Source: Gemmatimonadota bacterium (GTDB lineage: Bacteria; JBHIER01; G020348925). Taken from it: a DNA stretch of 64,000 nt. The stretch's first letter is position 1; every line of letters begins with the position of its first letter. Shown here piece by piece: positions 1 to 64,000 of this stretch. The stretch covers positions 2,557,688 through 2,621,687 of the forward strand of contig CP070758.1 in the NCBI GenBank assembly GCA_020348925.1. The letters are read 5' to 3'. Both the position numbers and the translations under genes were made by a program. The notes beneath the pieces are model-generated. The model was given only the letters and a program-made list of their open reading frames with translations, searched no databases and was not told the DNA's origin.

Positions 1-2781
1 AATCTGAAGAAACTGGAGATATTGTCGCTTGGAGATAACGTGCTCTCTGGCACGATTCCACCGGAAGTCTGTAACTTGACGGCGTTGCAAGTTCTCTCCC
101 TCACAGGAAACCGACTATCCGGTTCCATCCCTCTTGGAATAGGTAACTTGACAACTCTGCAGATATTATCACTTGGGGGTAATCAGCTCGAAGATTCCAT
201 TCGATATGAAATCGGAAATCTGACAGAATTGAAGGTATTGTCACTTGGGGGCAATCTACTCTCAGGTATCATCCCGACGAAAATTGTCAACCTGACAGAT
301 TTAGAGGCGTTGCAACTTGGCGGTAATCAGCTTACAGGTCCCATTCCACCTGGAATCGGAAGTCTGTCGAAATTGAAGGTAATATCGCTGGGAAGTAATA
401 TGCTTTCGGGTCCCATTCCGGCTGGAATTAGTAGCCTGACACAATTGGAAGCCTTATATCTATTGGGCAACCAACTTTCAGGTTCCATTCCTTCCGGAAT
501 AAATAACTTGATAAAATTGAAAGTAATGTACTTAGGGAGCAATCAACTCTCGGGTTCCATACCGGCTGGAATCGGCAGCCTGGCGGAAATGGAGAACTTG
601 CACCTTGGTGAAAACCAACTCTCCAGTACCATCCCGTCAAAAATTGGAGACCTGTTAAAATTAAAGAGATTGTATCTTCAAAATAACCAGTTATCCGGTC
701 CGATCCCTTCAAGTTTCACAAATCTGACGGCTCTAATAGACAGCGTTAGCCTTCATGTCGGTTATAATAAATTATTTAGTGATGAACCTACTGTGATTGA
801 CTTTCTGAATATAAAAGATCCAGACTGGGCACAGACCCAGACCGTGGCCCCGGCCAATATCATTTGTAGCACCATTGAAATCACAAGGGTTGAATTGTCG
901 TGGGACCCCATTCTGTACACGTGGGATAGTGGTGGGTATATCGTCTCCTATGGTTTGGAAATCGGGGGGCCCTATGATGTCGTTGACACTACTGCAGGCA
1001 AAACCGTAACAAACCTGACAGCCTTCGGCCTGAGTAAAAATACACAATACTATTTTTATATAACCACGCATACCCCGCCGCATGGCTTTCAACAGAATGA
1101 TCTTATCAGCGCCCCAAGTGAAACACTATCAGTAAGAACTCTGCCCGATGCGGATGGAGATGGGATTGCGGACGGCGATGATAACTGTCCAGACGATGCC
1201 AATCCTGATCAGGGTAATTCGGACACAGACTCTCATGGTGATTTGTGCGACAACTGTCCAAATGAGAACAATGAAGATCAGGCTGACGATGATGGTGATG
1301 GTGTGGGCGATGCCTGCGACGTCTGCCCTGGCTATGACGACACGCAGGATGGCGACGGTGACGGAGTCCCGGATGATTGTGACAATTGTCTGAGTGATTA
1401 CAACCCGGGACAGGAGAACGCGGATGGTGACGCTTTAGGGGATTCGTGCGACAACTGCCCGGAACATTACAACGACCCTCCTCAGACGGACTCGGACGGA
1501 GACGGGGTTGGGGACCTCTGTGATCTCTGTCCTGGATTTGACGATACCCAGAACGCCGACACGGATACCATTCCGAATGGATGTGACAATTGCGATGATG
1601 TCTACAACCCCGACCAGGCGAATTCAGATGCCGATACGCTGGGCGATGCCTGCGATAATTGTCCGGATGATGACAACGACGACCAGGTCGACGGGGACAG
1701 CGACGGAGTGGGCGATGTGTGCGATAACTGCCCATTGGTGCCAAATCCCGGCCAGGGGGACGCCGACGGCGACGGAGTAGGAGATCTCTGCGAGACGGAC
1801 GCCGACGGAGACGGTATCGCCAATGATGAGGACAATTGCATGACCGTCCCGAATCCGGATCAAGCCGATGGGGATGGCGACGATGTGGGCGATGTGTGCG
1901 ACAATTGCCCGGCAGTGTTCAATCCCCGCGATGTTGATATTGACGGCGACTTAATTCCTGATCAGCCCGATTCAGACGCCGACTCAGTCGGCGATGGCTG
2001 CGACAACTGCCCGCTCGATTTCAATCCTATTCAGGAGGATATTGATGGCGATGACATGGGCGATTCGTGCGACTACTGCTGGAATGATTTCATGAATGAC
2101 GAGGATAGTGATGGAGTCTGCGGTGACGTGGACAACTGCCCCAGGATCTCAAATCCCGGCCAGGAGGATGGTGACCATGACGGCGTGGGCGATGTGTGCG
2201 ATGGCTGTCCATCCGATTCGACAAAGACCGAGCCGGGCATCTGTGGCTGTGGCGTGCCTGATACTGACGGGGACGGTGATGGCCTCATACACTGCGACGA
2301 CAATTGTCCGGACGAATATAACCCGACTCAGGCCGATGCGGACGGAGACAGTGTTGGCGATGTGTGCGATAACTGTCCGGATATTGCCAACGCCGATCAG
2401 GCCAATTCGGACAGTGACAGCCTCGGTAATGATTGCGACAACTGTCCGACCGTGTATAATCCTGATCAGGTGGACAGTGACGGGGACGGGAGAGGCGACG
2501 CCTGTGAAGGTCTCAACGGCGATGTAAACGACGACGGGCGGATCGACATTCTGGATGCGCTGGCCTTAATTGACCACATTTTGGAGATCCAGCCCCTGGA
2601 TGAATATGCTCTTAGTCTGGCAGACTGTAACGGTGACGGGGATATCGACATTCGGGACGTATTGGGCATCATAAATGTTATTCTGGGGATTGGTGAGTGT
2701 ACGCCGGGAGTCAGCAAACAGGAAACGGTCCATGAGACGACCCCTGAACCCAAGGAGTTTATGAAGCCGCTAGGGAAATAA
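1..2781 (+). CDS. 5'-truncated extracellular protein: plant-type LRRs + FN3-like domain + many thrombospondin type-3 Ca-binding repeats + C-terminal dockerin
   Basis: Frame is open from base 1 (NLKKLEILSLGDN...). ~24-aa repeats LxxLxLxxNxLSGxIPxxIGxL; FN3-like segment (LSWDP...Y.VSYG...L..NTQYYF); repeated DxDxDGVGDxCDNC; two Ca loops GDVNDDGRIDILD and ADCNGDGDIDIRD. Confidence 0.88.
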   Translation, partial: NLKKLEILSLGDNVLSGTIPPEVCNLTALQVLSLTGNRLSGSIPLGIGNLTTLQILSLGGNQLEDSIRYEIGNLTELKVLSLGGNLLSGIIPTKIVNLTDLEALQLGGNQLTGPIPPGIGSLSKLKVISLGSNMLSGPIPAGISSLTQLEALYLLGNQLSGSIPSGINNLIKLKVMYLGSNQLSGSIPAGIGSLAEMENLHLGENQLSSTIPSKIGDLLKLKRLYLQNNQLSGPIPSSFTNLTALIDSVSLHVGYNKLFSDEPTVIDFLNIKDPDWAQTQTVAPANIICSTIEITRVELSWDPILYTWDSGGYIVSYGLEIGGPYDVVDTTAGKTVTNLTAFGLSKNTQYYFYITTHTPPHGFQQNDLISAPSETLSVRTLPDADGDGIADGDDNCPDDANPDQGNSDTDSHGDLCDNCPNENNEDQADDDGDGVGDACDVCPGYDDTQDGDGDGVPDDCDNCLSDYNPGQENADGDALGDSCDNCPEHYNDPPQTDSDGDGVGDLCDLCPGFDDTQNADTDTIPNGCDNCDDVYNPDQANSDADTLGDACDNCPDDDNDDQVDGDSDGVGDVCDNCPLVPNPGQGDADGDGVGDLCETDADGDGIANDEDNCMTVPNPDQADGDGDDVGDVCDNCPAVFNPRDVDIDGDLIPDQPDSDADSVGDGCDNCPLDFNPIQEDIDGDDMGDSCDYCWNDFMNDEDSDGVCGDVDNCPRISNPGQEDGDHDGVGDVCDGCPSDSTKTEPGICGCGVPDTDGDGDGLIHCDDNCPDEYNPTQADADGDSVGDVCDNCPDIANADQANSDSDSLGNDCDNCPTVYNPDQVDSDGDGRGDACEGLNGDVNDDGRIDILDALALIDHILEIQPLDEYALSLADCNGDGDIDIRDVLGIINVILGIGECTPGVSKQETVHETTPEPKEFMKPLGK

Positions 2782-2815
2782 TTCCTCATGGTAATATAGC
2801 CGAATATAGCGGTAT

Positions 2816-2837
2816 AGCCGGGTCGGACCAAGGTAAC
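2816..2837. repeat. Short copy of intergenic direct repeat (AGCCGGGTCGGAyCAAGGTAAC)
   Basis: Matches 3081-3102 at 21 of 22 nt. Confidence 0.8.
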
Positions 2838-3080
2838 CTGCTGATAGTCAAAGGATATTGTCCCACATGTAGGCGTTTACAACCTTAAAACCCCATTTTC
2901 AGGGTCGAAATCACTGGTGTAAGCAACCTTCGGCTCTTTTCGCGGAAATGAATTCCCTTCACCATCTACATGATACTCTTTGCCTCGGATGCCTGATTTT
3001 ACTTTCGTCTCTGCCACAAATCCCTTATTTCCAATAGCTCTGCTCTCAGTCCATAGGCTGTCCCGAACAGCTTCCCTGCC

Positions 3081-3188
3081 AGCCGGGTCGGATCAAGGTA
3101 ACTGATTGAAATGCAACGAAAATGTGTTGAAAATACTATCTGATTTCGCCTTAGAATGACAATTTTGACATGAAAATAAGAGATTTAA
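3081..3188. repeat. ~100-bp degenerate direct repeat, copy A
   Basis: 3087-3188 aligns without gaps to 3367-3468, with about 13 mismatches in 102 nt (hand count). Confidence 0.9.
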
Positions 3189-3366
3189 CATCTCGGTAAT
3201 TCTACGATTTCCGAGATGTATCAGGGGATTTGGGGGAAAGGATACGCTTTCCCATAAGGGGTAACAGGATTTCGATGTGATCTGGCGGAGCATCTACATC
3301 CGCCATTTCCCGAAAGCTTTTTAATCGTAATTATAGCCTAACAATTGGATCAAGTAGTATGGCAGT

Positions 3367-3468
3367 GTCGGGCCAAGGTAACTGATTGATATGCAAGGTA
3401 AATGTGTTGAAAATACCCTCTGATTTCGTCTTAGAATAGCAATTTTGACATGAAAATGAGCTATTTAA
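3367..3468. repeat. ~100-bp degenerate direct repeat, copy B
   Basis: Ungapped match to 3087-3188 at a 280-nt offset. Confidence 0.9.
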
Positions 3469-4018
3469 AAGAGTGTGAAATCCGAAGTGGTTAAAAGGAT
3501 GGTAACTGTATAGGAATGACCTGTGGTTGGTGGTAGGGAAGGGCAGTTTGGCGAAGAAAGGAAGCTGTCCCTGCAAAACTGCTCGTATCTGAGAGGTATG
3601 TATTTTACTCCCAAAAGAGTGCATTAAGCTATAAAAACATCCATATTTTAGATACTAACCACTGAATAGCAACACGTTAGATTGGCCCGACTCCGGACGT
3701 CACATGATGCCGAAACAATATCAGACGCATGTGTACAATTGGAATCTCGAAAATTCATCCCCTCAAAAACAACTTCCCATTCAATTTTTCCCTCTGTCGA
3801 AGCTTCTCCGTGTTCTTCAGAATATGAACCTGAGGCGTCTCTATTTACAATTTTTGTCTGTTCTAAAATGGTGTACAAAAAATTACTATCCATTGTATGG
3901 ATATATACTGTAAAGTAATTAAATACTTAAAAAAATTCATATATTAATATATGTAAAAGTATGTCATTATTTGTATCAAAAATGAGGATATCCCTTCGAT
4001 AATGTCACCATTCTGCTC

Positions 4019-4046
4019 TTGACAAATAAGAAAAAGTATGTAGTAT
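4019..4046 (+). promoter_or_regulatory. Putative sigma70-type promoter upstream of the decarboxylase locus
   Basis: TTGACA-N16-TAGTAT in AT-rich DNA, ~560 nt before the CDS at 4603. Confidence 0.4.
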
Positions 4047-4602
4047 TGAAACAGTTTCCTCAATTTTTTTGAGAATCACACCATTTTTATGGAAGAGGGA
4101 TACAGGCAAAAGGAGATTTTCTTCGTTACAATTCAATAGCGTGTGGGTTATCCAGCTGTGAACAAATGAGGCACTTTCAGTGGCAGAATGGCCTCTCCCT
4201 TGGGGCAAGAGCATTCTCTGTCTCAGAGCTTATTGTTATTCTTTATCGGAATCCAGATGTGAACGGGATGAAGGATAAATTTCACTTTTTTTCAGAAGTT
4301 CAAAGAGAAGGGTCTGATAATGAGTTTTGTGCATTGCGGAACGCATAACCTAAAATTGCAGCCTGTTTCCCTTGAACCAGCTTCTGGTCAGCTGTGAAAT
4401 GGTTTTCGACTGGATCTTCGGTAGGGAGTTCAAAAATTTCGTTCCCATCCTTTGTAGGTGGCAATATTTCACTCGGCGATAGCGTGTCAAGAAATATATC
4501 GTACGAAAACGGGGTGGACTGCACATGAACAGACACCAATCGTAACTGCTCACGGCAAACAGAGAACAGTGAGCCCCATATCAGGGGATAGGAGGAGAGA
4601 AA

Positions 4603-6570
4603 ATGTCCGATAACAAGAATATCGAGAAGAGTAAAGGCTGCGCGGATCCGGACGGCAATCCCAATATCCCGTATGGCCCCGAACAGAAGCCGTGGGGGGA
4701 GTTGGTGCCGGGGGGCGCGGATATTACCGGGCCCAGTGAGGACCCAATCGATGTGTACCCGCGTGTGCCGCCACCAAATTTGACAGAAAAATTTCCCGAG
4801 ATTCACTACAGGAAGTTTGAAATCCCACCAAAGGGTCTGACAGACGGCCAACGAAAGGATGCTCTGAAGGAGTTCAGGGATTTTGCGGAGGAGCAGCACA
4901 GGTGGTTTACCGGTTACCAGACCAACCAGAACCAGCCATACTCTCTGCGCCTCTCGTGGCTTCTGGATATGCATACGAACAATGTTGGCGATCCCTTCCA
5001 AACCGGCATATTCACGCTGAATACCAAGTTCTGCGAGCGCGCTGTCCTGGACTACTTTGCCGCGTTGTGGAATGCTCCGTGGCCGCACCACGACGATACC
5101 ATCACAGAGAGGTATCCGGACCGTTACTGGGGCTATGTGTTGTCCATGGGCTCCACCGAAGCAAATGTCTATGGGCTCTTCAACGCGCGCGACTACCTCA
5201 AGGGTCGTGCGCTCATTGAGGACCCTGAAACGGAGCCGCTGGAGAAGAAATTCATGTACGCCGATCCGCTTTCCAAGCCCGACAACCCGAATGCCTACAA
5301 ACCCATCGTCTTCTATTCCCAGGATACGCACTATTCGGTGGTCAAGGCCGTCCGTATTTTGGAGTTGACCACGTTCTACCAGGAAGGGCGCATGAAGTAT
5401 CCGGGCCAATGTCCCATCACCGAGAATGGGGAATGGCCCAAGGAGGTCCCGTCGCAGGATATTGATAACGGCAATTCCGGGACGATCGATGTTTCAGCCC
5501 TGAAGGAGCTCGTTCACTTCTTCGTCAAGCGCGGTTACCCTCCCCTGATTGTGCTCAACTTTGGCTCGACGTGGAAGGGCGCTTATGACGAAGTGCCTGC
5601 CGTAAACACGATGCTCAGGGATTTGCGCTATGAGTTCCCCTGGGTGTGGGAGCGAAGGGTTCACTACGATCCCGACAGGCCCAAGCTCTATGACGTACGG
5701 CGTGGTTTCTGGCTGCACGTGGACGGTGCCCTGGGCGCGGGCTACATGCCCTTCGTCGAGATGGCCTATAATCAGGGCAAGATCGAGTGGCGGGGTCCGA
5801 TTTTCGATTTCCGCAACGAGGCGGTCATGAGCATCTGTACGTCAATGCACAAGTGGTTCGGTGCCCCGTGGCCTGGGTCGGTCTACCTGACGCGCACCGG
5901 CTACCAGCTCAGGCCGCCAACCACGCCCAGTTACATTGGCGCGGCGGATACAACCCTGGGCGGCTCACGAAATGCGTTCTCGTCGGTGATCTTCTGGGAC
6001 TACTTGTCGCGCCATAGCTACCAGGACAGCATGCATGAGGTCCTTGAGTGCGAGGAGGCTGCAAGCCACCTGGTGAGTGAATTGAAAAGCCTGGAGAGTG
6101 ACCTGAAGAAAAAATTCGGTGACGAGGTCGATTTGTGGATCGCCCGCTCCAAGCTGTCCCTGGCCGTTCGCTTCCGCCTGGTGAACCCGACTATCAAATA
6201 CAAGTTTACGGTCGACTCCGAGCGCCTGTGGGTACCCATTTCCGAAACTGAGGAACAGGAGCGCACGTACTCGCATGTCTACGTCATGCAGTCATTGATG
6301 GCAGAAAAAAAGAGGCCGGTGAAGGATGAAAAGAGGAAACCGGAGGCGGTGGAAAGGTATAGAATCATCGACGAATTGATGAAGTCCATCCGGAAGGCCT
6401 GCAAGGATGACTGGCACCATGCGTTTCCCGAATGGGACGGCGACCAGCCCAATCCCGGACGCACGAAACCGATCACCGCACCCGCTCGCGCCAAGGACAA
6501 CGTCATCATGTTCGTCCCGCATGAAGGCCGGGGCCTGGGCTCGTTTGTGCATCCGTCCAAGCGCGGTTAG
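4603..6570 (+). CDS. Group II PLP-dependent amino-acid decarboxylase, histidine/serine decarboxylase-like
   Basis: SD GGAGGAG. Motifs GYQTNQ, NNVGDPF, ERAVLDYFA, WGYV.SMGSTEAN.YGL, THYS..K, LHVDGALG, SMHKWFG (PLP lysine), TLGGSRN. Confidence 0.88.
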   Translation: MSDNKNIEKSKGCADPDGNPNIPYGPEQKPWGELVPGGADITGPSEDPIDVYPRVPPPNLTEKFPEIHYRKFEIPPKGLTDGQRKDALKEFRDFAEEQHRWFTGYQTNQNQPYSLRLSWLLDMHTNNVGDPFQTGIFTLNTKFCERAVLDYFAALWNAPWPHHDDTITERYPDRYWGYVLSMGSTEANVYGLFNARDYLKGRALIEDPETEPLEKKFMYADPLSKPDNPNAYKPIVFYSQDTHYSVVKAVRILELTTFYQEGRMKYPGQCPITENGEWPKEVPSQDIDNGNSGTIDVSALKELVHFFVKRGYPPLIVLNFGSTWKGAYDEVPAVNTMLRDLRYEFPWVWERRVHYDPDRPKLYDVRRGFWLHVDGALGAGYMPFVEMAYNQGKIEWRGPIFDFRNEAVMSICTSMHKWFGAPWPGSVYLTRTGYQLRPPTTPSYIGAADTTLGGSRNAFSSVIFWDYLSRHSYQDSMHEVLECEEAASHLVSELKSLESDLKKKFGDEVDLWIARSKLSLAVRFRLVNPTIKYKFTVDSERLWVPISETEEQERTYSHVYVMQSLMAEKKRPVKDEKRKPEAVERYRIIDELMKSIRKACKDDWHHAFPEWDGDQPNPGRTKPITAPARAKDNVIMFVPHEGRGLGSFVHPSKRG

Positions 6571-6805
6571 CGTCATACTGGAACTGATTGGATGACTGTC
6601 AGGTCTTCTGCCTGAGGAATAAAAAGGAGACACTCTTTACAATACAATTTACCACATAAGGTTACATGTATTTTTTCTAAAGGCGGCAATCTTCTTTTCA
6701 GATTATCGTGGTTCGGTTGAAAGATTTGAGTGAAAAAGAACCATAGATTTTGAATCCCAGATGGACGAAAGAAAAAATGTATTTTCCAAATAGGAGGATG
6801 AGAAC

Positions 6806-8998
6806 GTGATCCTGTGGATTCTAAGTTTCTTGGTCTTGGCTCTTCTGCTTCTTTTCATTGATTACAGAAAGTTGGCAGCTCTCAAAAAACTGGTATTGCC
6901 GTTTTTCATCGTATTGTGTCTGTCCTGCCTGATTTTAACAATAATCCTCATATACGCGCACCTTAGATATAAGAACGAAATCATTCAATCGACCAAGTCC
7001 AGCTTGATCAGCCTCACGGTCGAAGCAAGAAAAGGGATAGAAAGAATCCTGCAGGAAACTATGGACGCGGCCGAATCCATCGCGGATGACGTGACCTCGG
7101 GAAAACTGAAAGACGACGAGATACTCGACAGGCTCAAAACAACAGCAGAGCAAAACAAAAATTTTTACGGAATCAACATAGCTTACAAACCATATGCCTA
7201 TTCACCTGACAGGAAATTGTATTCACCGTACTTTGGAAAAAAAGGTGGCGTGCTTACGTTTTCACAACTTGATAAGATTTACGACTACACCAAACCGGAG
7301 TACGAATGGTACACGCTCGCCATGGAGAAGGGACCGAGGTGGTGCGAACCATATTTCGGTGAGGCCGGGCTTACCTTGATCAGTACCTACTCTGCTCTTT
7401 TCTATGAAACCGATACTGCAGCGCAGAGAAAAGATCCCATAGGGGTCGTGACGATTGATATCTCCCTGGATCAGATTGGGAAGATCATTCGCTCCCTGGA
7501 CCTGGGACCGAGTGGCTTCGGGGCGCTGTTGTCTCAAAAAGGACGCTATCTGTACCATCCCAATAACGAGTACGTGTTGAGCGGAAAGACGATCCTCGAG
7601 TTGGGCGAGGAGCTCAACGACGCAGACAGATTATAATTGGGCGAAAAAATATTGAAAGGGGAGCGGGGGATTCTCGACCATGTCAGCTCCACAACCGGTC
7701 TGTCCGCATGGCTGATTTACGAACCCGTGCCCCTCAACGGCTGGTCGTTGAATAATACCTTTATCAAAAGCGATATAGAGATGAATGTGGATTCCCTCCG
7801 AAAACAGCTGGTGCGGATATGTGTTGTTGCACTCCTGTTCCTCTGGTCTCTGGCGTCAATTGTATTGGGAGTTCATCGAGGGAATGAGAAAAGACTTTGG
7901 TTGATGTCTGCAGTAACTGCCGTTCTATTTTTGGCTGGAATCGGATACGTCTGGCACTTAGCTCTGAGTTTCAACAGGGATAATGATGAAGATACTGTAA
8001 GAATCACAACCCAGCCGACCTTGAACACTCTCATGAACAAGTATACCGAAGAGTGCGCTGGACGACACACCGAGCCGCCGGTGTATATTCGCACCGGCAT
8101 TTTTCTCGAATCGGTCAGGCTTACCGGTGCCTGTGACGTAGCCGTTTCGGGTTTCATCTGGCAAACATACAGTGACAGCATGCACGGGGGCTTGGCCCGT
8201 GAGTTTCAGATCGGCGATGCGCAAGATGTAAAAGTCACCGAGATCTATCGTCACAAGGAAGGGGATGAGGAGATCCTTCGATGGTCTTTTCAAGCAAGTC
8301 TGACCGAAGGTTTTGACGATTCCGAATATCCGCTGAATCAGGAGACAATCTCGATTCCACTCCTACACAAAGATTTAAACCATAACGTGGTCTTGGTTCC
8401 CGATCTGAGGGCCTATAGGGTGACCAGCCCAACCTCTCTTCCGGGCCTGGAGAAAGATATACTCGTTCCAGGATGGACGGTGATGCGATCCTTTTTCAAT
8501 TTCAGAAAAAGGACGTACGATACTGATTTCGGAGTGGAGCGATCGGTCCTCAAGGAGAATTTTCCCGCACTCGCCTTGAGCGTGGTTGTCAGGAGAAATT
8601 TTCTGGATTCCTTCGTTTCATGTCTTACGCCCCTCATCGTTGTCGCCCTTCTTCTTTTCAGTATATTCTTTCTATCGACAAAAGATCCTGAGAAGATAAA
8701 GCTGCTCGGTGTGAGTCCTGGACGTTTTTTAGGGTTTTGCGCAGGTCTTTTCTTCGTCGTGGTGTTCAGTCACATCGGAACGAGGGAGGCGGTTTCCGCA
8801 AAAGAGATCTTCTACCTGGAGTATTTCTACCTTGTGATGTATCTGACGCTGCTGTGGGTCTCGGTGAACGCCATTTTACATATCCTGGCGGATAAGATTC
8901 TCTTTATCCAGTACAGTGATAATCTCATTTCGAAGCTGCTCTATTGGCCCGTACTGCTTGCGCTCCTGTTCGGGATCACCGTAGTATTCTTTTATTAA
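6806..8998 (+). pseudogene. dCache-fused pentameric ligand-gated ion channel, interrupted by one in-frame TAA at 7634-7636 (nonsense mutation or sequence error)
   Basis: ORFs 6806-7636 and 7637-8998 share a frame and the break falls inside the Cache domain. Order: N-terminal TMs, dCache (YEWY...W.EPYF...GVVTIDISL...G.YLYHPN), 2 TMs, pLGIC-type ECD (GIFLESV, GFIWQTY, EYPL Pro-loop, GWTV), VVRR pre-M1, four TM helices. Confidence 0.8.
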
Positions 8999-9214
8999 GA
9001 GCACATCTGGAGACTCTGTGAAATGTATACGTTACCTGCGATGAAAGGCGGTCATGGTGGAAAAGACAGTGATGGTAAAAATGGTGACGGTATCCTTATT
9101 GCGTGTGGGATAATGAGGATCGTCTGACTCTGTTCATTCCCAAATGATAGTTATTACAAGAGAATTTCTGAATGAAAATACGTTTTCGTGAAATTGGAGA
9201 GAAAGGAGATTCAC

Positions 9215-11125
9215 ATGAAAAAGACAGACGTTGGTGCCCTGTTTTTGGGGCCGAAATCTGAAAATCACAAGTTTTTTAAGGAGATGCTCAATTTTCTCAT
9301 CGATGAGCATATCCACTGGCGGCGGGATTTTCATCCTGATGATAAACCATACATAAGCTTCCCTGAACAACATGAGAAGCTGTTCCAGAGTACTATTGAC
9401 AGGACGCAGGATGTATTGCTTAATCTTTCTTCCATGCTGAAGGCCAGTTCGGAGCCGTGGTTTTCCCCACGCTACCTGGGACAGATGAACAGCGATATTC
9501 TGATGTGTGCCGCCCTGGCCTATATGGCCACTGTTCTCTACAACCCGAATAACTGCGCCTACGAAGGTTCGCCGGCAACCACTCCAATGGAAATTGAAGT
9601 AGGGAAACAACTCGCAGAAATGCTGGGATATAATCTTGAAAATGCTTGGGGGCACATTACGGCCGACGGTACGATTGCAAACTATGAGGGCCTGTGGTTC
9701 ATGAGAAACATGAAATCATTCCCCCTTGCCATCCGAGAGGTGGACCCGAATTTTCCTGGCGTGAAAGGGAAGACGGAATGGCAGCTGTTGAACATGCCCA
9801 CTCGCCGTATCCTGCAACTGATCACGGATACAGAGAAAGTTGGGAAAAATCAAGAGTTCTTTGAACGATGTCGCGACAGGTCTGTTCGTGGTACTGGAGA
9901 GACCGATGCCCTGGGCGTGCTTCTTGTCCCCCAGAGCAAACATTATTCCTGGACAAAAGCGGTGGATGTCCTCGGGATTGGTCGGCATAACCTCATACCC
10001 ATTGACGTTACAGATAATTTTCGGATGGATATCGATGAGTTGAAAAAGGAGATTGAGAACCAAGCGGCTCACAAGATTCCGATTCTGGGCGTCGTCTCCG
10101 TCGTAGGCACGACTGAGGAGGGAGCGGTTGATGAAGTCCATAGAGTTGCAGAGCTCCGCAGGAGGTACGAAAAACAGGGGGTTTCATTCTACTACCATCT
10201 CGATGCAGCCTACGGCGGGTATACCCGTACCATCTTTTTCGATGAAGAGAACAGTTTCATGCACTATGACGGCTTGAAGACGTTTTTACACGAGCAGGGC
10301 GTTATCCACCAGGATGTTGCGTGGCCTCCGAAGGACGTGTATGAGGCCTATAAAGCCATGCCTGAGGCTGATTCCATCACAATCGATCCCCATAAGATGG
10401 GGTACGTTCCCTATCCAGCCGGGGCCATTGTCGTCAAGGATAAACGGGTCCGGGATCTTGTTTCCTACTTCGCTCCGTATGTCTTTGCTGAAGAGAAAGG
10501 GGAGGAAGATCCTCAGCTTCTCGGTGCATATATCATGGAGGGCTCAAAACCGGGTGCTGCGGCTGCATCTGTCTGGGCTGCGCATCGACTCGTCCCGCTC
10601 AATGTGACGGGGTACGGCAGACTTATCGGAAGGAGTGTTGAGGTGGCCCATCGATTCTACAATTCACTTCACAAGCAAAGATCTTTCAAGGTTTCATATG
10701 AGGATAAGAAAGGGAAGAAGAGATATCGAACATTCAAGGTCGTGCCCCTAACCAGACCCGACTTTAATATGGTCTGCTGGGCATTTAACGAAGTGGGAAA
10801 TACCAGCCTGAGGAGGATGAATGGCCTTACTTTAGCACTTTTTAAGAAATTTCAGTATATTGATGGTCCTGTCTATTATGACGACTTCTTGACATCTCAT
10901 ACCGAATTCACCCTTGAAAACTATGGCCAAGCCCCGGAAACATTCCTGAGAAAACTGGGCATTTCTACAAAAGGATACACTGATAAGCAAGGTGTCTGGG
11001 TGCTCCGCGCTTCCCTCTTGACCCCTTTTCTGGATGTCGAGAAGGTCTATAAAGACTATTGGACACGGTTTATGAAAACCATAAAGAAGACCATAGCCGA
11101 AGTAACATCTGTACCGAGAAAATGA
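9215..11125 (+). CDS. tdc: Tyrosine decarboxylase-like PLP enzyme (Enterococcus/Lactobacillus TDC family)
   Basis: SD AAGGAG before ATG 9215. Motifs ALFLGPKSEN, GHITADGTIANYEGLW, VPQSKHYSW.KA, VVGTTEEGAVD, HLDAAYGGY, SITIDPHKMGY, LLGAYIMEGSK, LNVTGYG. Substrate not proven. Confidence 0.85.
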   Translation: MKKTDVGALFLGPKSENHKFFKEMLNFLIDEHIHWRRDFHPDDKPYISFPEQHEKLFQSTIDRTQDVLLNLSSMLKASSEPWFSPRYLGQMNSDILMCAALAYMATVLYNPNNCAYEGSPATTPMEIEVGKQLAEMLGYNLENAWGHITADGTIANYEGLWFMRNMKSFPLAIREVDPNFPGVKGKTEWQLLNMPTRRILQLITDTEKVGKNQEFFERCRDRSVRGTGETDALGVLLVPQSKHYSWTKAVDVLGIGRHNLIPIDVTDNFRMDIDELKKEIENQAAHKIPILGVVSVVGTTEEGAVDEVHRVAELRRRYEKQGVSFYYHLDAAYGGYTRTIFFDEENSFMHYDGLKTFLHEQGVIHQDVAWPPKDVYEAYKAMPEADSITIDPHKMGYVPYPAGAIVVKDKRVRDLVSYFAPYVFAEEKGEEDPQLLGAYIMEGSKPGAAAASVWAAHRLVPLNVTGYGRLIGRSVEVAHRFYNSLHKQRSFKVSYEDKKGKKRYRTFKVVPLTRPDFNMVCWAFNEVGNTSLRRMNGLTLALFKKFQYIDGPVYYDDFLTSHTEFTLENYGQAPETFLRKLGISTKGYTDKQGVWVLRASLLTPFLDVEKVYKDYWTRFMKTIKKTIAEVTSVPRK

Positions 11126-11134
11126 GATCGATGC

Positions 11135-11389
11135 GTGCGGGGTACTGGTGGGAAAACAGTCCGAAGATCATCGAACTTTCCCAAAATATCCTATCCGACC
11201 TTTATGGATGGGATCATTAGCGGGGCATACATTTTTATGGCCCTGGCTGTGCTCGAAAATGTCACCTCCCACGTTTTGCGAACGCGACATATGGGGAAAC
11301 AAGCCCTGAGACTCGATCGCCTTTCAAGGTGGTTGTTCCCCATAGCGTATCTCACCTCGTGGATTGTTATGACGCTCGTGTTTATGTAG
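11135..11389 (+). pseudogene. C-terminal remnant (M2-M3 loop, M3, M4) of a GLIC/ELIC-like pLGIC
   Basis: FPKISYPTFMD resembles the pLGIC LPxxxYxTxxD loop. It is followed by a TM helix and DRLSRWLFPIAY (M4 DxxSRxxFP motif). No ECD, M1 or M2 is present upstream. Confidence 0.75.
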
Positions 11390-11626
11390 AATTACCTTTT
11401 CTTGATCCCCTTTGATATGAGACCGTGAAACGGTGGCCCTCACTGTTGGTTCGCTCCCCTTGATGAATCAAACGCCGTTGCGTTATACTATCGATGGCTT
11501 GCTTATGAGACTGGTCTTAAGTGCCCGTCCCGTCTCGATTGAATTATCGATCCATAAAAGTTTGAATGAGTTATACCCATCAGAATTTCATTGTCAACGT
11601 ATCATCCCAATAGAACAACAAAAAGC

Positions 11627-11657
11627 TTGACATGGGAAATAATTATCATAATATAAT
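11627..11657 (+). promoter_or_regulatory. Putative sigma70 promoter for the 1391-aa receptor gene
   Basis: TTGACA at 11627 followed by overlapping TAATAT (N16) and TATAAT (N19) boxes. Confidence 0.45.
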
Positions 11658-11927
11658 GATGTGTATTTTTAATATGTTGAGGGATTGCTTGTATGTCAAG
11701 TTCAATGGCAAGGAATACATCATTAACGCTTCCCCTCGGGATTGTGAGTAACTCTCTGTAAGTGACAGATAGTTACGAATGCGTTTGATTATGAAGATCG
11801 ATGATATCATGAACGTCTTTTTCCCGATTGACCGAAAAATGTGTGGAATCCCATTCTTTTTGCCTCAGGAAAAAAATAAGGAGCATCATCCGTTTGGATC
11901 CGTTGAACCGTAATTGCGGGGGGAACG

Positions 11928-14900
11928 GTGCCTAAAAAGAAGAGATCATCAGACCTTGCAAGGTCGCAAAAAGTGGCTGCGAAACTGCATCCTTCCCCTT
12001 GGATTCGCTATTTCGCTTCGATTCTCCTTCTTATCCTGGTTGGATTGGGGGGGTTCTATTTTATCATCGTCCAGGAGCGGAAGGACTTGCAGTCGCAATA
12101 TCTGCTCCGTGTTCTCAGCACCGCCGGCCAGAATGTGGGAGAGACCATCACTGGTCTGCGGGGTAATGTTAAGAAGGCAGCAGAGACCAAGAAAGAAACC
12201 GACAAGACACTTCAAAAAACCATTGAGGGAAAACTGGCACTTATTCCCAATCTGATCAAGTATCCACAAAGCGACTTTGCCACATGGTCTGAATGGATAA
12301 CACTGAAAGATCCTGACAGCTTGGAGAATCCCAAAGTCGATATAACGATCAATTACGAAAATGGAGAATACGTTGTTACTTTTACGGTCAAAGCATGCAC
12401 TCTCAAAACCGAAAAGAAAAGTTTCTCAGATACCCGTGAAAAATTCAAAGATGTTTTCCTGACCCACGCCAGACTCAGAGATCTGATTTTGCCCTCGCTT
12501 CCTGATGATGTCTTCGATGGGGGCGTTGTCGTGGCCCGAAGAAACGAAATGGTTCTCCTGCAAAAGGGTGGTGCAGCCGCCCACCTCGTGCAACTACCGA
12601 GAGCGAAAGTGACAGAGGAAGAGGCGTCCTCAGGCGTCACTGATTCCTGCGTCACCACCCAGATCCGCGACGTCGAGATCGCCGGCGTCAAATACAAATT
12701 GTTTCTTCAACCCTTTTGTATCCCGGTGGATGTAAGATGGGTCGATTCAACTCAGGACACCACCCGCCATGCACCGGAAAAGGTCTGGTTTATGGGAGGA
12801 CTTATCCCAAACGCGACCTTCAGGGCGAAAACAATGGCTGTCTCTCCGACCTTCGTCCTGTTCGTTGTGTTCCTGCTTGTCCTGGGGTTGCTCTGCCTGC
12901 CCTTTCTGCGAATCCGCTTCATTGGGTTGCGAGAAGGTCTGCGGGCCCACGATGTGTTGGTGCTGGCCGTCGCACTCATGGTGGGTTGTTCTCTCGTCAC
13001 TTTTGCCGTCATCCATCTTTTCACAGCTTTGACGGAAAGGGAGACACGAGCACGTCACCTGACCATCATTGCCCGTAGAATCGATTGTTTGGTTTCGTCG
13101 GAACTGGACTCGTTGCACTTGGAACTTATCGAGTTGACGAACACGGCCAACACTCTGCGCAGACAAGGCACCAGGCCCAACATTCTTGTTGAGGAAAAGG
13201 TCAGAAATCCCCATTTCGAGATGGTCTGGGGAATGGACAAAAACGGTTGGCAGACTTGGAAGTGGAGCGTTAAGAGTACGACGACTCCTGTGTCGAGTTT
13301 TCCTGAAAGAGAATATTTCAGGTATGCAAGAGATTATGATCTGAATCTGTTCTCTCCCCTTCACCATACAGGACGAAATGTGTTAGATGATACGACCAAG
13401 GACGTAAAATTTCTCAGGGGACGATATATCCAGTCGATTCGCTCAAAAACCACCGGTGAAGTGTACGCAATTCTCTCGCTTCGAATGTCGAGTGAGGACT
13501 TCACAGGTTCGATTGTTTCCGTGATCGAGTCGCCGATGTTGAGCCTGATCGATCCCGTCATGCCCCCGGGATACAGTTTCGCCGTCATCGATCGGAAGGG
13601 TGACGTACAATTCCATTCCGACAAGGATCGGAATCTGAGAGAGAATTTTTTTGTGGAACTCGGTTCGGACGAAGACGTGAGGGCCGCTGTTTTTTCAGGA
13701 ACCGAGAAGAACGTGCGATTCAAATATCGAGCCGAGCCGCGAAGCGCTGTGGTAACACCCCTGACCCATACACCATGGACCCTCGTCGTATTTACGGACG
13801 ACCGAATACTGAGCCATCTGGATCTTGAAACGATGACGTTGTCCCTCAGCCTTTTCGGCGCGTATCTGATTCTCTTTCTATTGTTCTGTCTCGTTCTGTC
13901 TCTGGTGTCCCTTGCAATCGCCTCATTTCGCCGTCGAGATAGAAACGATTCAGGGAAAATTCGTTCCGTAGGAGCGATCGACAGAATAGCCCGCTGGTGC
14001 GGGCGATGCGACATTGCCCCTGGCGAAGCCCGTTCCATGTGGTTTTGGCCTGATGGAACAAAGCAAAAACATTACAGAATTCTGCTCTGGATCATGGCTT
14101 CGTTTATCGCCTTGTGGTGTGTCGGTTCTCAATGGCGACCCGCGTGGATGGTCTGGATATCACCGGCTCTGTCCCTGATTCTGATAGTGGTAGTATATGT
14201 TCTTATCCGATGGAAAAATGTTTCTCGTGGCGAAACGGATAAGGCTGGTGAGAGAATGACATCCCTGAAGGTGCGGTGGTTGTACGTGGTGACCATCATA
14301 GGATTTCTTTTCAATATCGCCATCCTGCCCGCTCTCAGTTTTTATCATCTGATCCATTCCGAAGAGGTCATCCTGTACACAAAAATGCACCAACTCCAAC
14401 TGGCTGAGTCTTTACGGAATAGGGTCGATCGCCATGTTGCGCGTTATCGAAAAATCGGGCTGAGCGATGAAAACGAACAATGTGTTCGGTTACGGCTCGC
14501 GCTTTCGGATATGCGTGAACTTTCTATCCAGAACGCACCCGATGTCTATACGTTGAACTCGTATGTCAAAGAATCCAGGAACGATTCTCAGTCTACGCCC
14601 CGGCGCGACAAGCATCAACCATCCGAAGAGCGTTTCAAACAGGTGTGGATCGACCGATTAAGTCAGGCGGGATTGTTACCGAGTTACAACGAATTCGCCG
14701 CCGTGACCAGAACCCTGACCAGCTCACAGGACGGAGATCACAACAGAAGCTGGCAGTTCGTATCGCCAGATAATTTGCTGAGATTGAACATCACGGATTT
14801 TCGGCCGTCCGTTCCTGTAGGCAGAATCGATAAGACACGCACCATTGAGAATACCCATCAGATCAACCTGACCATAGAGACTCCCCTCGATTTTCAAAGG

Positions 14901-16103
14901 AGCGTGAATCCGTACTTGATTCTTCTTGCTCTCATCTTTGCCGTCATCGTGCTTCTGGTGATTGTTTGGAATGTCGTCCGTATTGTCTTTGTGGCCAACG
15001 TCAGGTACCCGCGATCTCTTGACGGAGAGTGTTTTATCAAGGGTGCGGATGATTCTCTCAGGAAGCTCATATTGCGCATACGATTTCCTCGGAAAGACAG
15101 CCCCTCGTCCATCTCCCAATTTCCATTTGAGATTGGCATACAGGACATCCGTGATGCTGAGTCGGCTCAGGATATTCTTTCTCGTGTTCGGAACTCGCAA
15201 ATCCAGGAAATCGTGCTGACCAACTTTGATTACGATCTGGACGATCCGCACATTGCACACAAAAAACTTGAGCTCCTCGAGGGCCTGGCAACGTTCAAGG
15301 AGAAACGAATCGTCATTGAGTCATCGATCGACCCCCTCTATCTCTTCACCGCGCGCGCACATGATTTTTGGGTTGACAAAGAGAAACAGCACATATCACT
15401 CGATCGTTGGTCCATGGTTCTACAGAAGTTCACGAAGTTACGCTGGAGAGCCACCGAAGGCGAATTTGATGCGTTGCGAAATAAATTCAACAAGGAGCTT
15501 GAGCAGCTCGAAAATTTCAAAAACATGTCGTCGGAGGTTCGAAGCGCCCTTGTCTCCGAGGGGTGGCCAAACCGGATTCTCAGGGATTACGCAGAAACGT
15601 TAGTATCGTGCAAAGAACTCCAAGGGTATACCGCACATGATGTCGTCGACCAATTTCTCGACCTGGCCACGGCCCATTACCGGAGGATCTGGGCGACCTG
15701 CAGTACCGATGAGAAGGTTCTCTTGTATCGACTTGCCCAAGAAGGATTTGTGAATTGGCGAATGAGGAATACGCTGCGCAGCTTGATTCGGCGAAGAATT
15801 GTCGTGGCCGCTCCGAACTTCCGGCTCATGAACGAGAGCTTCCGGCGGTTCGTCTTCAGAGCGGAGCGTCCCGAAATTTTCCAGGAATGGGAAAAGGCGG
15901 TTGAATCAAGCATGTGGTCCAGAATCAAAAAACCGCTCATTTTCTCCGGAATTGCTCTGGCCGTGTTCTTTTTTGCAACTCAGAGAGAGGTTTTCAATCG
16001 ATCACTAGGAATGCTGGCAGCTGTGATGACCGGTGCGCCGGTTCTTATAAAGATCATCGGAATGTTGCTGCAGAATCGCCAGGTGACCTCCACCCATGAC
16101 TGA
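11928..16103 (+). CDS. Large multi-pass membrane protein with Cache-like extracytoplasmic domains and a C-terminal degenerate NTPase-like/winged-helix-like region
   Basis: About 10 hydrophobic segments. Cache-like motifs (EREYF...IQSIRSKTTGE; FAVIDRKGDVQFHSD; TPWTLVVF). Cytosolic IVLTNFDY..DDP, RIVIESS.DP, HYRRIW..CS..EK..L..LA, L..L.RR.IV....FR..NESFRRFV. Confidence 0.7.
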   Translation: MPKKKRSSDLARSQKVAAKLHPSPWIRYFASILLLILVGLGGFYFIIVQERKDLQSQYLLRVLSTAGQNVGETITGLRGNVKKAAETKKETDKTLQKTIEGKLALIPNLIKYPQSDFATWSEWITLKDPDSLENPKVDITINYENGEYVVTFTVKACTLKTEKKSFSDTREKFKDVFLTHARLRDLILPSLPDDVFDGGVVVARRNEMVLLQKGGAAAHLVQLPRAKVTEEEASSGVTDSCVTTQIRDVEIAGVKYKLFLQPFCIPVDVRWVDSTQDTTRHAPEKVWFMGGLIPNATFRAKTMAVSPTFVLFVVFLLVLGLLCLPFLRIRFIGLREGLRAHDVLVLAVALMVGCSLVTFAVIHLFTALTERETRARHLTIIARRIDCLVSSELDSLHLELIELTNTANTLRRQGTRPNILVEEKVRNPHFEMVWGMDKNGWQTWKWSVKSTTTPVSSFPEREYFRYARDYDLNLFSPLHHTGRNVLDDTTKDVKFLRGRYIQSIRSKTTGEVYAILSLRMSSEDFTGSIVSVIESPMLSLIDPVMPPGYSFAVIDRKGDVQFHSDKDRNLRENFFVELGSDEDVRAAVFSGTEKNVRFKYRAEPRSAVVTPLTHTPWTLVVFTDDRILSHLDLETMTLSLSLFGAYLILFLLFCLVLSLVSLAIASFRRRDRNDSGKIRSVGAIDRIARWCGRCDIAPGEARSMWFWPDGTKQKHYRILLWIMASFIALWCVGSQWRPAWMVWISPALSLILIVVVYVLIRWKNVSRGETDKAGERMTSLKVRWLYVVTIIGFLFNIAILPALSFYHLIHSEEVILYTKMHQLQLAESLRNRVDRHVARYRKIGLSDENEQCVRLRLALSDMRELSIQNAPDVYTLNSYVKESRNDSQSTPRRDKHQPSEERFKQVWIDRLSQAGLLPSYNEFAAVTRTLTSSQDGDHNRSWQFVSPDNLLRLNITDFRPSVPVGRIDKTRTIENTHQINLTIETPLDFQRSVNPYLILLALIFAVIVLLVIVWNVVRIVFVANVRYPRSLDGECFIKGADDSLRKLILRIRFPRKDSPSSISQFPFEIGIQDIRDAESAQDILSRVRNSQIQEIVLTNFDYDLDDPHIAHKKLELLEGLATFKEKRIVIESSIDPLYLFTARAHDFWVDKEKQHISLDRWSMVLQKFTKLRWRATEGEFDALRNKFNKELEQLENFKNMSSEVRSALVSEGWPNRILRDYAETLVSCKELQGYTAHDVVDQFLDLATAHYRRIWATCSTDEKVLLYRLAQEGFVNWRMRNTLRSLIRRRIVVAAPNFRLMNESFRRFVFRAERPEIFQEWEKAVESSMWSRIKKPLIFSGIALAVFFFATQREVFNRSLGMLAAVMTGAPVLIKIIGMLLQNRQVTSTHD

Positions 16104-16114
16104 GGTGCAGAGAT

Positions 16115-16146
16115 GAACCTCACCGGTGTGATCGGGTGAGGTTCTT
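16115..16146 (+). terminator. Hairpin after the receptor gene
   Basis: Perfect 10-bp stem GAACCTCACC / GGTGAGGTTC, with only a short U tail. Confidence 0.55.
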
Positions 16147-16534
16147 ACACTTCGGTCTTGATCTCAGAGGAAATGGTCTTGAGACCACTGTAGGTTTTTT
16201 TCAATCCACCACTTTTTTTGCTCTACCCCTCACTCTGCTCTCAGATCTCATTTTATCACAAGATTTCCCGTTGAAGCCTGTTGAACATTTTTCGGATTTG
16301 GGACTCTGAACCGGTTCATACGGAAAGCTCAATACTCTCCGGTAGGTCGCGAATTTCACTGAAACTTGTGGACTTACATTCTGTCTAATCTTTTTGAGGG
16401 TATTACAATGCTCCAAACCTCGTGGGAGGAGGGATGAACATATGACACGATTCTATTGAATTCTTTCGGATAATCCTATCCTAAGGAGATCGAGGTGGTT
16501 CGTTACTTACTCACTTTTTCCGAGGAGGTGTCTG

Positions 16535-19513
16535 ATGTCCAAGTGTTTCCTTGCGACGCTGTTGGTTCTTCTCTCGTCACTCAGTTCGGCCGCTCTCGTT
16601 GAGGCCAGCCCGGATGTGCTGATTGCAGTTAATATTTCGGATTCCGGAGCGATGGGTACTTTGAGGGAAATGCCGGTTTCTGTCAACTACCGGGGTTACG
16701 GATATCTCGTTGCCACGGTCGACACCGACGATATTGAGCGGCTGAAAAAGGCCGGAATTGAATATGAGGTTATTGATGATGAGGCATGGTCCGAACCGTA
16801 TTTTCTGATTACGAGACCGAAAGCGGAAGCGCTCGGTCAAATCCCGGATCAGGGGGAGGTTCTTTTTCAAACCGAGAGTGAGGCCTTTGTTAAAATCACC
16901 CTGGAGGAAGTTCTTGAGTTCGGTCGAGCCGGCTTTCAACTGACGCGGATCTTTCCGAAATCGCTCCCCCTGTGGGAGGACCGAGCTGAAGAGAAGGGCC
17001 GTATTCGAGAGAACCTTCTCGCCAGCCGGCAGACGGAGGATGTCATCGGGGCCATCGTGAATCAGATATCTCAGGAGATCATGCGATCGGATGTGCAGCG
17101 GTTGCAGGATTTTCAGACGAGGCTGTGGGCCAGCGATTCGCTCTGGGCCTCTGCTCAATGGATCTACGACCGCTTCGTCGAGTACGGTTACACGGATGTC
17201 GTATTCGAGGATTTCGTCATATCCGGAAATGATCCTATCTGGTATCAGCAGGGATACGATGTCCCAGTGCGGAATGTCGTTGCGACAAAACCCGGCGTTC
17301 TCCATCCGGAAGACATCGTCATCATCGGTGGCCATTACGACTCGATTGTCTTTGACGGCACGAACCCGTTCGTCTGGGCTCCGGGTGCCGACGACAACGC
17401 CTCGGCCATAGCTGCTATGCTGGAGGCAGCCCGTATTCTGGCCGACGTCGATCTCGAGTGTACTGTCAAATTTGCCTGCTGGACAGCGGAAGAGGTCGGC
17501 CTCTACGGCGCATGGTATCATGCAGCCCAGGCCTACGATCGTGGCGAGAACATTGTCCTGAATATCAACTTGGACATGATCTCGTACCAGCACGAGGGCG
17601 ATCCTGAACGAGACGTCACCGTCTATTACAATCCCTCCGCCCAGGCCTATGCGGATCTGATGTCCGAGATGGCCAATACGTACACGACCCTTGTCCCTGT
17701 ACCACGCTTTGCCGGCGGCGGCAGCGACCACGTGCCTTTCATGCAATACGGGTACGACATCGTCTACGCCGAGGAGGGTGATTTCTTTCTGACACCCCAC
17801 TGGCATATAAGCACAGACGTTGTCGAAAACATGGACTTCGGCTATATGGGCGAGGTTGTCAAAATGAGTCTGGCCACTCTGGTTACTGTGGCCGGTCCTC
17901 CTGCAACATTGGTTGTGCCCGAACCTGTGCTTGGCTTCGAAAGTTACGTCATGGACGAAGATGATGAAGGCGGAAGTAGTGGTAATGAAAACGGATATTT
18001 CGATGCCGGTGAGACCATTCAGCTTTCCGTCACGCTCTCCAATCACGGTGATGCCCAGGCGACTGACGTCACGGGTCGCTTAGCGATCGACGATCCCTAT
18101 GTGACCGTTTTAGACGATGTGGTTCCTTATGAAAATATACCCCCTGGGGGAGCCGGAACGAGCCAGAGTCAGTTTCGGTTTCTCATATCGGAGGACTGCC
18201 CAAGTGGGCATTTTCTAAATTTCTCCCTTCATACGACAGCCTCAGGAGGGATTACGAATACGACGTATTTTTCGGTGCGTGTTATACAGCCGACCGTTGT
18301 CTATATCTCGTATGATCTTGAAGAGATGAGCGGGGACGGTGACGGGAATCCTGAACCCGGCGAGACGGTGGAGATGTCCCTGCTCTTGGGGAACGGCGGT
18401 TTGAGGGGTGCTTCGGGGATTGTTGCCGAACTCTCGACGGAAGATGGAGACATAACGGTTTTAAAGAGTGAGATTGTTTTCCCCGATATGGCCACTCAGA
18501 GTGTTGCTGAGAATACGGGCGAACGCTTCAGCTTCTCGGTGAATGCAGCGGCAGCACTTCATACTGTCGATTTTACGGTTCGCCTGTCCGAGGGAAAAGG
18601 GTATTATCGGATCGATATTCCCATTCGCTGGCTTATGGGACAGGGTACGGTCCGACTTGTGGCTGACGACGGCGGGGGATACTTTGGCTACTACATCGAA
18701 GCGCTTCAAAATGTGGGCGTCCCCTTCGATATCGATGAAATCCAGGGCGTACCTTTGCCCCACTCCGTGGATCTCAAGGATTATGCGGAGGTGATCTGGT
18801 TCACGGGTGCCGATGAGAGCAATACATTGACACCCGAGGATCAGAACGACCTGCAGGATTTTCTTGATAATGGTGGGAGGTTGCTTCTTTCCGGATGTAT
18901 GATCGGGTATGAGATCGGGACGACACCCTTTTACCGGAATTACTTGCACGGAAGCTACGTTTCCTTTATGACGATGCTCCATCATCTCAACAGTGCGGCC
19001 TCGAATCCGGTCCAGAGTGACATAGACATTACTCTGGCTAGAGATGGGTATAACGGACAAGCTTTCACGGGGGAGGTTGATCCCATCAGCCCGGCCGTTT
19101 CGATTTTCGATTACGACCGAAGTACTGAGGAAGGACCTGGGATCGTCAGATCGAGCGGCAGTGGTGCCCTCGCTGTGGAAACCTCGGTATACAAGCTCGC
19201 CTATTTCTCTTTCGGTCTGGAAGGTATTGTCCCGACGGAGGATTGTGCGCAGGTGATTGCTGATGTGTTGGCGTGGTTTAAAGAGCCGGGTATCGATAAG
19301 GGGGACGTTGATGGCAACGGAGCGACGGACATCATCGATGCAGTTGTGGCGGTGAACATTGTTCTGGGTATGCACCAACCCGATGAAGACCAAATGGTTC
19401 GGGCTGACATGAATTATGACGGAGCCATAGACATCATCGATGTCGTCAGAGTCGTCAACGCCGTGCTGGGAACGAGTGGAAGAGCAGTTCATGACAATGA
19501 CACGGATATGTAG
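16535..19513 (+). CDS. Secreted M28 zinc peptidase + 2 Ig-like domains + Rossmann-like domain + dockerin (copy 1)
   Basis: Signal peptide; GGHYDS, PGADDNAS, AEEVG, NLDM, GSDH; dockerin GDVDGNGATDIIDAV...ADMNYDGAIDIIDVV. Confidence 0.92.
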   Translation: MSKCFLATLLVLLSSLSSAALVEASPDVLIAVNISDSGAMGTLREMPVSVNYRGYGYLVATVDTDDIERLKKAGIEYEVIDDEAWSEPYFLITRPKAEALGQIPDQGEVLFQTESEAFVKITLEEVLEFGRAGFQLTRIFPKSLPLWEDRAEEKGRIRENLLASRQTEDVIGAIVNQISQEIMRSDVQRLQDFQTRLWASDSLWASAQWIYDRFVEYGYTDVVFEDFVISGNDPIWYQQGYDVPVRNVVATKPGVLHPEDIVIIGGHYDSIVFDGTNPFVWAPGADDNASAIAAMLEAARILADVDLECTVKFACWTAEEVGLYGAWYHAAQAYDRGENIVLNINLDMISYQHEGDPERDVTVYYNPSAQAYADLMSEMANTYTTLVPVPRFAGGGSDHVPFMQYGYDIVYAEEGDFFLTPHWHISTDVVENMDFGYMGEVVKMSLATLVTVAGPPATLVVPEPVLGFESYVMDEDDEGGSSGNENGYFDAGETIQLSVTLSNHGDAQATDVTGRLAIDDPYVTVLDDVVPYENIPPGGAGTSQSQFRFLISEDCPSGHFLNFSLHTTASGGITNTTYFSVRVIQPTVVYISYDLEEMSGDGDGNPEPGETVEMSLLLGNGGLRGASGIVAELSTEDGDITVLKSEIVFPDMATQSVAENTGERFSFSVNAAAALHTVDFTVRLSEGKGYYRIDIPIRWLMGQGTVRLVADDGGGYFGYYIEALQNVGVPFDIDEIQGVPLPHSVDLKDYAEVIWFTGADESNTLTPEDQNDLQDFLDNGGRLLLSGCMIGYEIGTTPFYRNYLHGSYVSFMTMLHHLNSAASNPVQSDIDITLARDGYNGQAFTGEVDPISPAVSIFDYDRSTEEGPGIVRSSGSGALAVETSVYKLAYFSFGLEGIVPTEDCAQVIADVLAWFKEPGIDKGDVDGNGATDIIDAVVAVNIVLGMHQPDEDQMVRADMNYDGAIDIIDVVRVVNAVLGTSGRAVHDNDTDM

Positions 19514-19551
19514 ATCGATCACGAATTTCTTATCAAAGGGGGGCAACAGTT

Positions 19552-22509
19552 ATGCGAAGTGTACGTGTCGTTTTGATGCTGATCGTCTTGTTCTGTTTGA
19601 CCGGTCGTCCTCATGCGATTCTTCAGAACGGGAAACCGTATTTGGTGACGATCCCCAGGACCGATCCTGCCGTCACCTCATTCCTTCAGGATCAAAAGAT
19701 CCCTGTCTGTTTTCAAACGGACGCATGGTATTTTGCCCAGGCGGGGGAGGCCGATCTTGAACGATTTGAGGCGGCAGGGCTTGCCTGGGATATCATCGAT
19801 GACGAGGCATGGTCCGAATCGTACTTCTTTATCACGAAACTTCGTGGAGAGGACCTCGGAGAGATCCCTCATCTGGGGAACGTCCTTTTTAGAACTGAGA
19901 AAGAAGCTCTTGTCAAAGCCGGTTTACGGCAAGCTCTGGAGTTTGCAGAGGCGGGCTTTCAATTAACCCGAATCTTTCCGAATGCGCTTCCCCTTCGTGA
20001 AGATCAGATTGAAAAAGACGAACGTATCAAAGACAAACTGAGATTTCAAAGTCGAACGGACGATGTCATCGGGGCCATCGTGAATCAGGTCTCTTTGGAA
20101 ATCGTTCAATCGTACGTTCAGCGGTTGCAGGATTTTCGGACGCGGTTCTTTGCCAGCGATTCGATCTGGGCGGCCGGACAATGGCTCTACGATCGGTTCG
20201 TCGAGTTCGGGTACACGGATGTTGTCTTCGACAATTTCGTTGAGTCAGAATACGGTGTGCCGGTCAGGAATGTGATTGCCACGAAACCTGGTGCTCTCTA
20301 TCCCGACAGCGTCATCATCATCGGTGGGCACTATGATACCATCGTGTACGATGCCTCGGACTATTTTGTCTGGGCACCAGGGGCGGATGACGATGCATCG
20401 GGTGTCGTCGGGGTGCTGGAAGCGGCTCGAATTTTGGCCAATGTCGATCTTGACTGCACGGTGAAATTCGCCTGTTGGACTGCCGAGGAAATAGGTTTGT
20501 ACGGAGCTTGGCATTACGCGACGGAGGCCTATGATCGGAGAGAGAGAATCGGGTTGTACATCAATTATGACATGCTTGGAAACCTGGACGAGAACGATCC
20601 GTCGAGAAATGTCACCATTTATTTGAATGCCACTGCCCAAGCATATGCCGATCTCATGGCTGAGATGGCCACCGAATATACCAGTTTGGTCCCCGAGCAG
20701 TTTCCGGCTTTTACCGCCGGCAGCGATCATGCTCCTTTCATGTTACATGGATACAACATCCTCTACGCGCAGGAGGGTGATTTCAGCCCGTACATCCATA
20801 CTGGTTTTGATGTTACAGATAATATGAACTTCCCTTATATGTGTGAAGTCGTTAAAATGGGGCTGGGTACTTTGGCCGCAGTTGCCGGTCCTCCAGCTTC
20901 AATCTCTGTTACCGAACCAGTTATTACTCTCGAAAGTTACGACATTGATGATGATGCGCAGGGTGGGAGTATCGGGAACGGGAACGGCTACTTGGATACA
21001 GGTGAGACAATTGAAGTGACAATCGCTTTGTATAATTACAGTGATTCAGATGCACATGGGGTCAGGGCTCGCCTTGTAACAGATGACGCATATGTCTCCA
21101 TTGTTCACGATGAGATCTCTTTTGGAGATATTCCCAGCGATGGAATGGGTTCAAGCCATGATCAATTCCTTTTCGTTATTTCAGAAGATTGTCCTGTGGG
21201 CCATTTCTTGGATTTTTCTGTGGAGGTCACTACGACAGATGGATTTGGTTGGATGAGCTATTTCACCGAGCGCGTTGTGCAGCCTTCTATTTTGTATGTC
21301 ACATTCAGTATTGAAGACACCGATGGAAATGGCAATGGAGCCGCTGATCCAGGTGAGACAGTAGATATGTATCTTCTTATGGGGAATGGTGGATTGAGAA
21401 GTACCTCTGGAACGGTGATTGAACTTGCGACCGAGGATCCTGATGTAACGATCATTGACAATGAGATCATGTTTCCAGATATGGACATTGGCACTGTGGC
21501 TGAGAATACGGATGATGCCTTCGTCTTTTCCCTTGACGAGGCGGCGGACGTTCACACTGTCCCCTTTACGCTGCATATTTCAGAGGGACAGGGATATTAT
21601 CAGATCAGCATACCTTTTTATGTGCTCATAAAGCAGGGAACAGTCCGACTGGTTGATGACGACGGCGGGACGGACAAACTCTATTTCTACCTCGAAGCCC
21701 TCCAACTCGCTGGCGTTCCGTATGACATCGAACACATTAACGGACTGGCCATGCCCCATTCCGATGATCTGGACGATTATTCAGAGGTGCTCTGGTATAC
21801 GGGTACTGTGGAGACCAATACACTGACAACGGACGAGCAGAGTGATATCGAGGCCTTTCTCAATGGAGGCGGGAGACTTCTCCTGTCCGGAAGTATGATC
21901 GGTTACGAGATCGGCGATTCCCCGTTTTACAGAAATTATCTGCACGGAGATTACGTCTCCTTTCTGACGCTGCTTCATCATCTGAACGGTGTCCCTTCAA
22001 ATCCCGTCGTCGGCGATATGGATATAACCTTGGCCACGACTGGGCTTTGTGCTCAGGGGTTTGCCGGTGAGACGGATCCTATCAGTCCGGCCGGTTCAAT
22101 TTTCGATTACGATCGAAGTACGCAGGAGGGACCTGGGACCGTCAGATCGAGCGGGAGTGGGGCCTTGGCCGTGGAGACCTCGGTGCACAAACTCGTCTAC
22201 GTCTCCTTTGGTGTCGAAGGTATTGTGCCTGTTGAGGACATGGCCCAGGTGCTGGCTGATGTCTTGGCGTGGTTCAAGGAGCCGGGGGTGGACAAGGGCG
22301 ATGTGGATGGGAACGGATCGACGGACATCATCGATGCGGTCGTGGCGGTGAATATTGTCCTGGGCATGCATCAACCGGATGAGGGGCAGAGAGCTCGGGC
22401 AGACATGAACTACGACGGGTCGATAGATATTATCGATGTTGTAAAAGTTGTCAACGCTGTGCTGGGTAGTAGCGGTAAAGTCTCTGCTATTGGTTCCAAA
22501 GACATGTGA
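19552..22509 (+). CDS. Secreted M28 peptidase-dockerin (copy 2)
   Basis: GGHYDT, GADDDASG, AEEIG, NYDM, GSDH; same C-terminal chassis and dockerin. Confidence 0.92.
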   Translation: MRSVRVVLMLIVLFCLTGRPHAILQNGKPYLVTIPRTDPAVTSFLQDQKIPVCFQTDAWYFAQAGEADLERFEAAGLAWDIIDDEAWSESYFFITKLRGEDLGEIPHLGNVLFRTEKEALVKAGLRQALEFAEAGFQLTRIFPNALPLREDQIEKDERIKDKLRFQSRTDDVIGAIVNQVSLEIVQSYVQRLQDFRTRFFASDSIWAAGQWLYDRFVEFGYTDVVFDNFVESEYGVPVRNVIATKPGALYPDSVIIIGGHYDTIVYDASDYFVWAPGADDDASGVVGVLEAARILANVDLDCTVKFACWTAEEIGLYGAWHYATEAYDRRERIGLYINYDMLGNLDENDPSRNVTIYLNATAQAYADLMAEMATEYTSLVPEQFPAFTAGSDHAPFMLHGYNILYAQEGDFSPYIHTGFDVTDNMNFPYMCEVVKMGLGTLAAVAGPPASISVTEPVITLESYDIDDDAQGGSIGNGNGYLDTGETIEVTIALYNYSDSDAHGVRARLVTDDAYVSIVHDEISFGDIPSDGMGSSHDQFLFVISEDCPVGHFLDFSVEVTTTDGFGWMSYFTERVVQPSILYVTFSIEDTDGNGNGAADPGETVDMYLLMGNGGLRSTSGTVIELATEDPDVTIIDNEIMFPDMDIGTVAENTDDAFVFSLDEAADVHTVPFTLHISEGQGYYQISIPFYVLIKQGTVRLVDDDGGTDKLYFYLEALQLAGVPYDIEHINGLAMPHSDDLDDYSEVLWYTGTVETNTLTTDEQSDIEAFLNGGGRLLLSGSMIGYEIGDSPFYRNYLHGDYVSFLTLLHHLNGVPSNPVVGDMDITLATTGLCAQGFAGETDPISPAGSIFDYDRSTQEGPGTVRSSGSGALAVETSVHKLVYVSFGVEGIVPVEDMAQVLADVLAWFKEPGVDKGDVDGNGSTDIIDAVVAVNIVLGMHQPDEGQRARADMNYDGSIDIIDVVKVVNAVLGSSGKVSAIGSKDM

Positions 22510-22904
22510 GATCTGATGTGCGGGTTACGTGCAATTTTTGAAACATAGAGGAGTAATACCGTAGAAATGTTTTAACAAGTGAGTTGAATGGAGTATTATC
22601 CCTGTCTCGTCGTTGGTTGAAAGTCCACTTATTTCGAGGTGTAAAATCTCGTTTTCACAATGTAAAAAATTCAAAAACTGTCCGTTTTCGGATACACCCT
22701 GTACCACCAGCGGACACTTCACATAGTGCGTTCTGTGCGGAACCGTGTCTACTGTATCACAAGAGAACGTGAACGTACCGGCATGTTCTTTGCTTTTTCT
22801 ACACTAAGAATGTATGTTGAGAGCATTCTCTGAATACACGGCAGAATGAAGGGCACTTTTGTGCTCTTCAGTTGAACGTTTTCATGTGTTCGAAGGAGGT
22901 GACC

Positions 22905-23818
22905 ATGATGAAGTGTTTTCATCTTCTTCTCACTCTGGTACTTCTTTCTTGCCTTGTCGTTGCCGTCGAAGCATCGCCACAGGAAGCACACCCCTATCTC
23001 ATCAAAATATCCCGGGCTGATTCGAACGTCGTTACGGTTCTTCAAGAACGAAATATTCCTGTCTATTTGAAATTGAAGAAATGGTACTTCGCAGGAGCAC
23101 ATGCACCCGATTTCATTTATCTCAGGGAGAAGGGAATAGAGTATGATGTGATTGATGAGGAGGCGTGGTCGAAACCGTACTATTTAATAACCAGACCTCG
23201 GAGAGGGGAGCTCGGTGTTATTCCCGAGGTCGGCAGAATTCTTTTTCAGGAGGATAAGGAGGCGATTCTCAAAAAAGGTAGCAATCAATTTCTCGAACTG
23301 GTCAGTGCCGGGTATACATTGACGCGGCTTTTTCAGAGATCGCACCCAATCTTGGAAAGGAAACACAGTACATTACCTTCAATTGTCTGGGAAGCCGGGT
23401 CAGACGACGTAATCGAGACTATCGTCAATAATGTTTCCGAGGACAGTCTTCGATCATATGTTCAGCGTTTGCAGGATTTTCAGACCCGGTATTTCGAAAC
23501 AGATTCGATCAAGGCATGTGCTCGCTGGTTCCGAAACACCCTTCTCGATTTCGGATACACCGATGTTGTCTTCGATACGTTAACCAATCAGCCACTTGAT
23601 CATGCAATCTGGAACGTAATCGCCACCAAGCCCGGTTTTTTCTATCCTGACAGTATCGTCATAATAGGTGGCCACTTTGATTCCATCGTTCGTGATGGGA
23701 CGAATCCGTATGTCTGGGCGCCCGGGGCAGGCGATAACGCCTCCGGGACGCGGTGGTGACGGTCAATATCGTCTGGGGTATGCATGAGCCTGATGAGGGG
23801 GAAACGACACGGGCTGAT
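22905..23818 (+). pseudogene. M28 peptidase paralog with a ~2-kb internal deletion, fused out of frame to a dockerin remnant
   Basis: SD AGGAGG and ATG at 22905; reads to GAGDNASG, then stops at 23759. DNA from ~23747 encodes DAVVTVNIVWGMHEPDEGETTRAD, which is mid-dockerin in the paralogs. Confidence 0.88.
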
Positions 23819-23998
23819 TTGCAGTACAGGTATGATATTCTATAATCAAACATTGATAAAAATTGCTCTTATTGTGAGGTGAAAATGCGGATGTATCTTT
23901 CGTTCCCCAGTGTTTGCGTATGAACACTGAGGGTTCCCAGTTGTGATGAGACAGTACCCTGTCGCGCCTGTCTTATTCTTTGAAAGGAGGGAGTCACA

Positions 23999-26944
23999 AT
24001 GAGGACAAAAGTGCTCACCGTGCTGTCACTTCTGTTTTTGACAGTGGTTGCTTTCTGTCCCAAGGGAGTGGACTCTGCAGATGCTGACGATCTGTTCATG
24101 ATCTCTGTATCACTCCATAACAGGGACTACCTGCAGCATGTCAAAAACACAAGTGTATCATACGGCCACATAGACAATCAGACGGCCGTCGTCCTTGTTC
24201 GGGAGAAAGACCAGTCAATATATCAAAAGGAGGGAATCGCCTATGAGATTTTAGGTACAGTAACAGATAACTGGCAATACGTTCTCGTCTCTTTTCGGGA
24301 TCAGTACCAAAAGAAAAAGCTTGAGCACATTGGACGAATTGTTACAATCGGTGAAAACCGGGCTCTCATCAGAGTCAAAAACGATTGGGATCGTTTCGGG
24401 CCGAAATATGGAATTGAGTTGATCAACGCGTTTTTTATTCCCCAGGTGAAATCTATTCGGAAACTGTCCGATGTCTCCCCTTCCCCTCTTCTCAATGACA
24501 TCATCCACCAGGTATCGCCTGTCATGATTTACAATTACATCCTTGATCTTCAAAATTTCCAGACGCGCTTCGGCTATGCTGATGGGTGCAGCCTGGCGGC
24601 GGATTATCTCAAAGATCAGTTCGAAAGCTGGGGACTGGATGTGACCGAGCACTGGTTTATCAATGAAGGGTGGATCGAGGTCGGATATCCGGCCGATCCT
24701 CAGCGAAACATCATCGCCACGCTCCCTGGTACGATATATCCGGATGAGATTGTTGCCATATGCGCCCATTATGATTCCCGGTCGGATGATAATTGGAACT
24801 TTGCGCCAGGAGCCGACGACGATGCCAGTGGTACGGCGGCCGTGCTTGAGATGGCCCGCATTCTGAGCCAATATGGTTCTGAAAGGACTCTGCAGTTTAT
24901 ATGCTTTGGTGGGGAGGAGCAGTGGATGATAGGGTCGTACGCCTATGTTGAAGAAAGGAAAGCTGCCGGAGATAATTTTGTGGCCGTTATCAACAATGAT
25001 ATGATCGCATATACTGCGGACGGTCAATTCGAGGATATCGAAGTTGATTGTATTCCGGAGACCGAATGGCTGGCCGACGAGGTTATGGCTCTCGCGTCAG
25101 ATTTCGTGACATATCCTGTGTCGAAGAACGTCGGCTGGGAGAATGTTTCCGATCATACACCCTTCTGGGAGAATGAATACCCGGCCATCGAATTGGCGGA
25201 AGACGAGGCCGATGATGTTTGGGGTGGTACGAATCCCTTCTACCATACTACGGGAGATGTGATCGAAACGTTGAACATGGAATTTGCCACGCAGATTGTG
25301 AAAATGAATGCTGCAGCCCTGGCATCATTAGCAGGTGTCGAAGTGTCCGGTGCTGTTGTGGTCTGCGCGGAGCATACAATGGATGACGACGATCTCGGTG
25401 AAAGCCTGGGAAATGGAAACGGATACGTGGATCCCGGAGAGGCTATCGAACTTGGATTGTCGCTGAATAATATAGGTCACGTTGATGTTTCAGGAGTGAG
25501 TGCGACGCTGGAATCGGAGGATGACCATGTTATCATCGTGCGAAACACGGTTGAATTCGGTGATATACTTTCGGGTGGTTCGGCTACGGGGCAGAATACC
25601 TACAGCGTTCACGTCTCCCAGGATTGCCCCAACGGCCATCAGATACTCTTCTCCGTCACAATTCAAGATGATCAGTCAAGATCGTGGGGAGGTGGTTTTG
25701 TTGTCGAAGTGCTTCAGCCTACTTTCGTGTTTCAAGCTCACTCCTTTGAGGAAGTGGAAGGGAATGGCAACACTGTGATCAATCCTGGTGAGACAATAAA
25801 CCTGTTTGTTCTCATAGAAAATGCCGGTTTGCGTGGTGCTTCTGGCATAACGGCTCGGCTTGAAACGAATGATTCTGACATAACGATTGCGGACAGCGAG
25901 GCTCTTTTGCCCGACATAGATGTGACGGGTGTTGCTGAGAACAGAAACGATCCTTTCACGTTTACGGTGAATGAGGAAGCTGACTCCCATTCGGTAACCT
26001 TCACCATGCATCTGACCGAAGGTCAGGGCTATTACCACATTGACATGACTGTTCAATTGATCATCGGACAGGGAAAGATTCTCTTCGTGGTTGACGACGA
26101 GGGGAATGACAATCAAAATTATTACATGGAGGTCTTTGAGCTTTTGGGTATTTCATATGACGTCTGGGATGTACAGGGGAGAGCCAAGGTTGTTTCCGAT
26201 ACACTTCTAAACTATCCAGAAGTGATTTGGTTTACAGGGCCTGTCGAGAAAAACACGTTGACTCCTGAGGATCAGAGTGCGTTGGATACGTATCTCAATG
26301 GTGGTGGAAGAATTTTACTGTCCGGAAACCTTATCGGTTCGGATATAGGAAATACATCTTTTTACAGAAATTTTTTGCACGGATACTATATCTCCTTTAT
26401 GACCATGCTGCACCACCTCAACGGGACGCTCAATAATCCGGTGAGTGGCGAAGTGGATATTGCACTGGCATCAACGGGGAATACAGCCCAGACTTTTGCT
26501 GGGGAAACCGATCCAATAAGCCCGGCCATATCAGTATTCGATTATGATCGGGATACTGAAGAGGGACCCGGTCTCATCAGGTCAAGTGGCAGCGGCGCTT
26601 TGGCGATGGAAAACTCGATCTATAAAGTTGTCTATTTCTCCTTTGGAGTAGAAGGAATTGAACCTCTGGATGATCGGGTGCAGGTTTTGCTGGATGTGCT
26701 CACATGGTTCAAGGAGCCGGGGGTGGATAAAGGCGATGTGGATGGGAACGGATCGACGGACATCATCGATGCGGTCGTGGCGGTGAATATTGTCCTGGGC
26801 ATGCATCAACCGGATGAGGGGCAGATGGCACGGGCCGACATGAATTACGATGGAGCGATTGACATCATCGATGTCGTGAAGGTCGTCAACGCTGTGCTGG
26901 GAACCAGCGGGAAAGCCTCTGTTGTTCATTCTAAAGACATGTAA
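23999..26944 (+). CDS. Secreted M28 peptidase-dockerin (copy 3; N-terminal subfamily B)
   Basis: CAHYDS, GADDDASG, GGEEQW, NNDMI, SDH; chassis and dockerin. Confidence 0.92.
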   Translation: MRTKVLTVLSLLFLTVVAFCPKGVDSADADDLFMISVSLHNRDYLQHVKNTSVSYGHIDNQTAVVLVREKDQSIYQKEGIAYEILGTVTDNWQYVLVSFRDQYQKKKLEHIGRIVTIGENRALIRVKNDWDRFGPKYGIELINAFFIPQVKSIRKLSDVSPSPLLNDIIHQVSPVMIYNYILDLQNFQTRFGYADGCSLAADYLKDQFESWGLDVTEHWFINEGWIEVGYPADPQRNIIATLPGTIYPDEIVAICAHYDSRSDDNWNFAPGADDDASGTAAVLEMARILSQYGSERTLQFICFGGEEQWMIGSYAYVEERKAAGDNFVAVINNDMIAYTADGQFEDIEVDCIPETEWLADEVMALASDFVTYPVSKNVGWENVSDHTPFWENEYPAIELAEDEADDVWGGTNPFYHTTGDVIETLNMEFATQIVKMNAAALASLAGVEVSGAVVVCAEHTMDDDDLGESLGNGNGYVDPGEAIELGLSLNNIGHVDVSGVSATLESEDDHVIIVRNTVEFGDILSGGSATGQNTYSVHVSQDCPNGHQILFSVTIQDDQSRSWGGGFVVEVLQPTFVFQAHSFEEVEGNGNTVINPGETINLFVLIENAGLRGASGITARLETNDSDITIADSEALLPDIDVTGVAENRNDPFTFTVNEEADSHSVTFTMHLTEGQGYYHIDMTVQLIIGQGKILFVVDDEGNDNQNYYMEVFELLGISYDVWDVQGRAKVVSDTLLNYPEVIWFTGPVEKNTLTPEDQSALDTYLNGGGRILLSGNLIGSDIGNTSFYRNFLHGYYISFMTMLHHLNGTLNNPVSGEVDIALASTGNTAQTFAGETDPISPAISVFDYDRDTEEGPGLIRSSGSGALAMENSIYKVVYFSFGVEGIEPLDDRVQVLLDVLTWFKEPGVDKGDVDGNGSTDIIDAVVAVNIVLGMHQPDEGQMARADMNYDGAIDIIDVVKVVNAVLGTSGKASVVHSKDM

Positions 26945-27090
26945 GAATTAATATTTTATGAGCTTAGTGTATTTACAGTGTAAGTCATACTATATGAAAT
27001 GTATTGACGAGTGAAGAGCATTTCTTGGATAAAAGGTACCTGAGAGAATGTTCATGAGTTGAGCATTTTAAATTGCTGAGGGAGGTGACC

Positions 27091-30051
27091 ATGATGAAGT
27101 ATGTTCATCCTCTTTTTGCTCCGGTCCTTCTTTCTTGCCTTGTCCTTCTCGTCGGAGCATCATCACAGGAAAAAAAACCCTATCTCATCAAAATACCCCG
27201 GGCTGAGTCCACCGTCGTTATGGTACTTCGAGACCGAGCAATTCCCGTGTATGGGAAAGTAGAGGGATGGTACTTCGGGGGAGCGGATAGGAAGGATTTA
27301 CGTGAACTCAGTGCGGCGGGAATAGAGTATGATGTGGTTGACGAGGAAGCCTGGTCGGAACCGTACTCCCTGATCTACAGATGTTGGAAAGGGGAACGAG
27401 ATCTTCTTCCTCGTGCGGGCAGAGTGGTCTTTCAGGATGATCATACGATGCTGGTGAAGATCGCCGATGAGGACGTCCTCGAGATCATTCAAGCGGGTTT
27501 TCATCCAACTCGGCTTTACCCACATCCGCTTCCTGTGACTGACGAGCGAAAGGAAGGGATAGTGCCGCCTGTATTGGACCGCGGACCGGAAGAGGTCATC
27601 GAGGCCCTTGTGCATCGGATTTCCGAAGATTCCCTGAGATCATATATCCAGCGGTTGCAAGATTTTCAGACACGCTATATCGGTACCGATTCGAACGAGG
27701 CTGCTGCCCAGTGGATCACCGACAAGTTTTACGAGTTTGGATACGAGTTGGTGGAGACTCCGCGCAGCCATGTTTATGGAACACTCGTCGACGTGAATAG
27801 TGTGATCGCTGTAAAGCTCGGCATCCTTTATCAGGACAGTGTTTTCATCATTGGCGCCCACTTCGATTCCGTCGTCAGGGACGTTACCGACCCTCACACC
27901 TGGGCCCCAGGTGCTGATGACAAAGCTACAGGAGTTGCCGCCGTTTTGGAGGCAGCCCGCATTGTAGCCGACATCGATTTCGATTATACGGTTAAATTTG
28001 CCTGCTGGAACGATGAGGAGGTTTCGCTTTCTGGCAGTGGTTGGTATGCGGGTAGTGCGTATTTTGATGGACAAAAGATCGGTCTCTATATCAACTTGGA
28101 TATGATCGGATTCCTCGATGAAAAGATACCGCTCAGGGATATCAATATCTTGCGAAATCCATCAGCTCAGGCACAGGCATGTGCGGAATTCATGGCTGAA
28201 ATGGCCGATCGATACGCCACACTGGTTCCTGTACACATTGAAACGGAATGGGGTGGCAGCGACCATTCCTATTTTATGTGGCATGGGTACGATATTCTCT
28301 GGGTGTGGGAGAGCAACTTTGATGATTATAAGACCAATCCCCACTATCACACGGCTACCGATGTTATTGATCACGTGGACATGTCGTATGTCTATGACGT
28401 GGCCAAAATGAGTCTGGCCTCGTTTTTCGCTCTGGCCGGTCCACCTGAGTCGCTTCCGCAACCTTCAATAGTCCTTGAGAACTACCATATGGATGACACC
28501 GGTAAAAATGGGAGTGCAGGGAACGGAAATGGTTATATAGATCCAGGGGAAACGATTCAGCTGTCCGTGTCTGTTTTGAATGACGGTGATGCTCAGGCCA
28601 GGGATGTACATGGCCGTCTCTTCACAGGAGATCCCTCTGTCATCCTCATTGATGGTGAGACTCCTTTTGGGGACATCCCCCCCCGTGGATCGAGCATGGG
28701 CCGGAGTCCGTTTCGTTTCGCTATCTCTGAGGATTGTCCGAACGGGCGATATGTAACTTTTTCCCTGGAGGCCAGTGCCGCCGGGGGGTACGAGTGGACG
28801 ACCTCCTTCGCCGTTCGCGTCACACAACCTGACATTTTCTACAAGACATTTACTTTTGAAGAGGTGGTGGGTGATGACGATGGCGTTCCCGATCCCGGTG
28901 AGATCCTAAATCTCTATCTGTTTCTGGGCAACGATGGCTTGAGGGACGCTTCGGGGATCACAGCCGAACTTGATACCGACGATCCAGACGTATCGATTAC
29001 GGATAGTCGGGCTGTTTTTCCTGACATGGCCCTTGATGCTGCAATTGAGAACAGCGATCCCTTCACTTTTTTTGTTAGCGGAGATGCTGATTATCGTGCC
29101 ATTGTTTTTGCCGTGCATCTCTCCGAGGGAGAGGGCTATTATGAGAGGGACCTGACCTTCCGATTGCTTATGGGGCAGGGTATCGTGCTGTTTTTCCCTG
29201 ATGACGGCGAAACCGGAAACGAAGAGTATTACATTGATGCATTTCAAACTTTGGGTGTACCGTATGAAATAGGTGAAATTCTGGGTACTGCCAAATCCGC
29301 CCCCAACGAATTGCTCGACTATTCCGAGGTGATCTGGTTCACAGGCAGTGAAGAGAGCAACACGCTCACATCCGATGATCAGAGCGATCTTGAAGCGTTT
29401 CTCTGCAACGGTGGAAGGTTGCTTCTATCCGGGAATATGATCGGTTATGATATCGGTGATTCTCCTTTTTATAGAGACTATCTGCACGGACACTATATTT
29501 CCTTTATGACCATGCTGCATCACCTCAATGGGACGCCATCAAATCCCGTTGTAGATGGGATGGACATAACGCTCTCATCAGAGGGTAGCAACGCTCAGGG
29601 ATTTGCCGGAGAGACGGATCCCATCAGTCCGGCCGTATCGATTTTCGATTACGATCGAAATACTGAGGAGGGACCTGGGACCGTTGCATCGAGTGGTAGT
29701 GGCGCTGTGGCGGTGGAGAACTCTGTCTCTAAAGTTGTCTATTTTTCCTTTGGAGTAGAGGGAATTGAACCTTTGGAGGATCGTCTGCGGGTTTTGCTGG
29801 ATGTGCTTGCATGGTTCAAGGAGCCTGGTATTGATAAAGGCGATGTGGACGGCAACGGGACGACGGACATCATCGATGCCGTCATGGCGGTCAATATCGT
29901 CTTGGGTATGCATCAGCCTGATGAGGGGGAAACGGCCCGGGCTGATATGAATTACGACGGGTCTCTTGACATCATCGATGTCGTGAAAATCGTCAACGCT
30001 GTGCTGGGGATCGGCGGCAAAGCAACGGTTGGAGATGTTACGGACATGTGA
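27091..30051 (+). CDS. Secreted M28 peptidase-dockerin (copy 4)
   Basis: SD GGAGG before ATG 27091; GAHFDS, GADDKATG, NDEEVS, NLDM, GSDH; dockerin. Confidence 0.9.
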   Translation: MMKYVHPLFAPVLLSCLVLLVGASSQEKKPYLIKIPRAESTVVMVLRDRAIPVYGKVEGWYFGGADRKDLRELSAAGIEYDVVDEEAWSEPYSLIYRCWKGERDLLPRAGRVVFQDDHTMLVKIADEDVLEIIQAGFHPTRLYPHPLPVTDERKEGIVPPVLDRGPEEVIEALVHRISEDSLRSYIQRLQDFQTRYIGTDSNEAAAQWITDKFYEFGYELVETPRSHVYGTLVDVNSVIAVKLGILYQDSVFIIGAHFDSVVRDVTDPHTWAPGADDKATGVAAVLEAARIVADIDFDYTVKFACWNDEEVSLSGSGWYAGSAYFDGQKIGLYINLDMIGFLDEKIPLRDINILRNPSAQAQACAEFMAEMADRYATLVPVHIETEWGGSDHSYFMWHGYDILWVWESNFDDYKTNPHYHTATDVIDHVDMSYVYDVAKMSLASFFALAGPPESLPQPSIVLENYHMDDTGKNGSAGNGNGYIDPGETIQLSVSVLNDGDAQARDVHGRLFTGDPSVILIDGETPFGDIPPRGSSMGRSPFRFAISEDCPNGRYVTFSLEASAAGGYEWTTSFAVRVTQPDIFYKTFTFEEVVGDDDGVPDPGEILNLYLFLGNDGLRDASGITAELDTDDPDVSITDSRAVFPDMALDAAIENSDPFTFFVSGDADYRAIVFAVHLSEGEGYYERDLTFRLLMGQGIVLFFPDDGETGNEEYYIDAFQTLGVPYEIGEILGTAKSAPNELLDYSEVIWFTGSEESNTLTSDDQSDLEAFLCNGGRLLLSGNMIGYDIGDSPFYRDYLHGHYISFMTMLHHLNGTPSNPVVDGMDITLSSEGSNAQGFAGETDPISPAVSIFDYDRNTEEGPGTVASSGSGAVAVENSVSKVVYFSFGVEGIEPLEDRLRVLLDVLAWFKEPGIDKGDVDGNGTTDIIDAVMAVNIVLGMHQPDEGETARADMNYDGSLDIIDVVKIVNAVLGIGGKATVGDVTDM

Positions 30052-30086
30052 GTGATCTCTGCGTCGAGTCGGTTTTCCGTCACAGT

Positions 30087-30149
30087 GAGAGAGGGAGCTC
30101 TTCCGCACGACGACACAGGACGTGGCGTCGGAGGAGGAGCTCTCTTTTT
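30087..30149 (+). terminator. Long-stem intrinsic terminator (paralogous to 33428-33491)
   Basis: GAGAGGGAGCTC...GAGCTCTCTTTTT with inner helices TTCCG/CGGAG and CACG/CGTG. Confidence 0.7.
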
Positions 30150-30249
30150 GTATTCAGAAAGAGAATTTCCACGATATCTCTGGGAACGATAGTGGAAGCG
30201 CTGGGCTCGGGAAATGTGGCGGGTCTCGATTCTCAAAGAATGAAATATC

Positions 30250-30337
30250 TTGACAGCTCGCAGGTGGTGCACTAATTTTAATGCGCCGTAATGGGAGAGG
30301 CGACATTGGGAGTATTCATGCCTCCCGGAGTGCTCCC
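30250..30337 (+). promoter_or_regulatory. Promoter TTGACA-N17-TAATTT plus conserved two-hairpin 5' leader (copy A)
   Basis: The same elements recur at 33594-33680. Confidence 0.7.
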
Positions 30338-30426
30338 GGTATTCCAAAGGGCGTCATTGTATCAAACCATTGTGCAGCATTGCTCTTTGGTCCGAACTTC
30401 GAATCTCTTGGAAAGGAGATGAGGTG

Positions 30427-33393
30427 ATGAGGTGTTTCCGCATCGGTATCGTTTGTATTCTTCTTGCTGTTCTTTTTTTCACATTGAGTACGATCGCCCA
30501 GAGCGCGAGACCTTTTTTGGTGAAGGTCTCCCGGGACAATCCGTCCGCAGTTTCAGTGCTTCGAGAACAGGGAACTCCGGTTCACTATAAATTCGAAAAA
30601 TGGTTCATTGCTCAAGCCGGCGCAGCCGATCTTGAGCAATTCGAAAGCCATGGGATAGAATTCGACGTGCTTGATGAAACGGCGTGGACGCAACCGTATT
30701 ATGTGCTCCAGAGACCTCAGCGAAAGGAGCTTGGTGTCCTTCCCGATTTGGGCCGAATTCTATTCCAAGATAGGATCCAGGCTCTTGTCAAGATCGAGAG
30801 TGATGACGCCCTTGAGCTGGCCCGGGCAGGCTTTCAGTTGACAAAAATTTTTCAAAAAGGGCTCCCTCTTTTTGGAGAGCGTTCGGAAAGGGCGCCTCGT
30901 TTACGGGCGAAACGGCACACTGAAGATGTCATCGGAGCTCTTGTCAATCAGGTCTCTCAGGAGAGTGTGCAGTCGTATGTCCAGACCCTTCAGGATTTTC
31001 AGACGAGGCTGTGGGCCAGTGAGCCGATCTGGCCGGCATCTCAGTGGATATACGATACATTCGTCGAATTGGGCTACGCGGACGTCGCGTTTGAAAACTT
31101 CGTCGTACCCGGACAGGCAAATGTGTGGTTTCAACCCGGTTACGATGTTACTGTGCGAAATGTCGTGGCCACAAAGCCCGGAATCCTTTATCCGGATATC
31201 GTGTATATTATCGGCGGCCATTATGACTCCATTAATCTTGACGGGATAGACACGTTCGTCTGGGCTCCCGGTGCTGACGACAACGCCTCCGGTGCGGTGG
31301 GAGCTCTCGAGGCGGCTCGCGTTCTGGCGGATATCCAACTCGATTGTACGGTGAAATTTGCCTGCTGGACCGCTGAGGAGATCGGTCTTCGCGGCAGCCG
31401 CCATTATGCTGAGAACGCCTACGATCAAGGGGAGAATATCGCCCTTTACATCAATTACGATATGATCGGAAATCTTAGTGAGAACGATCCTGTACGCGAT
31501 ATCAATATCGGCATGAGTTCGGGCGCCCAAGAGCACTGTGATCTCATGGTGCAGATGATCAATCAATACACGACACTGGTGCCGAATACGTATGTGACTT
31601 ACGGTGGCGGCAGCGATCACAGTCCTTTTATCCAGTACGGCTTCGATATCCTCTACGCCGAGGAGGGAGACTTCAGTCCTCACTGGCACCGGTCGACGGA
31701 CATCGTTGAGAATATGGATATCCCGTATTTCTGCGAAGTGGTCAAAATGGGTCTGGCCACGCTGGCCGCAGCCGCCGGCCCTCCCGAATCCTATCCTGAG
31801 CCTGTTCTCGCATATGACAGCTCGATCATGGATGATGACAATGAAGGCGGGAGCTGCGGCAATCATAACGGCTACTTTGACCCGGGGGAGACAGTCCAGA
31901 TCTCCGTTGCCTTAATCAACTACGGAGGTTCGCCAGCGAATGATGTGCATGGTGCACTTGACATAAACGATCCCTATGTCAGTCTCGTCGATTGTGAGGG
32001 ATCTTTTGGAGATATCAGTTCAGGGGCATCGAGTACGAGCCTGAAGCAATTCTGTTTTGATATATCGGAGCATTGTCCGATTGGACATTGCCTCAATTTC
32101 AGTCTCGATGTTACCGCCGCCGGAGGGTACGAATGGACGACGTATTTCACCGTGCAGGTCACACTGCCTGACATTGTTTACAATTCTTTCAGTTTTGAAG
32201 AGATCGCAGGAAACGGTGATGGCATGCTCAACCCCGGAGAGACGGTGAACCTCAAGATTCTTTTAAACAACAGAGGTTTACGAGGAGCGTCCGGAATCAC
32301 CCTTGAGCTTGAAACTGATGACCCGGATATAACGGTTTCGGATAGGATGTCCCTTTTCCCTGATATCGGCATTGATGCGGTTGTCACGAACAGCGATGAT
32401 CCTTTCACTTTTTCTGTCAGTGAAGATGCGGAGTGCCTTCCCGTTGTCTTCACCCTCCATCTCACAGAGGGAGACGGATATTACGAGACGGACCTGACGT
32501 TTCGGTTGCTCGTCGGACAGTGTCTGGTTCTTCTGGTACCTGATGACGGTGGCGCCAACAACGGTGCATCCTACATTGAAGCCTTTCGAAACTTAGGTGT
32601 TCCTTTTGTCGTCGACGAGCTTCACGGTACCGTTGACACCCGTTTCAACAGATTGAGTGACTATTCGGAGGTCATCTGGTTCACCGGAGCCGAGGAGAGC
32701 AATACACTCTCTCAAGAGGATCAGAACAACCTTGAGGCCTTTCTTGATGGCGGTGGCAGATTGTTCATATCCGGGAGCATGATAGGTTATGAAATGGGGC
32801 ATACACCATTCTATCGAAACTATCTCCACGGGGATCATGTTTCCTTCCTGACGATGCTTCATCACTTGGACGGTTCGGCCTCGAACCCGGTCGTCGGGGA
32901 GAGAGAAATCAGGCTGGCGTCGTTTGGCAGGAACGCTCAGGGATTTGCCGGTGAGACAGACCCCATCAGTCCGGCCGTTTCAATATTCGATTATGATCGG
33001 GCTACAGAGGAGGGGTCTGGCATTATCAGATCAAGCGGGAGTGGCGCATTGGCGGTGGAGACGGCGGTGTACAAGGTCGTCTATTTCTCCTTTGGCCTGG
33101 AAGGTGTTGAACCCTTCGAGGATCGCGTTCGGGTCTTGGCCGATGTGTTGGCCTGGTTCAAGGAACCGGGTATAGCTAAGGGCGATGTGGACGGGAATGG
33201 TACGACTGATATTATTGATGCTGTACTGACAGTGAATATTGTCTTGGGTGTGCATCAACCGGACGAAGGGGAATCGGCCCGTGCTGACATGAATTACGAT
33301 GGTGCCATTGACGTTCTTGATGCGATCAAAGTCGTCAGCGCCGTCCTTGGCAGCAGCGCAAAAGGTGCCCTTAGCGCTTCAAAGGATTCGTAA
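30427..33393 (+). CDS. Secreted M28 peptidase-dockerin (copy 5)
   Basis: SD AAGGAG; GGHYDS, GADDNASG, AEEIG, NYDM, GSDH; dockerin. Confidence 0.92.
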   Translation: MRCFRIGIVCILLAVLFFTLSTIAQSARPFLVKVSRDNPSAVSVLREQGTPVHYKFEKWFIAQAGAADLEQFESHGIEFDVLDETAWTQPYYVLQRPQRKELGVLPDLGRILFQDRIQALVKIESDDALELARAGFQLTKIFQKGLPLFGERSERAPRLRAKRHTEDVIGALVNQVSQESVQSYVQTLQDFQTRLWASEPIWPASQWIYDTFVELGYADVAFENFVVPGQANVWFQPGYDVTVRNVVATKPGILYPDIVYIIGGHYDSINLDGIDTFVWAPGADDNASGAVGALEAARVLADIQLDCTVKFACWTAEEIGLRGSRHYAENAYDQGENIALYINYDMIGNLSENDPVRDINIGMSSGAQEHCDLMVQMINQYTTLVPNTYVTYGGGSDHSPFIQYGFDILYAEEGDFSPHWHRSTDIVENMDIPYFCEVVKMGLATLAAAAGPPESYPEPVLAYDSSIMDDDNEGGSCGNHNGYFDPGETVQISVALINYGGSPANDVHGALDINDPYVSLVDCEGSFGDISSGASSTSLKQFCFDISEHCPIGHCLNFSLDVTAAGGYEWTTYFTVQVTLPDIVYNSFSFEEIAGNGDGMLNPGETVNLKILLNNRGLRGASGITLELETDDPDITVSDRMSLFPDIGIDAVVTNSDDPFTFSVSEDAECLPVVFTLHLTEGDGYYETDLTFRLLVGQCLVLLVPDDGGANNGASYIEAFRNLGVPFVVDELHGTVDTRFNRLSDYSEVIWFTGAEESNTLSQEDQNNLEAFLDGGGRLFISGSMIGYEMGHTPFYRNYLHGDHVSFLTMLHHLDGSASNPVVGEREIRLASFGRNAQGFAGETDPISPAVSIFDYDRATEEGSGIIRSSGSGALAVETAVYKVVYFSFGLEGVEPFEDRVRVLADVLAWFKEPGIAKGDVDGNGTTDIIDAVLTVNIVLGVHQPDEGESARADMNYDGAIDVLDAIKVVSAVLGSSAKGALSASKDS

Positions 33394-33427
33394 GCGATAT
33401 GGATATAGCTGTTGCCGGATCACATCT

Positions 33428-33491
33428 GAGAGAGGGAGTTCTGTCGCACGACGAGACAAAGCATGGCTTCGCAGGACGAGCTCTCTTTTTT
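33428..33491 (+). terminator. Long-stem intrinsic terminator (paralogous to 30087-30149)
   Basis: GAGAGAGGGAGTTC...GAGCTCTCTTTTTT. Confidence 0.7.
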
Positions 33492-33593
33492 ATATTTCAA
33501 AAGGCAAGATACCGGCTTTTGTTTCGGACGGTGTTGTAAAAGCAGTACTTGGGTCAAGGGACCGATCGCAGATTTCGAAATATTGGAAAAACC

Positions 33594-33680
33594 TTGACAT
33601 CCAAGGAGGCGCGCTATAATTTTAGTGCGCCATGAAGGGAGAGGCGATCCTGGGAGTATACAATCCCCTACTTTACTCCC
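33594..33680 (+). promoter_or_regulatory. Promoter TTGACA-N17-TAATTT plus conserved two-hairpin 5' leader (copy B)
   Basis: TTGACA at 33594, TAATTT at 33617, GCGCC..GGGAGAGGCG, GGGAGTA..TACTCCC. Confidence 0.7.
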
Positions 33681-33772
33681 CTGTATTTAAAGGACTTCGC
33701 TGTTTTATTCCAGAGACGAAAGCGTTGTTCTTTCAATCATATTTCTCATTTTTCACGAAAGGAGAGGACGTG

Positions 33773-36739
33773 ATGAGGTGTTTCCGTATGGCTGTTCCTT
33801 TTGTTCTTCTGACCATTCTTTTTTCTGTCCTTGGAGCGGTTTCTGAGGGGGAGAGACCTTTTCTGGTAAAAATTTCCAGGAGTGATCCCTCCGCCGTGAC
33901 AGTGCTTCGAGAGCGGGGAATCCCGGTACATTTCAAGTTGCAAAAATGGTATATCGCCAGCGCTGAGAAAGCCGATCTCGAGCGGTTCGAGGCGGTTGGC
34001 ATGGTCTATGATGTCCTTGATGAGGAGGCCTGGACACAACCCTATTATGTGATGAACAGGCCCGGCAGACAAGAACTTGGGAGCCTTCCTGATGTTGGCA
34101 CGGTGCTGTTTCAAGACAATATGAAAGCTCTGGTGAAAATCGGGAGCGACGAAGCGCTGGAACTGGCTCGCTCCGGTTTTCAGTTCACGAAAATTTTCCA
34201 AAAAGCACTTCCGCTGTTCGATCCGGAGACCGAAGAGGCGCCTCGCATACGAGCGAGGCGTCAGACCGAAAACGTCATCGGAGCCATAGTCAATCAGGTC
34301 TCGCAGGCGACTATTCAGTCGTATGTCCAGAGTCTTCAGGATTTTCAGACGAGGCTGTGGGCCAGCGAACCGATCTGGCCGGCGTCTCAGTGGATCTATG
34401 ACAAATTCATCGAGTTCGGGTACACGGATGTCGTCTTCGAAGAGTTTATCGTATCCGGTGAGGACTATGTCTGGTATCAACCCGGTTATGATGTGGCCGT
34501 GCGGAATGTCATTGCCACAAAACCCGGGGTGCTCTATCCGGATATCGTTTATATCATCGGCGGCCATTATGATTCCATTGTCATCGACGGGGTGACAGAT
34601 CCGTACGTTTGGGCTCCTGGGGCCAACGACAATGCCACCGGCACTGTGGGTGCCATGGAGGCGGCTCGGATTTTGGCCGATGTCGATCTCGATTGCACGG
34701 TGAAATTTGCGGCCTGGACCGCCGAAGAGATTGGCCTTTACGGTGCGGAGTATTATGCTGAGAACGCGCACCAGCGGGGGGAGAATATTGCGCTGTACAT
34801 CAATTACGATATGATCGCAAATCTCGACGAGAGCGATCCCGTCCGGGACATTAATATTGGTAGGAGTTCGGGCGCGGAAGCTTACAGCGATCTCATGGTG
34901 CAGATGATCAATCAATACACAACGCTGGTTCCAGATCCCTACATCACAGGAAGCGGCGGGAGTGATCACGGTCCTTTTATGCAGTACGGCTACGATATCC
35001 TGTACGCGTCGGAGGGCGACTTCAGTCCCCACTGGCACGAGCCGACGGACGTTGTCGACAATATGGATATCCCTTACTTTTGTGAGGTGGTCAAAATGGG
35101 ATTGGCCACCTTGGCCACCCTGGCCGGACCGCCTGAGTCGTTTCCGGAACCACTGATTGCTTTTGAGGACTACGAGATGGATGACGACGATGAGGGAGGG
35201 AGCACGGGGAACGAGAACGGCTATTTTGATGCCGGTGAAACCGTTCAGGTTTCACTCGCCTTGCACAACTACGGTGATGCTCAGGCAAATAATGTGAGCG
35301 GTCGGCTGTATACCGACGATCCACTCGTGACCGTTTTGGACGACGAGGTCTCTTTCGGAAATATTCCTTCAGGCGGATCTGTGATGAGCCAGGGACAATT
35401 TCGCTTTGCCATATCTGAGGAGTGTCCGAACGGTCGGTATCTCAATTTTTCCCTCGATGCCAGCGCAAGTGATGGATACGAATGGACGACATACTTCACC
35501 GCACGCGTCGCCCAGCCTGATTTTGTGTACCATACGTTCGATTTCGAAGAAACGGTTGGAGATGGAGATGGCGTTCTCGATCCCGGTGAGACCATAAGCT
35601 TGAAACTTTTCATTGGGAACACGGGATTGCGAGGCGGTTCGGGTATTACTGCTGAGCTTGAGACCGATGATGCGGACGTATCGATTACGGACAACGAGGC
35701 AGTTTTTCCTGACTTGGCCCTTGGTGCTACGGTAGAGAATAGTGATCCCTTCAAATTTTCTATCAGTCAGGACGCTGCATTTCACGCCATTCTTTTTACC
35801 GTTCGTCTTTCCGAAGGGGAAGGATATTATGAGACGGAATTGAATTTTCGCTTGCTCATAGGCCAGGGTCCAGTGCTGCTTGTTCCCGACGACGGTGGTA
35901 CCGGTAACGAAGGGTATTACATTGAGGCGTTTCAAAGCCTGGGTGTTCCGTATGAAGTTGCTGAAGTCCAGGGTGTTGCCAAGACCGTTTCGAGTGGACT
36001 TCTTGACTATTCGGAAGTGATCTGGTTCACCGGCGCTGCGGAGAGCAACACCCTGACCCCTGATGATCAGAGCGATCTTGAAACCTTTCTCAACGGCGGT
36101 GGCAGGCTGCTTCTCTCCGGGAGCATGATCGGTTATGAAACTGGGAACACTTCGTTCTACAGGGAATATCTCCACGGTGACTACGTCTCTTTCATCACAA
36201 TGCTTCATCACCTCAATGGTGTGCCGTCAAACCCCGTGGTGGGCGGATATACCATTACGCTCACAGCGGAGGGTTCGAACGCTCAGGGGTTTGCCGGTGA
36301 GACGGATCCCATCAGTCCAGCCGTTTCGATTTTCAATTATGATCGGAGCACAGAGGAGGGACCGGGTCTCATCAGGTCGAGCGGCAGCGGTGCGTTGACA
36401 GTGGAGACGTCGGTTTACAAAGTCGTCTATTTCTCATTTGGCGTCGAAGGGATCGAGCCACTGGAGGATCGCGTCCAAGTTTTGGCGGATGTCTTATCGT
36501 GGTTCAAGGAGCCGGGAGTGAACAAAGGCGATGTGGACGGGAACGGGACGACGGATATCATTGATGCTGTTGTCGCCGTGAATATTGTCCTGGGGATGCT
36601 GCAACCGGATGAAGGGCAGAGGGCTCGGGCTGATATGAATTACGATGGTGCGATTGATATCCTCGATGTTGTCAAAGTCGTGAACGCCGTGTTGGGAAGT
36701 AGTGGAAAAGTCGCAGGTGGTGTGTCCACGGATATGTAA
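33773..36739 (+). CDS. Secreted M28 peptidase-dockerin (copy 6)
   Basis: SD AAGGAG before GTG/ATG at 33770/33773; GGHYDS, GANDNATG, AEEIG, GSDH; dockerin. Confidence 0.92.
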   Translation: MRCFRMAVPFVLLTILFSVLGAVSEGERPFLVKISRSDPSAVTVLRERGIPVHFKLQKWYIASAEKADLERFEAVGMVYDVLDEEAWTQPYYVMNRPGRQELGSLPDVGTVLFQDNMKALVKIGSDEALELARSGFQFTKIFQKALPLFDPETEEAPRIRARRQTENVIGAIVNQVSQATIQSYVQSLQDFQTRLWASEPIWPASQWIYDKFIEFGYTDVVFEEFIVSGEDYVWYQPGYDVAVRNVIATKPGVLYPDIVYIIGGHYDSIVIDGVTDPYVWAPGANDNATGTVGAMEAARILADVDLDCTVKFAAWTAEEIGLYGAEYYAENAHQRGENIALYINYDMIANLDESDPVRDINIGRSSGAEAYSDLMVQMINQYTTLVPDPYITGSGGSDHGPFMQYGYDILYASEGDFSPHWHEPTDVVDNMDIPYFCEVVKMGLATLATLAGPPESFPEPLIAFEDYEMDDDDEGGSTGNENGYFDAGETVQVSLALHNYGDAQANNVSGRLYTDDPLVTVLDDEVSFGNIPSGGSVMSQGQFRFAISEECPNGRYLNFSLDASASDGYEWTTYFTARVAQPDFVYHTFDFEETVGDGDGVLDPGETISLKLFIGNTGLRGGSGITAELETDDADVSITDNEAVFPDLALGATVENSDPFKFSISQDAAFHAILFTVRLSEGEGYYETELNFRLLIGQGPVLLVPDDGGTGNEGYYIEAFQSLGVPYEVAEVQGVAKTVSSGLLDYSEVIWFTGAAESNTLTPDDQSDLETFLNGGGRLLLSGSMIGYETGNTSFYREYLHGDYVSFITMLHHLNGVPSNPVVGGYTITLTAEGSNAQGFAGETDPISPAVSIFNYDRSTEEGPGLIRSSGSGALTVETSVYKVVYFSFGVEGIEPLEDRVQVLADVLSWFKEPGVNKGDVDGNGTTDIIDAVVAVNIVLGMLQPDEGQRARADMNYDGAIDILDVVKVVNAVLGSSGKVAGGVSTDM

Positions 36740-36780
36740 GTTTGAGTCCGTCGTTTGAAGAACATTTTGTACAATCCAAG

Positions 36781-36846
36781 AAGGGGGTATACTTTTACAA
36801 CGCCTTCCGAAGTGATGATGTAGAAGTACACCCCTTTCCTTTTTTT
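36781..36846 (+). terminator. Long-stem hairpin with U-tract
   Basis: AAGGGGGTATACTTTTACA...TGTAGAAGTACACCCCTT followed by a T run. Confidence 0.65.
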
Positions 36847-36931
36847 CAACGTATTTGAAAAAAGGTGAAGGAAGGAAATCGAAAGAGCTGTTTGTGCACG
36901 AGGGATCAAGATCCCCAGAAGGAGACATACG

Positions 36932-39874
36932 ATGCCCAAGAATGCGGGCCTTATTCTGAGACGAATTTTCGCATGCTGCTTCGTCAGTGTGATGTGTGTT
37001 CTGACGCTTGCCGCACAGGAATCTCGGCCGTATTTGGTCAAGGTTTCTCGGGGTGATGCGTCTTCAGTTTCAACACTCCGGGACCGTGGGATTCCGGTTC
37101 ATTTTAAGTTGGAGCAATGGTACATAGCGAGCGCTGGCCAGGACGATCTTGAACGGTTCGAACAACAGGGGATAGACTACGGCGTGCTTGATGAGGAAGC
37201 CTGGAGCCAATCATATTACCTGATAAACAGGCCGGATAGGAAAGAGCTCGGCACCATGCCTGACGTCGGCACGGTGGTTTTTCAGGACTCTGTCAAGGCC
37301 ATTGTAAAGATCGATCGTCAGGGTGCTGTGGACCTGGCCCGGTCGGATTTTCAGCTGACAAGAATTTATCAGAAAGCACTTCCTCTTCTCGACGATCAGG
37401 AGCGCGAGACAGTACGCCTCAAAGAGAGGCATCGCACCGAGGATGTCATAGGGGCGATTGTCAACCAAGTTTCACAAGCAACGATTCAGTCGTATGTCCA
37501 ACGACTCCAGGATTACGGGACGAGGCTGTACGCCAGCGATTCAATCTGGGTGGCCTCTCAGTGGATGTACGATCTCTTCATCGAGTTCGGTTACACGGAT
37601 GTTGTCTTCGACGATTTCATCATACCCGAAGAGGAAGACGACTACTATCAGCCCGGATACGATGTTCCGGTTCGAAATGTGGTTGCGACGAAACCCGGGG
37701 TTCTCTATCCTGATGTCGTTATCATCATTGGGGGTCATTACGACTCCATTGTTTTTGACGGAACAGATCCGTACGTCTGGGCCCCGGGAGCGAACGACAA
37801 TGCCTCTGGGACGGTAGGAGCATTGGAGGCAGCCCGAATACTGGCCGATATCGACCTTGATTGTACGGTCAAATTTGCCTGCTGGACCGCGGAAGAGATC
37901 GGCCTCGAGGGTGCCTGGCATTATGCTGAAAATGCCTACAATCGAGGGGAGAACATTGTCCTCTATATCAATTACGATATGATCGCGAATCTCGACGAGA
38001 GCGATCCTGTGCGGGATATTAACATTGGCAGAAGTTCCGGCGCCCAAACCTTCGGTGATCTCATGGTGCAGATGGCCCATCAGTACACGTCATTGGTTCC
38101 GAGTCCTTATGTCACTTCAGGAGGCGGCAGCGATCATGCTCCTTTTATCCAGTACGATTACGATATCCTGTACGCTTCGGAGGGTGATTTCAGCCCCCAC
38201 TGGCACAGGGCGACGGATGTCGTCGAAAATATGGACATCCCCTACTTTTCTGAAGCGGTCAAAATGGGTTTGGCCACTCTGGTATCCGTCGCCGGTCCGC
38301 CGGAATCCTTTCCCGATCCCATGATTGCTTTTCATGACTATGAGATGGATGATGATAGTGAGGGCGGCAGTGTCGGCAATGGAAATGGGTACTTTGATGC
38401 TGGTGAGACGATTCAGGTGACCCTGACATTGCATAATTACGGGGACACTCAGGCTGATGATGTGAGCGGAATTTTATCGACGAACAATACCCATGTCACG
38501 CTCTTGGACGATGTCCAGACCTTTGGAGACATCCCCTCAGGGGAGACACGGGAGAGCGCGGGACAATTTCGTTTCGCCATCTCGCAGAATGCACCGAATG
38601 GACGATATATCAATTTCTCCGTTGATGCAACGTCTTCGAGCGGTCAGAGCTGGACGACGTATTTTTCAGTGCGCATCGAGCAACCTTCTTTTATGTACCA
38701 TACCTATGGCTACGACGAGATCGAGGGGAATGGTGATGGTGTCCTCGATGCCGGTGAGACCGTGGATGTGTATGTGCTCATAGAGAATACAGGACTCAGG
38801 AGTACCTCTGGAATATCGGTTGCCCTGGAGTCCGACGATCCAGACGTGACGATCTTGGATGATCAGGCGGTATTTCCTGATATGGGGGTGCATGTTCAGG
38901 CTGACAACAGAAGTGATCCCTTCACGTTTTCTTTGAGTCGAGATGCGGCTCCTCATGCCATCGAGTTTGCCGTGCACGTCTCCGAAGGAGAGGGATACTT
39001 TCAGACAGATATACCCTTTCGCATACTCATCGGCCAAGGAACGGTTTTGCTCGTCGTGGATGACGGAGGCGTGGATAATTCGGAGTATTATACTCAGGCA
39101 CTGAAACACATGGGTGTCATGTATGACGTGCGCACCATGGAAGCACGGGGTAAGATTGTGGTGGATGATCTGTCCGAATATGATGACGTCATTTGGTTTA
39201 CAGGGGCCATCGGGATGGAGACGTTGACCGAGGAAGATCAGGTGACATTGGCCGATTACCTTGATGGCGGAGGGCATCTTTTTCTCTCAGGTAATTTGAT
39301 CGGCTTTGATATCGGTACGACGCCTTTCTATCATGACTATCTCCACGCCAAGTACGTTCATTTCTTCACCCGTCTTCATCATCTCAAGGGTGTTTCTTCC
39401 AATCCGGTGGTCGATAATATGCCCATCATGTTAGCCGCAGACGGTGAAAACCTGCAGTCCTTTACCGGAGAGACGGATCCTGTTCCACCTGCGTTCTCAG
39501 TCTTCAATTACGATCGGGAGACTGATGAAGGCCCGGGAGATATTCGCTCCTCGGGGAGTGGAGCCTTGGCCTTTGAGAATGAGCAGTACAAACTCGTGTA
39601 TTGTTCCTTCGGTTTTGAGGGCGTAGAACCTTTTGAACAACGAGTGGCTCTTTTGAGCAAGGTCTTGACCTGGTTCAGAGCACCTGTGATGGTGAGGGGC
39701 GATGTGAACGGCGATGGCCTGTTCAACGTTTTGGACGTGGTCTTCTGCGTGAAGATTTCCTTGGAACTGTATGATCCCAGCCGTGAGGAATTTACACAGA
39801 GCGATGTGAATTACGATGGATCTGTGGATGTCTTTGATGTTATGGGAATAGTATACCGAAGCATTCACAAATGA
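36932..39874 (+). CDS. Secreted M28 peptidase-dockerin (copy 7; divergent C-terminal module and dockerin)
   Basis: GGHYDS, GANDNASG, AEEIG, GSDH; dockerin GDVNGDGLFNVLDVV...SDVNYDGSVDVFDV. Confidence 0.92.
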   Translation: MPKNAGLILRRIFACCFVSVMCVLTLAAQESRPYLVKVSRGDASSVSTLRDRGIPVHFKLEQWYIASAGQDDLERFEQQGIDYGVLDEEAWSQSYYLINRPDRKELGTMPDVGTVVFQDSVKAIVKIDRQGAVDLARSDFQLTRIYQKALPLLDDQERETVRLKERHRTEDVIGAIVNQVSQATIQSYVQRLQDYGTRLYASDSIWVASQWMYDLFIEFGYTDVVFDDFIIPEEEDDYYQPGYDVPVRNVVATKPGVLYPDVVIIIGGHYDSIVFDGTDPYVWAPGANDNASGTVGALEAARILADIDLDCTVKFACWTAEEIGLEGAWHYAENAYNRGENIVLYINYDMIANLDESDPVRDINIGRSSGAQTFGDLMVQMAHQYTSLVPSPYVTSGGGSDHAPFIQYDYDILYASEGDFSPHWHRATDVVENMDIPYFSEAVKMGLATLVSVAGPPESFPDPMIAFHDYEMDDDSEGGSVGNGNGYFDAGETIQVTLTLHNYGDTQADDVSGILSTNNTHVTLLDDVQTFGDIPSGETRESAGQFRFAISQNAPNGRYINFSVDATSSSGQSWTTYFSVRIEQPSFMYHTYGYDEIEGNGDGVLDAGETVDVYVLIENTGLRSTSGISVALESDDPDVTILDDQAVFPDMGVHVQADNRSDPFTFSLSRDAAPHAIEFAVHVSEGEGYFQTDIPFRILIGQGTVLLVVDDGGVDNSEYYTQALKHMGVMYDVRTMEARGKIVVDDLSEYDDVIWFTGAIGMETLTEEDQVTLADYLDGGGHLFLSGNLIGFDIGTTPFYHDYLHAKYVHFFTRLHHLKGVSSNPVVDNMPIMLAADGENLQSFTGETDPVPPAFSVFNYDRETDEGPGDIRSSGSGALAFENEQYKLVYCSFGFEGVEPFEQRVALLSKVLTWFRAPVMVRGDVNGDGLFNVLDVVFCVKISLELYDPSREEFTQSDVNYDGSVDVFDVMGIVYRSIHK

Positions 39875-39875
39875 A

Positions 39876-39927
39876 CCCTGCGGCATCCGCAGGGAAAACG
39901 AGACAGCACCTCTGTCCGTGCTGTCTC
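39876..39927. other. Two adjacent perfect hairpins in the intergenic spacer
   Basis: CCCTGCGG-cat-CCGCAGGG and GAGACAGCAC-N8-GTGCTGTCTC; no + strand U-tract. Confidence 0.6.
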
Positions 39928-39950
39928 ACTCTTTGAAAGAGAGGATACCG

Positions 39951-42899
39951 ATGAAAACAAAAGCGTTCAGAGCGGGAATATGCCTTCTTTTGACCGTCAT
40001 GCTGTTCTGCTCTGACAGGCCGTGCTGCGCCAAGACCGAAGATCTCCTGATGATCTCGTTGTCGGCCCTCACAAGAGAGCAGATACAGTTCGTAGAAGGG
40101 GAGTGCGTGTCCTACGGTCATATAGACGATCAGACCATTGTGGCCCTGACGAAGGAAGAGGAATTGGCCGCGTATCAGAACGAGGGTCTGGCCTATGAGA
40201 TCCTGGGTGATTTCGCCGACGGCAGTCGGTTCTTTCTTGTCTCGTTTGTGTCTTTCGAGCAACGTGACAAGCTTGATGAAATAGGGCAGGTCGTGTTCAT
40301 CCAGGGGGATCGAGCGCTCTTGCGTGTGGAAGCCCATTGGGATCGCACACTGCCCAAATATGGAATCGAATTGGTCAAAGCGTTTTTTGTCCCGAAGCAG
40401 GCTGTTCATCAAAAGCGGTTGCCTGTGAGCCGTTCTCCCCTCCTCAGTGACATCGTTCACGAGGTGTCGCCTGTGAGAATTTATAATTTCATACTCGATC
40501 TACAAAACTTCCAAACGCGGTTTGCCTACGCTGAGGAGTGCAGTTTGGCGGCGAACTACCTTATCGAACAATTCGAGAGCTGGGGCCTTGAGGTGACGGA
40601 ACACTGGTTTTTCAATTCCGCTTGGATCAGTTATCAGGATCCCCAGCGGAACATCATCGCCACACTCCCTGGGACAACGTACCCGGATGAGATTGTCGCC
40701 ATATGCGCTCACTACGATTCCTATTCGGAGGAGGATCCGTGGAATTACGCTCCGGGGGCCGATGATAATGCCAGCGGTACGGCGGCCGTGCTTGAGACCG
40801 CGAGGATTTTGAGTCAATATGGTTCGGAACGGACCTTACAGTTTATTTGCTTTGGTGGCGAAGAGCAGTGGATGATAGGCTCATACGCGTACGTCGAGGA
40901 GCGAAGGGCTGCCGGAGACAATTTTGTGGCTGTCATCAACAATGATATGATCGCATATACCGGTGAGGGGAAATTCGAGGACATCGAGGTGGACTGCATA
41001 CCGGAGACCGAGTGGATGGCCGATGATGTTATGGCCCTGGCGTCGGATTTTGTGACGTACCCTATGACGAAGAACGTCGACTGGGGAAATGTCTCCGACC
41101 ACACACCTTTTTGGGAAAACGGGTATCCTGCTATCGAGCTGGCGGAGGATGAGGCCAATGAGGTCTGGGGCGGGACAAGTCCGTACTACCATACACCCGG
41201 AGATGTTATCGAGACATTGAATTTTGAATTTGCCACACAGATTGTGAAGATGAATGCTGCGGCCCTGGCTTCGTGGGCAGATGTGAGTGTGACCGGATCT
41301 GCTGTAGCCTGTGGGGAACATATGATAGATGATGACGATCTCGGTGAGAGTCAGGGAAACGGGAATGGATACGTAGATCCCGGAGAGACGATTGAACTTG
41401 TAGTCTTCCTGAATAATATAGGTGTTAGTAATGTTTCAGGAGTGAGTGGTACGCTACAGACTGACGATGAGTACGTCACTCTCATCAGAAGTACAGTTGC
41501 ATTCGGCGACATAGGTGCCGGCGGCTCAATCCCGGGACAGGATCCCTTCACCTTCACCGTCTCACAGAATTGCCCCAATGGTCACCAGATACTCTTTTCA
41601 CTCACTATTGAGGATGATCAGGCGAGAGTGTGGGAGGGCGGGCTCGTCGTGGAAGTCCTTCAACCGATATTCGTGTTCCACTCTCATTCCTTTGAGGAGG
41701 TTGGAGGAAATGGAGACAGCGTCCTCGATCCCGGTGAGACAGCAAACCTCTACGTTTTTTTGGAAAACATCGGTTTCCGGGGTGCTTCGGGAATCACGGC
41801 TCATCTCGAAACGGATGATCCTGACGTATCGATTGCCGACGGAGAAGCTGTTTTCCCTGATATTGCGGTCGGTGAGCATTCCGGGAACACGGCCGCTCCA
41901 TTCACGTTCTCGGTGCAGGAAACAGCGTCCCTCCATACGATTCTCTTCACCGTGCATGTCTCTGAAGGGATGGGCTGTTCCCACGCTGATGTGACCGTTC
42001 GGTTGCTTATTGGACAAGGGACTGTCCTCCTCATACCGGACGACGGCGGGATCGGGAACGAAAATTACTACATTGACGCATTCCGATATTTGGGCGTTCC
42101 ATATGAGATTGGCGACGTTCAGGGCGTGCCCAAACCTGTTTCCGATGGGCTTCTCGATTATTCGGAGGTCATATGGTTCACAGGGGCGGGAGAGAGGAAC
42201 ACACTGATGCCGGAGGATCAGAGCAGCCTGGAGAGTTTTCTCAATGAGGGTGGGAAACTGCTTTTATCCGGGAGCATGATCGGTTACGATGTGGGCAACA
42301 CTTCTTTTTACAGAAGCTATTTACATGGGCACTATGTTTCCTTTATGACGATGCTCCACCATCTCAATGGGGCTCCGTCGAACCCGGTGGTCGGTGAGAT
42401 GGATATAGCACTTTCATCAACTGGGAATAACGCTCAGTCGTTTGCTGGGGAGATCGATGCGATCCCCCCGGCCGTATCAATCTTTGAATATGATCGTGCC
42501 ACGGAAGAGGGGTCGGGTGTTATCAGATCGAGCGGGAGCGGTGCACTCGCTGTGGAAACGTCGGTCTACAAGGTGGCCTATTTCTCATTCGGTATCGAGG
42601 GTATCGAACCTGTGGAGGATCGTGCCCAGGTCTTGGCGGATGTCCTGCTCTGGTTCAAGGCACCTGGAATTGACAAGGGTGATGTGGACGGAAATGGGAC
42701 CATCGATATTATTGATGCTGTTGTAGGGGTGAATATTGTTATCGGTCTTCATCAGCCGAGTGAGGAAGAGATCGCCCGGGCCGACATGAATTATGACGGG
42801 GAAGTCAATATTGTTGATGTGGTTAAAATCGTGAATGCTGTCCTGGGGAGTAGTGGCAAGGCGATGGGTGTCCGCGTTACGAAGAATGAGATTCGATAG
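39951..42899 (+). CDS. Secreted M28 peptidase-dockerin (copy 8; subfamily B)
   Basis: CAHYDS, GADDNASG, GGEEQW, NNDMI, SDH; catalytic region close to 23999-26944; dockerin. Confidence 0.92.
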   Translation: MKTKAFRAGICLLLTVMLFCSDRPCCAKTEDLLMISLSALTREQIQFVEGECVSYGHIDDQTIVALTKEEELAAYQNEGLAYEILGDFADGSRFFLVSFVSFEQRDKLDEIGQVVFIQGDRALLRVEAHWDRTLPKYGIELVKAFFVPKQAVHQKRLPVSRSPLLSDIVHEVSPVRIYNFILDLQNFQTRFAYAEECSLAANYLIEQFESWGLEVTEHWFFNSAWISYQDPQRNIIATLPGTTYPDEIVAICAHYDSYSEEDPWNYAPGADDNASGTAAVLETARILSQYGSERTLQFICFGGEEQWMIGSYAYVEERRAAGDNFVAVINNDMIAYTGEGKFEDIEVDCIPETEWMADDVMALASDFVTYPMTKNVDWGNVSDHTPFWENGYPAIELAEDEANEVWGGTSPYYHTPGDVIETLNFEFATQIVKMNAAALASWADVSVTGSAVACGEHMIDDDDLGESQGNGNGYVDPGETIELVVFLNNIGVSNVSGVSGTLQTDDEYVTLIRSTVAFGDIGAGGSIPGQDPFTFTVSQNCPNGHQILFSLTIEDDQARVWEGGLVVEVLQPIFVFHSHSFEEVGGNGDSVLDPGETANLYVFLENIGFRGASGITAHLETDDPDVSIADGEAVFPDIAVGEHSGNTAAPFTFSVQETASLHTILFTVHVSEGMGCSHADVTVRLLIGQGTVLLIPDDGGIGNENYYIDAFRYLGVPYEIGDVQGVPKPVSDGLLDYSEVIWFTGAGERNTLMPEDQSSLESFLNEGGKLLLSGSMIGYDVGNTSFYRSYLHGHYVSFMTMLHHLNGAPSNPVVGEMDIALSSTGNNAQSFAGEIDAIPPAVSIFEYDRATEEGSGVIRSSGSGALAVETSVYKVAYFSFGIEGIEPVEDRAQVLADVLLWFKAPGIDKGDVDGNGTIDIIDAVVGVNIVIGLHQPSEEEIARADMNYDGEVNIVDVVKIVNAVLGSSGKAMGVRVTKNEIR

Positions 42900-43061
42900 A
42901 GTGGTATCGCACTGAGAATGTGTTTAAAGTGAAAATATTGAATTCCGAATGAATCATGTGAGCGGCGACCCCTGACGTGCATTGTTTCGCCATTCTTTTG
43001 TTACATAATGAGATACCGTCATCGAAGAGATTGCGTCGGACGGCTTGAAAGGAGAAAACCC

Positions 43062-46013
43062 ATGAGCCGGAAAAATTTTTTTCTCGCGTTGATCGTTCTT
43101 TCTGCGATCTGTCTTGGGTCAGGCTTCCTGTGGGCTTGGGACGATTCGAAGGATGTGCCTCTTACCGAACGATCCAGGGAAGAGCTATCCCGGTATTTTC
43201 ACGAATACCGTGATGATTTTCACGCAATGAAGACTGAGGAATTGAGCCGGAAGTATTATGAGGCATATAAAACCTTCGCCGATTCAGCCCATGCCTACGA
43301 TGTGCTTCACTATGAGCTCGATATTGTCTTTGACATCCCTGACCCTTCTCTCTCAGGTGTCGTCATTGTACGGTGTCGAAGTAATGAATCCGGTCTTTCA
43401 AATATCAGTCTGCACTTCGTTGCTCTCACTGTGGATGGAGTCCGGAGAGATGGAATGTCAGTGGGGTACGACCATGTGAATGGGGAACTCTATATCGATT
43501 TGAACGGAACCTTTGATGCCGGCGAGGAATTTGAAGTTGCAGTGACCTATCTCGGGACGCCGGCGGCCGGGTACTGGCACGGGAATGATTTTTTCTTCAC
43601 GTCTGTGGAACCGAGCCTGTCCAGGTATTGGTGGCCGTGTTTTGACGAGCCCTGGGATAAGGCCACCGCCGATATCTCTGCGACTGTGCCGGCCGGATAT
43701 ATCGTCGCGTCCAACGGTGTGTTAATCGAGACAATCGAAAATACCGTTGACAATACCATCACCTACTCATGGTCTGAATCCTATCCCATCGCGACCTATC
43801 TCGTCTCCGTAGCTATTGCACGGTATGTGACCTTCAGCGACACCTACTATCCTGTGACCGGCGGCGATCCCATGGAGGTTATTTTCTATACGCCTTCATA
43901 TCTGTTCAGTGCCTCCCAATACGATTTTGGTCGAACGGTGGAGATGATTGAGTGCTTTGTGCCCTTGTTCGGTGAGTACCCTTTCTTGGATGAGAAGTAC
44001 GGCACGGCTGTGGCCCCTATGAGTGGGGCTATGGAACACCAGACCTGTACGACATGGATGAACGGCTGGGTGACCGGAGATAGGGAGCGTGAGTGGACTG
44101 TCGCCCACGAGCTGGCCCATCAATGGTGGGGGGATATGGTGACCCTGTTGGATTGGCGCCACATGTGGCTTAACGAAGGCTTTGCTGTCTATTCGGAAGC
44201 CCTGTGGGCGGAATATCTATATGGGGAAGAGGGTCTTCGGATATATACCGAGCTGGCGATTCAAGAGTACTTTCAAAACTGGGAGGACAGTTCCCCTGCC
44301 AACCGACATCCCATTTATGATCCTCCTCCGGGAGCGCTCTTTTCTCCGGCCCAGTATGAAAAGGGCGGAAGCGTTCTTCACATGCTCAGGTTTGTGGTGG
44401 GCACCGATCTCTTTTTTGAGAGTATCCGGACATACGGCCAGCGCTATATGTACGGCAACGCCACGACGGATGATCTGAAGGCGGTGTTCGAAGAGGTGAC
44501 TGGAGAAGAACTCGATTGGTTCTTTGAGCAGTGGATTTACTCGCCGGGCTATCCCGAATATCAGTTTATGTGGGAAACGGAGGATATTGGCGGCGGAATG
44601 CATGAGGTGACAGTTCACGTGAACCAGATTCAGACGAACGCCCCCGTCTTCACCATGCCGGTGGAGTTCAATGTCTTCACGAGGAACGGCGAGGTGATCG
44701 ACACGGTCGTCATCGATCAGGCTTTTCAATCGTTCCAGATCACAGTAGACGCCGCACCGGATAGCGTCTTTCTCGATCGGTTCGGCTGGATATTAAAAGA
44801 CGTCACAACCATCACATCACCACTCCTTTCCTATACCGAGTATTCCGTAGATGATGAGGCCGGCAACAGTGATGGTCGTCCGGACCCGGGAGAGACCGTT
44901 CATCTTACGGTCAGTCTGCGCAACACCGGTGTCGATGCCACAGGTGTGGTGGTTACCCTGGTGACTCAGGATCCCGATATTATGATCACGGACAATGTCT
45001 CTGAGTACGGAAGTATAGCATACGGGGAGATTGGTACGAATGCGGACGACCCTTTCGTTTTCCAGGTTGAGAGCGAATGCTTGAGCAAAATGGCCCTTTT
45101 TATCGTGACCGTCAGCAGTGATAACGGATACACAGCTTCGGATTCAATCTATCTCTCCGTTGGACCCGCCACTATTCTTATTGTTGATGATGATTTCGGG
45201 GAGATGTATGAAGAGTACTATACGAAAGGATTTGCCACCATTTATCCAATTGATGTGTGGGATGTGGCCCTTGAGGGCGTGCCTGTAAATACCCTTCCTG
45301 ATTATGAAGCCGTCGTCTGGTTTACCGGTGATGATCGAACATCGACGCTCACGTCCGAGGAACAGGCCGTTCTCAAGGAGTATCTTGATGGCGGCGGCAA
45401 CCTGCTGGTAACCGGGCAGAACATCGGATACGATCTCGTAGGAGAAGGATCGATCGAGGACGCTGTGTTTTATCACGACTACCTCCACGCCGAGTATGTG
45501 AGTGATACTGCACCCGGAGATATTGTGACCGGGGTGGACGGGGATCCGATCTCCGGGGACATCGTCTTTTTGAGCTTGGGCGCTGGAGGTGCAGGCAACC
45601 AGAATTCACCCAGCGTCATCGAGCCGTTTCCTGGGGCAACACCTGTTTTTACGTATCAGGGTTATGGCGAGGCAGCGGCTGTCCGATACAGCGGTGAGCA
45701 TAAGGTCGTATACTTTGCCTTTGGCTACGAGGGCGTTGGTGCTTTCGGTGCCGATCACGCCAAAGTGCGGACTTCTCTTATGGATCATGTCGTCCGGTGG
45801 TTTCGGCACGAACCACAGAAGGGGGATGTCAATGAGGATGGTACCGTCAATATCCTCGATGTGGTCGTTGCTGTCAACATTATCCTGGGATTGGTGGAAC
45901 CGACCGAGGGACAATATTGGGCGGCGGATTATACCGAAAACGGTGAGGTTGATATTCTGGATGTCGTGAATATTGTGAACGCAATTCTCGGATCACCGAC
46001 ATCTGTGAAATGA
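43062..46013 (+). CDS. Secreted M1 family aminopeptidase + chassis + dockerin
   Basis: WWPCFDEP.DKAT, GAMEHQ, HELAHQWWGD...WLNEGFA.Y, YEKG..VLHMLR; dockerin GDVNEDGTVNILDVV. Confidence 0.93.
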   Translation: MSRKNFFLALIVLSAICLGSGFLWAWDDSKDVPLTERSREELSRYFHEYRDDFHAMKTEELSRKYYEAYKTFADSAHAYDVLHYELDIVFDIPDPSLSGVVIVRCRSNESGLSNISLHFVALTVDGVRRDGMSVGYDHVNGELYIDLNGTFDAGEEFEVAVTYLGTPAAGYWHGNDFFFTSVEPSLSRYWWPCFDEPWDKATADISATVPAGYIVASNGVLIETIENTVDNTITYSWSESYPIATYLVSVAIARYVTFSDTYYPVTGGDPMEVIFYTPSYLFSASQYDFGRTVEMIECFVPLFGEYPFLDEKYGTAVAPMSGAMEHQTCTTWMNGWVTGDREREWTVAHELAHQWWGDMVTLLDWRHMWLNEGFAVYSEALWAEYLYGEEGLRIYTELAIQEYFQNWEDSSPANRHPIYDPPPGALFSPAQYEKGGSVLHMLRFVVGTDLFFESIRTYGQRYMYGNATTDDLKAVFEEVTGEELDWFFEQWIYSPGYPEYQFMWETEDIGGGMHEVTVHVNQIQTNAPVFTMPVEFNVFTRNGEVIDTVVIDQAFQSFQITVDAAPDSVFLDRFGWILKDVTTITSPLLSYTEYSVDDEAGNSDGRPDPGETVHLTVSLRNTGVDATGVVVTLVTQDPDIMITDNVSEYGSIAYGEIGTNADDPFVFQVESECLSKMALFIVTVSSDNGYTASDSIYLSVGPATILIVDDDFGEMYEEYYTKGFATIYPIDVWDVALEGVPVNTLPDYEAVVWFTGDDRTSTLTSEEQAVLKEYLDGGGNLLVTGQNIGYDLVGEGSIEDAVFYHDYLHAEYVSDTAPGDIVTGVDGDPISGDIVFLSLGAGGAGNQNSPSVIEPFPGATPVFTYQGYGEAAAVRYSGEHKVVYFAFGYEGVGAFGADHAKVRTSLMDHVVRWFRHEPQKGDVNEDGTVNILDVVVAVNIILGLVEPTEGQYWAADYTENGEVDILDVVNIVNAILGSPTSVK

Positions 46014-46043
46014 AATTGACACTCTTTGAAAAGGGGGGACGTT

Positions 46044-48464
46044 GTGCACCGTGTTATTACTGTTCTTGTACTTATGCTTTTTGCAACCGCTACTCTCACC
46101 CATTCGGAGGTTAAGAAACTTGTACGGGTTGACTTGAGCAATCAATCGGAAGCAAAAATCCTCGATTTCATGCGTCTTCATCCTGATGTAACCTTCTACG
46201 GACGGGAGGGACGACTGGTGGACGTGGTGGCACCGCTTTCCCACCTTGAAGCGTATCGCAACCTTGGATTTCCCATTGAAGTTCAGATTGAGGATGTCGA
46301 TGAATATACGCAGGCATTGAAGCAACAGGGATACTTCGATCATTTTCACGATTACGATAGGGCCTTGGCTGAAATGCAGGCTGTTGAAGCCGCCCATCCT
46401 GAGATTGCACAACTCTATGATATTGGGGATGGCTGGGAGAAAACCCAGGGTCTGGCCGATCGGGACATCTGGGCGATCAAGATTTCCGATAATGTAACCA
46501 CGGAGGAAGCTGATGAGCCGGAGGTGCTGTATATGGCCTGTCACCATGCCCGGGAGATCATTACCCCGGAAATTGTCCTCTATTTTATGAACTACCTCGT
46601 GGATAACTACGGCAGTGATCCTGAGGTGACGGATATTGTGAACAATCGTCAACTCTGGCTCATACCCCTCGTAAACCCTGACGGTCATGCGGTCGTGTTT
46701 ACGGGGACTGACTGGCGCAAGAATAAGCGGGATAATAATGGAAACGGCCAATTCGATCTCAGCACCGATGGTGTTGATCTCAACAGGAATTACGGCTTCG
46801 CTTGGGGGTATGATAATATCGGCTCCAGTCCTGATCCTGCGAACTGGTTGTATCGAGGTCCATCACCCTTTTCAGAGCCGGAGACACAGGTCATTCGGGA
46901 TTTTGTCGAAGCCCACAGCTTTGTTATTTCACTTTCCTATCATTCGTACAGCAACTTGTGGCTGTACCCGTGGGCGTATCGGGCTCAAAACACGCCGGAT
47001 CATGAGATATTCGTCGAGATAGCAGATAGTTGTGTCGCTTACAACGGATATGAACCGGGGAACACCTTATCGGGTACGATTTACGTCGTTAATGGTGAAA
47101 CTGATGATTGGATGTACGGTGAGCAGACGACGAAATGCAAGACATACGCGTTCACTCCCGAGGTGGGTGGCCCTGCGGACGGTTTCTACCCGGACACATC
47201 GCGGAGAATACCCCTTATCCTCGAAAACCTGGGGCCGAATCTGTATGTGGCCCGGGCAGCCGAAAAATACACGCAACCGGCCATTTCCTATCTTGGTTTC
47301 AGCTTGGAGGAGGTCTCCGGTAACGGGGACGGTATCCTCGATCCTGGAGAGATGGTGAATCTCTTCATCCGAATCGAAAACAAGGGGTTGGGAGGTGTCT
47401 CGGAGATATCGGTTGTTCTTGAGACAGCCGATACTGATGTAACGATCAGCCACAGTGAAGTCACGTATCCAGGTATGGGGTGCAGTGCTCTCGCCGAAAA
47501 CTCGGAGGACCCCTTCACCATTTCGGTGAGCGATGAAGCACAGCCGCATGGTATCGTCTTCTCACTGCATCTCTCAGAGATTGAGGGAACGTATCAGGAG
47601 GATGTGACGTTTCAGTTGCTCATCGGCCAGGGAACGGTATTACTGGTTGCTGACGATGGTGGGCTTGATAACGAAAATTACTACATTGATGCTTTTCAAC
47701 ACCTGGGGATTCCCTACGAGATCCTGGACGTTCATGGAATGAGCAAGCCTCCCTCCAACGTTTTATTCGACTACTCAGAGGTGATCTGGTTCACAGGATC
47801 TTCGGAGCAGAACACGCTGACGCCGGAGGATCAGAGTGATCTTGCGGCGTATCTCAATAATGGCGGACGGTTGCTTCTGTCCGGAAGTATGATCGGTTAT
47901 GAGATCGGAACCACACCTTTTTACAGGAATTACCTCCACGCCAGGTTTGTTTCCTTTTTGACACTGCTTCATCATCTCAACGGAACGCCAACGAATCCCA
48001 TCGGCGGTGGGATGAATATTGCATTGGCTTCAGGTGGAAGCAATGGACAGGGATTTGCCGGAGAGACCGATCCCATCAGCCCGGCTGTTTCCGTATTCAA
48101 TTATGACCGGAGCACCGAGGAGGGACCTGGAATCGTCTCTTCAAGTGGCAGCGGGGTCTTGGCTGTTGAAACGGCAGAGTACAAGGTGGTGTACGCGTCC
48201 TTCGGTTTGGAGGGGATCGAGCCTTTGGAGGACCGAGTGCAGGTGTTGGCGGATGTGTTAGCGTGGTTCAAGAAACCCGGCGTGGATAAGGGTGATGTGG
48301 ACGGCAACGGCACGACGGACATCATCGACGCTGTGATGGCGGTCAATATTGTGTTGGGATTGCATCAGCCGGAAGAGGATGAGATTGCCCGGGCGGACAT
48401 GAACTACGACGGAGCGATTGACATCATCGATGTGGTCAATGTCGTCAACGCTGTTCTTGGATGA
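46044..48464 (+). CDS. Secreted M14 zinc carboxypeptidase (carboxypeptidase T-like) + chassis + dockerin
   Basis: HHARE, NPDG, WRKN, GVDLNRNY, FSEPET, YHSY, FTPEVG; dockerin nearly identical to those of the M28 copies. GTG start inferred. Confidence 0.92.
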   Translation: MHRVITVLVLMLFATATLTHSEVKKLVRVDLSNQSEAKILDFMRLHPDVTFYGREGRLVDVVAPLSHLEAYRNLGFPIEVQIEDVDEYTQALKQQGYFDHFHDYDRALAEMQAVEAAHPEIAQLYDIGDGWEKTQGLADRDIWAIKISDNVTTEEADEPEVLYMACHHAREIITPEIVLYFMNYLVDNYGSDPEVTDIVNNRQLWLIPLVNPDGHAVVFTGTDWRKNKRDNNGNGQFDLSTDGVDLNRNYGFAWGYDNIGSSPDPANWLYRGPSPFSEPETQVIRDFVEAHSFVISLSYHSYSNLWLYPWAYRAQNTPDHEIFVEIADSCVAYNGYEPGNTLSGTIYVVNGETDDWMYGEQTTKCKTYAFTPEVGGPADGFYPDTSRRIPLILENLGPNLYVARAAEKYTQPAISYLGFSLEEVSGNGDGILDPGEMVNLFIRIENKGLGGVSEISVVLETADTDVTISHSEVTYPGMGCSALAENSEDPFTISVSDEAQPHGIVFSLHLSEIEGTYQEDVTFQLLIGQGTVLLVADDGGLDNENYYIDAFQHLGIPYEILDVHGMSKPPSNVLFDYSEVIWFTGSSEQNTLTPEDQSDLAAYLNNGGRLLLSGSMIGYEIGTTPFYRNYLHARFVSFLTLLHHLNGTPTNPIGGGMNIALASGGSNGQGFAGETDPISPAVSVFNYDRSTEEGPGIVSSSGSGVLAVETAEYKVVYASFGLEGIEPLEDRVQVLADVLAWFKKPGVDKGDVDGNGTTDIIDAVMAVNIVLGLHQPEEDEIARADMNYDGAIDIIDVVNVVNAVLG

Positions 48465-48882
48465 CGTGCCCAGCTCAAGAAAGAAATCTTGCGTTCGGTA
48501 GATTCGAAATTCACAACAAGATTGAAATATCCTGAATGGAGAATTAAGCCGATAGCGTTCAGACATTCTCATGGGAGATGGGATGTTGGATGTGGGGATT
48601 CCGTTTCTAGCTCTACCGCTCAAAGTCTATAGAGTTGTATTCAGGCAGACGTGGATTCTGTTCAACGGTTGATCATGAGATGCTGGAAGAGTAACATTTC
48701 GATGGTCATACTCTGCATGGAGCTTTTACATATTGAAACTTCTGATGCACAAGTGTGACTAATGAGGCAGTTACTCTGCAATGGAGGCAGAACGGATCCG
48801 CAAAGATACTGTTGTGATCCAGCCGGAGTATGTTCTGATCCTCATTCTCGGATTTAAATCCCATTCACGCAGGAGGTGACCT

Positions 48883-51800
48883 ATGGTGCACCGTTATTAC
48901 GGAAGAACCTTCGTTCTTTCGGTTCTTGTTGTGTGTCTGCTCTTGGCGCATGGCAGGAGCATCTCGGGGGAGATAACGACCTCGATCTCTTTTTCACCGT
49001 CGGATCTCTCAGTGACTGAGAATGGTGAGTACGATGTGCTCTCTATGACCGATTGTGATATTTCGAGGGAGGTGGGGGAACCGCAGATCCCGGTAACACT
49101 CCTTCACGTAGTCTTGCCTGCGGGGGCAGACGTTAACCGCGTCGAGGTGCTCTCAACGCAAAGTGAGGCGCTTGAAGGGATCTTTCGCCTGTACCCTGTT
49201 CAGCCGCCTCAGCCGTACGGTGCGCCCGGGAAACCGACGATCGAAATCGAGTTTTTCCGGCCCAAAGCAGATGTCTATGGATCCACCGAATTGTATCCAA
49301 CGGAGATTGTGGAGGCGGGGAAAGCCGGCTCCAGGGCCGGTTATCGATTGGCCGGGCTGCTCGTCTATCCGATTCAGTACATTCCGGCCGAGGGAAAGCT
49401 TCTCTTTCACAGGCGCATCGACGTCCGGATTCATTATTCCTCGAATCAGGTTGAACGGAGATCCTTCAAGAAACCTGCGGCTCGATCCCATGCTGTTCTG
49501 CGGCGGTCCGTCGAACGGGCCGTGCTCAACCCTGAGGATGTGTCTGATCGCTCCGGTTTGAGGGGTGATGTTTTTTCCGCCGTTCCACCCGGTTCTTACG
49601 AATATGTGATCGTTACTGATGAGGACTACGCCGCAGATTTTCAACCGTTGGCCGATTGGAAGACGAAGAAAGGGGTACCGGCGAATACTGTGACGACAGA
49701 CTGGATCTACGCAACCTACCCGGGTGTTGATCATCAGGAACAGATTCGCAATTTCATTCGCGATGCCTATGAGAATTGGGGCACACTCTGGGTTCTCTTA
49801 GGGGGTGACTGCAGTGACTTGACTTATGGCCCGAGCCCGCCGCAGGCGCACGTGGTTCCGGCGAGAATAGTCTGGGCCATGGATTGCGAATTTGACCCCG
49901 AGAATCATCCCGATGAGAACGACATCCGGGCGGACTTGTATTACTCGGATCTTGACGGGACGTGGGACGATAACGGCAACGGCATCTATGGTGAAGTGGC
50001 GGACAACGTCGATCTCTACCCAGACGTTTATGTCGGCCGTGCTTCGGTCAATACGACGGAAGAAGTGAACACCTTTGTGAACAAAATTCTGACCTACGAG
50101 AAACCCACAGTCACGGACCGGTTCAAGAAGCTCCTTTTCCTGGGAGAGATCATGTGGACCGATCCCTACACCGATGGCGGTGAGGGGAAGAATATGATCG
50201 ACGACGAGTGCATTCCGCCCAGATTCGATCCCATCACGAAACTCTACCAGTCGGAGGGGAACGAAAATACCGAGTCCGTCATGGCCGCTGTGAATGAGGG
50301 GCATCACTTCATCAATCACGACGGCCATTGTATGTGGTATATTATGGGTATGGGCAACGGATCCTTTTATGCTCAGCATATGGATGCCTTAACGAACGAC
50401 CCGGCATACTCCATCATTTACTCCATCGGGTGCTGGCCGGCGGCCTTCGACTACGACTGCGTGGCCGAGCACTTTATCACCAATCCTCACGGTGGTGGTG
50501 TGGCCTTTGTCGGGAACTCTCGGTATGGTTGGGGATCGCCCGGCAATCCCGGTTACGGCTATTCGGATCGGATCGATCACCGGTTCCTCTATAACATCTA
50601 CATGGACGATATCTACCATATTGGCGAGGCCATCGATCTGGCCAAGGCGTATTATGTTCCCTACTCTCAAATGGCCAACGTCTACCGCATTCATCAGTAT
50701 CAGGTCAATCTTCTGGGAGATCCGGAGATGCCCATCTGGACCGATGATCCCGCGGAGTTGACAGTCATCCATCCGTCCAGTGTCGTCGTCGGGTCGAACC
50801 GGGTTATCGTGACCGTCACCGACGGGACCGAGCCTGTCGGTGATGCCCTGGTATGCCTGCACAAAGGAAGCGATGTCTATACGTTTGGAAGAACCGATGC
50901 TCAGGGACAGGTTTCCCTCGATATCACGCCTTCTTCAAACGGAACAATGGATATCACCGTCACCGGACACAATGTGCTGCCGTTTGAGGGAACGATCACC
51001 GTCACTGGTTCCGGTGCCCAATTGAGCCATGTCGGTTGCGATCTTTCCGATGACGGTGGAAACGGCGACGGCCTCATGAATCCGGGCGAGACCGTCTCCC
51101 TCGGTGTAGCTTTCGCAAATCAAGGAAATGAAACAGCCTATGGCGTCACTGTGACAATGTCTTCGGATGACGATCTCGTCACCGTTCTTGATGGGGATAA
51201 AACATGCGGTGATGTGGCATCTGGAGAGGAGATTCCTGCACACCTTGACGATTTTTCATTCATGATTTCGTCCGAGGCGACCAACGGTCATGTCCTGTAT
51301 GTGACCTTTACCCTAACCGATCAATCGAGCAACGTCTGGACGAGTACCCTGGGTCTGCCGGTCTGTACGCCGGTGCTCAGCTATGTTGCCCATGAGATTG
51401 ACGACGCCGGGGGAAACGGGAACGGCTTCGCCGAGCCGGGGGAGACGGTTGATATGGTGGTCACTTTTTCCAACACGGGTTTGGGCAACGCCGTGGGTGT
51501 CACGGCAACCATTGCGACCAGCACTCCGCACGTCACTATTGCTGGAAATCCGCTCAATGTGGGGAACATTGGGCCTGACGAAGAAAATCAAGGGACCTTC
51601 TCCGTCACCATTGATCACAGCTGTCCGGCCATATATTTCCCGATCCTGACCTTTACACTGTCGACACAGGATGGCTATACTTTTGAAAGCGGTTGCCTCG
51701 TGTCCATCGGGCCCATGGGGTTCGGCGACAACATGGAGAGTGGCCAGGGCGAGTGGACTAACGAGGGAGAAGGGAATATGTGGCATCTCAGTGATTATCG

Positions 51801-53445
51801 GTCCCACTCAGGGAACTGGAGCTGGTACTGCGGCGATGAACAGACCCACCAGTACGACTTTGGTTGGGACTGCCCTCTGGTGACGCCCGCTTTTGGTTTG
51901 AGCCCCCATTCCACCCTCTCCTTCTGGGTTTGGTTTGAAGTTGCCACCTACGGTGTGTTCGGCATCACCGTCGAGGTCAAATCGGGTTTGGGCTGGAAGA
52001 AGATCGATTTTATCGGCAGTGGTGGAGCCCTGGGGCCCAGTGGCGAGACGGAAGTGAGATGCGATTGGATGAAATACGAGTACGACCTCTCCTCGATTCC
52101 CGTCGGGGAGGCTCAGCTGCGGTTTCGATTTTTCAGTATACCCGACTCCTACTGGGACGGTGAGTACATCTGGGAGGGGGTTTATCTTGATGACGTCACA
52201 ATTACCCCGTCGGGACAGGCGGATCTTGAATCGATGCAGCCTGATATCCGGTATGCCTCTTTTTCGATCGAGGACAGTGAAGGAAATGGTGACGGGCTCG
52301 TCGATCCTGGCGAGCAGTGTCAGCTGTTGGTCACCCTTCACAACCAAGGATTACGAGACGCCTCCAACGTCGTTCTTTATCTGAGCACGGACGATCCGGA
52401 TGCGAACATTACGGATGGTGAAGCCTTCATCGAAAACATCTATATCGGCGATACAATTGAGAATGTGGCCAATCCGTTCAGTCTCCAGACAGGGCCAGAG
52501 GTGTCGCTTCATGTTATTCCCTTCACGCTGAGCATATTTGAGGGTGACGCCTATTACTCGACGGTGGTACAGTTTCATGTGCGCATGGGTCAGGGGAAGG
52601 TGCTCATTGTGGAGGATGACAACGGTTCAGCGTTATCATCCTACTATGAGGATGCACTCCAGGCTGTTTTTGTGCAGTATGACATGTGGGACACGGAAGA
52701 GGATGATCTCATTCCCACCCATGTTCTCGAAGAATACGATGATGTGCTCTGGGTAACCGGTCCAACCCAGGAGACGCTGAGTGAGGACGAACAGCAGAAT
52801 CTCCGGACTTTTCTGGACAATGGTGGGAACCTGCTTCTGTCCGGAAACATGATTGGGTATGCGCTGCGCAATACCCCGTTTTTTTCGAATTACTTGCATG
52901 CCGATTACGTGAACTTTATGACCAGGCTTCATCACCTCAATGCGGTTCCTGGGAATCCGATTCTTCAGGATATGGACATCACAATAGCCGCATCCGGGCA
53001 GACTGGACAAGGATTTACCGGGGAGATCGATCCACTTCCGCCTGCGTTCTCATTCTATACTTACGACCGGACCACAGAGGAGGGACTGGGTGATATTCGT
53101 TCCTCGGGCAGTGGTGCCGTCGCCTTCGGAAACGGGACGTACAAAGTTGTCTATTTCAGCTTCGGCATCGAGGGCATTGAGCCGCCCGAAACGAGAACGG
53201 CCGTGCTGGATGCCATACTGAACTGGTTCCGGACGACCATTGAGGTTGGGAATGGAGATGTGAACCTCGACGGAAACGTTAACATCATCGATGTCGTCTG
53301 GGCGGTAAACATCGTTCTGGGAACGCACCAGCCGACCGAGCAGGAAAGAAAGAACGCCGACTTGAACGGTGACGGGCAGGTGAACGTCATCGACGTTATC
53401 GGAATCGTCAATCTTATTCTGCACGGAGGAGCTGCCGCGAAATAA
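48883..53445 (+). CDS. Secreted C25 (gingipain-like) cysteine peptidase with propeptide, Ig-like repeats, MAM/immune-inhibitor-like jelly-roll, chassis and dockerin
   Basis: GEPQIP propeptide; YVIVT, WKTKKG, VLLGGD, DLYYSDLDG, VYVGR, NHDGH (His), SIGC (Cys), GGGVAFVGNSRYGW, NLLGDPEMPIWT; dockerin GDVNLDGNVNIIDVV. Confidence 0.9.
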   Translation: MVHRYYGRTFVLSVLVVCLLLAHGRSISGEITTSISFSPSDLSVTENGEYDVLSMTDCDISREVGEPQIPVTLLHVVLPAGADVNRVEVLSTQSEALEGIFRLYPVQPPQPYGAPGKPTIEIEFFRPKADVYGSTELYPTEIVEAGKAGSRAGYRLAGLLVYPIQYIPAEGKLLFHRRIDVRIHYSSNQVERRSFKKPAARSHAVLRRSVERAVLNPEDVSDRSGLRGDVFSAVPPGSYEYVIVTDEDYAADFQPLADWKTKKGVPANTVTTDWIYATYPGVDHQEQIRNFIRDAYENWGTLWVLLGGDCSDLTYGPSPPQAHVVPARIVWAMDCEFDPENHPDENDIRADLYYSDLDGTWDDNGNGIYGEVADNVDLYPDVYVGRASVNTTEEVNTFVNKILTYEKPTVTDRFKKLLFLGEIMWTDPYTDGGEGKNMIDDECIPPRFDPITKLYQSEGNENTESVMAAVNEGHHFINHDGHCMWYIMGMGNGSFYAQHMDALTNDPAYSIIYSIGCWPAAFDYDCVAEHFITNPHGGGVAFVGNSRYGWGSPGNPGYGYSDRIDHRFLYNIYMDDIYHIGEAIDLAKAYYVPYSQMANVYRIHQYQVNLLGDPEMPIWTDDPAELTVIHPSSVVVGSNRVIVTVTDGTEPVGDALVCLHKGSDVYTFGRTDAQGQVSLDITPSSNGTMDITVTGHNVLPFEGTITVTGSGAQLSHVGCDLSDDGGNGDGLMNPGETVSLGVAFANQGNETAYGVTVTMSSDDDLVTVLDGDKTCGDVASGEEIPAHLDDFSFMISSEATNGHVLYVTFTLTDQSSNVWTSTLGLPVCTPVLSYVAHEIDDAGGNGNGFAEPGETVDMVVTFSNTGLGNAVGVTATIATSTPHVTIAGNPLNVGNIGPDEENQGTFSVTIDHSCPAIYFPILTFTLSTQDGYTFESGCLVSIGPMGFGDNMESGQGEWTNEGEGNMWHLSDYRSHSGNWSWYCGDEQTHQYDFGWDCPLVTPAFGLSPHSTLSFWVWFEVATYGVFGITVEVKSGLGWKKIDFIGSGGALGPSGETEVRCDWMKYEYDLSSIPVGEAQLRFRFFSIPDSYWDGEYIWEGVYLDDVTITPSGQADLESMQPDIRYASFSIEDSEGNGDGLVDPGEQCQLLVTLHNQGLRDASNVVLYLSTDDPDANITDGEAFIENIYIGDTIENVANPFSLQTGPEVSLHVIPFTLSIFEGDAYYSTVVQFHVRMGQGKVLIVEDDNGSALSSYYEDALQAVFVQYDMWDTEEDDLIPTHVLEEYDDVLWVTGPTQETLSEDEQQNLRTFLDNGGNLLLSGNMIGYALRNTPFFSNYLHADYVNFMTRLHHLNAVPGNPILQDMDITIAASGQTGQGFTGEIDPLPPAFSFYTYDRTTEEGLGDIRSSGSGAVAFGNGTYKVVYFSFGIEGIEPPETRTAVLDAILNWFRTTIEVGNGDVNLDGNVNIIDVVWAVNIVLGTHQPTEQERKNADLNGDGQVNVIDVIGIVNLILHGGAAAK

Positions 53446-53475
53446 ATTTTTCTTCTGGAGAAAATCTGATTTTTA

Positions 53476-53501
53476 TAGGGCACGGCGCGCCGTGCCCCTA
53501 C
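53476..53501 (-). repeat. GTAG-type REP-like palindrome
   Basis: Minus strand reads GTAGGGGCACGGCGCGCCGTGCCCTA; lies between convergent genes. Confidence 0.7.
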
Positions 53502-53536
53502 AATTTTATTCGTATTTAATGCTGCTAATTTTTCAA

Positions 53537-53565
53537 ACACCTGAAGTCTTCAAGACTTCGAGTGT
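53537..53565. repeat. Second imperfect palindrome (REP-like)
   Basis: ACAC-CT-GAAGTCT-TCA-AGACTTC-GA-GTGT. Confidence 0.5.
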
Positions 53566-53627
53566 CTCGGCACGGTATGCTATGAAGAAGGAAGTTGATT
53601 TAAAGAGAACTTGACGTGACGATGTAT

Positions 53628-55364
53628 TTAGGGACAGTCATCCAGTCCCAGAATGAGGTTCACGATTTTCACGGCATCCAGGATATTGACAACACCGTCG
53701 CCGTCACAATTGCCCGAGGGTCCGTTACAATCGATTCTCAGGGATTGATCCGGTTCAGGTTCGTGTAATTCGAGAATCGTGTTTATGACGAAGAGGGCGT
53801 CCATGATGTCGACGACGCAATCGTGATTCGCATCGCCTTTTATGTTTTCACAGACGGTGATCGTCAGGGCGTCAGTATCTTTTGCCAGAGGGTCGGATTG
53901 AGCGGTGGCCGTGAGCGTGACCGTGTTCACCATTCCCTCCGTGGCAGTTGTAGGAATAAGACACATGATCTCAAGGGTGGTATCCGTGCATGCCTGAAGA
54001 GAGAGCGCAAATGAGTCGGGATTCAAAGTCCAACCTCGAGTATCTGTCGCTGTCACCTCGTATGTGAATGTCCGGGCCTCGGGATTCGTAATGGCGAAGG
54101 AAGGGAAGAGAGTATCTCCGATTGATCCCCCTAAAGTGGAAACAGCCAGGACTGAGACTTCGGGAGGGTGGATGGATTCGGGAATTTCCCGGGTGATACA
54201 ATGGATGGCGCCGCCGAAGCGTGGGGCGAAGTGGAGACAGCTGATGGGAATAATCTCATAATCCGGTAGAGCCGTTTGATACGTCGCAAGTGCTTCTGAG
54301 TCGGTGGGACTGTCGTACACCGGCACAAAGACCTGCTTGTCGAGGATGAGTGAATTCACATATGTGCAATAACTTGAAACCGAATTCACTTTGTACATGG
54401 GAACGCGAAGGACGTCAAATGTGCTTCCAGTGTAAGTCTTCAGCGTGCTGAAAATAGTGGCAGCATTTTCCAGGAGAGCGTACTCCACAGCCTCGGTATC
54501 CATAAATTTTGCCACTAAAACTGTGTTGGCATTTAAAAATTTGGCCCACATGTCAATATGGGCAAGATTTGCGCATTCCTCAAACACCTGAAAAACGAGG
54601 AACCGGTCACAACCGAAGTACGTTGCCATCAAAGAATCTGCCTGTTCAGAGGTTAACTCTGGATTTTTGTTGTGAAAGTAGTCTGTGGAAACAAGTAATC
54701 CCTTGCCGTCCGTCATAAAATTTCCCCCGTCGTATTTAAAATCGAAATCGTAGCAATCGAAGCAGTAGTGTTGGCAAAAAAAGGGAGGAAGACCGTCAGA
54801 TGCAGTTAATCTTTCGATATATTTTGTATCAATTCCCACCAAACGGTCGTCTGAATCATAGACGAAAAAGGGTCCGCAGTCCCGCATCCAGAATAGATTA
54901 CTTGAATACGTGAAAAATGAGATATTATCCAAAGCGCAATGCTCATTGATAAGCAGACTCTCGACGGTATTGAAATTCTGTTCATTGCGCACACCAATGA
55001 ATATCGTGTTTTCAGGATCGATGTGTTGGACCATCGATAATAGAATTCTGTCCAATACTCCAGCAAATTCATGATCCCAGTAAATGAGGACGCCCTGGCA
55101 GGGCTCGAACTCGGCCGGAGTTCGGACGGGTGAAGAAGGTGGCTGTTGAATGCCCTCGAATTCAACCGTCATCGGGGTAATAGGAAATTCTCTGTTCAAA
55201 AATTCTTTCAACCAGGGCAGAGCTTCGAGTTCGATGTGTTTGTAGCCTGTTGTTTCTGTTGCAGTTGAGGATACCGTGGTGCTTACAAGCGGGTCGGGAG
55301 AAACGTATACTGAGCTGAGTATGATCAAACACACCACGGTATTTCGAGCGGATCTGGGAATCAT
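53628..55364 (-). CDS. Secreted agmatine/peptidyl-arginine deiminase (PPAD-like) + Ig-like domain + dockerin
   Basis: Start inferred at ATG 55364 after GGAGG/AAGGA. PAEFEP, WMRDCGP, DGGNF.TDG.G, HIDMW.KF, YVN.LI, GGAIHCIT (catalytic Cys); dockerin GDANHDCVVDIMDA...DGDGVVNILDAV. Confidence 0.88.
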   Translation of the reverse strand: MIPRSARNTVVCLIILSSVYVSPDPLVSTTVSSTATETTGYKHIELEALPWLKEFLNREFPITPMTVEFEGIQQPPSSPVRTPAEFEPCQGVLIYWDHEFAGVLDRILLSMVQHIDPENTIFIGVRNEQNFNTVESLLINEHCALDNISFFTYSSNLFWMRDCGPFFVYDSDDRLVGIDTKYIERLTASDGLPPFFCQHYCFDCYDFDFKYDGGNFMTDGKGLLVSTDYFHNKNPELTSEQADSLMATYFGCDRFLVFQVFEECANLAHIDMWAKFLNANTVLVAKFMDTEAVEYALLENAATIFSTLKTYTGSTFDVLRVPMYKVNSVSSYCTYVNSLILDKQVFVPVYDSPTDSEALATYQTALPDYEIIPISCLHFAPRFGGAIHCITREIPESIHPPEVSVLAVSTLGGSIGDTLFPSFAITNPEARTFTYEVTATDTRGWTLNPDSFALSLQACTDTTLEIMCLIPTTATEGMVNTVTLTATAQSDPLAKDTDALTITVCENIKGDANHDCVVDIMDALFVINTILELHEPEPDQSLRIDCNGPSGNCDGDGVVNILDAVKIVNLILGLDDCP

Positions 55365-55684
55365 TTTTCCTTGTCCTCCTCGGTTCCCTATTGTGGACAT
55401 AATCCTGACTGCATGCGACCGTTCCCTATGATGAGATGGGATTTTTGTCTCAGACACAGGTCCTTTGGAAGCAGCCAACAGTTCTGATTGATATGAAACC
55501 TCATGGGTATATTTTTTAATGTCTCGAATAGGTTCGACACACTCCGTGGGATCATAGTTTCATTGGGCTCACAGACATGATTTTTTTCGAGCACTTTCTT
55601 TCATTTTATCTCAAAAAATTCGTGCCAAGTTTTCTTTTGAGTATTAAATTAGGTTCAATGATCCATTTATGAAAGGAGGAAAGA

Positions 55685-56152
55685 ATGAAAAAAATATATT
55701 TATGTCTACTATTGCTGATCGGGAGCTTGCTCTGGGCTCAAACCCTCACCATCAAGGTGAAGGAGACGCGGGTTCGCTCCTCGCCCAAGTTCTATGCGAA
55801 GTCTATCTATCGTGCGAACCGAGGCGATACACTGGAAAAGATGGGGGAGCAGAAAGGATGGTATGAGGTGAAGATACCCAGTGGTGATGTCGGATGGGTT
55901 CATTCGAGCGCGGTGGAGACCAAGAAGCTGAAACTCGATTCCGGCGAGTGGGTCGAAACCGAGGCGACTCCAGAAGAAGTTGCGCTTGCGGGAAAGGGAT
56001 TCAACATGGAAGTTGAAGCCGAATACAAAAGAAACCATCCTGATCTCGATTTCACATGGGTCGACAGAATGGAGAGCATCGAGATATCGGAGGAGGAAAT
56101 GGTGGCTTTTCTGAAAAAAGGAAAGCTTGGCGAATATGGAGGGGAGCAATGA
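55685..56152 (+). CDS. Secreted SH3b-domain protein
   Basis: Signal peptide; VRSSP...GD.L......GWYEVK...G.VGWVHSS; C-terminal EVALAGKGF. Confidence 0.8.
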   Translation: MKKIYLCLLLLIGSLLWAQTLTIKVKETRVRSSPKFYAKSIYRANRGDTLEKMGEQKGWYEVKIPSGDVGWVHSSAVETKKLKLDSGEWVETEATPEEVALAGKGFNMEVEAEYKRNHPDLDFTWVDRMESIEISEEEMVAFLKKGKLGEYGGEQ

Positions 56153-57039
56153 AAAGGCTCATTCTTCTCTTTTTGGGATTATGTCTCCTCGGATGTAAGG
56201 CCGCCGGTCAATTTGCCGAGCGGGGTCTGGGTGAAATAGTGGGCGAGGAGAAAGCGGAATCGATTATAAAGGTGGCCGAGGCGGCGCGGAAGGGGTTTGA
56301 GGACCTGACCCCGCAGGAGGAGTACTATATCGGAAGAGCCGTGTCAGCGAACATTCTTCAAAAGTACACCGTCTACGAAAACGAACGCTTCACATGCTAT
56401 GTAAATAAAGTGGGGATGACGGTCGCCTGGGCTTCGGATCGACCTGAAACCTACGGTGGATATCATTATCTCGTTTTGGATACAACGGATCCCTTGGCCT
56501 ATTCTGCACCCGGCGGGTTCATCTTTGTCAGCCGGGGGCTTGTGGCCCTGATGAAGAATGAGGAGGAACTGGCTGGTGTTCTCGCCCACGAAGTGGCCCA
56601 CGTTAGTCAAAAACACGGTCTGAGTGCCATCAAGCAATCCCGACTCATGGATGCCTTTTCCATCCTTGTTGCCGAGGGAAAGAAATATTCGTCGGATGAG
56701 GTGAAAAAATTGGCCAAGATCTACGAGGGAACGCTGGATGATATCGTCACAATGCTCGTCGAAAAGGGGTACAGCCGGAAGCAGGAGAGTGAAGCTGATC
56801 AATTCGGTGTTTTGTACGCTTTCGGGGCAGGATACGATCCGAAGGGTCTCACTTCCTTCTTAGACATATTACAGAAGTATGAGAAGGAAACCTCCGAGAT
56901 AGGTTTGATCAAAAGCCATCCGGATCCAGGTGGTCGGGGTGCCGCACTCAAGCAGTATATGCAGCAGGAAGACATGGGCGGAAGAACCGAACAGGTCAGA
57001 ACATCGAGATTCGAACTGATGAAAAAAATGGTGGGATAG
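56149..57039 (+). CDS. M48 family metalloprotease lipoprotein
   Basis: ATGA overlap with the upstream stop; lipobox LLGC; AYSAPGGFIFVSRGL, EEELAGVLAHEVAH, YSRKQESEAD, GYDP, SHP. Confidence 0.9.
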   Translation: MKRLILLFLGLCLLGCKAAGQFAERGLGEIVGEEKAESIIKVAEAARKGFEDLTPQEEYYIGRAVSANILQKYTVYENERFTCYVNKVGMTVAWASDRPETYGGYHYLVLDTTDPLAYSAPGGFIFVSRGLVALMKNEEELAGVLAHEVAHVSQKHGLSAIKQSRLMDAFSILVAEGKKYSSDEVKKLAKIYEGTLDDIVTMLVEKGYSRKQESEADQFGVLYAFGAGYDPKGLTSFLDILQKYEKETSEIGLIKSHPDPGGRGAALKQYMQQEDMGGRTEQVRTSRFELMKKMVG

Positions 57040-57048
57040 AGACGCCTC

Positions 57049-58544
57049 ATGGAAAATATAGCTTTAGGGATCATCTGTGCTCTCCTGTTCCTGGGGGTGA
57101 CGGAATTCGTCCTCATGAAACTGAGACGCTTCGGATTCATCAAGAAGATCACGCCAGCGGTCACTCTGCTTCTTTTCTATTTCGCCTACCTCATTCTCGA
57201 AATCTTCTACCCTGTTCCTATGGGTCCGAAGCTGTCCCGATCCGTCGAAGCCCTGGCCCTGTTTCTGGGGCTGTTTACGCTGATCCTCGTTTTCGAGACG
57301 ATTATTGTCGATTATGCCTACCCCTTGCGAAAAAAGACCCCGCCGCCTTCCCTGCTCAGAGATATCATTCGCTGGGTCTTGGTGATCGTCATTCTCTTTG
57401 CTCTGTTCCAGAATATCCTGAACATCGACGTCAGTTCGATTGTCTTTACCTCCGCCGCTGTCACCATCGTCGTGGGGCTGGCCCTTCAGGATCTCCTCGG
57501 AAACCTGTTTGCCGGGATTACCCTGAATATGAGCCGACCGTTTAAAATTGGTGACTGGCTATTGATCGGATCCTGTGAGGGGCAGGTGGTGAATATGACA
57601 TGGAGAGAGACCGGATTGAAAACCCTGGATGCCGACTATGTGATCATTCCCAATTCCACGGTTTCCAAGGAGATACTCATCAACTGCTCTTCTCCAGATA
57701 AGCTCGACGCCCGCCACATCAAAGTAGGTGTGAGCTACGAGGCTCCGCCGAATACGGTCAAGGATGTCATGGCCGAGGCCGCGCTGCAATCAAAAGGTGT
57801 CCTGGCGCAGCCGGCCCCTGAAGTGTGGCTGGTCGATTTCGGTGATTTTGCCATTACCTATGAATTGAAATTCTGGATTGACGATTATGAGTTCCACAAT
57901 CAGATCGAGGATGAGGTCCACACGCGGATCTGGTATGCCTTCAGACGACACGGGATTCATATTCCTTTTCCCATCAGGAACATTTACATGCGGAGGGTCC
58001 CCAGGGAAGAGGAAGCGGTGGTTCGGGAGCGGGACATCGCCGAGAAGGTTTCGGCCATGCGCCCAATCGAAATTCTGCAACCCCTGAGCGACGAGGAGCT
58101 GCTGCTCCTAGCCTCGAAGGTCAGAAAACAGCACTTCGGAAGGAAAGAGGTGCTCGTCAGACAAGGGGAAGAAGGTGATTCCTTCTTCATCATCATGAGT
58201 GGTCGGTGGCCGTGTCGGCTCAGGACGTACACGGGCGGAGTACCATCATCGCCCACCTTGAAAAAGGCGACTTCTTCGGGGAGGGTTCTCTGCTAACGGG
58301 CGAACCACGATCAGCCACAGTTACGGTTATCCAGGATACGAAGGTTATTATTGTTGATAAGTTCAGTTTCTCAGAAATCTTAAAGCAAAATCCGTCTATT
58401 GCCGAGAGCCTCTCCCATATTCTTGAACAGAGGCTAAAAGAGCTCGCTGAGAAGAAAGCTGTCTCAGAGGAAGCGGCCGGCAAAGAACCTGTTGAACCGT
58501 TTACGGTACTGCTCAATAAGATAAAAAATTTCTTCGGGATATAA
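57049..58544 (+). pseudogene. MscS-family channel with C-terminal cyclic-nucleotide-binding domain, one-base frameshift at ~58205 (real or sequence error)
   Basis: GLALQDLLGNLFAG, RPFKIGDW, IPNS. The cNMP domain begins LVRQGEEGDSFFIIMSG and continues in another frame as VAVS...GDFFGEGSLLTGEPRSATV. GGT CG GTG lacks one base. Confidence 0.85.
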
Positions 58545-58566
58545 ACCAATTTCCTGTCTGTTCTCT

Positions 58567-60708
58567 ATGCGTCTTCAACCTGTTTTGAAACATTCAGTTG
58601 GTCGCGGAGTAGGGGTGGGTCTCTGTGTCACCCTGGCCATCGTTCTTTTTCACTCCACGGGTCTCTTCGAACCTTTCGAATTGAAGACGTTGGACTGGCG
58701 ATTCAAGGTGCTTGCTTCGCCCGAGAAAGCATCGGACGACATCGTGATCGTCGCCGTTGATCAGAAGAGTCTCGATTATTACGAGGAGATGGAATCGCTT
58801 CCCTGGCCGTGGCCGAGAGGATTGTATGAGGCCGTCATCGAATTCGTTAACAGGGGCGGTGCTCAAGTTGTCCTTTTCGATATACTCTTCACCGAGAGAT
58901 CCGGATTTGGCTATGAGGATGACGAACATTTCACCGAGGCGGTGAAGAATGGAAGGAATGTCTATATGCCTTTCTTTCTGAGCCAGAAGGATCGTTCCGT
59001 GGACGAAACGTTGAAAGAGATGCTGCTGACAGAGAGATCGCTCGAGATGCACGACGCATCGCAGATTCGCTGGTGGACGGCTCAGTCCGTTGTACTTCCT
59101 CTTGATGCATTGATCGAAAATGCTCAGGGACTGGGAAATGTTATGATGGTACCTGATGCTGATGGCGTCTACAGACGAGTTCCACTTTTCTTCAAATATG
59201 AGAATCGTTACTTTCCATCGCTGCCTTTGGCAGCCATACAAGACATACTCGGCGTCGGGCAAGTTACCGTTGACAATTCGAACACGCTTCACCTTGGTCC
59301 CAGGAGTGTGCCTCTCCAGGACGATGGCACCATGCTGCTGAAATATCATGGGGGTGCTGCGACGTATGCGTATTATTCCATCGCCAGTGTCATCCAGTCT
59401 TACGTAAGACTCGAGGCAGGGGAGAGACCGATTATTGAGCCCGAGGAGTTCAAGGATAAGATTGTGTTCGTCGGTTTGATTGCTCCCGGTCTGTTTGACC
59501 TCAAACCGACCCCCCTCAGTTCCGTCTATCCCGGAGTTGAAGTCCATGCAACGGCGACCGATAATATTCTGAACGGAGATTTCCTGACACGGCTTCCTGT
59601 CTTCACGCTCTTTCTATTTATCTTTGTGTTCAATATTCTTTGTGGTATAGGCGTTTCCTCCTTTGACACACTGAGAGTATCCATACCTCTTCTCTGCGTT
59701 TTTCTTGTCGTCCCGTTCCTCTGCGCACTTCTTTTTTTTCAGGGGAACCTCTGGTTCGATTTCGTGACGCCGGAGGTGGGTGTGCTTGTGACCTTTGCAC
59801 TCACATCGGTTGTGAGTTATGCGACGGAGGGAAAGCAGAGAAAATTTATAAAGAGCGCTTTTAAATACTATCTCAGTCCTGCCGTCATCGATAAACTTCT
59901 GAAGAATCCGGAGAGCTTGAAATTGGGAGGTGAGAAAAAGGAAATGACTGTTCTTTTTTCAGATATAGCAGGATTCACAACCATTTCAGAACAGCTTGAT
60001 CCGGAACAACTCGCTCAGTTGCTCAACGAGTATCTCTCCCGGATGACAGATGTTATCCTTTCCTACGGTGGGACCGTGGATAAGTATGAGGGTGATGCGA
60101 TCATGGCTTTCTGGGGTGCTCCCTTGCCCCAGACGGACCACGCCCTCCGGGCCTGTTTGGCAGCACTTGAATGCCGATCGGCATTGGAAGATGTATGCGA
60201 AGAATTTCAACGGAAGGGGTGGCCGCGGTTACAAGCGAGGATTGGCATGAACACCGGGGATATGATCGTTGGGAACATGGGATCGAGAGAACGGTTTGAC
60301 TATACTGTTATTGGCGATGAGGTCAATCTCGGCTCGCGGCTTGAGGGGGCGAATAAAGAGTATGGCACGTGGATCATGATATCTGAAAGTACCTGTAAGT
60401 GTGTCCAAGATGAGGTTGAGGCCAGAGAACTTGACTTGATTCGAGTCAAAGGGAAGGAGAGTCCCGTTCGAGTATATGAACTCTTAGCGAGAAAGGGTCA
60501 ACTTCCTGAAGAGAACGTGGACTGTGTTCACATGTTTGCGAAAGGACTCGCACTCTACCGAGAGCGGAAATGGGACAAGGCTCTTGAGATTTTTGAAGAG
60601 ATTCAGGACGATCCCCCGTCTGCTGTGTTTCGAAGCCGATGCGTGGAATTCCTGAACGCACCACCATCTGAGGATTGGGACGGTGTGTATATCATGAGAA
60701 CGAAATAA
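58567..60708 (+). CDS. CHASE2-domain class III adenylate cyclase
   Basis: CHASE2 motifs (IVIVAVDQKSL, WPWPR, DADGVYRR, YPGVEVHA), 3 TMs, LFSDIAGFT, VDKYEGDAIMA (Lys), DYTVIGDEVNLGSRLE (Thr, class IIIb-like), VKGK. Confidence 0.92.
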   Translation: MRLQPVLKHSVGRGVGVGLCVTLAIVLFHSTGLFEPFELKTLDWRFKVLASPEKASDDIVIVAVDQKSLDYYEEMESLPWPWPRGLYEAVIEFVNRGGAQVVLFDILFTERSGFGYEDDEHFTEAVKNGRNVYMPFFLSQKDRSVDETLKEMLLTERSLEMHDASQIRWWTAQSVVLPLDALIENAQGLGNVMMVPDADGVYRRVPLFFKYENRYFPSLPLAAIQDILGVGQVTVDNSNTLHLGPRSVPLQDDGTMLLKYHGGAATYAYYSIASVIQSYVRLEAGERPIIEPEEFKDKIVFVGLIAPGLFDLKPTPLSSVYPGVEVHATATDNILNGDFLTRLPVFTLFLFIFVFNILCGIGVSSFDTLRVSIPLLCVFLVVPFLCALLFFQGNLWFDFVTPEVGVLVTFALTSVVSYATEGKQRKFIKSAFKYYLSPAVIDKLLKNPESLKLGGEKKEMTVLFSDIAGFTTISEQLDPEQLAQLLNEYLSRMTDVILSYGGTVDKYEGDAIMAFWGAPLPQTDHALRACLAALECRSALEDVCEEFQRKGWPRLQARIGMNTGDMIVGNMGSRERFDYTVIGDEVNLGSRLEGANKEYGTWIMISESTCKCVQDEVEARELDLIRVKGKESPVRVYELLARKGQLPEENVDCVHMFAKGLALYRERKWDKALEIFEEIQDDPPSAVFRSRCVEFLNAPPSEDWDGVYIMRTK

Positions 60709-60740
60709 TCTCAAATCCATATTCTTACATATAAGACGGT

Positions 60741-61592
60741 ATGCACATGAAAGTACGGTTCTGGGGGACAAGGGGATCTATACCAACACCGGGGGAGACG
60801 TTTTTGAAATACGGTGGAAATACACCGTGCCTGGAAATTACTTTCGATAAGAGTGATGATATTTTCATCTTAGACGCCGGTACCGGCATCAGGCAATTGG
60901 GCCTCGAGGTGATGAATCGATATGACAGGATGAAAATCCACCTGTTTCTGACCCACTTCCACTGGGACCATCTCCAAGGTATTCCTTTTTTTGCCCCTCT
61001 CTATTCTGAAAAGTGTGAATGCACGTTTATCGGGTGCGATACTGTGGAGGGGAATCTGAAGAAGAGGTTGCACGATTCAGTGTGTCCGCCATATTTCCCT
61101 GTAGATTTTGATGTGTTCAAAGCAAAGATGAACTTCATTGATCAATGTGAAGGTGACCTCAATATTGGTGACATTAACATTAGTGTGACCGAGGTGAATC
61201 ATCCCGGAGGAGCTATTGCTTTCAAAATCAATGAGACCGAAAAAAGTTTAATTTATATGACGGATAATGAGCTAGATTTTTCTGGGAATAATAAAGATTC
61301 TCGGGAGAAGCTTGTCGATTTCTGTGAAGAGGTTGATCTATTCATCCACGATGCTCAGTACACATCTGACGAATACAGGAGTAAGAAAGGGTGGGGACAT
61401 TCCTCGCATGTCGAAGCGGTCAATTTTGCTCTGGCTTGCGGGGCGAAGCGACTGACTCTTTTCCATCATGACCCGGAGCATAATGATAAAAAAATAGATG
61501 ATATCGTCGCAGAGTGTCACACCCTCCTTTCCCAGCACACTGCTTCCATGGAATGCTTCGGTGCCCGAGAAGGTGCAGAATTTACATTATAA
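60741..61592 (+). CDS. Metallo-beta-lactamase-fold hydrolase (possible cyclic nucleotide phosphodiesterase)
   Basis: FWGTRGSIP, YGGNT.C, LDAGTG, THFHWDHLQG, HPGG, TDNE, HDAQY, GWGHS, FHHDP. Confidence 0.85.
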   Translation: MHMKVRFWGTRGSIPTPGETFLKYGGNTPCLEITFDKSDDIFILDAGTGIRQLGLEVMNRYDRMKIHLFLTHFHWDHLQGIPFFAPLYSEKCECTFIGCDTVEGNLKKRLHDSVCPPYFPVDFDVFKAKMNFIDQCEGDLNIGDINISVTEVNHPGGAIAFKINETEKSLIYMTDNELDFSGNNKDSREKLVDFCEEVDLFIHDAQYTSDEYRSKKGWGHSSHVEAVNFALACGAKRLTLFHHDPEHNDKKIDDIVAECHTLLSQHTASMECFGAREGAEFTL

Positions 61593-61861
61593 TCTGGAAG
61601 AGCGTGGGTTTGAAATGAGAGGAGGAAAATATCCGGAGGAAAAATAACCGCACGTTCGTATCATGAAATGTTATGAGGATCAGACCTTAATTCATTTTCA
61701 AATATCAAAGGATGAAAAAAATATGCTCAATTGTAGCGTGTCTCAAAGTGGGCGACTTTCTAATGTTTTTTTAAGGAAACACAAACACTGACTTATATTG
61801 TTGATGCTGATTCCCTTAGAGTCAAATAATGTCAATCATTTTGTGATTACAGATCTTGCGA

Positions 61862-62974
61862 TTAATAATCGTAGTAATCCTGCTCGTCCTCGAAGTGGTA
61901 TCCCTCGTCCTCCGTTTCCCATCGCTCCTTGATTTTCTTGGTTCGGTGTATTTTTATGAGAAAGGCAAGGATGAAAAGAAGAGCAATTCCAATCCAGAGA
62001 TAGAAGGAGTTCGTGAAGAGAGAGATCCAACCGTATTTGCTCCCGACGTACTTGTACCACCGGCCTTCAAATTCACCGAAGCGGAGACCCAGGACTTCGG
62101 TTAAGGCTCAGACAATATCTCCGGTTTTGGCTAAGGTTCGAACGATGTCATGAAATTTCTCGAGGCCGTATTCTTTAATAAGATAGGAAACTGCCAGAAG
62201 GCTCTGTGCGTAAGCCAACTGGGCCTTTTCGCGATTGAAGGACAGGACGTAATCAATGCGTTTCAATGGTATGATGGAGCGTGTGAAAACGGCCTTGGCC
62301 ATGATGAAACTCTGATTGAAGTCCCATTCGTGAGATTCGTACATGGCCAAACCTTCGTCGAACCAGCGGGGAGCTCTTTTGCCGCGGAGTGCTTGACCGA
62401 GGACGACGTGGGTGAGCTCATGAACGGCTATCTGATTGAGCCTGCCCCCGGAAACCGTTTCGGGCTCGGCTTTGAGAACAATGAGCCATGAATCCGGAAA
62501 GGCGCACCCGATACCCCAGTCGGGCAGTGCGTTGCGAGTCAAAGTTTGAAATTCTCGGTCTGAAATAGTGATGTAAACCCGAATTTGTTGTTGTACTGTA
62601 TACCCGATATCCATGGTCACGAGGGGGTATGCTTTTTCAAGGGAGTGCAGCACCGATTCGGCAAGTGTTTCGTTTTTTGGGTGATGTTGAATGACGAAAT
62701 GATCGGATCTTTTTTCCTCCCAGGCACAGAGAATAAGATGAGTACCGCTCCCAAACAGAAAGAGGAACAGAAAGAACATGGTTCTTATGACGGAGGACTT
62801 TCGTTTGTTTGGCATTCTGAGTATCGTGTCGACCACCGAGACAGCATCGGTCCTTGCTTCGTGGTAAAAGCCGGGAGCGCCTGAAACGGATCCCTCGATT
62901 CGGCGTCGTCGAGGCTGAACGAACTGCGGTCTTGGAGTCACGTTCACACGTTCAGATTTTTCGAATTTGGACAT
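61862..62974 (-). pseudogene. Gluzincin (peptidase MA-like) protein with C-terminal TM anchor, interrupted by an in-frame TGA at 62108-62110; start uncertain (62974 or 62815)
   Basis: HELTH, PRWFDEGLAMYES, LAYAQS. After the TGA the frame continues ALTEVLGLRFGEFEGRW...LWIGIALLFILAFLIKIHRTKK...DYYDY to TAA at 61862. Confidence 0.8.
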
Positions 62975-62987
62975 TGGGTTTCAACGC

Positions 62988-64000
62988 TCACGCAGCCGTG
63001 GCTGCATTGTCGATGATGCCACCGCCGATAACGACGTCACCGTTGTACAAGACGACAGATTGACCGGGCGTTATGGCTCGTTGTGGTTCGTCAAAGTGAA
63101 GGGATATTCTATCATCAATTATCGGATTGACTAAGGTCTTGGCTGGATGATGGCGATATCGTATTTTGGCCGTACATCGCAGAGGCTCTTTCAGGTGAGG
63201 TATCGCTATCCAGTTGAGATGGGTCGCGCTGAGCGTTTGACAGTACAGATCCTCCTCAGAGCCCACATACACTGCGTTTTCTGACGGGTCAATTCTGGTC
63301 ACGTAGAGGGGTCTTCCGGCAGCGATTCCCAATCCTTTCCGCTGCCCCACGGTGTAAAAAGGGTACCCCGAGTGTTCCCCGATAATTTCTCCTGATCGAT
63401 ACTTGATGGGTCCGGTGCTCATTGCTGGGACGGTGCTCATTTCTTTTATGCTCCGTATCTTCAATCGGTTTCCTTGTGCCAGATCCTGAAAGAAGCGTCT
63501 GTAGTTGTTGTCGGGGATAAAACAGATCTCCTGGCTATCACCCTTTTCTGCCACTTTTAAATGGTGTTTCTTCGCTAAGCCTCGAACCTCTTCTTTGGTC
63601 ATGGATCCCAGGGGAAAAAGTGTATGTTGTAATTGATGTTGCGTTAATATCCAGAGAAAATACGATTGGTCCTTGCGTTCGTCTGTTCCGCGTTTCAGGA
63701 GGTATCGTTCATTCTTGGCGTCGGTTTCAATTTGGGCGTAATGTCCTGTCGCAAGAAAAGAAGCTCCCAGTTGTTTTGCTTTTGTCCAGAGTGCCTCCCA
63801 CTTCATTTTTTGATTGCAGATGACGCATGGGTTGGGAGTTCGGCCTGATAGGTATTCGGATACGAAATCTGTGATCACCTCTTTCTCGAATTCCGCTCTC
63901 AGATCCAGGACATAGTGTGGGATGTTCCACGACTGGCATAGGGTTCGTGCATCACTCATCGCCTCAACAGAGCAGCACGCCGTATCGGAGCCTATGTTCC
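62988..64000 (-). CDS. mnmA: tRNA 2-thiouridine(34) synthase MnmA, 5' end beyond the window
   Basis: CCS, GRTPNPCVICN, ATGHYA, KDQSYFL, DSQEICF, YTVGQRKGLG, KIRYRH, AITPGQSVV.Y. Confidence 0.96.
   Translation of the reverse strand, partial: NIGSDTACCSVEAMSDARTLCQSWNIPHYVLDLRAEFEKEVITDFVSEYLSGRTPNPCVICNQKMKWEALWTKAKQLGASFLATGHYAQIETDAKNERYLLKRGTDERKDQSYFLWILTQHQLQHTLFPLGSMTKEEVRGLAKKHHLKVAEKGDSQEICFIPDNNYRRFFQDLAQGNRLKIRSIKEMSTVPAMSTGPIKYRSGEIIGEHSGYPFYTVGQRKGLGIAAGRPLYVTRIDPSENAVYVGSEEDLYCQTLSATHLNWIAIPHLKEPLRCTAKIRYRHHPAKTLVNPIIDDRISLHFDEPQRAITPGQSVVLYNGDVVIGGGIIDNAATAA

Follow-up and report, generated by a model that had tools for sequence, protein, structure and literature searches.

Two amino-acid decarboxylase genes and two sequences of pentameric ligand-gated channels (pLGICs) were found to lie together within 6.8 kb, and we consider it plausible, but unproven, that this locus joins the synthesis of an amine to its sensing. 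The clustering itself is non-random and goes beyond chance. In the genome of 5.04 Mb only three genes match PF00282, two of which are located here, together with both of the two pLGIC-related sequences of the genome. This concentration counts for a coupling of enzymes and channels. The four ORFs are all on the + strand and follow each other as MetDC-like decarboxylase, Cache-pLGIC, TDC-family enzyme and pLGIC stump, which is the gene order that the first-pass annotation had given for the window (the whole stretch of 64,000 nucleotides analysed). The enzymes belong to two different subfamilies, and so do the channels; the cluster is therefore not a tandem duplication.

The four-gene stretch is a strain-specific cluster. 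Spacers of 216–235 nt and a GC3 of 0.735 in the first enzyme gene against 0.57 in the channel gene (0.54–0.60 among the neighbours) argue against a single inherited operon, and we regard the arrangement as a loose neighbourhood that came together recently, not as a conserved operon. Between positions 4200 and 12000 the frequency of promoter-like and terminator-like sites was not above that in shuffles. The non-coding stretch of 1.8 kb upstream holds dispersed repeats, and eight M28-dockerin peptidase paralogues are located directly downstream.

Table 1. Features of the decarboxylase and channel locus; positions refer to the window.
Feature	Position	Strand	Basis or remark
Group II PLP-dependent amino-acid decarboxylase, MetDC/HDC/SDC clade, 655 aa	4603..6570	+	PF00282 and PDB 7cif
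Spacer, decarboxylase to channel gene	6571..6805		235 nt, AT-rich, GC 0.37
Cache-fused divergent pentameric ligand-gated channel subunit	6806..8998	+	730 codons including internal TAA; GTG start behind AGGAGG
Hydrophobic segment(s) at the N-terminus, most of the double-Cache sensor (periplasmic)	6806..7633	+	PF22673, PF02743, PDB 3lic
In-frame TAA in the assembly; TCA (Ser) in the run X2 contig	7634..7636	+	Assembly sequence versus Logan contig
Cache end, membrane hairpin, pLGIC ectodomain, M1-M4	7637..8998	+	AlphaFold2 model, Foldseek
Spacer, channel gene to TDC	8999..9214		216 nt, GC 0.41; unique in genome
Tyrosine-decarboxylase-family (TDC) enzyme, 636 aa	9215..11125	+	TIGR03811, PF21391, PDB 7cwx
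Classical pLGIC, 84-codon 3' stump with M3-M4	11135..11389	+	NF033918 partial match

The product of the first gene is predicted to be a cytoplasmic PLP decarboxylase, nearest to the L-methionine decarboxylase (MetDC) of Streptomyces. It matched the Pfam model Pyridoxal_deC (PF00282) with 36.7 bits (cut-off 27) and the NCBIfam histidine decarboxylase model with 175 bits, which is under the cut-off of 305. Among solved structures the best relative was L-methionine decarboxylase 7cif (E 8e-122, residues 56-567), ahead of serine decarboxylase (1.6e-21) and then histidine decarboxylase (1e-15). The label 'HDC/SDC-like' given earlier therefore fits the clade, with MetDC as the nearest characterised enzyme. 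Lys417 in the motif S-x-H-K was invariant in 24 homologues, no signal peptide was evident in the N-terminus, and the closest homologue was found at 81%.

The ORF of the TDC-family enzyme opens at GTG 9188. Its probable start is ATG 9215 with GGAGA upstream, a length that is supported by the database protein P0059 of 636 aa. The product reached 740 bits with TIGR03811, under the cut-off of 905, and 130 bits with tyr_de_CO2_C (PF21391); PDB entries 7cwx and 5hsi were matched with E about 1e-183 (7cwx 7e-184). Lys394 in D-P-H-K was invariant in 28 homologues, and the closest homologue stood at 72%. In 48 TDC loci, AA_permease_2 accounted for 31 of the 76 neighbour ORFs scanned; in the window there is none. 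Positions 1-22500 contain neither a permease ORF nor one for an aminoacyl-tRNA synthetase, in agreement with the earlier claim that an antiporter and an aminoacyl-tRNA synthetase are missing. Judged by its neighbours, the window TDC has lost the permease usually accompanying its clade, and such a loss counts for the coupling.

The gene between the two enzymes is a single frame that is interrupted by one TAA in the assembly. Its product is a membrane protein in which a membrane hairpin links a periplasmic double-Cache sensor with a divergent pentameric-channel module. The part before the TAA matched MCP-like_PDC_1 (PF22673) with 63 bits and dCache_1 (PF02743) with 45.1 bits (cut-off 45), and among solved structures PDB 3lic (E 5e-17), PctB (2.5e-9) and PctA (7e-7). 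The part behind it had been proposed to match a pLGIC domain model or the pLGIC fold, and it was the fold that was recovered; the channel module is so divergent that the Pfam pLGIC models miss it. In the AlphaFold2 model (pLDDT 82.2) this piece of 453 aa is predicted to comprise a two-helix membrane hairpin (51-111), a beta-sandwich ectodomain (about 120-320) and the helices M1-M4 (322-452). Foldseek searches with the model retrieved GLIC, ELIC and DeCLIC, each at probability 1.00 and E about 1e-10, with a target-normalised TM of 0.62-0.68 for GLIC. Of 54 sequences, 53 keep the Pro-loop residue Y231 and all 54 keep P232. Cache Pfam domains are carried by 52 homologues of 603-741 aa, and the closest homologue was found at 67%.

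If the TAA were real and fixed in the strain, both channels would be dead and the locus would be a decaying relic in which only the two enzymes work. The assembly itself reads TAA, the gene caller of the protein database split the gene there (giving P0005 of 453 aa), and the second channel is certainly dead. Against this, the only contig covering the site, a Logan short-read contig from the sediment run X2 (record 8, spanning 7484-10570, depth 7.83), reads A>C at position 7635, which gives TCA (Ser). X2 was the sole contig source for this position and may be the source sample of the genome, hence it is not independent. Serine is also found in the same column of the closest homologue (P0006). 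Furthermore, changes at conserved positions are not in excess: the window product differs at 4 of the 80 columns with a conservation of 85% or more, and at least 15 of 53 homologues have 6 or more such deviations. We regard a fixed stop codon as very improbable; the TAA most probably reflects either strain variation or a mistake in the assembly. From its sequence the Cache-channel gene looks live, encoding a protein without decay.

Of the classical pLGIC gene behind the TDC gene only the last ~73 codons are left, the rest being deleted, and this stump is dead. It aligned with positions 248-305 only of the 305 positions of NF033918 LGIC_1 (E 3.5e-7). A representative search with it gave 126 matches, C-terminal in the full-length ones; in all eight full-length matches checked it corresponded to the last ~70 residues, and all eight carry Neur_chan_LBD and Neur_chan_memb. 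The stump covered positions 288-360 of the 361 in profile A3 and was the sole match genome-wide, so the missing 5' part of its gene was not found elsewhere in the genome with this profile. Its closest relatives are P0181, P0183 and P0185. The homology begins near codon 12 (about position 11168), ~43 nt past the TDC stop.

For the origin of the stump we considered that a classical pLGIC was once the tandem partner of the Cache-pLGIC, and that the TDC gene, cut off from its permease, was inserted at the 5' part of this partner; the stump would therefore be a companion of the Cache-channel, not of the TDC. A classical pLGIC of ~370 aa directly follows on the same strand in 15 of 80 Cache-pLGIC loci, and in one further locus it lies 3.2 kb downstream, compared with no pLGIC in 80 TDC loci. 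The closeness of the junction to the TDC stop (about 43 nt or less) and the missing permease, a normal neighbour in this TDC clade, point the same way. What makes this origin unlikely in our judgement is that the stump is only 22-28% identical to the partner channels (E 0.02 or worse) versus 33-55% to its best database relatives. The 15 loci are moreover gammaproteobacterial, Prolixibacteraceae or unclassified MAGs rather than the closest relatives, with Cache-pLGICs only 37-43% identical to that of the window, and a 5' remnant was seen neither by eye in 8999-9214 nor elsewhere in the genome. Such an origin would be compatible with an amine loop and with a mosaic accessory region alike.

Linkage of decarboxylases and channels was surveyed in other genomes, and neither pairing is conserved. 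Among 80 Cache-pLGIC loci none had a MetDC-like or TDC gene, nor did any of 75 further loci that added 50 new contigs (0 of 130 contigs in total). None of the 80 TDC loci had any pLGIC, none of 80 MetDC-like loci had a classical pLGIC, and none of 10 classical pLGIC loci, present in 8 of 401 sampled genomes, was near a PF00282 gene. In the MAG JAIQZQ01 both the enzyme and the channel family are present, on separate contigs. With these queries all three genes were missing from the single genome of the same family (87% complete). The lack of conserved linkage counts against the coupling. One of the 80 MetDC-like loci, L175 from an unrelated Deltaproteobacteria MAG, does have a Cache-pLGIC: the MetDC-like gene (53% identical) lies 189 nt upstream of the channel gene (32% identical) on the same strand, thereby repeating order and orientation of the window, and this recurrence counts for the coupling. 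An IS200-like transposase is found just upstream of the L175 pair, and a relative of that genome has the channel and lacks the enzyme. The decarboxylase-channel pairing is suggestive but rare. The 'two decarboxylase-channel pairs' proposed in the first-pass annotation are an overstatement, as the second channel is a dead 84-codon stump. The TDC and the stump no longer work as a pair, and the dead second channel counts against the coupling.

In the amine loop that we propose, the two decarboxylases would turn amino acids into primary amines, possibly from hydrophobic and aromatic amino acids freed by the adjoining secreted M28 aminopeptidases. The amine would get to the periplasm and bind the Cache pocket, where an aromatic pair and an Asp may hold the amino group and a Tyr takes the place of the carboxylate-binding Arg. 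Binding could then open the pentameric pore and alter membrane potential or ion content, for which the first-pass annotation had put forward cell-cell signalling as a possible use. In the HMMER alignment the pocket reads Y-E-W-Y where PctA and PctB have R-P-W-Y, with P-Y and the Asp kept; the Tyr replaces the Arg with which amino-acid sensors bind the carboxylate. Amine-type dCache_1 domains are described as retaining two aromatics and the Asp and losing the position that is positive in the amino-acid motif, as far as the available text goes (PMC10589655). The pocket therefore looks amine-type rather than amino-acid-type, which counts for the coupling. The family consensus is PEYxWY, and these residues are conserved family-wide whatever the neighbours, therefore the ligand class is not tied to this enzyme. 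It counts against the loop that the enzymes are cytoplasmic and the sensor periplasmic, with no exporter evident.

Alternatively, the genes could be part of a mosaic accessory region without any ligand-receptor relation, being neighbours only because foreign genes accumulate here. The decarboxylases would then act after the array of secreted aminopeptidases, in the catabolism of amino acids or in pH balance, and the Cache-channel would sense an environmental compound of its own. The near-complete absence of linkage in the surveyed loci, the lack of all three genes in the same-family genome, the aberrant GC3 of the first enzyme, the upstream repeats, the transposase at L175 and the downstream peptidase paralogues all fit such a region. 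Peptidases also recur beside MetDC-like genes elsewhere (Peptidase_S10 three times, Zn_peptidase, M24 and M48 once each among 49 neighbour ORFs). On the other side, one would not expect an insertion hotspot to gather two dissimilar decarboxylases along with two dissimilar pLGICs, nearly the whole set of the genome; the enzyme-then-channel order is repeated in L175, and the TDC is without the antiporter that should go with a role in catabolism or in generating pmf. We hold a mosaic region to be possible but somewhat doubtful, and keep the amine loop as our tentative reading.

Parts of this picture are already in print, namely Cache-fused pLGICs (2004) and a decarboxylase adjoining ELIC (2011), to judge from the accessible portions of both papers. 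The first-pass annotation had suspected a previously noted link between pLGICs and decarboxylases, and rightly so: in the portion available, the ELIC paper suggests that the ligand may originate from a neighbouring gene for a putative amino-acid decarboxylase, an enzyme that its authors propose to process the ligand, and describes opening of the channel by primary amines (Zimmermann & Dutzler 2011, PMC3119659). This precedent counts for the coupling. ELIC of Dickeya (Erwinia chrysanthemi) thus resembles the window in that a prokaryotic pLGIC gene adjoins a PLP amino-acid decarboxylase gene. ELIC is a plain channel of ~320 aa without Cache domain, whereas the live channel of the window is Cache-fused; the plain pLGIC is intact as ELIC and only a stump in the window, and the ELIC neighbour is GAD-annotated (putative glutamate/amino-acid decarboxylase), in contrast to the MetDC-like and TyrDC-like enzymes found here.

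Compared with 7cif from Streptomyces sp., the first enzyme shares the H-K-W PLP site and has about 55 more N-terminal and 90 more C-terminal residues. The TDC has the family and the TyrDC C-terminal domain in common with the Enterococcus/Lactobacillus TyrDC operons (7cwx, 5hsi), but scores below the equivalog cut-off, is 46-48% identical to the Enterococcus enzymes and has no adjoining permease, unlike those operons and its own clade.

Cache-fused pLGICs were predicted from sequence by Tasneem, Iyer, Jakobsson & Aravind (2004, PMC549065). Their MCP-N and Cache-fused 'ART-LGICs' of Methanosarcina, Cytophaga and Microbulbifer, a class of predicted proteins, share the architecture of the window channel, in which an N-terminal sensor of Cache type is followed by the pLGIC ligand-binding domain and the four TM helices of the channel. 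The operons reported there include PBP-II, a Na+/H+ symporter and a Cache gene, and the word 'decarboxylase' does not occur in the available text of that paper. The dCache_1AM sensors (Cerna-Vargas et al. 2023, PMC10589655) likewise keep the aromatic pair and the Asp and lack the positive residue; our comparison covered these positions of a motif that also includes an insertion with an Arg/Asp pair and Met and Ser positions. The outputs listed in the accessible part of that survey are kinases, chemoreceptors, cyclases and phosphatases, and 'ion channel' is absent from the same text. GLIC, which is proton-gated, and DeCLIC, which is calcium-modulated (PDB entry titles), share the fold of ectodomain and M1-M4 with the window channel at 12-16% identity. 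DeCLIC also has extra N-terminal domains, but in neither protein is the ectodomain preceded by a Cache domain or a TM hairpin, whereas the window channel has both.

Four ORFs in the window follow each other head to tail: a decarboxylase, a pentameric channel fused to a Cache sensor (Cache-pLGIC), a tyrosine-decarboxylase-family gene (TDC) and a pLGIC remnant (the stump). All four are on the plus strand, and the co-oriented order proposed in the first-pass annotation stands. The first three ORFs are separated by spacers of 235 nt and 216 nt, both AT-rich, and only 9 nt lie between the last two. GC3 was 0.735 in the first enzyme versus 0.54–0.58 in the other three genes. A second copy of the 8999-9214 spacer was absent from the genome, and Rfam matched nothing in 1-20000. 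Counts of promoter-like sites (10; shuffles, 8.1) and terminator-like sites (9; shuffles, 7.1) did not inform on the operon structure. Two of the three PF00282 genes of the genome are found within 6.8 kb of its 5.04 Mb, and both of its pLGIC-related sequences lie inside the same 6.8 kb. Since the enzymes come from different subfamilies, and the channels likewise, the cluster is not the result of a duplication.

Features of the cluster and its surroundings (window positions; empty cells, nothing reported)
Feature	Positions	Strand or setting	Basis
Protein with LRR, fn3, numerous type 3 thrombospondin repeats and dockerin, 919 aa	22-2781	upstream of cluster	Pfam
Stretch of 1.8 kb without convincing ORFs	2782-4602		
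Four ORFs, head to tail	4603-11389	+	ORF calls
First enzyme, MetDC-like decarboxylase, 655 aa	4603-6570	+	ORF calls
Cache-pLGIC, assembly TAA at 7634-7636	6806-8998	+	ORF calls
TDC (second enzyme)	9215-11125	+	ORF calls
Stump, 3' end of a classical pLGIC, 84 codons	11135-11389	+	ORF calls
ORF of 1391 aa	11928-16103	directly 3' of cluster	
Eight full-length M28 peptidase paralogues, tandem	16535-42899	downstream	Peptidase_M28 and C-terminal dockerin in each

The stretch preceding the first enzyme, which had no Rfam match, contains local direct repeats spaced 265-280 nt and an element of about 120 nt near 3185-3307 that matches 16 other, scattered places of the genome (74-91% identity). The sole Pfam trace in the large ORF following the stump was a weak Adeno_knob match (E 0.02).

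The first enzyme and the TDC matched PF00282 with 36.7 and 105.2 bits, respectively (Pfam, cut-off 27). The first enzyme had been read as HDC/SDC-like. Its assignment to the group II decarboxylases holds, but it stayed below the histidine decarboxylase equivalog NF002748 (NCBIfam, 174.9 bits versus a cut-off of 305), and its best solved relative was the L-methionine decarboxylase (MetDC) of Streptomyces (7cif, E 8e-122, residues 56-567), followed by plant serine decarboxylases (1e-21) and then histidine decarboxylase (1e-15). The PLP-binding K417 (S-M-H-K) was invariant in 24 sequences, and the closest homologue of this enzyme, P0305, is 81% identical. For the second enzyme the description as TDC-like was correct at the family level, with matches to PDB 7cwx and 5hsi at E about 1e-183 and to the TyrDC C-terminal domain PF21391 at 130.5 bits. 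It scored 740.3 bits against the TIGR03811 equivalog, under the cut-off of 905.3, and is a member of the tyrosine decarboxylase family, yet outside the curated equivalog. Its PLP-binding K394 (D-P-H-K) was invariant in 28 sequences, and translation probably begins at the ATG at 9215. The closest TDC homologue, P0060, is 72% identical and comes from a 9.1 Mb genome. The absence of an antiporter, also noted at first pass, was confirmed, as no permease ORF was found within 1-22500. In the 48 closest TDC loci AA_permease_2 made up 31 of the 76 neighbour ORFs scanned, out of 87; among the 11 left out were some overlapping the TDC call. We concluded that the TDC has lost its customary permease partner.

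M28 enzymes prefer hydrophobic and aromatic amino acids as substrates. The M28-dockerin paralogues downstream of the cluster are secreted aminopeptidases of about 980–1035 aa, 43–62% identical to each other, and would supply free hydrophobic and aromatic amino acids, which would suit both decarboxylases as natural substrates. Peptidase genes recur next to MetDC-like genes in other genomes. This recurrence speaks for reading the enzymes as metabolic, and gives a rationale also for a sensor of their products. The array additionally holds an N-terminal fragment at 22998-23744, and further related ORFs, up to 53445, have just the C-terminal approx. 400 residues in common with it.

The ORFs 6806-7636 and 7637-8998 form a single reading frame interrupted by the TAA. 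Its first part, 6806-7633, encodes a double-Cache sensor (PF22673, 63 bits; PF02743, 45.1 bits; PDB 3lic, E 5e-17) in frame with the channel module. With the TAA read through as X, the protein had 52 homologues of 603-741 aa, in which a Cache Pfam domain precedes an unannotated C-terminal half. The 7637-8998 product gave no match to the Pfam pLGIC models (Neur_chan_LBD, Neur_chan_memb) or, by sequence, to PDB chains, and reached only 13.7 bits against TIGR00860 (E 0.019, cut-off 280). An HMM of 26 classical bacterial pLGICs picked up the family weakly, the window copy at E 5e-4 and members to 1e-9. The 453-residue piece was modelled with AlphaFold2 from 54 aligned sequences (pLDDT 82.2). The model places the end of the Cache domain first, followed by a two-helix membrane hairpin, a beta sandwich (strands 120-320) and four helices (322-452). 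The top Foldseek matches of this model were exclusively pLGICs, namely GLIC, ELIC and DeCLIC, with probability 1.00, E about 1e-10 and a target-normalised TM versus GLIC of 0.62-0.68. The first-pass annotation had tied its channel assignment to a match of this product to Neur_chan_LBD or to the pLGIC fold; the fold was found, but the sequence match was not.

The Pro-loop of pLGICs consists of an aromatic residue and a Pro, then an acidic residue. For the acidic residue a role is stated in a passage of Tasneem et al. 2004 (PMC549065). Of the 54 sequences in our alignment, 53 had Y231 and all had P232; the acidic position held E or D in 50, and Asn in the window's protein and two others. Relatives matching the channel half only were also detected (L296, L298, L301, L302, L305-L307, L309, L311, L312, L314-L320). 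They align to approx. residues 310-718 of the Cache-pLGIC from locus L175, a Deltaproteobacteria MAG, and are forms of this divergent pLGIC module that are Cache-less or differently headed. A search of representative proteins further returned P0202 (581 aa), an enzyme-channel fusion in which a Pro_CA beta-carbonic anhydrase domain (E 2e-38) precedes a full pLGIC, the LBD and the membrane domain both being present.

Logan contigs from four sediment sequencing runs (X1-X4) were aligned over 4400-11600; no RNA run was listed as containing the stretch. The sole record across 7635 was record 8 of X2 (3087 nt, 7484-10570, depth 7.8), which has C at this position, changing the TAA to TCA (Ser). Contigs of X1, X3 and X4 miss 7635, and X3 and X4, from a second study, yielded short pieces only. 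The closest homologue of the channel protein (P0006, 67% identical, from a contig of 37 kb) has Ser in the same column, and the window's protein departs from the consensus at 4 of 80 strongly conserved columns, compared to 6 or more in at least 15 of 53 homologues. Because of the Ser codon in X2, the Ser in the homologue and the few departures at conserved columns, we concluded that the TAA reflects either an error in the assembly or a variant that arose recently in the strain, that the population probably lacks it, and that the Cache-channel gene is, as far as the sequences tell, live there. X2 comes from the study whose run covers the stretch best, and the genome may derive from this very sample; it provides a different assembly of the TAA site and not an independent confirmation of the organism. 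The Logan contigs also show the channel, TDC and stump in order and gap-free. At the TDC positions 9538, 10567 and 10824 both X1 and X2 depart from the assembly, and X2 does so additionally at 4712, 6983, 7635 and 8317. The assembly either represents a slightly different strain or has consensus errors.

The stump corresponds to just the last 58 positions (248-305) of the 305-position NF033918 LGIC_1 model, and to positions 288-360 of 361 in A3, one of four alignments turned into HMMs in this work. Against 1.84 billion representatives it gave 126 hits (E up to 1e-3), with best identities of 44-55%; P0181, P0183 and P0185 are its closest relatives. The full-length hits (about 320-410 aa) match at their extreme C-terminus, and both Pfam pLGIC domains were present in all eight that were tested. 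With three pLGIC profiles, neither another classical pLGIC nor the missing 5' part was found in the genome. The second channel is, judged from what is left of its gene, dead, so that of the two decarboxylase-channel pairs originally proposed one at most can work.

Two origins of the stump were considered. It could be a former tandem partner of the Cache-pLGIC, overrun when a lone TDC gene landed: a classical pLGIC of about 370 aa directly follows the Cache-pLGIC on the same strand in 15 of 80 Cache-pLGIC loci (HMM scan; L023-L025, L027-L030, L032-L035, L040-L043). The stump is, however, only 22-28% identical to those partner channels, versus 33-55% to its best database relatives. Orthology with them was rejected on this ground, and we kept the weaker, positional version as a rival. 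Alternatively, the stump may be the rest of a TDC-pLGIC pair after a 5' deletion, a pairing that finds no precedent in 80 TDC loci. Five of the 15 loci (L024, L028, L030, L034, L040) contain a third pLGIC-like ORF of about 390 aa. Loci with several channel genes may encode heteromeric channel sets; mostly homopentamers were expected in the relevant passage of Tasneem et al. 2004 (PMC549065).

The conservation of the linkage was surveyed by running HMMs from our alignments over all ORFs of at least 60 codons. Each of the two decarboxylase HMMs is specific to its subfamily; at E 1e-3 the MetDC-like gene is missed by the TDC profile. For the Cache-pLGIC, 80 of 156 relatives were covered first (flank up to 8 kb) and then 80 of 107, of which 75 were new loci, adding 50 new contigs; no MetDC-like or TDC gene was detected in these 80 and 75 loci. 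For the TDC, a search with the single protein found no close relatives in genome contigs and an alignment query was used instead; among the 80 loci surveyed, of at least 566 relatives, no pLGIC was found nearby. Among the 80 MetDC-like loci surveyed, of 301 relatives, one (L175) has a Cache-pLGIC, and none has a classical pLGIC or a TDC. None of 10 classical pLGIC loci, which came from 8 of the 401 genomes sampled, had a PF00282 gene nearby; where such genes were present in these genomes, they sit on other contigs. In an Anammoxibacter MAG the two families occur on different contigs, and a metagenome scan with P0006 returned one weak, unrelated Cache match only. The single-contig genome under study (G000, 5.04 Mb) had one same-family relative among the species genomes compared, the other relatives offered being related at domain level only, and its lineage is very isolated. 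In this sole same-family genome (87% complete) none of the three genes was found with these queries.

In L175 a MetDC-like gene 53% identical to the window's is followed, after 189 nt and on the same strand, by a Cache-pLGIC of 718 aa. This channel shares 32% identity with that of the window and is roughly equidistant from all other members of the family. An IS200-type transposase gene lies just upstream of the pair, and of 60 relatives of the L175 genome one has the channel family, with no decarboxylase beside it. The enzyme-then-channel order in an unrelated MAG suggests that the pairing either arose on two occasions or was retained from an ancient common ancestor. It is the sole recurrence in our survey, and the cluster is not a conserved module.

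In dCache_1AA sensors, which bind amino acids, a residue with positive charge located two positions ahead of the W-Y pair has a functional role. Aligned with PctA and PctB, the Cache pocket of the channel protein keeps the W-Y pair, P-Y and the Asp, but has a Tyr (Y-E-W-Y) at the position of their Arg (R-P-W-Y), which places it outside dCache_1AA. The family consensus is PEYxWY. According to the motif descriptions in Cerna-Vargas et al. 2023 (PMC10589655), the positive position is specific to the amino-acid motif, and amine-type dCache_1 domains have the aromatic pair and Asp in common with amino-acid sensors, without the positive position. The full dCache_1AM motif as described there also includes an upstream insertion with an Arg/Asp pair, and Met and Ser positions (PMC10589655); of this motif we mapped the aromatic pair and Asp only, both of which are also in the amino-acid motif. 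ELIC, for which a passage of the 2011 paper reports opening by primary amines (PMC3119659), offers a precedent: its authors suggested that the ligand may come from a putative amino-acid decarboxylase encoded beside the channel.

The clustering, the order in L175, the loss of the TDC permease, the Cache pocket and the ELIC precedent count for a coupling of enzyme and channel. Against it count the conservation of the pocket residues throughout the family whatever the neighbours, the separate spacers and differing gene composition, and the location of the enzymes in the cytoplasm and of the sensor in the periplasm, with no exporter evident. The channel itself as amine exporter was rejected on theoretical grounds, since a cation would have to exit against the membrane potential. 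The proposal that an amine is made and then sensed through the channel is supported in part. That an amine-making enzyme adjoins a probable amine-sensing channel we regard as plausible, if somewhat short of an even chance. The full scheme, in which a dedicated decarboxylase of this sediment bacterium produces a primary amine, hydrophobic or aromatic, that is sensed via the Cache domain of the adjoining pentameric channel, appears rather unlikely; such a pair would be a self-contained transmitter synthesis and ionotropic receptor in a deep-branching bacterium.

We know of no ligand for any Cache-fused pLGIC and, for bacterial pLGICs in general, ELIC included, of no established physiological ligand or role. 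The decarboxylase neighbour narrows the candidates to 3-methylthiopropylamine and related aliphatic amines, tyramine and phenethylamine, and with so few amines a first functional test of a class predicted 20 years ago becomes cheap. If the coupling is true, bacteria already paired an enzyme for transmitter synthesis with an ionotropic receptor; should it fail, the locus remains a clear case of look-alike modules arising through gene shuffling in accessory regions. The first reading is refined in three respects: the first enzyme resembles MetDC, the population probably does not carry the TAA, and the second channel is, on present sequence, dead.

Both main elements of the cluster have been described before. 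An earlier report of a link between pLGICs and decarboxylases had been suspected, and the 2011 ELIC paper (PMC3119659), in the passage on the neighbouring gene, is such a report; among the 10 papers found to contain both 'pLGIC' and 'decarboxylase' it alone concerns a bacterial channel. The architecture of the Cache-pLGIC has been in print since 2004: in the section concerned, Tasneem et al. (PMC549065) describe MCP-N and Cache fused to a channel module in Methanosarcina, Cytophaga and Microbulbifer. The window's protein resembles this Cache-fused ART-LGIC class in that a single polypeptide carries the Cache sensor and, C-terminal to it, the channel module.

Follow-up and report, generated by a model that had tools for sequence, protein, structure and literature searches.

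The closest described counterpart of the locus reported here is the putative cellulosome-like complex of Candidatus Stygibacter of the Cloacimonadota (Williams et al., 2021; PMC8542988), which, as far as the accessible text of that paper goes, belongs like the present host to the diderms of the FCB group. Both have leader-bearing enzymes with C-terminal dockerins, in Ca. Stygibacter including an S8/S53 and a gingipain-like C25 peptidase, and the available account also describes a scaffoldin-like protein with cohesins and a T9SS CTD, features likewise found together in the present genome. The complex of Ca. Stygibacter was inferred, in the same portion of the paper, to degrade both polypeptides and polysaccharides. 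However, this part of the account describes a few enzymes and one scaffoldin of 3,755 aa with CBMs, whereas in the present genome dockerin frames number about 293 and cohesin frames at least 50, and there is a 12-gene peptidase array in which a private dockerin subtype occurs and a cassette of Ig-like, ThuA-like and dockerin domains recurs. The initial annotation had singled out a clustered array of this kind as what stands out, a view that has to be toned down, as the idea has been published for Cloacimonadota (PMC8542988, in the part accessible) and tandem dockerin-M28 genes also occur at loci of Zixibacteria, for the dockerins of which no literature was found.

The available text of PMC5590126 credits (Pseudo)Bacteroides cellulosolvens with 78 cohesins, 31 scaffoldins as well as over 200 dockerin ORFs; the present genome, which has 73 or more cohesin modules besides its dockerin frames on 5 Mb, matches or exceeds this most elaborate cellulosome producer on record. 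The Ruminococcus bromii amylosome (PMC4611034) and the Limousia mucinolysome (PMC12997984), to the extent that the accessible parts of these papers describe them, apply the cellulosome principle to another polymer, as appears to be the case here, but are systems of Firmicutes with glycoside hydrolase cargo, while the recognisable enzymes of the host are mainly peptidases. Clostridial cellulosomes are alike in having dockerins with duplicated Ca-loops, cohesins recognised by Pfam, two-module adaptors and several dockerin types, in comparable or smaller numbers. They differ in that the host is a diderm whose cohesin frames carry T9SS CTDs instead of the SLH or sortase anchoring of monoderms, in its peptidase, FG-GAP, LamG, PKD and LRR cargo in place of cellulases, and in its mostly small cohesin carriers. 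With the host system, the principle of the cellulosome would extend to the degradation of proteins, in a diderm with T9SS-anchored scaffolds.

In Porphyromonas gingivalis, gingipain and PPAD both end in a T9SS CTD. The array resembles this system (PDB 1cvr, 4ief, 4yt9, 6i0x) in that a C25 peptidase with propeptide and Ig-like domains is encoded next to a deiminase of PPAD type that likewise has an Ig-like domain. It differs in having a dockerin in place of the CTD, and the similarity of the C25 peptidase is remote (E 1e-9).

Gene content of the peptidase array

The window, meaning the whole analysed stretch of 64,000 nucleotides, contains 12 consecutive intact genes, of which eight encode M28 peptidases and the others an M1, an M14 and a C25 peptidase and a PPAD-like deiminase, all starting with a hydrophobic leader and ending in a Dockerin_1 domain (Table 1). 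Pfam, hydropathy and ORF positions bear out the 12 intact leader-bearing dockerin genes and the one deleted copy of the initial annotation, and its enzyme set agrees with the Pfam and structure matches, which give M28 of leucyl aminopeptidase type, M1, M14 and gingipain-like C25. Its array end at 55364 was corrected, this being an internal ATG of the last frame, which spans 53628-55478.

Table 1. Features of the array and its surroundings, in positions of the window.
Feature	Position	Strand	Architecture
LRR cargo protein at window edge	1..2781	+	Unrelated dockerin cargo with LRR and thrombospondin type 3 repeats; its dockerin is of the majority Cys type
M28_1	16535..19513	+	Leader, N-domain, M28 aminopeptidase-like, two Ig-like, ThuA-like alpha/beta, dockerin (private subtype)
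M28_2	19552..22509	+	As M28_1; private dockerin subtype
Deleted M28 copy	22872..23827	+	295-aa N-terminal ORF (22872-23759); out-of-frame dockerin remnant (about 23747-23827)
M28_3	23999..26944	+	As M28_1; private dockerin subtype
M28_4	27073..30051	+	As M28_1; private dockerin subtype
M28_5	30370..33393	+	As M28_1; private dockerin subtype
M28_6	33632..36739	+	As M28_1; private dockerin subtype
M28_7	36932..39874	+	As M28_1, but divergent dockerin outside the private subtype
M28_8	39918..42899	+	As M28_1; private dockerin subtype (75% to M28_6)
M1 aminopeptidase	43008..46013	+	Peptidase_M1 and M1_N; Ig-like, ThuA-like and dockerin cassette
M14 carboxypeptidase	46026..48464	+	Peptidase_M14, cassette, private-subtype dockerin
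C25 gingipain-like peptidase	48883..53445	+	Propeptide, catalytic domain, Ig-like repeats, cassette, own dockerin type
PPAD-like deiminase	53628..55478	-	PAD_porph, Ig-like, dockerin of Cys-containing majority type; lacks ThuA-like domain

The leaders, as judged from a hydropathy check only, have a charged stretch followed by at least 12 hydrophobic residues in 13 of 13 N-termini; in M28_6 the true start is likely the internal Met directly ahead of the hydrophobic leader. No other run of dockerin frames in the genome is as long as the 12 of the array, the next longest having seven, and since by a rough estimate some 7% of genes are dockerin-tagged, a run of this length is beyond chance. The presence of a dockerin on the LRR protein at the window edge indicates that the tag is general in the genome.

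The eight M28 proteins are full-length Peptidase_M28 matches in Pfam (E 1.6e-29 to 4.3e-37), their best solved relatives being leucyl aminopeptidases of Vibrio and Aeromonas (E 1.5e-16). In the alignment H312, D314, D333, E365, E366, D393 and H446 are invariant in all eight copies, and these columns we take to be the metal ligands. Their N-terminal region of about 210 residues was modelled by AF2 with a mediocre pLDDT of 64, the first 115 or so residues reaching about 85 and forming two beta-alpha-beta-beta-alpha-beta units. For this region no structure was matched by Foldseek at E≤0.001, and a role as a prodomain is a guess. The deleted copy has an ORF that aligns in frame with paralog residues 3-287 and is directly followed, in a different frame, by what is left of the dockerin (residues 935-961), so that on the alignment some 650 codons have been lost from its interior.

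The remaining enzymes were matched by Pfam to Peptidase_M14 (E 4.4e-70), to Propeptide_C25 and Peptidase_C25 (E 3.3e-66) and to PAD_porph (E 9e-47). Gingipain R is the closest structure to the C25 peptidase (E 1.4e-9) and P. gingivalis PPAD the closest to the deiminase (E 1.2e-35, chain residues 6-315), in which Pfam also finds an Ig-like match at residues 460-542. Other PAD_porph-family entries match the deiminase at E 2.7e-18 or weaker and named agmatine deiminases at 2.8e-17 or weaker, which places the predicted enzyme nearer to PPAD than to the agmatine deiminases.

Dockerin subtypes and the shared cassette

All 12 array proteins exceed the Dockerin_1 cut-off of 22.9 bits, with scores of 26.6-39.2 bits. 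A double Ca-loop dockerin had been assigned to every one of them, and this holds for 11, where two 12-residue Ca-loop motifs lie 34 residues apart; the deiminase dockerin has one canonical loop, the second repeat being broken by a Cys-containing insertion. Eight of the 12, those of seven M28 proteins and the M14 peptidase, are of a private subtype which takes in 9 of the 301 dockerin modules of the genome in an exclusive clade (FastTree support 0.999). Its members are mutually 75-93% identical, while all other modules are at most 58% identical to that of M28_6. Among the M28 paralogs mean identity is 0.36 in the N-domain, 0.52 in the catalytic domain, 0.64 in the alpha/beta domain and 0.72 in the dockerin (0.83 without M28_7). 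Conservation is therefore higher in the private subtype than in the catalytic domains, which speaks for a single partner and suggests that the enzymes bearing it share a cohesin or a site thereon. With a private dockerin type on nine enzymes and about 300 other dockerins beside it, the genome also offers a natural test of dockerin specificity.

The earlier proposal of a shared scaffold is in this way supported for the eight dockerins of the exclusive, conserved subtype, as a shared partner would lead one to expect. The dockerins of M1, C25, M28_7 and the deiminase are at most 58% identical to it, so that a single scaffold for the complete set of endo- and exopeptidases is not supported.

Eleven of the array genes have in common a cassette of about 400 aa made up of Ig-like, ThuA-like and dockerin domains, and the tag in the array, as read from the protein sequences, is this cassette and goes beyond the dockerin alone. 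The M14 cassette is 51-66% identical to those of the M28 proteins, and that of M1 belongs to a lineage distinct from the remaining array. Through the cassette attention is drawn to a ThuA-like domain that has no name as yet and is common among T9SS cargo proteins. A feature search of a protein atlas, to be taken as a source of leads only, gave best rows of 0.88-0.90 and a DUF4960 cluster at rank 20; no Pfam family is common to its top three clusters.

Cohesins, anchoring and secretion

The dockerin frames of the genome were counted with a profile built for it. Dockerin matched 148 of the 150 candidates scored, out of 527 candidates in all, and a Pfam scan that covered 278 of the 293 frames backs 209 of them at E≤1e-5 (the 15 frames beyond the scan being 14 with dockerin and CTD and one with a cohesin). 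The cargo is very mixed, with peptidases, FG-GAP, LamG, PKD, LRR and similar domains. A single GH31 is the only glycoside hydrolase among the top 25 families listed for each batch of the 278 frames, so that rare glycoside hydrolase families may be present below that rank, and the plant-cell-wall glycoside hydrolase cargo of a cellulosome in the strict sense does not appear among them; the recognisable enzymes are, by family assignment, mainly peptidases. Within this system of dockerin frames, which spans the genome, the array makes up one cargo set and is not a self-contained machine.

A genome devoid of cohesin-like domains would, according to the initial annotation, have refuted its proposal; cohesins are plentiful in this genome, with 73 modules above the Pfam cut-off in 50 frames. 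Their carriers are mostly small T9SS-anchored proteins of one to five such modules, 40 of the 50 frames ending in a T9SS CTD according to our CTD profile. A cohesin profile of our own finds 166 modules in 96 frames, a count which may include other beta-sandwich domains. With our own profiles 54 frames have both a dockerin and a cohesin, Pfam backing 23 of 53 at E≤1e-5. The genome also encodes a homologue of the SprA translocon, which together with the PilQ-type secretin indicates that the host is a diderm, and Por_Secre_tail gave 130 matches at E≤1e-5 among 150 scored.

Four consecutive cohesin genes lie 14-23 kb downstream of the array, at 2626809-2635763 of the contig. Three exceed the Pfam cut-off for Cohesin, which is 24.1 bits, the remaining one reaching 21.2 bits, and all four have Pfam matches to T9SS tails (Por_Secre_tail, FlgD_ig or CHU_C); a neighbouring CTD protein of 407 aa has two cohesins. 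Their proximity was rejected as evidence for a partnership with the array, as a Pfam-cut-off cohesin frame lies within 14 kb of 21% of random genome points. Sequence points to no particular partner, as the cohesins of this cluster are at most 43% identical to others, except for one internal pair at 65%. Cohesin modules of the genome are mostly less than 45% identical to each other.

The favoured reading, to which a probability of roughly 0.6 is given, is that the array encodes an exported peptidase set held at the cell surface by dockerins on T9SS-anchored cohesin proteins. The paralog-expanded set of eight M28, M1 and M14 peptidases, the C25 endopeptidase and the PPAD-like deiminase would bind through the C-terminal dockerins to cohesin modules, which would retain it at the surface, the cohesin proteins being exported by the type IX secretion system and presumably anchored to the outer membrane. 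The seven M28 and the M14 enzymes of the private subtype probably occupy a single type of cohesin or compete for it, and the remaining four, M1, C25, M28_7 and the deiminase, probably bind different cohesins. Endo- and exopeptidases could then cooperate on protein substrates, and the array would be the largest single cargo set of the cohesin-dockerin display system. For the ecology of the sediment this suggests cell-bound rather than free extracellular proteolysis.

It is also conceivable, but unlikely, that each enzyme is tethered by its own single-cohesin anchor or released, in which case there would be neither a multi-enzyme complex nor synergy by proximity. Consistent with this, 35 of the 50 Pfam-cut-off cohesin frames have one module at that threshold, four of the 12 array dockerins fall outside the shared subtype and the genome-wide cargo is mixed. 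However, the other 15 frames have two to five modules, our own profile counts up to six in a frame, and 26 of the 50 also bear a dockerin, which would allow hierarchical assembly; that one dockerin type is so strongly conserved over nine enzymes also suggests a common site.

How the enzymes leave the cell bears on another reading, in which CTD-less enzymes dock in the periplasm on cohesin-CTD carriers and the T9SS exports the folded complex, display being secondary. The array proteins have leaders, none of the 12 has a T9SS CTD, and with them about 160-170 dockerin-terminal proteins of the genome lack a T9SS signal. Of 89 homologous M28 frames in other phyla, 49 bear a T9SS CTD and 14 a dockerin, structural look-alikes of the ThuA-like alpha/beta domain precede CTDs in FCB-group phyla, and the cohesin frames of the host mostly end in a CTD. 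No type II system was found in the genome: T2SSL had no match, the sole secretin found is of the PilQ type in a pilM-N-O operon, and T2SSK gave a weak sub-cut-off match only, which is uninformative as the control matches in 10 of 14 genomes. The T9SS, according to the accessible part of PMC9251779, passes folded proteins through the SprA barrel. If true, hitch-hiking of this kind would be a first for the T9SS, would bring the enzymes to the surface preassembled and would explain a dockerin where relatives in other phyla have a CTD. Nevertheless, 102 of the 293 dockerin frames have a CTD of their own after the dockerin, so dockerin proteins can exit independently and dock outside; vesicles, the pilus secretin or another route may serve instead, and no described case of piggyback export by the T9SS was found in the accessible literature. 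Carriage of this kind is held to be improbable, though the array does pose the testable question of how CTD-less proteins exit a cell seemingly without a type II system.

That the modules are Ca-binding stabilisers or bind something other than cohesins, an alternative which the initial annotation had itself set against its proposal and for which the non-cellulosomal dockerin-like modules without known partners speak that Peer and colleagues are said to have reported in 2009 as widespread, is highly improbable, given that both families are co-expanded in this genome and its only sister genome, that the two modules are joined in the frames counted above by either profile and that no part of the M28 paralogs is conserved as well as the dockerin.

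Sister genome and environmental occurrence

The host is an uncultured sediment bacterium of a very rare lineage, its phylum having just two species genomes in GTDB r232. Eight DNA runs from sediment or mangrove metagenomes of three studies contain the array stretch or part of it, and the two that match best may be the source sample; no RNA runs were found listed for this stretch. The sister genome (G001) has 271 dockerin and 97 cohesin candidates, and genes joining M28, cassette and dockerin are present in it as well, one contig having two such genes in tandem.

The peptidase array and its catalytic domains

The genome (5.04 Mb in one contig, with completeness rated at 96.3%) carries twelve large ORFs in succession at 16535-55478 of the window, together with one short ORF; the first eleven large ORFs lie on the forward strand and the last on the reverse. 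All twelve products possess a C-terminal Dockerin_1 domain above the curated Pfam cut-off. In eleven of these the dockerin has paired 12-residue Ca-loop motifs at a spacing of 34 residues; that of the deiminase has a single canonical loop, its second repeat being interrupted. The N-termini of all array genes show a charged stretch followed by a hydrophobic one, as judged by hydropathy only. The short ORF represents an M28 copy that has lost about 650 internal codons, its residues 3-287 matching a paralog in frame and a dockerin piece (residues 935-961, 74% identical) following directly in a different frame. The description of the array in the initial annotation is correct in all countable respects, these being the ORFs, Pfam domains, dockerins, deleted copy and, by hydropathy, leaders. 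No other run of dockerins in the genome is as long as this one of 12; the runners-up have 7, 7 and 7. A search of sequencing runs listed no RNA data set containing the stretch.

Features of the array, its surroundings and related loci (window positions unless marked C1, the contig; array domains by Pfam; the eight M28 proteins are of 980-1035 aa)
Feature	Position	Strand	Length (aa)	Content
Decarboxylase/Cache genes	4603-6570, 6806-7636, 9188-11125	+		two PLP-dependent decarboxylases around a Cache-domain protein
Upstream protein	11928-16103	+	1391	several hydrophobic segments
M28_1	16535-19513	+		Peptidase_M28
M28_2	19552-22509	+		Peptidase_M28
Short ORF	22872-23759			deleted M28 copy
M28_3	23999-26944	+		Peptidase_M28
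M28_4	27073-30051	+		Peptidase_M28
M28_5	30370-33393	+		Peptidase_M28
M28_6	33632-36739	+		Peptidase_M28
M28_7	36932-39874	+		Peptidase_M28
M28_8	39918-42899	+		Peptidase_M28
M1	43008-46013	+	1001	Peptidase_M1
M14	46026-48464	+	812	Peptidase_M14
Alpha/beta domain, M14 copy	47616-48290			ten array paralogs besides
C25	48883-53445	+	1520	Propeptide_C25, Peptidase_C25
Deiminase	53628-55478	-	616 (frame)	PAD_porph
M48 and MA-clan peptidases	56056-57039, 62108-62974			no dockerins
Four cohesin genes	C1:2626809-2635763 (window-extended 69122-78076)		262, 407, 1705, 488	1, 2, 4, 1 cohesin modules (own profile)
Mini-array	C1:1497098-1506133	+		beta-helix+dockerin+CTD; M28+dockerin (private subtype); M14+dockerin
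M28 with private dockerin	C1:1499772-1502783
M14 with M1-like cassette	C1:1503653
C25 array	C1:4665634-4683225	-		three consecutive C25+cassette+dockerin genes, fourth cassette gene
Dockerin match	C1:4080164-4080334			one in-frame TGA

The M28 domains most resemble the leucyl aminopeptidases of Vibrio/Aeromonas (E 1.5e-16), and seven His, Asp and Glu columns, presumably the metal ligands, are invariant across the alignment of all eight copies. Gingipain R is the closest match to the C25 protein, whose prodomain is similar to that of Kgp. The deiminase matches Porphyromonas gingivalis PPAD at E 1.2e-35 over the catalytic domain, much nearer than named agmatine deiminases (2.8e-17 or weaker). 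In PPAD an Ig-like domain is followed by the C-terminal sorting domain (CTD) for secretion by the type IX system (T9SS); the array deiminase likewise has an Ig-like domain after its catalytic domain, and its dockerin occupies the position of the CTD. The C25 and deiminase genes lie side by side in convergent orientation, reminiscent of the gingipain-PPAD pair.

Immediately upstream of the array lies the gene for a 1391-aa protein with no Pfam family and without paralogs in this genome. Further upstream, one of the two decarboxylases has a tyrosine-decarboxylase C-terminal domain, and these genes and the Cache gene may be part of amino-acid use. Just downstream, the M48 and MA-clan genes lie near genes for an SH3 protein, an MscS channel and a CHASE2 adenylate cyclase.

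A private dockerin and a shared cassette

Pfam Dockerin_1 matched 148 of the 150 scored candidates (527 at first look), giving at least 148, and our own iterated profile found 301 modules in 293 frames; 278 of the 293 frames were scanned with Pfam, and 209 were confirmed at E<=1e-5. One high-scoring match with an in-frame TGA may stem from a disrupted gene or from two frames that lie side by side. A Cys pair (ADCNGDG ... GxC) occurs in 181 of the 301 modules, and 22 of 37 cassette-linked dockerins are Cys-less. The array has a private subtype without the pair, which forms an exclusive clade of nine modules among the 301 (FastTree support 0.999), these belonging to seven array M28 proteins, the array M14 and one M28 elsewhere. 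Its members are 75-93% identical to the dockerin of M28_6, and every other module at most 58%. As the dockerins of M1, C25, M28_7 and the deiminase are of other types, the proposal of one scaffold for a "complete" endo/exo set finds no support in the sequence.

Mean pairwise identity among the eight M28 paralogs rises from 0.36 in the N-domain through about 0.50 in the Ig-like modules and 0.52 in the catalytic domain to 0.64 in the alpha/beta domain described below and 0.72 in the dockerin (0.83 when M28_7 is left out). A dockerin conserved above its catalytic domain would be expected from selection for a single common partner; gene conversion would yield the same pattern.

About 400 C-terminal residues are common to the M28, M14, M1 and C25 array proteins (BLASTP, MAFFT), at 34-66% identity between catalytic families; the deiminase and an LRR protein at the left edge of the window share the dockerin alone. 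This cassette consists of an Ig-like module (motif GNGDG..DPGET, weak CARDB matches), an alpha/beta domain of about 225 residues and the dockerin. The predicted fold of the alpha/beta domain is confident (pLDDT 86.5, pTM 0.89) and matches GH42 domain B, the IFT52 N-terminal domain and ThuA-like proteins (E 6e-8 to 1e-6). No Pfam family covers its aligned part and no Cys or His is invariant (alignment A2). It is apparently a non-catalytic domain of class I glutamine-amidotransferase-like (ThuA/GATase1-like) fold.

With our own profile the domain was found in 44 frames, with a dockerin in 37 and a T9SS CTD in 16, placed after catalytic or Ig-like modules and before the C-terminal dockerin or CTD. 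Its partners are M28 (9), C25 (5), M1 (4), Omp28 (3), M14, M6, S8, beta-helix and DUF362 (2 each), C39-like and Kelch (1 each); the remaining frames have no recognised partner. Beyond this genome it occurs by sequence in M6, S8, S53 and M10 peptidases, and by predicted structure (TM 0.84-0.88) in M1, S8, M6, Omp28 and GH18 proteins, mostly with a T9SS CTD at the C-terminus, from Cloacimonadota, Calditrichota, Zixibacteria, Ignavibacteriota, Bacteroidota and Fidelibacterota. Judged from structure predictions, it is frequent among T9SS cargo proteins in several phyla of the FCB group and in some archaea.

In a maximum-likelihood tree of 40 alpha/beta domains, array M28_1-8, M14 and C25 form one clade (100/100), which also holds two non-array genes, one M28 and one unclassified. 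The M14 copy is nested among seven M28 copies (98/91), and the M1 cassette of the array pairs with that of the M14 gene at C1:1503653. The other C25 cassettes of the genome fall outside this clade. The cassette thus tracks the array and not the catalytic family, a pattern suggestive of exchanged modules.

Cargo, cohesins and export

Dockerin cargo is very mixed. Among the families listed (the best 25 per batch) the commonest are FG-GAP, Laminin_G_3, PKD, TSP_3, He_PIG, LVIVD, Fib_succ_major and LRR. Among recognisable enzymes, peptidases form the largest class, with catalytic families in at least 38 of the 278 frames among the matches listed (at least M28 10, C25 6, M14 5, S41 5, S8 5, M1 4, C1 2, M64 1) and InhA-like MAM domains in at least eight more. 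The only glycoside hydrolase among the families listed is one GH31, and rare families may exist beyond; the system is not a cellulosome. In phmmer searches with the window's catalytic domains, a dockerin was borne by 10/15 M28, 5/9 M1, 5/8 M14, 7/10 C25 and 2/2 PAD proteins. Two smaller peptidase arrays occur elsewhere on the contig.

The cellulosome-like protease complex first proposed called for cohesins in this near-complete genome, and these are present: Pfam Cohesin gives 73 modules above cut-off in 50 frames, 40 with a CTD and 26 with a dockerin (both by own profiles). Our own genome-specific cohesin profile gives 166 modules in 96 frames, taken as an upper estimate because at E<=1e-5 Pfam backs no more than 23 of the 53 cohesin+dockerin frames. 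Four successive genes near the array encode cohesin modules with T9SS tail domains, all four proteins matching Por_Secre_tail, FlgD_ig or CHU_C. Pfam Cohesin is above cut-off in the 262-, 407- and 1705-aa proteins and scores 21.2 against 24.1 bits in the 488-aa protein. A cohesin frame is equally near at 21% of random genome points, so this proximity proves little.

A SprA homologue and at least 130 Por_Secre_tail matches (130 among 150 scored) show a T9SS complement of working size; by our own profile there are 262 CTD frames. The dockerin is followed by a CTD in 102 frames, at a median gap of 56 residues, which shows that at least some dockerin proteins can be exported on their own. This tail, with a linker of about 55 aa, is conserved, e.g., in L134:1-2793 and L209:2560-5979 (alignment A6). 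In 163 frames the C-terminus lies within 40 residues past the dockerin. No array protein carries a CTD, and no intergenic gap is long enough to conceal one. The sole secretin found lies within a pilM-pilN-pilO-SPOR-secretin operon, and T2SSL has no match in the genome (the control search being positive in E. coli and Caulobacter, as expected). T2SSK gave a sub-threshold match only. Possible routes across the outer membrane for the roughly 163 dockerin-terminal proteins are hitch-hiking on cohesin-CTD carriers via the T9SS, which passes folded proteins (PMC9251779), vesicles, or an unrecognised system.

With a probability of about 0.6, we read the array as part of a putative system that displays a diversified set of peptidases on the cell surface, bound through cohesin-dockerin pairs to T9SS-anchored proteins. 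The interpretation in the initial annotation is partly supported: the array and the expectation of cohesins in the genome stand, and its single scaffold for the whole set finds no support in the sequence.

Comparison with other systems and relatives

Dockerin-tagged peptidase systems are of a kind already known as an inference from Ca. Stygibacter (Cloacimonadota), for which Williams et al. (PMC8542988) give dockerins on GH18, GH57, S8/S53 and C25 enzymes and a scaffoldin bearing a CTD. New features are a size comparable with that of the largest cellulosome system on record (78 cohesins and more than 200 dockerin ORFs; PMC5590126), an array of 12 genes whose private dockerin is better conserved than the enzymes it is attached to, the common cassette with an unnamed ThuA-like domain, and the clear dockerin-for-CTD alternation together with the missing export route.

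In GTDB r232 the phylum holds two species genomes, this one and a sister (3.7 Mb, 670 contigs, 87% complete); other relatives share only the domain with it. Both genomes are rich in dockerin and cohesin candidates (271 and 97 at first look in the sister). M28-cassette-dockerin genes also occur in the sister, where one short contig holds a tandem pair of them. In metagenomes, proteins with 56-78% identity in the alpha/beta domain are likewise M14+dockerin and M28+dockerin, three being on one 17.6-kb contig.

In genomes of other species (Zixibacteria, Ignavibacteria, Cloacimonadota and others), the closest M28 relatives reach only 26-41% identity. Among 89 M28-catalytic frames in their loci, tallied with own profiles, a CTD is found in 49 (16 with the alpha/beta domain) and a dockerin in 14; dockerin and CTD are therefore alternative endings of homologous enzymes. 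Neither is found in 26, some broken by contig ends. Of the dockerin-bearing M28 genes, three stand in tandem in L105, a Zixibacteria locus, and L039 and L087 have two apiece; small arrays of this type exist beyond the lineage. A literature search found no paper linking Zixibacteria with dockerins. The hosts of these three loci are Zixibacteria and an unclassified bacterium.

Follow-up and report, generated by a model that had tools for sequence, protein, structure and literature searches.

A cluster of secreted peptidases with a common C-terminal cassette

The analysed window, a stretch of 64,000 nucleotides from the genome of a Gemmatimonadota bacterium, contains 11 neighbouring genes for secreted peptidases on its plus strand (16535-53445). 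They belong to four unrelated families (eight M28, one M1, one M14 and one C25), among which endo-, amino- and carboxypeptidases are all represented (Table 1). Of the 29 ORFs with a length of 300 aa or more, 21 were scanned with Pfam; the others were antisense ORFs overlapping larger genes and one duplicate. Peptidase_M28 was matched in eight ORFs (16535-42899), and Dockerin_1 passed its cut-off in 13 of the scanned ORFs, namely the 11 peptidases and two other proteins, one LRR/TSP3 and one PAD. All eight tandem M28 aminopeptidases have the same layout, consisting of a signal peptide, the M28 head, two Ig-like repeats, an alpha/beta domain and a dockerin. A truncated ninth M28 gene shows 44-50% identity to group-1 M28 heads over residues about 7-293. 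The span 43062-53445, in which the original prediction had placed the shared architecture, is right for the M1, M14 and C25 proteins, but the M28 copies that it also named lie upstream.

Table 1. Coordinates of the peptidase genes and of their C-terminal modules in the window.
Feature	Position	Strand	Evidence or remark
M28a gene	16535-19513	+	Pfam Peptidase_M28
M28a alpha/beta domain	18644-19294	+	alignment of 11 copies
M28b gene	19552-22509	+	Pfam Peptidase_M28
M28b alpha/beta domain	21637-22290	+	alignment of 11 copies
Truncated ninth M28 gene	22872-23759	+	295-aa ORF, stops within catalytic domain, no tail cassette
M28c gene	23999-26944	+	Pfam Peptidase_M28
M28c alpha/beta domain	26072-26725	+	alignment of 11 copies
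M28d gene	27073-30051	+	Pfam Peptidase_M28
M28d alpha/beta domain	29179-29832	+	alignment of 11 copies
M28e gene	30370-33393	+	Pfam Peptidase_M28
M28e alpha/beta domain	32521-33174	+	alignment of 11 copies
M28f gene	33632-36739	+	Pfam Peptidase_M28
M28f alpha/beta domain	35867-36520	+	alignment of 11 copies
M28g gene	36932-39874	+	Pfam Peptidase_M28
M28g alpha/beta domain	39038-39691	+	alignment of 11 copies
M28h gene	39918-42899	+	Pfam Peptidase_M28
M28h alpha/beta domain	42018-42671	+	alignment of 11 copies
M1 aminopeptidase gene	43008-46013	+	Pfam Peptidase_M1, M1_N, Dockerin_1
M1 Ig-like repeat	44817-45167	+	Ig HMM
M1 alpha/beta domain	45168-45818	+	
M1 dockerin	about 45819-45989	+	Pfam Dockerin_1
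M14 carboxypeptidase gene	46026-48464	+	Pfam Peptidase_M14
M14 head	about 46368-47216	+	Pfam
M14 Ig-like repeat	47274-47630	+	Ig HMM; AF2 model
M14 alpha/beta domain	47631-48284	+	AF2 model
M14 dockerin	48288-48458	+	
C25 (gingipain-like) cysteine peptidase gene	48883-53445	+	Pfam Peptidase_C25
C25 catalytic part	about 49603-50733	+	Pfam
C25 Ig-like repeats 1 and 2	51016-51351, 51367-51711	+	Ig HMM
C25 extra 175-aa beta-rich insert	51712-52236	+	
C25 third Ig-like repeat	52237-52593	+	Ig HMM
C25 alpha/beta domain	52594-53244	+	ABC_transp_aux E 3.6e-6, under the model's cut-off
C25 dockerin	about 53254-53400	+	Pfam Dockerin_1

All 11 peptidases end in the same series, one to three Ig-like repeats followed by an alpha/beta domain of 217-218 aa and a type I dockerin. 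When the M14 alpha/beta segment (218 aa) was used as BLASTP query against 17 window proteins, it matched all 10 other peptidases, with 56-73% identity to the eight M28 copies (E 3e-83 to 1e-110), 51% to C25 (E 4e-68) and 33% to M1 (E 3e-29). In the remaining six proteins, including the two other dockerin proteins, no match was better than E 5. The M1 copy is the most divergent, sharing 32-38% identity with the other window copies, and the alignment of the 11 domains has 35 invariant columns. The dockerins of all 11 peptidases scored 26.6-39.2 bits against the Dockerin_1 cut-off of 22.9. Paired 64-nt dockerin segments with a spacing of 102 nt are present in six genes (M28a-d, M1 and M14), while the other five have one or no copy within that repeat family.

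An HMM built from the last Ig-like repeat before the alpha/beta domain detected 21 repeats, two in each M28 protein (8 of 8), one in M14, one in M1 and three in C25. Their consensus start is DDxxGNGNGxxDPGET, with G16, G25, E26 and N36 invariant. The AF2 model of the repeat is all-beta (pLDDT 94.2), and its Foldseek matches were of Ig-like/CARDB type, including the CARDB structure 3idu (TMq 0.60). In Pfam, CARDB exceeded its cut-off solely in the first C25 repeat (30.7 vs 22.7 bits), and the best match of the last repeat had E 0.14.

These results bear out the common tail series predicted for the four families, as well as the one to three Ig-like repeats with an acidic, glycine-rich opening, and the predicted alpha/beta motif string agrees with the consensus of the 11 copies. 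Likewise, the M14 tail is about as similar to the M28 tails as these are to each other (56-73% vs 52-77% for the alpha/beta domain, 37-86% vs 33-95% for the dockerin), as had been claimed.

Fold and distribution of the alpha/beta domain

The AF2 model of the M14 alpha/beta domain (pLDDT 92.2, pTM 0.91) gave 207 Foldseek matches in the PDB at E <= 0.001, and almost all of the best 50 were GATases or GATase1-like domains. The nearest fold relatives were the GH42 middle domain, IFT52 GIFT and ThuA-like proteins; among the matches listed were 2d7j, GH42 5xb7 (TMq 0.67), IFT52 GIFT 5fms, the ThuA-like 4e5v and 4jqs, and 3rht. Four GATases (2d7j, 2a9v, 1i1q_B and 1wl8) matched with E 1e-7 to 1e-6 and TMq 0.55-0.62, placing the domain in the GATase1 fold. 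Structure prediction and structural search thus agree with the class-I GATase-like/ThuA fold that had been proposed from the sequence.

At the level of sequence families, no Pfam model was reached at its curated gathering cut-off by the window copies or by 42 family members, and the top match, which also has the best E-value among the 42 members, was that of ABC_transp_aux in the C25 copy (26.9 bits vs a cut-off of 34.7). Matches below the cut-off at E <= 1 among the 42 members were to DUF4159 (19 members, best E 0.0018), ABC_transp_aux (10, 3.6e-6) and ThuA (8, 0.0019). NCBIfam gave nothing at E <= 1, and a PDB sequence-profile search with the alpha/beta alignments returned just matches at E 0.1-0.3 (a 7vkx-type glucosyltransferase, IFT52 and 4jqs), which are too weak to be relied on by themselves. 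By sequence, as far as Pfam and NCBIfam go, the alpha/beta domain represents a family that is new but of a known kind; Gene3D and SUPERFAMILY may already carry labels for these regions. No published description of the domain on peptidases was found in the limited literature searched. An ESM Atlas feature search with the alpha/beta part returned, as leads, unnamed clusters, a 'xanthan lyase fragment' and DUF4960 at 0.89-0.91.

A profile search retrieved 5661 cluster representatives at E <= 1e-3, 540 of them at E <= 1e-30, and 73 loci with the domain span bacteria and archaea. The suggestion that the domain is undescribed stands as far as no Pfam or NCBIfam cut-off was reached, but it is not peculiar to this locus and belongs to a very large unnamed family inside the GATase1-like superfamily. 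The census of heads covered 43 of the best 150 representatives and 61 of 79 locus ORFs. A peptidase head lies N-terminal of the alpha/beta domain in 30 of the 43 representatives (M28 10, C25 6, S8 4, C1 3, C11 3, and M14, M1, M12B and M4 one each), and the 61 ORFs include 18 with peptidase, 23 with Omp28, three with GH18, one with GHL10 and one with Amidase_3 heads. The Atlas search added M6 and GH85. Overall, the heads in front of the domain include ten or more peptidase families as well as GH18 and Omp28, among others, and the tails behind it are of dockerin, T9SS or PGF-CTERM type. Two to six tandem copies occur in 62 of the 150 proteins, and one distant relative, P0066, unites C11, the alpha/beta domain, cohesin and dockerin.

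Probable loss of the catalytic residues

Catalytic class I GATases carry a Cys nucleophile in a GxCxG elbow and an FHPE motif that contributes the His and the Glu. All 11 window copies have the elbow G85-x-[M/L/N]87-x-G89, and the FHPE position reads F191-G192-x-E194, with the His gone and the Glu retained. Across 166 family domains, the elbow residue is D in 55% and N in 11%, with Cys and Ser absent from the four commonest residues and both under 5%. This correspondence was drawn from GATase motifs and predicted secondary structure rather than from a 3D superposition, and it matches the original prediction in that no obvious catalytic triad is apparent. The domain is very probably a non-catalytic version of the GATase1-like fold.

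A set of residues (W53, G85, Q86, D87, F97, Y98, Y101, H103, Y158, E194 and R202) shows the same conservation whether a copy is linked to a peptidase, Omp28 or GH18, and most of these lie at strand ends in the AF2 model. Such a set, on the fold of a hydrolytic amidotransferase, could also belong to a cryptic enzyme with a non-canonical active site, e.g., an Asp87 elbow with His103 and Glu194, that would add a second activity beside the heads. D87 is found in 72% of the copies linked to peptidases and in 72% of those linked to Omp28, H103 in 86-100% and E194 in 91-100%. However, position 87 is M, L or N in every window copy in spite of strong purifying selection, the elbow has neither a conserved Cys nor a conserved Ser, and the nearest families at weak scores (DUF4159, GIFT and ThuA-like) are non-catalytic or uncharacterised, making a hidden activity improbable. 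In the window type-I copies, cleft residues typical of the family are replaced, W32 by an aliphatic residue and Q86-D87 by S/N/C followed by M/L; to judge from these replacements, such copies, if they have a ligand at all, may bind a different one or have lost it.

Exchange of tails between heads

Among the M28 heads, c and h form one deep group and a, b, d, e, f and g the other, with about 26% identity across groups, and the head tree separates {c,h} from the rest with a support of 100/100. The tree of alpha/beta domain plus dockerin has a different topology, with a clade of seven M28 and M14 (98/99) that excludes M28g, C25 and M1. In AU tests on the tail tree, the groupings {e,f,g} and {a,b,d,e,f,g} were rejected (p = 0.002 and p = 0.0017, respectively), and so was a clade of all eight M28 copies (p = 0.005). 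The support is weaker for some other tree-based claims: the rejection of {c,h,P0014} was marginal (p = 0.028), and neither {group 1 + P0015} (p = 0.10) nor M14 monophyly (p = 0.155) was rejected. Mosaic identity profiles are in line with the incongruence between head and tail trees: M28c and M28f share 5-44% identity in the head but 85-88% in the tail, whereas M28g and M28f share 61-89% in the head but 36% in the dockerin. In a 39-protein alpha/beta tree, 13 head-family changes were counted (minimum 7), compared with a mean of 20, and never below 17, in 500 label shuffles. According to these sequence comparisons, module exchange is real, and alpha/beta domain and dockerin were swapped among heads several times. 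The moved unit perhaps included the last Ig repeat, but the first Ig repeat tracks the head and not the tail; the proposed shuffling onto a standard stalk therefore holds for alpha/beta domain plus dockerin and not for the whole Ig series.

Age of the exchanges

The original prediction had described this shuffling as recent, that is, four heads newly joined to a standard stalk inside this genome. The nesting of the M14 tail inside the diversity of M28 tails points in that direction, as do sparsely sampled trees, in which the window M14 tail groups with window M28 tails (46 rows of 50%-cluster representatives, 96/89; 28 rows, 95/93). In addition, the dockerins of M28b (22297-22390, plus strand) and M28c (26732-26825) share 94 identical nucleotides, even though the heads of the two proteins are 26% identical.

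Nevertheless, synonymous sites have reached saturation (pS 0.6-0.9) in almost every gene pair, whichever module is compared, and lower values appear solely in the 59-codon dockerin (0.38 for b-c and 0.47 for c-d). Apart from the 94-nt tract, there are no long near-identical DNA tracts between tails: in pairwise comparison of the 11 genes, the next-longest genuine common stretch measures 32 nt, and identity around the tract is 60-75%. In other genomes, M14, M1 and both M28 head types are joined to the same tail types; the M1 alpha/beta domain is 61% identical to that of P0067, an M1-dockerin protein from another genome, and each of the M1, g-type and type-I tails is matched by counterparts in one other MAG. 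A denser-sampled tree pairs the window M14 tail with another genome's M14 tail (100/97) and M28e with P0165 (100/99); an M14-M14 tail clade was not rejected by the AU test (p = 0.40), and M14 monophyly, likewise not rejected, also speaks against a recent origin. Saturated synonymous sites and the recurrence of the same head-tail pairs in other genomes indicate that the exchanges are old and the combinations stably inherited, so that recent shuffling is very improbable. On the sequence evidence, inheritance of these combinations has been vertical ever since, with strong purifying selection acting on them. Taken together, this history and the shared tail architecture form a joint claim that is held with high confidence.

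Pervasive concerted evolution or gene conversion within the genome was also considered and was abandoned in view of the same M14-M14 pairing, leaving the 94-nt tract, which looks like a short gene-conversion tract, as its sole remaining sign.

Possible function of the alpha/beta domain

The explanation judged best overall, with a probability of about 0.5, is that of an exchanged display cassette containing a pseudo-enzyme that works as a binding or adaptor module. The eleven secreted peptidases carry one C-terminal display cassette made of Ig-like spacer(s), alpha/beta domain and type I dockerin. The alpha/beta domain would be a pseudo-enzyme that retained the GATase fold signature and lost the Cys nucleophile and the His, with the window copies also devoid of the elbow Asp found in most relatives. 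By analogy with the CBM87 domain of Agd3, it might act as a non-catalytic binding or adaptor module for an extracellular polymer or a partner common to all heads. This ligand would be held by the conserved residues on the C-terminal edge of the sheet, at the former active-site cleft, a placement based on predicted secondary structure rather than on superposition on a GATase or Agd3. Finally, the dockerin would plug the enzyme into a cohesin partner; the Pfam scan of 21 window ORFs gave no match to a cohesin or scaffoldin. The binding mechanism, which draws on this analogy, is a tentative proposal. For an upstream 1391-aa ORF, considered as a possible scaffoldin, the Atlas search gave just unnamed clusters.

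Conservation irrespective of the head equally fits a structural or assembly role. A GATase1-like middle domain packs in the trimers of GH42 enzymes, and the GH42 domain is among the best fold matches (5xb7). The alpha/beta domains could thus pack together or on partner subunits, so that enzymes with the same tail co-assemble into mixed complexes; seven M28 and M14 do have one tight tail type (59-77% identity in the alpha/beta domain and 69-95% in the dockerin). However, tandem arrays of two to six copies per polypeptide are typical of binding modules rather than of oligomerisation domains, and no interface was seen. Oligomerisation is regarded as unlikely. A homodimer prediction with two copies of the domain, with a score of 0.00, speaks neither for nor against it.

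A similarly low probability is given to an inert pedestal, i.e., a compact protease-resistant spacer that would raise the head or aid folding and secretion and have no ligand. The domain sits between Ig-like spacers and an anchoring tag, with just 61-130 residues after the last copy in 47 of 150 relatives, and is combined with any kind of head, as would suit such an element. On the other hand, in paralogues a, b, d, e and f it is at least as conserved as the heads (63-76% vs 45-70% identity) despite synonymous saturation, with pN of 0.14-0.33 while pS is 0.6-0.9, and polar and aromatic positions are kept across bacteria and archaea, suggesting a constraint that exceeds the needs of a spacer.

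The binding or adaptor reading can be extended to a pseudo-amidotransferase serving as universal adaptor for hydrolases displayed on bacterial and archaeal surfaces, with one common extracellular ligand or partner, in which the tail type would be an address assembling a 'proteolysome'. Alpha/beta domain and dockerin type would then gather endo-, amino- and carboxypeptidases and the peptidyl-arginine deiminase in a cellulosome-like manner. This extension is more doubtful than either of the two preceding alternatives.

Uncultured microbes of sediments and soils drive detrital protein breakdown with their extracellular peptidases, and the long C-terminal regions of these enzymes are mostly unannotated. 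In many phyla, bacterial as well as archaeal, one unnamed family with thousands of cluster representatives is found between heads and surface anchors, and it clearly suggests itself as a new Pfam or CBM-like family. If a targeting or assembly role were true, it would explain how mixed peptidase sets are organised on the cell surface and provide a handle for predicting which enzymes cooperate. The locus itself is a clean natural case in which modules were exchanged and the combinations then stably inherited over the long term.

Comparison with known systems

Several non-catalytic GATase1-like families have the fold in common with the window domain, namely DUF4159, ABC_transp_aux/GIFT (GldG, IFT52, OST48), ThuA, DUF4350, GLMA_2nd and the GH42 middle domain. 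Their weak matches, none at gathering score, centre on a 'VIWxTG...L..YL..GG.L' core, and their members occur as components of the periplasm, the cytoplasm or eukaryotes, or as glycosidase domains, whereas the window domain is a tail module of peptidases.

A closer functional parallel may be the N-terminal domain (CBM87) of Agd3 from Aspergillus fumigatus. This domain has a GATase1/ThuA-like fold nearest to 3RHT and 4JQS, lacks the triad, has conserved aromatics at the sheet's C-terminal end and binds polysaccharide (PMC7229062). Like it, the window domain is a very probably non-catalytic GATase1/ThuA-like fold on secreted hydrolases without the Cys-His-Glu triad. 3RHT and 4JQS also match the window domain (TMq 0.63 each in Foldseek), a likeness of fold neighbourhood only, and Agd3 itself is outside the best 50 of the 207 Foldseek matches. 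Moreover, the window domain is C-terminal and mostly lies behind peptidases, whereas that of Agd3 is described as N-terminal.

Like cellulosomal enzymes, in which a catalytic module is followed by a CBM or Ig/X module and a type I dockerin, the window proteins are modular, with swappable heads, a C-terminal type I dockerin of duplicated segments and many genes side by side. They differ in that the heads are peptidases and not CAZymes, no cohesin or scaffoldin was matched in the 21 window ORFs, and the host is a Gemmatimonadota bacterium and not a clostridial cellulolytic one. Finally, T9SS cargo of the FCB group, with a head, an Ig-like domain and a C-terminal sorting domain in that order, resembles the window proteins in that close relatives of the alpha/beta domain occur there in M28, C25, S8, M1, M6, C1, GH18 and Omp28 proteins; these end in FlgD_ig, Por_Secre_tail or CHU_C, whereas the window proteins end in dockerins.

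A shared C-terminal cassette in a run of secreted peptidases

Eleven full-length secreted peptidase genes lie in a row on the forward strand (16535-53445), eight of them encoding M28 enzymes followed by M1, M14 and C25, and all 11 proteins end in a type I dockerin (Pfam scores of 26.6-39.2 bits, cut-off 22.9). Between catalytic head and dockerin, Pfam gave no name to any part beyond weak CARDB and ABC_transp_aux matches in C25. A BLASTP search with the 218-aa alpha/beta segment of M14 matched all ten other peptidases, namely the M28 proteins (56-73% identity, E 3e-83 to 1e-110), C25 (51%, E 4e-68) and M1 (33%, E 3e-29), and none of six other window proteins, including the two additional dockerin proteins. 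The cassette of Ig-like repeats, alpha/beta domain and dockerin is thus truly shared by the four families, as BLASTP, HMM and Pfam indicate. In agreement with the original prediction, the C-terminal regions align significantly across families (E 3e-29 to 1e-110), the motif string that it quoted is the consensus of the 11 alpha/beta copies (35 invariant columns), and M14 and M28 tails are no less alike than are the M28 tails among themselves (alpha/beta identity 56-73% vs. 52-77%). The interval that it delimited, 43062-53445, covers M1, M14 and C25, but the M28 copies lie upstream, outside it.

Features of the window discussed in the text
Feature	Position	Strand	Remarks
LRR/TSP3 ORF	1-2781	+	open at 5' end; leucine-rich repeats, 3 thrombospondin type 3 repeats, dockerin
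Two PLP-dependent decarboxylase genes (one tyrosine-decarboxylase-like) and a hypothetical	4603-6570, 9188-11125, 11928-16103	+	just upstream of the array
M28a	16535-19513	+
M28b	19552-22509	+
Identical tract, M28b dockerin	22297-22390		94 nt
Truncated M28	22872-23759	+	295 aa
M28c	23999-26944	+
Identical tract, M28c dockerin	26732-26825		94 nt
M28d	27073-30051	+
M28e	30370-33393	+
M28f	33632-36739	+
M28g	36932-39874	+
M28h	39918-42899	+
M1	43008-46013	+
M14	46026-48464	+
C25	48883-53445	+
Extra C25 segment	51712-52236		residues 944-1118
PAD	53628-55478	-	PAD_porph, E 9e-47

An HMM built from the 119-aa segment preceding the alpha/beta domain found 21 Ig-like repeats, with two in every M28 protein, a single one in both M14 and M1, and three in C25. 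They open with DDxxGNGNGxxDPGET and are predicted to form a nine-strand beta-sandwich (pLDDT 94.2) with Ig-like/CARDB-type matches in Foldseek. The extra 175-aa segment of C25, between its second and third repeats, matched choice-of-anchor J only weakly (E 0.074), and P0046, a relative, shows an InhA-like MAM match at the equivalent place.

The Porphyromonas-type peptidyl-arginine deiminase (PAD) has a dockerin and an Ig-like segment but no alpha/beta domain, and its gene stands tail to tail with the gingipain-like C25 gene, neighbours that recall the gingipain and PPAD pairing of Porphyromonas gingivalis. Since the LRR/TSP3 protein has a dockerin without the Ig/alpha-beta cassette, the dockerin has the wider use of the two in this genome. 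Between M28b and M28c, a ninth M28 gene is truncated: it shares 44-50% identity with the heads of group 1 (a, b, d, e, f, g) and stops within the catalytic domain, without a tail. The 1391-aa conserved hypothetical upstream of the array matched no Pfam or NCBIfam family, and only unnamed clusters in the ESM Atlas. According to PMC9012536, dockerins outside cellulosomes are known in many lineages, and PMC11316326 reports M28 and S8 extracellular peptidases from marine Gemmatimonadota.

Heads and tails have separate histories

The M28 heads form two deep groups, with {c,h} split from the rest at 100/100 support; c and h share 70% identity with one another and about 26% with the other M28 heads, and their alpha/beta domains are 59-77% identical to other copies. 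M28g has a head 66-71% identical to those of e and f and an outlying tail (alpha/beta 52-56%, dockerin 33-40%). Sliding windows gave 5-44% in the head and 85-88% in the tail for c against f, and 61-89% in the head and 36% in the dockerin for g against f; the first Ig repeat tracks the head, and the switch point lies near the last. A tree of alpha/beta domain plus dockerin unites seven M28 tails with M14 in a clade (98/99), leaving M28g, C25 and M1 outside. For this tail tree, AU tests rejected the groupings {e,f,g} (p = 0.002) and {a,b,d,e,f,g} (p = 0.0017), and likewise the eight M28 as one clade (p = 0.005). A {c,h} tail clade was not rejected (p = 0.48), so that the discordance of c and h is one of depth, not of topology. 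A wider alpha/beta tree of 39 proteins required 13 head-family changes (minimum possible 7); in 500 label shuffles the mean was 20, and no shuffle fell below 17. The modular architecture proposed originally is thereby borne out, separate head and tail trees being incongruent (AU p = 0.0017-0.005).

The claim that this shuffling is recent did not hold: in each module, almost all pairs have pS values of 0.6-0.9 (pN 0.02-0.14 in most dockerins, 0.14-0.33 in the alpha/beta domain), and the same head-tail combinations occur in other genomes. These include an M14-dockerin protein (P0018; head 56%, alpha/beta 66%), an M1-dockerin protein (P0067; 65% and 61%) and the two M28 head types, each with a near-identical tail (P0014 and P0015; heads 31%, alpha/beta 79%). 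One other MAG combines counterparts of three tail types of the window (type-I, g-type and M1-type). With denser sampling, the window M14 tail is paired with an M14 tail from a different genome (100/97) and M28e with P0165 (100/99), and M14 tail monophyly was not rejected (AU p = 0.155). An earlier impression of within-genome tail homogenisation was a sampling artefact that disappeared with this sampling. M28b and M28c have heads that are 26% identical, and their dockerins share an identical 94-nt tract (the next-longest is 32 nt); lying either side of the truncated M28 gene, it resembles a short gene-conversion tract and is the one apparent sign of recent exchange.

A large family with a GATase1-like fold

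Structure prediction from a 33-row alignment gave a confident alpha/beta model (pLDDT 92.2, pTM 0.91), and Foldseek supports the class I glutamine-amidotransferase-like fold originally proposed. Fold matches, at 9-15% sequence identity, include bona fide GATases (2d7j, 1i1q_B), the middle domain of GH42 (5xb7, TMq 0.67), the GIFT domain of IFT52 (5fms), ThuA-like proteins (4e5v, 4jqs) and uncharacterised GATase1-like proteins (3rht, 2gk3). By sequence, the domain lies outside every curated family in Pfam and NCBIfam, consistent with the original suggestion that it may be undescribed: NCBIfam gave no match, and Pfam only sub-threshold ones among 42 members (best 26.9 bits against a cut-off of 34.7), to DUF4159 (19), ABC_transp_aux (10), ThuA (8), DUF2194 (7) and GLMA_2nd (6), all from the part of the clan that is non-catalytic or uncharacterised. 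PDB sequence searches reached only E 0.1-0.3, and a limited literature yielded no account of the domain on peptidases.

The putative nucleophile elbow, G85-x-X87-x-G89, was placed by the model's secondary structure and by what we take to be the GATase motifs. The 11 window copies all have M, L or N as X87, and 166 family domains have D (55%), N (11%), F (6%) or L (4%) there; the position presumed to correspond to the 'FHPE' motif reads F-G-x-E. The absence of Cys at the elbow and this F-G-x-E suggest that Cys and His were lost and Glu kept, so that, on these motifs, no catalytic triad is evident, as first noted; a cryptic enzyme seems very improbable. The domain represents a new, large family of probably non-catalytic GATase1-like accessory modules.

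A profile of the 11 window copies matched 5661 proteins (representatives of 50% clusters) at E <= 1e-3; the number fell to 3094 at E <= 1e-10 and to 540 at E <= 1e-30. Of the best 150, 62 contain 2-6 copies. Among 43 of these 150 (600-1700 aa) scanned with Pfam, 30 have a peptidase head, always N-terminal of the domain (M28 10, C25 6, S8 4, C1 3, C11 3, and M14, M1, M12B and M4 one each), and an ESM Atlas structure search added M6 and GH85 proteins (TM 0.85-0.89). A genome scan located 73 loci, in unclassified bacterial MAGs, Chloroflexota, KSB1, Krumholzibacteriota, WOR-3, Cloacimonadota, Calditrichota, Ignavibacteria, Holophagae, Phycisphaerae and Desulfotomaculum-type Firmicutes, and in the archaeal Methanophagales, Thermoplasmata, Archaeoglobales and Aenigmatarchaeota. 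The heads in the 61 of 79 domain-bearing ORFs covered were Omp28 (23), peptidase (18), GH18 (3) and, once each, GHL10, Amidase_3, NosD/CARDB and CARDB with PGF-CTERM, with 13 ORFs lacking a recognised head; family members end in dockerin, T9SS sorting domains or PGF-CTERM. Only seven of the 73 loci have two adjacent domain-bearing genes and none has more, so it is the 11-gene run that is unusual, not the domain.

The Omp28 architecture is a second major context, without an enzyme head. Proteins of about 690 aa combining Omp28, alpha/beta domain and T9SS tail occur in Ignavibacteria, Calditrichota and others, sometimes as tandem pairs (loci L008, L022, L025, L026, L034, L039, L042-L045, L054-L059, L062, L066-L069 and L072). 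The cultured Firmicute Desulfofundulus thermosubterraneus DSM 16057 encodes an S8 peptidase with CarboxypepD_reg, alpha/beta domain and a CE2_N-like segment (locus L053, 7784-11797), a possible experimental entry point.

Proposed function of the alpha/beta domain

Constraint on the alpha/beta domain equals that on the catalytic heads; that it is an inert pedestal appears unlikely. W53, G85, Q86, D87, F97, Y98, Y101, H103, Y158, E194 and R202 are conserved whatever the head, most such positions lying at strand ends of the predicted model. Oligomerisation, one of the roles first suggested, is an equally doubtful explanation. We tentatively favour, at a probability of roughly 40%, a non-catalytic binding or adaptor module that would act alongside the dockerin, because of the analogy with Agd3 of Aspergillus fumigatus. 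According to PMC7229062, the Agd3 N-terminal domain, founder of CBM87, lacks the triad and binds polysaccharide via a cleft at its sheet's C-terminal end. This cleft argument transfers less simply to the type-I copies of the window, in which W32 and Q86-D87 are replaced. The Agd3 domain is GATase1/ThuA-like, with 3RHT and 4JQS as nearest neighbours (PMC7229062); the alpha/beta domain is likewise GATase1/ThuA-like, and the same two structures are among its fold matches.
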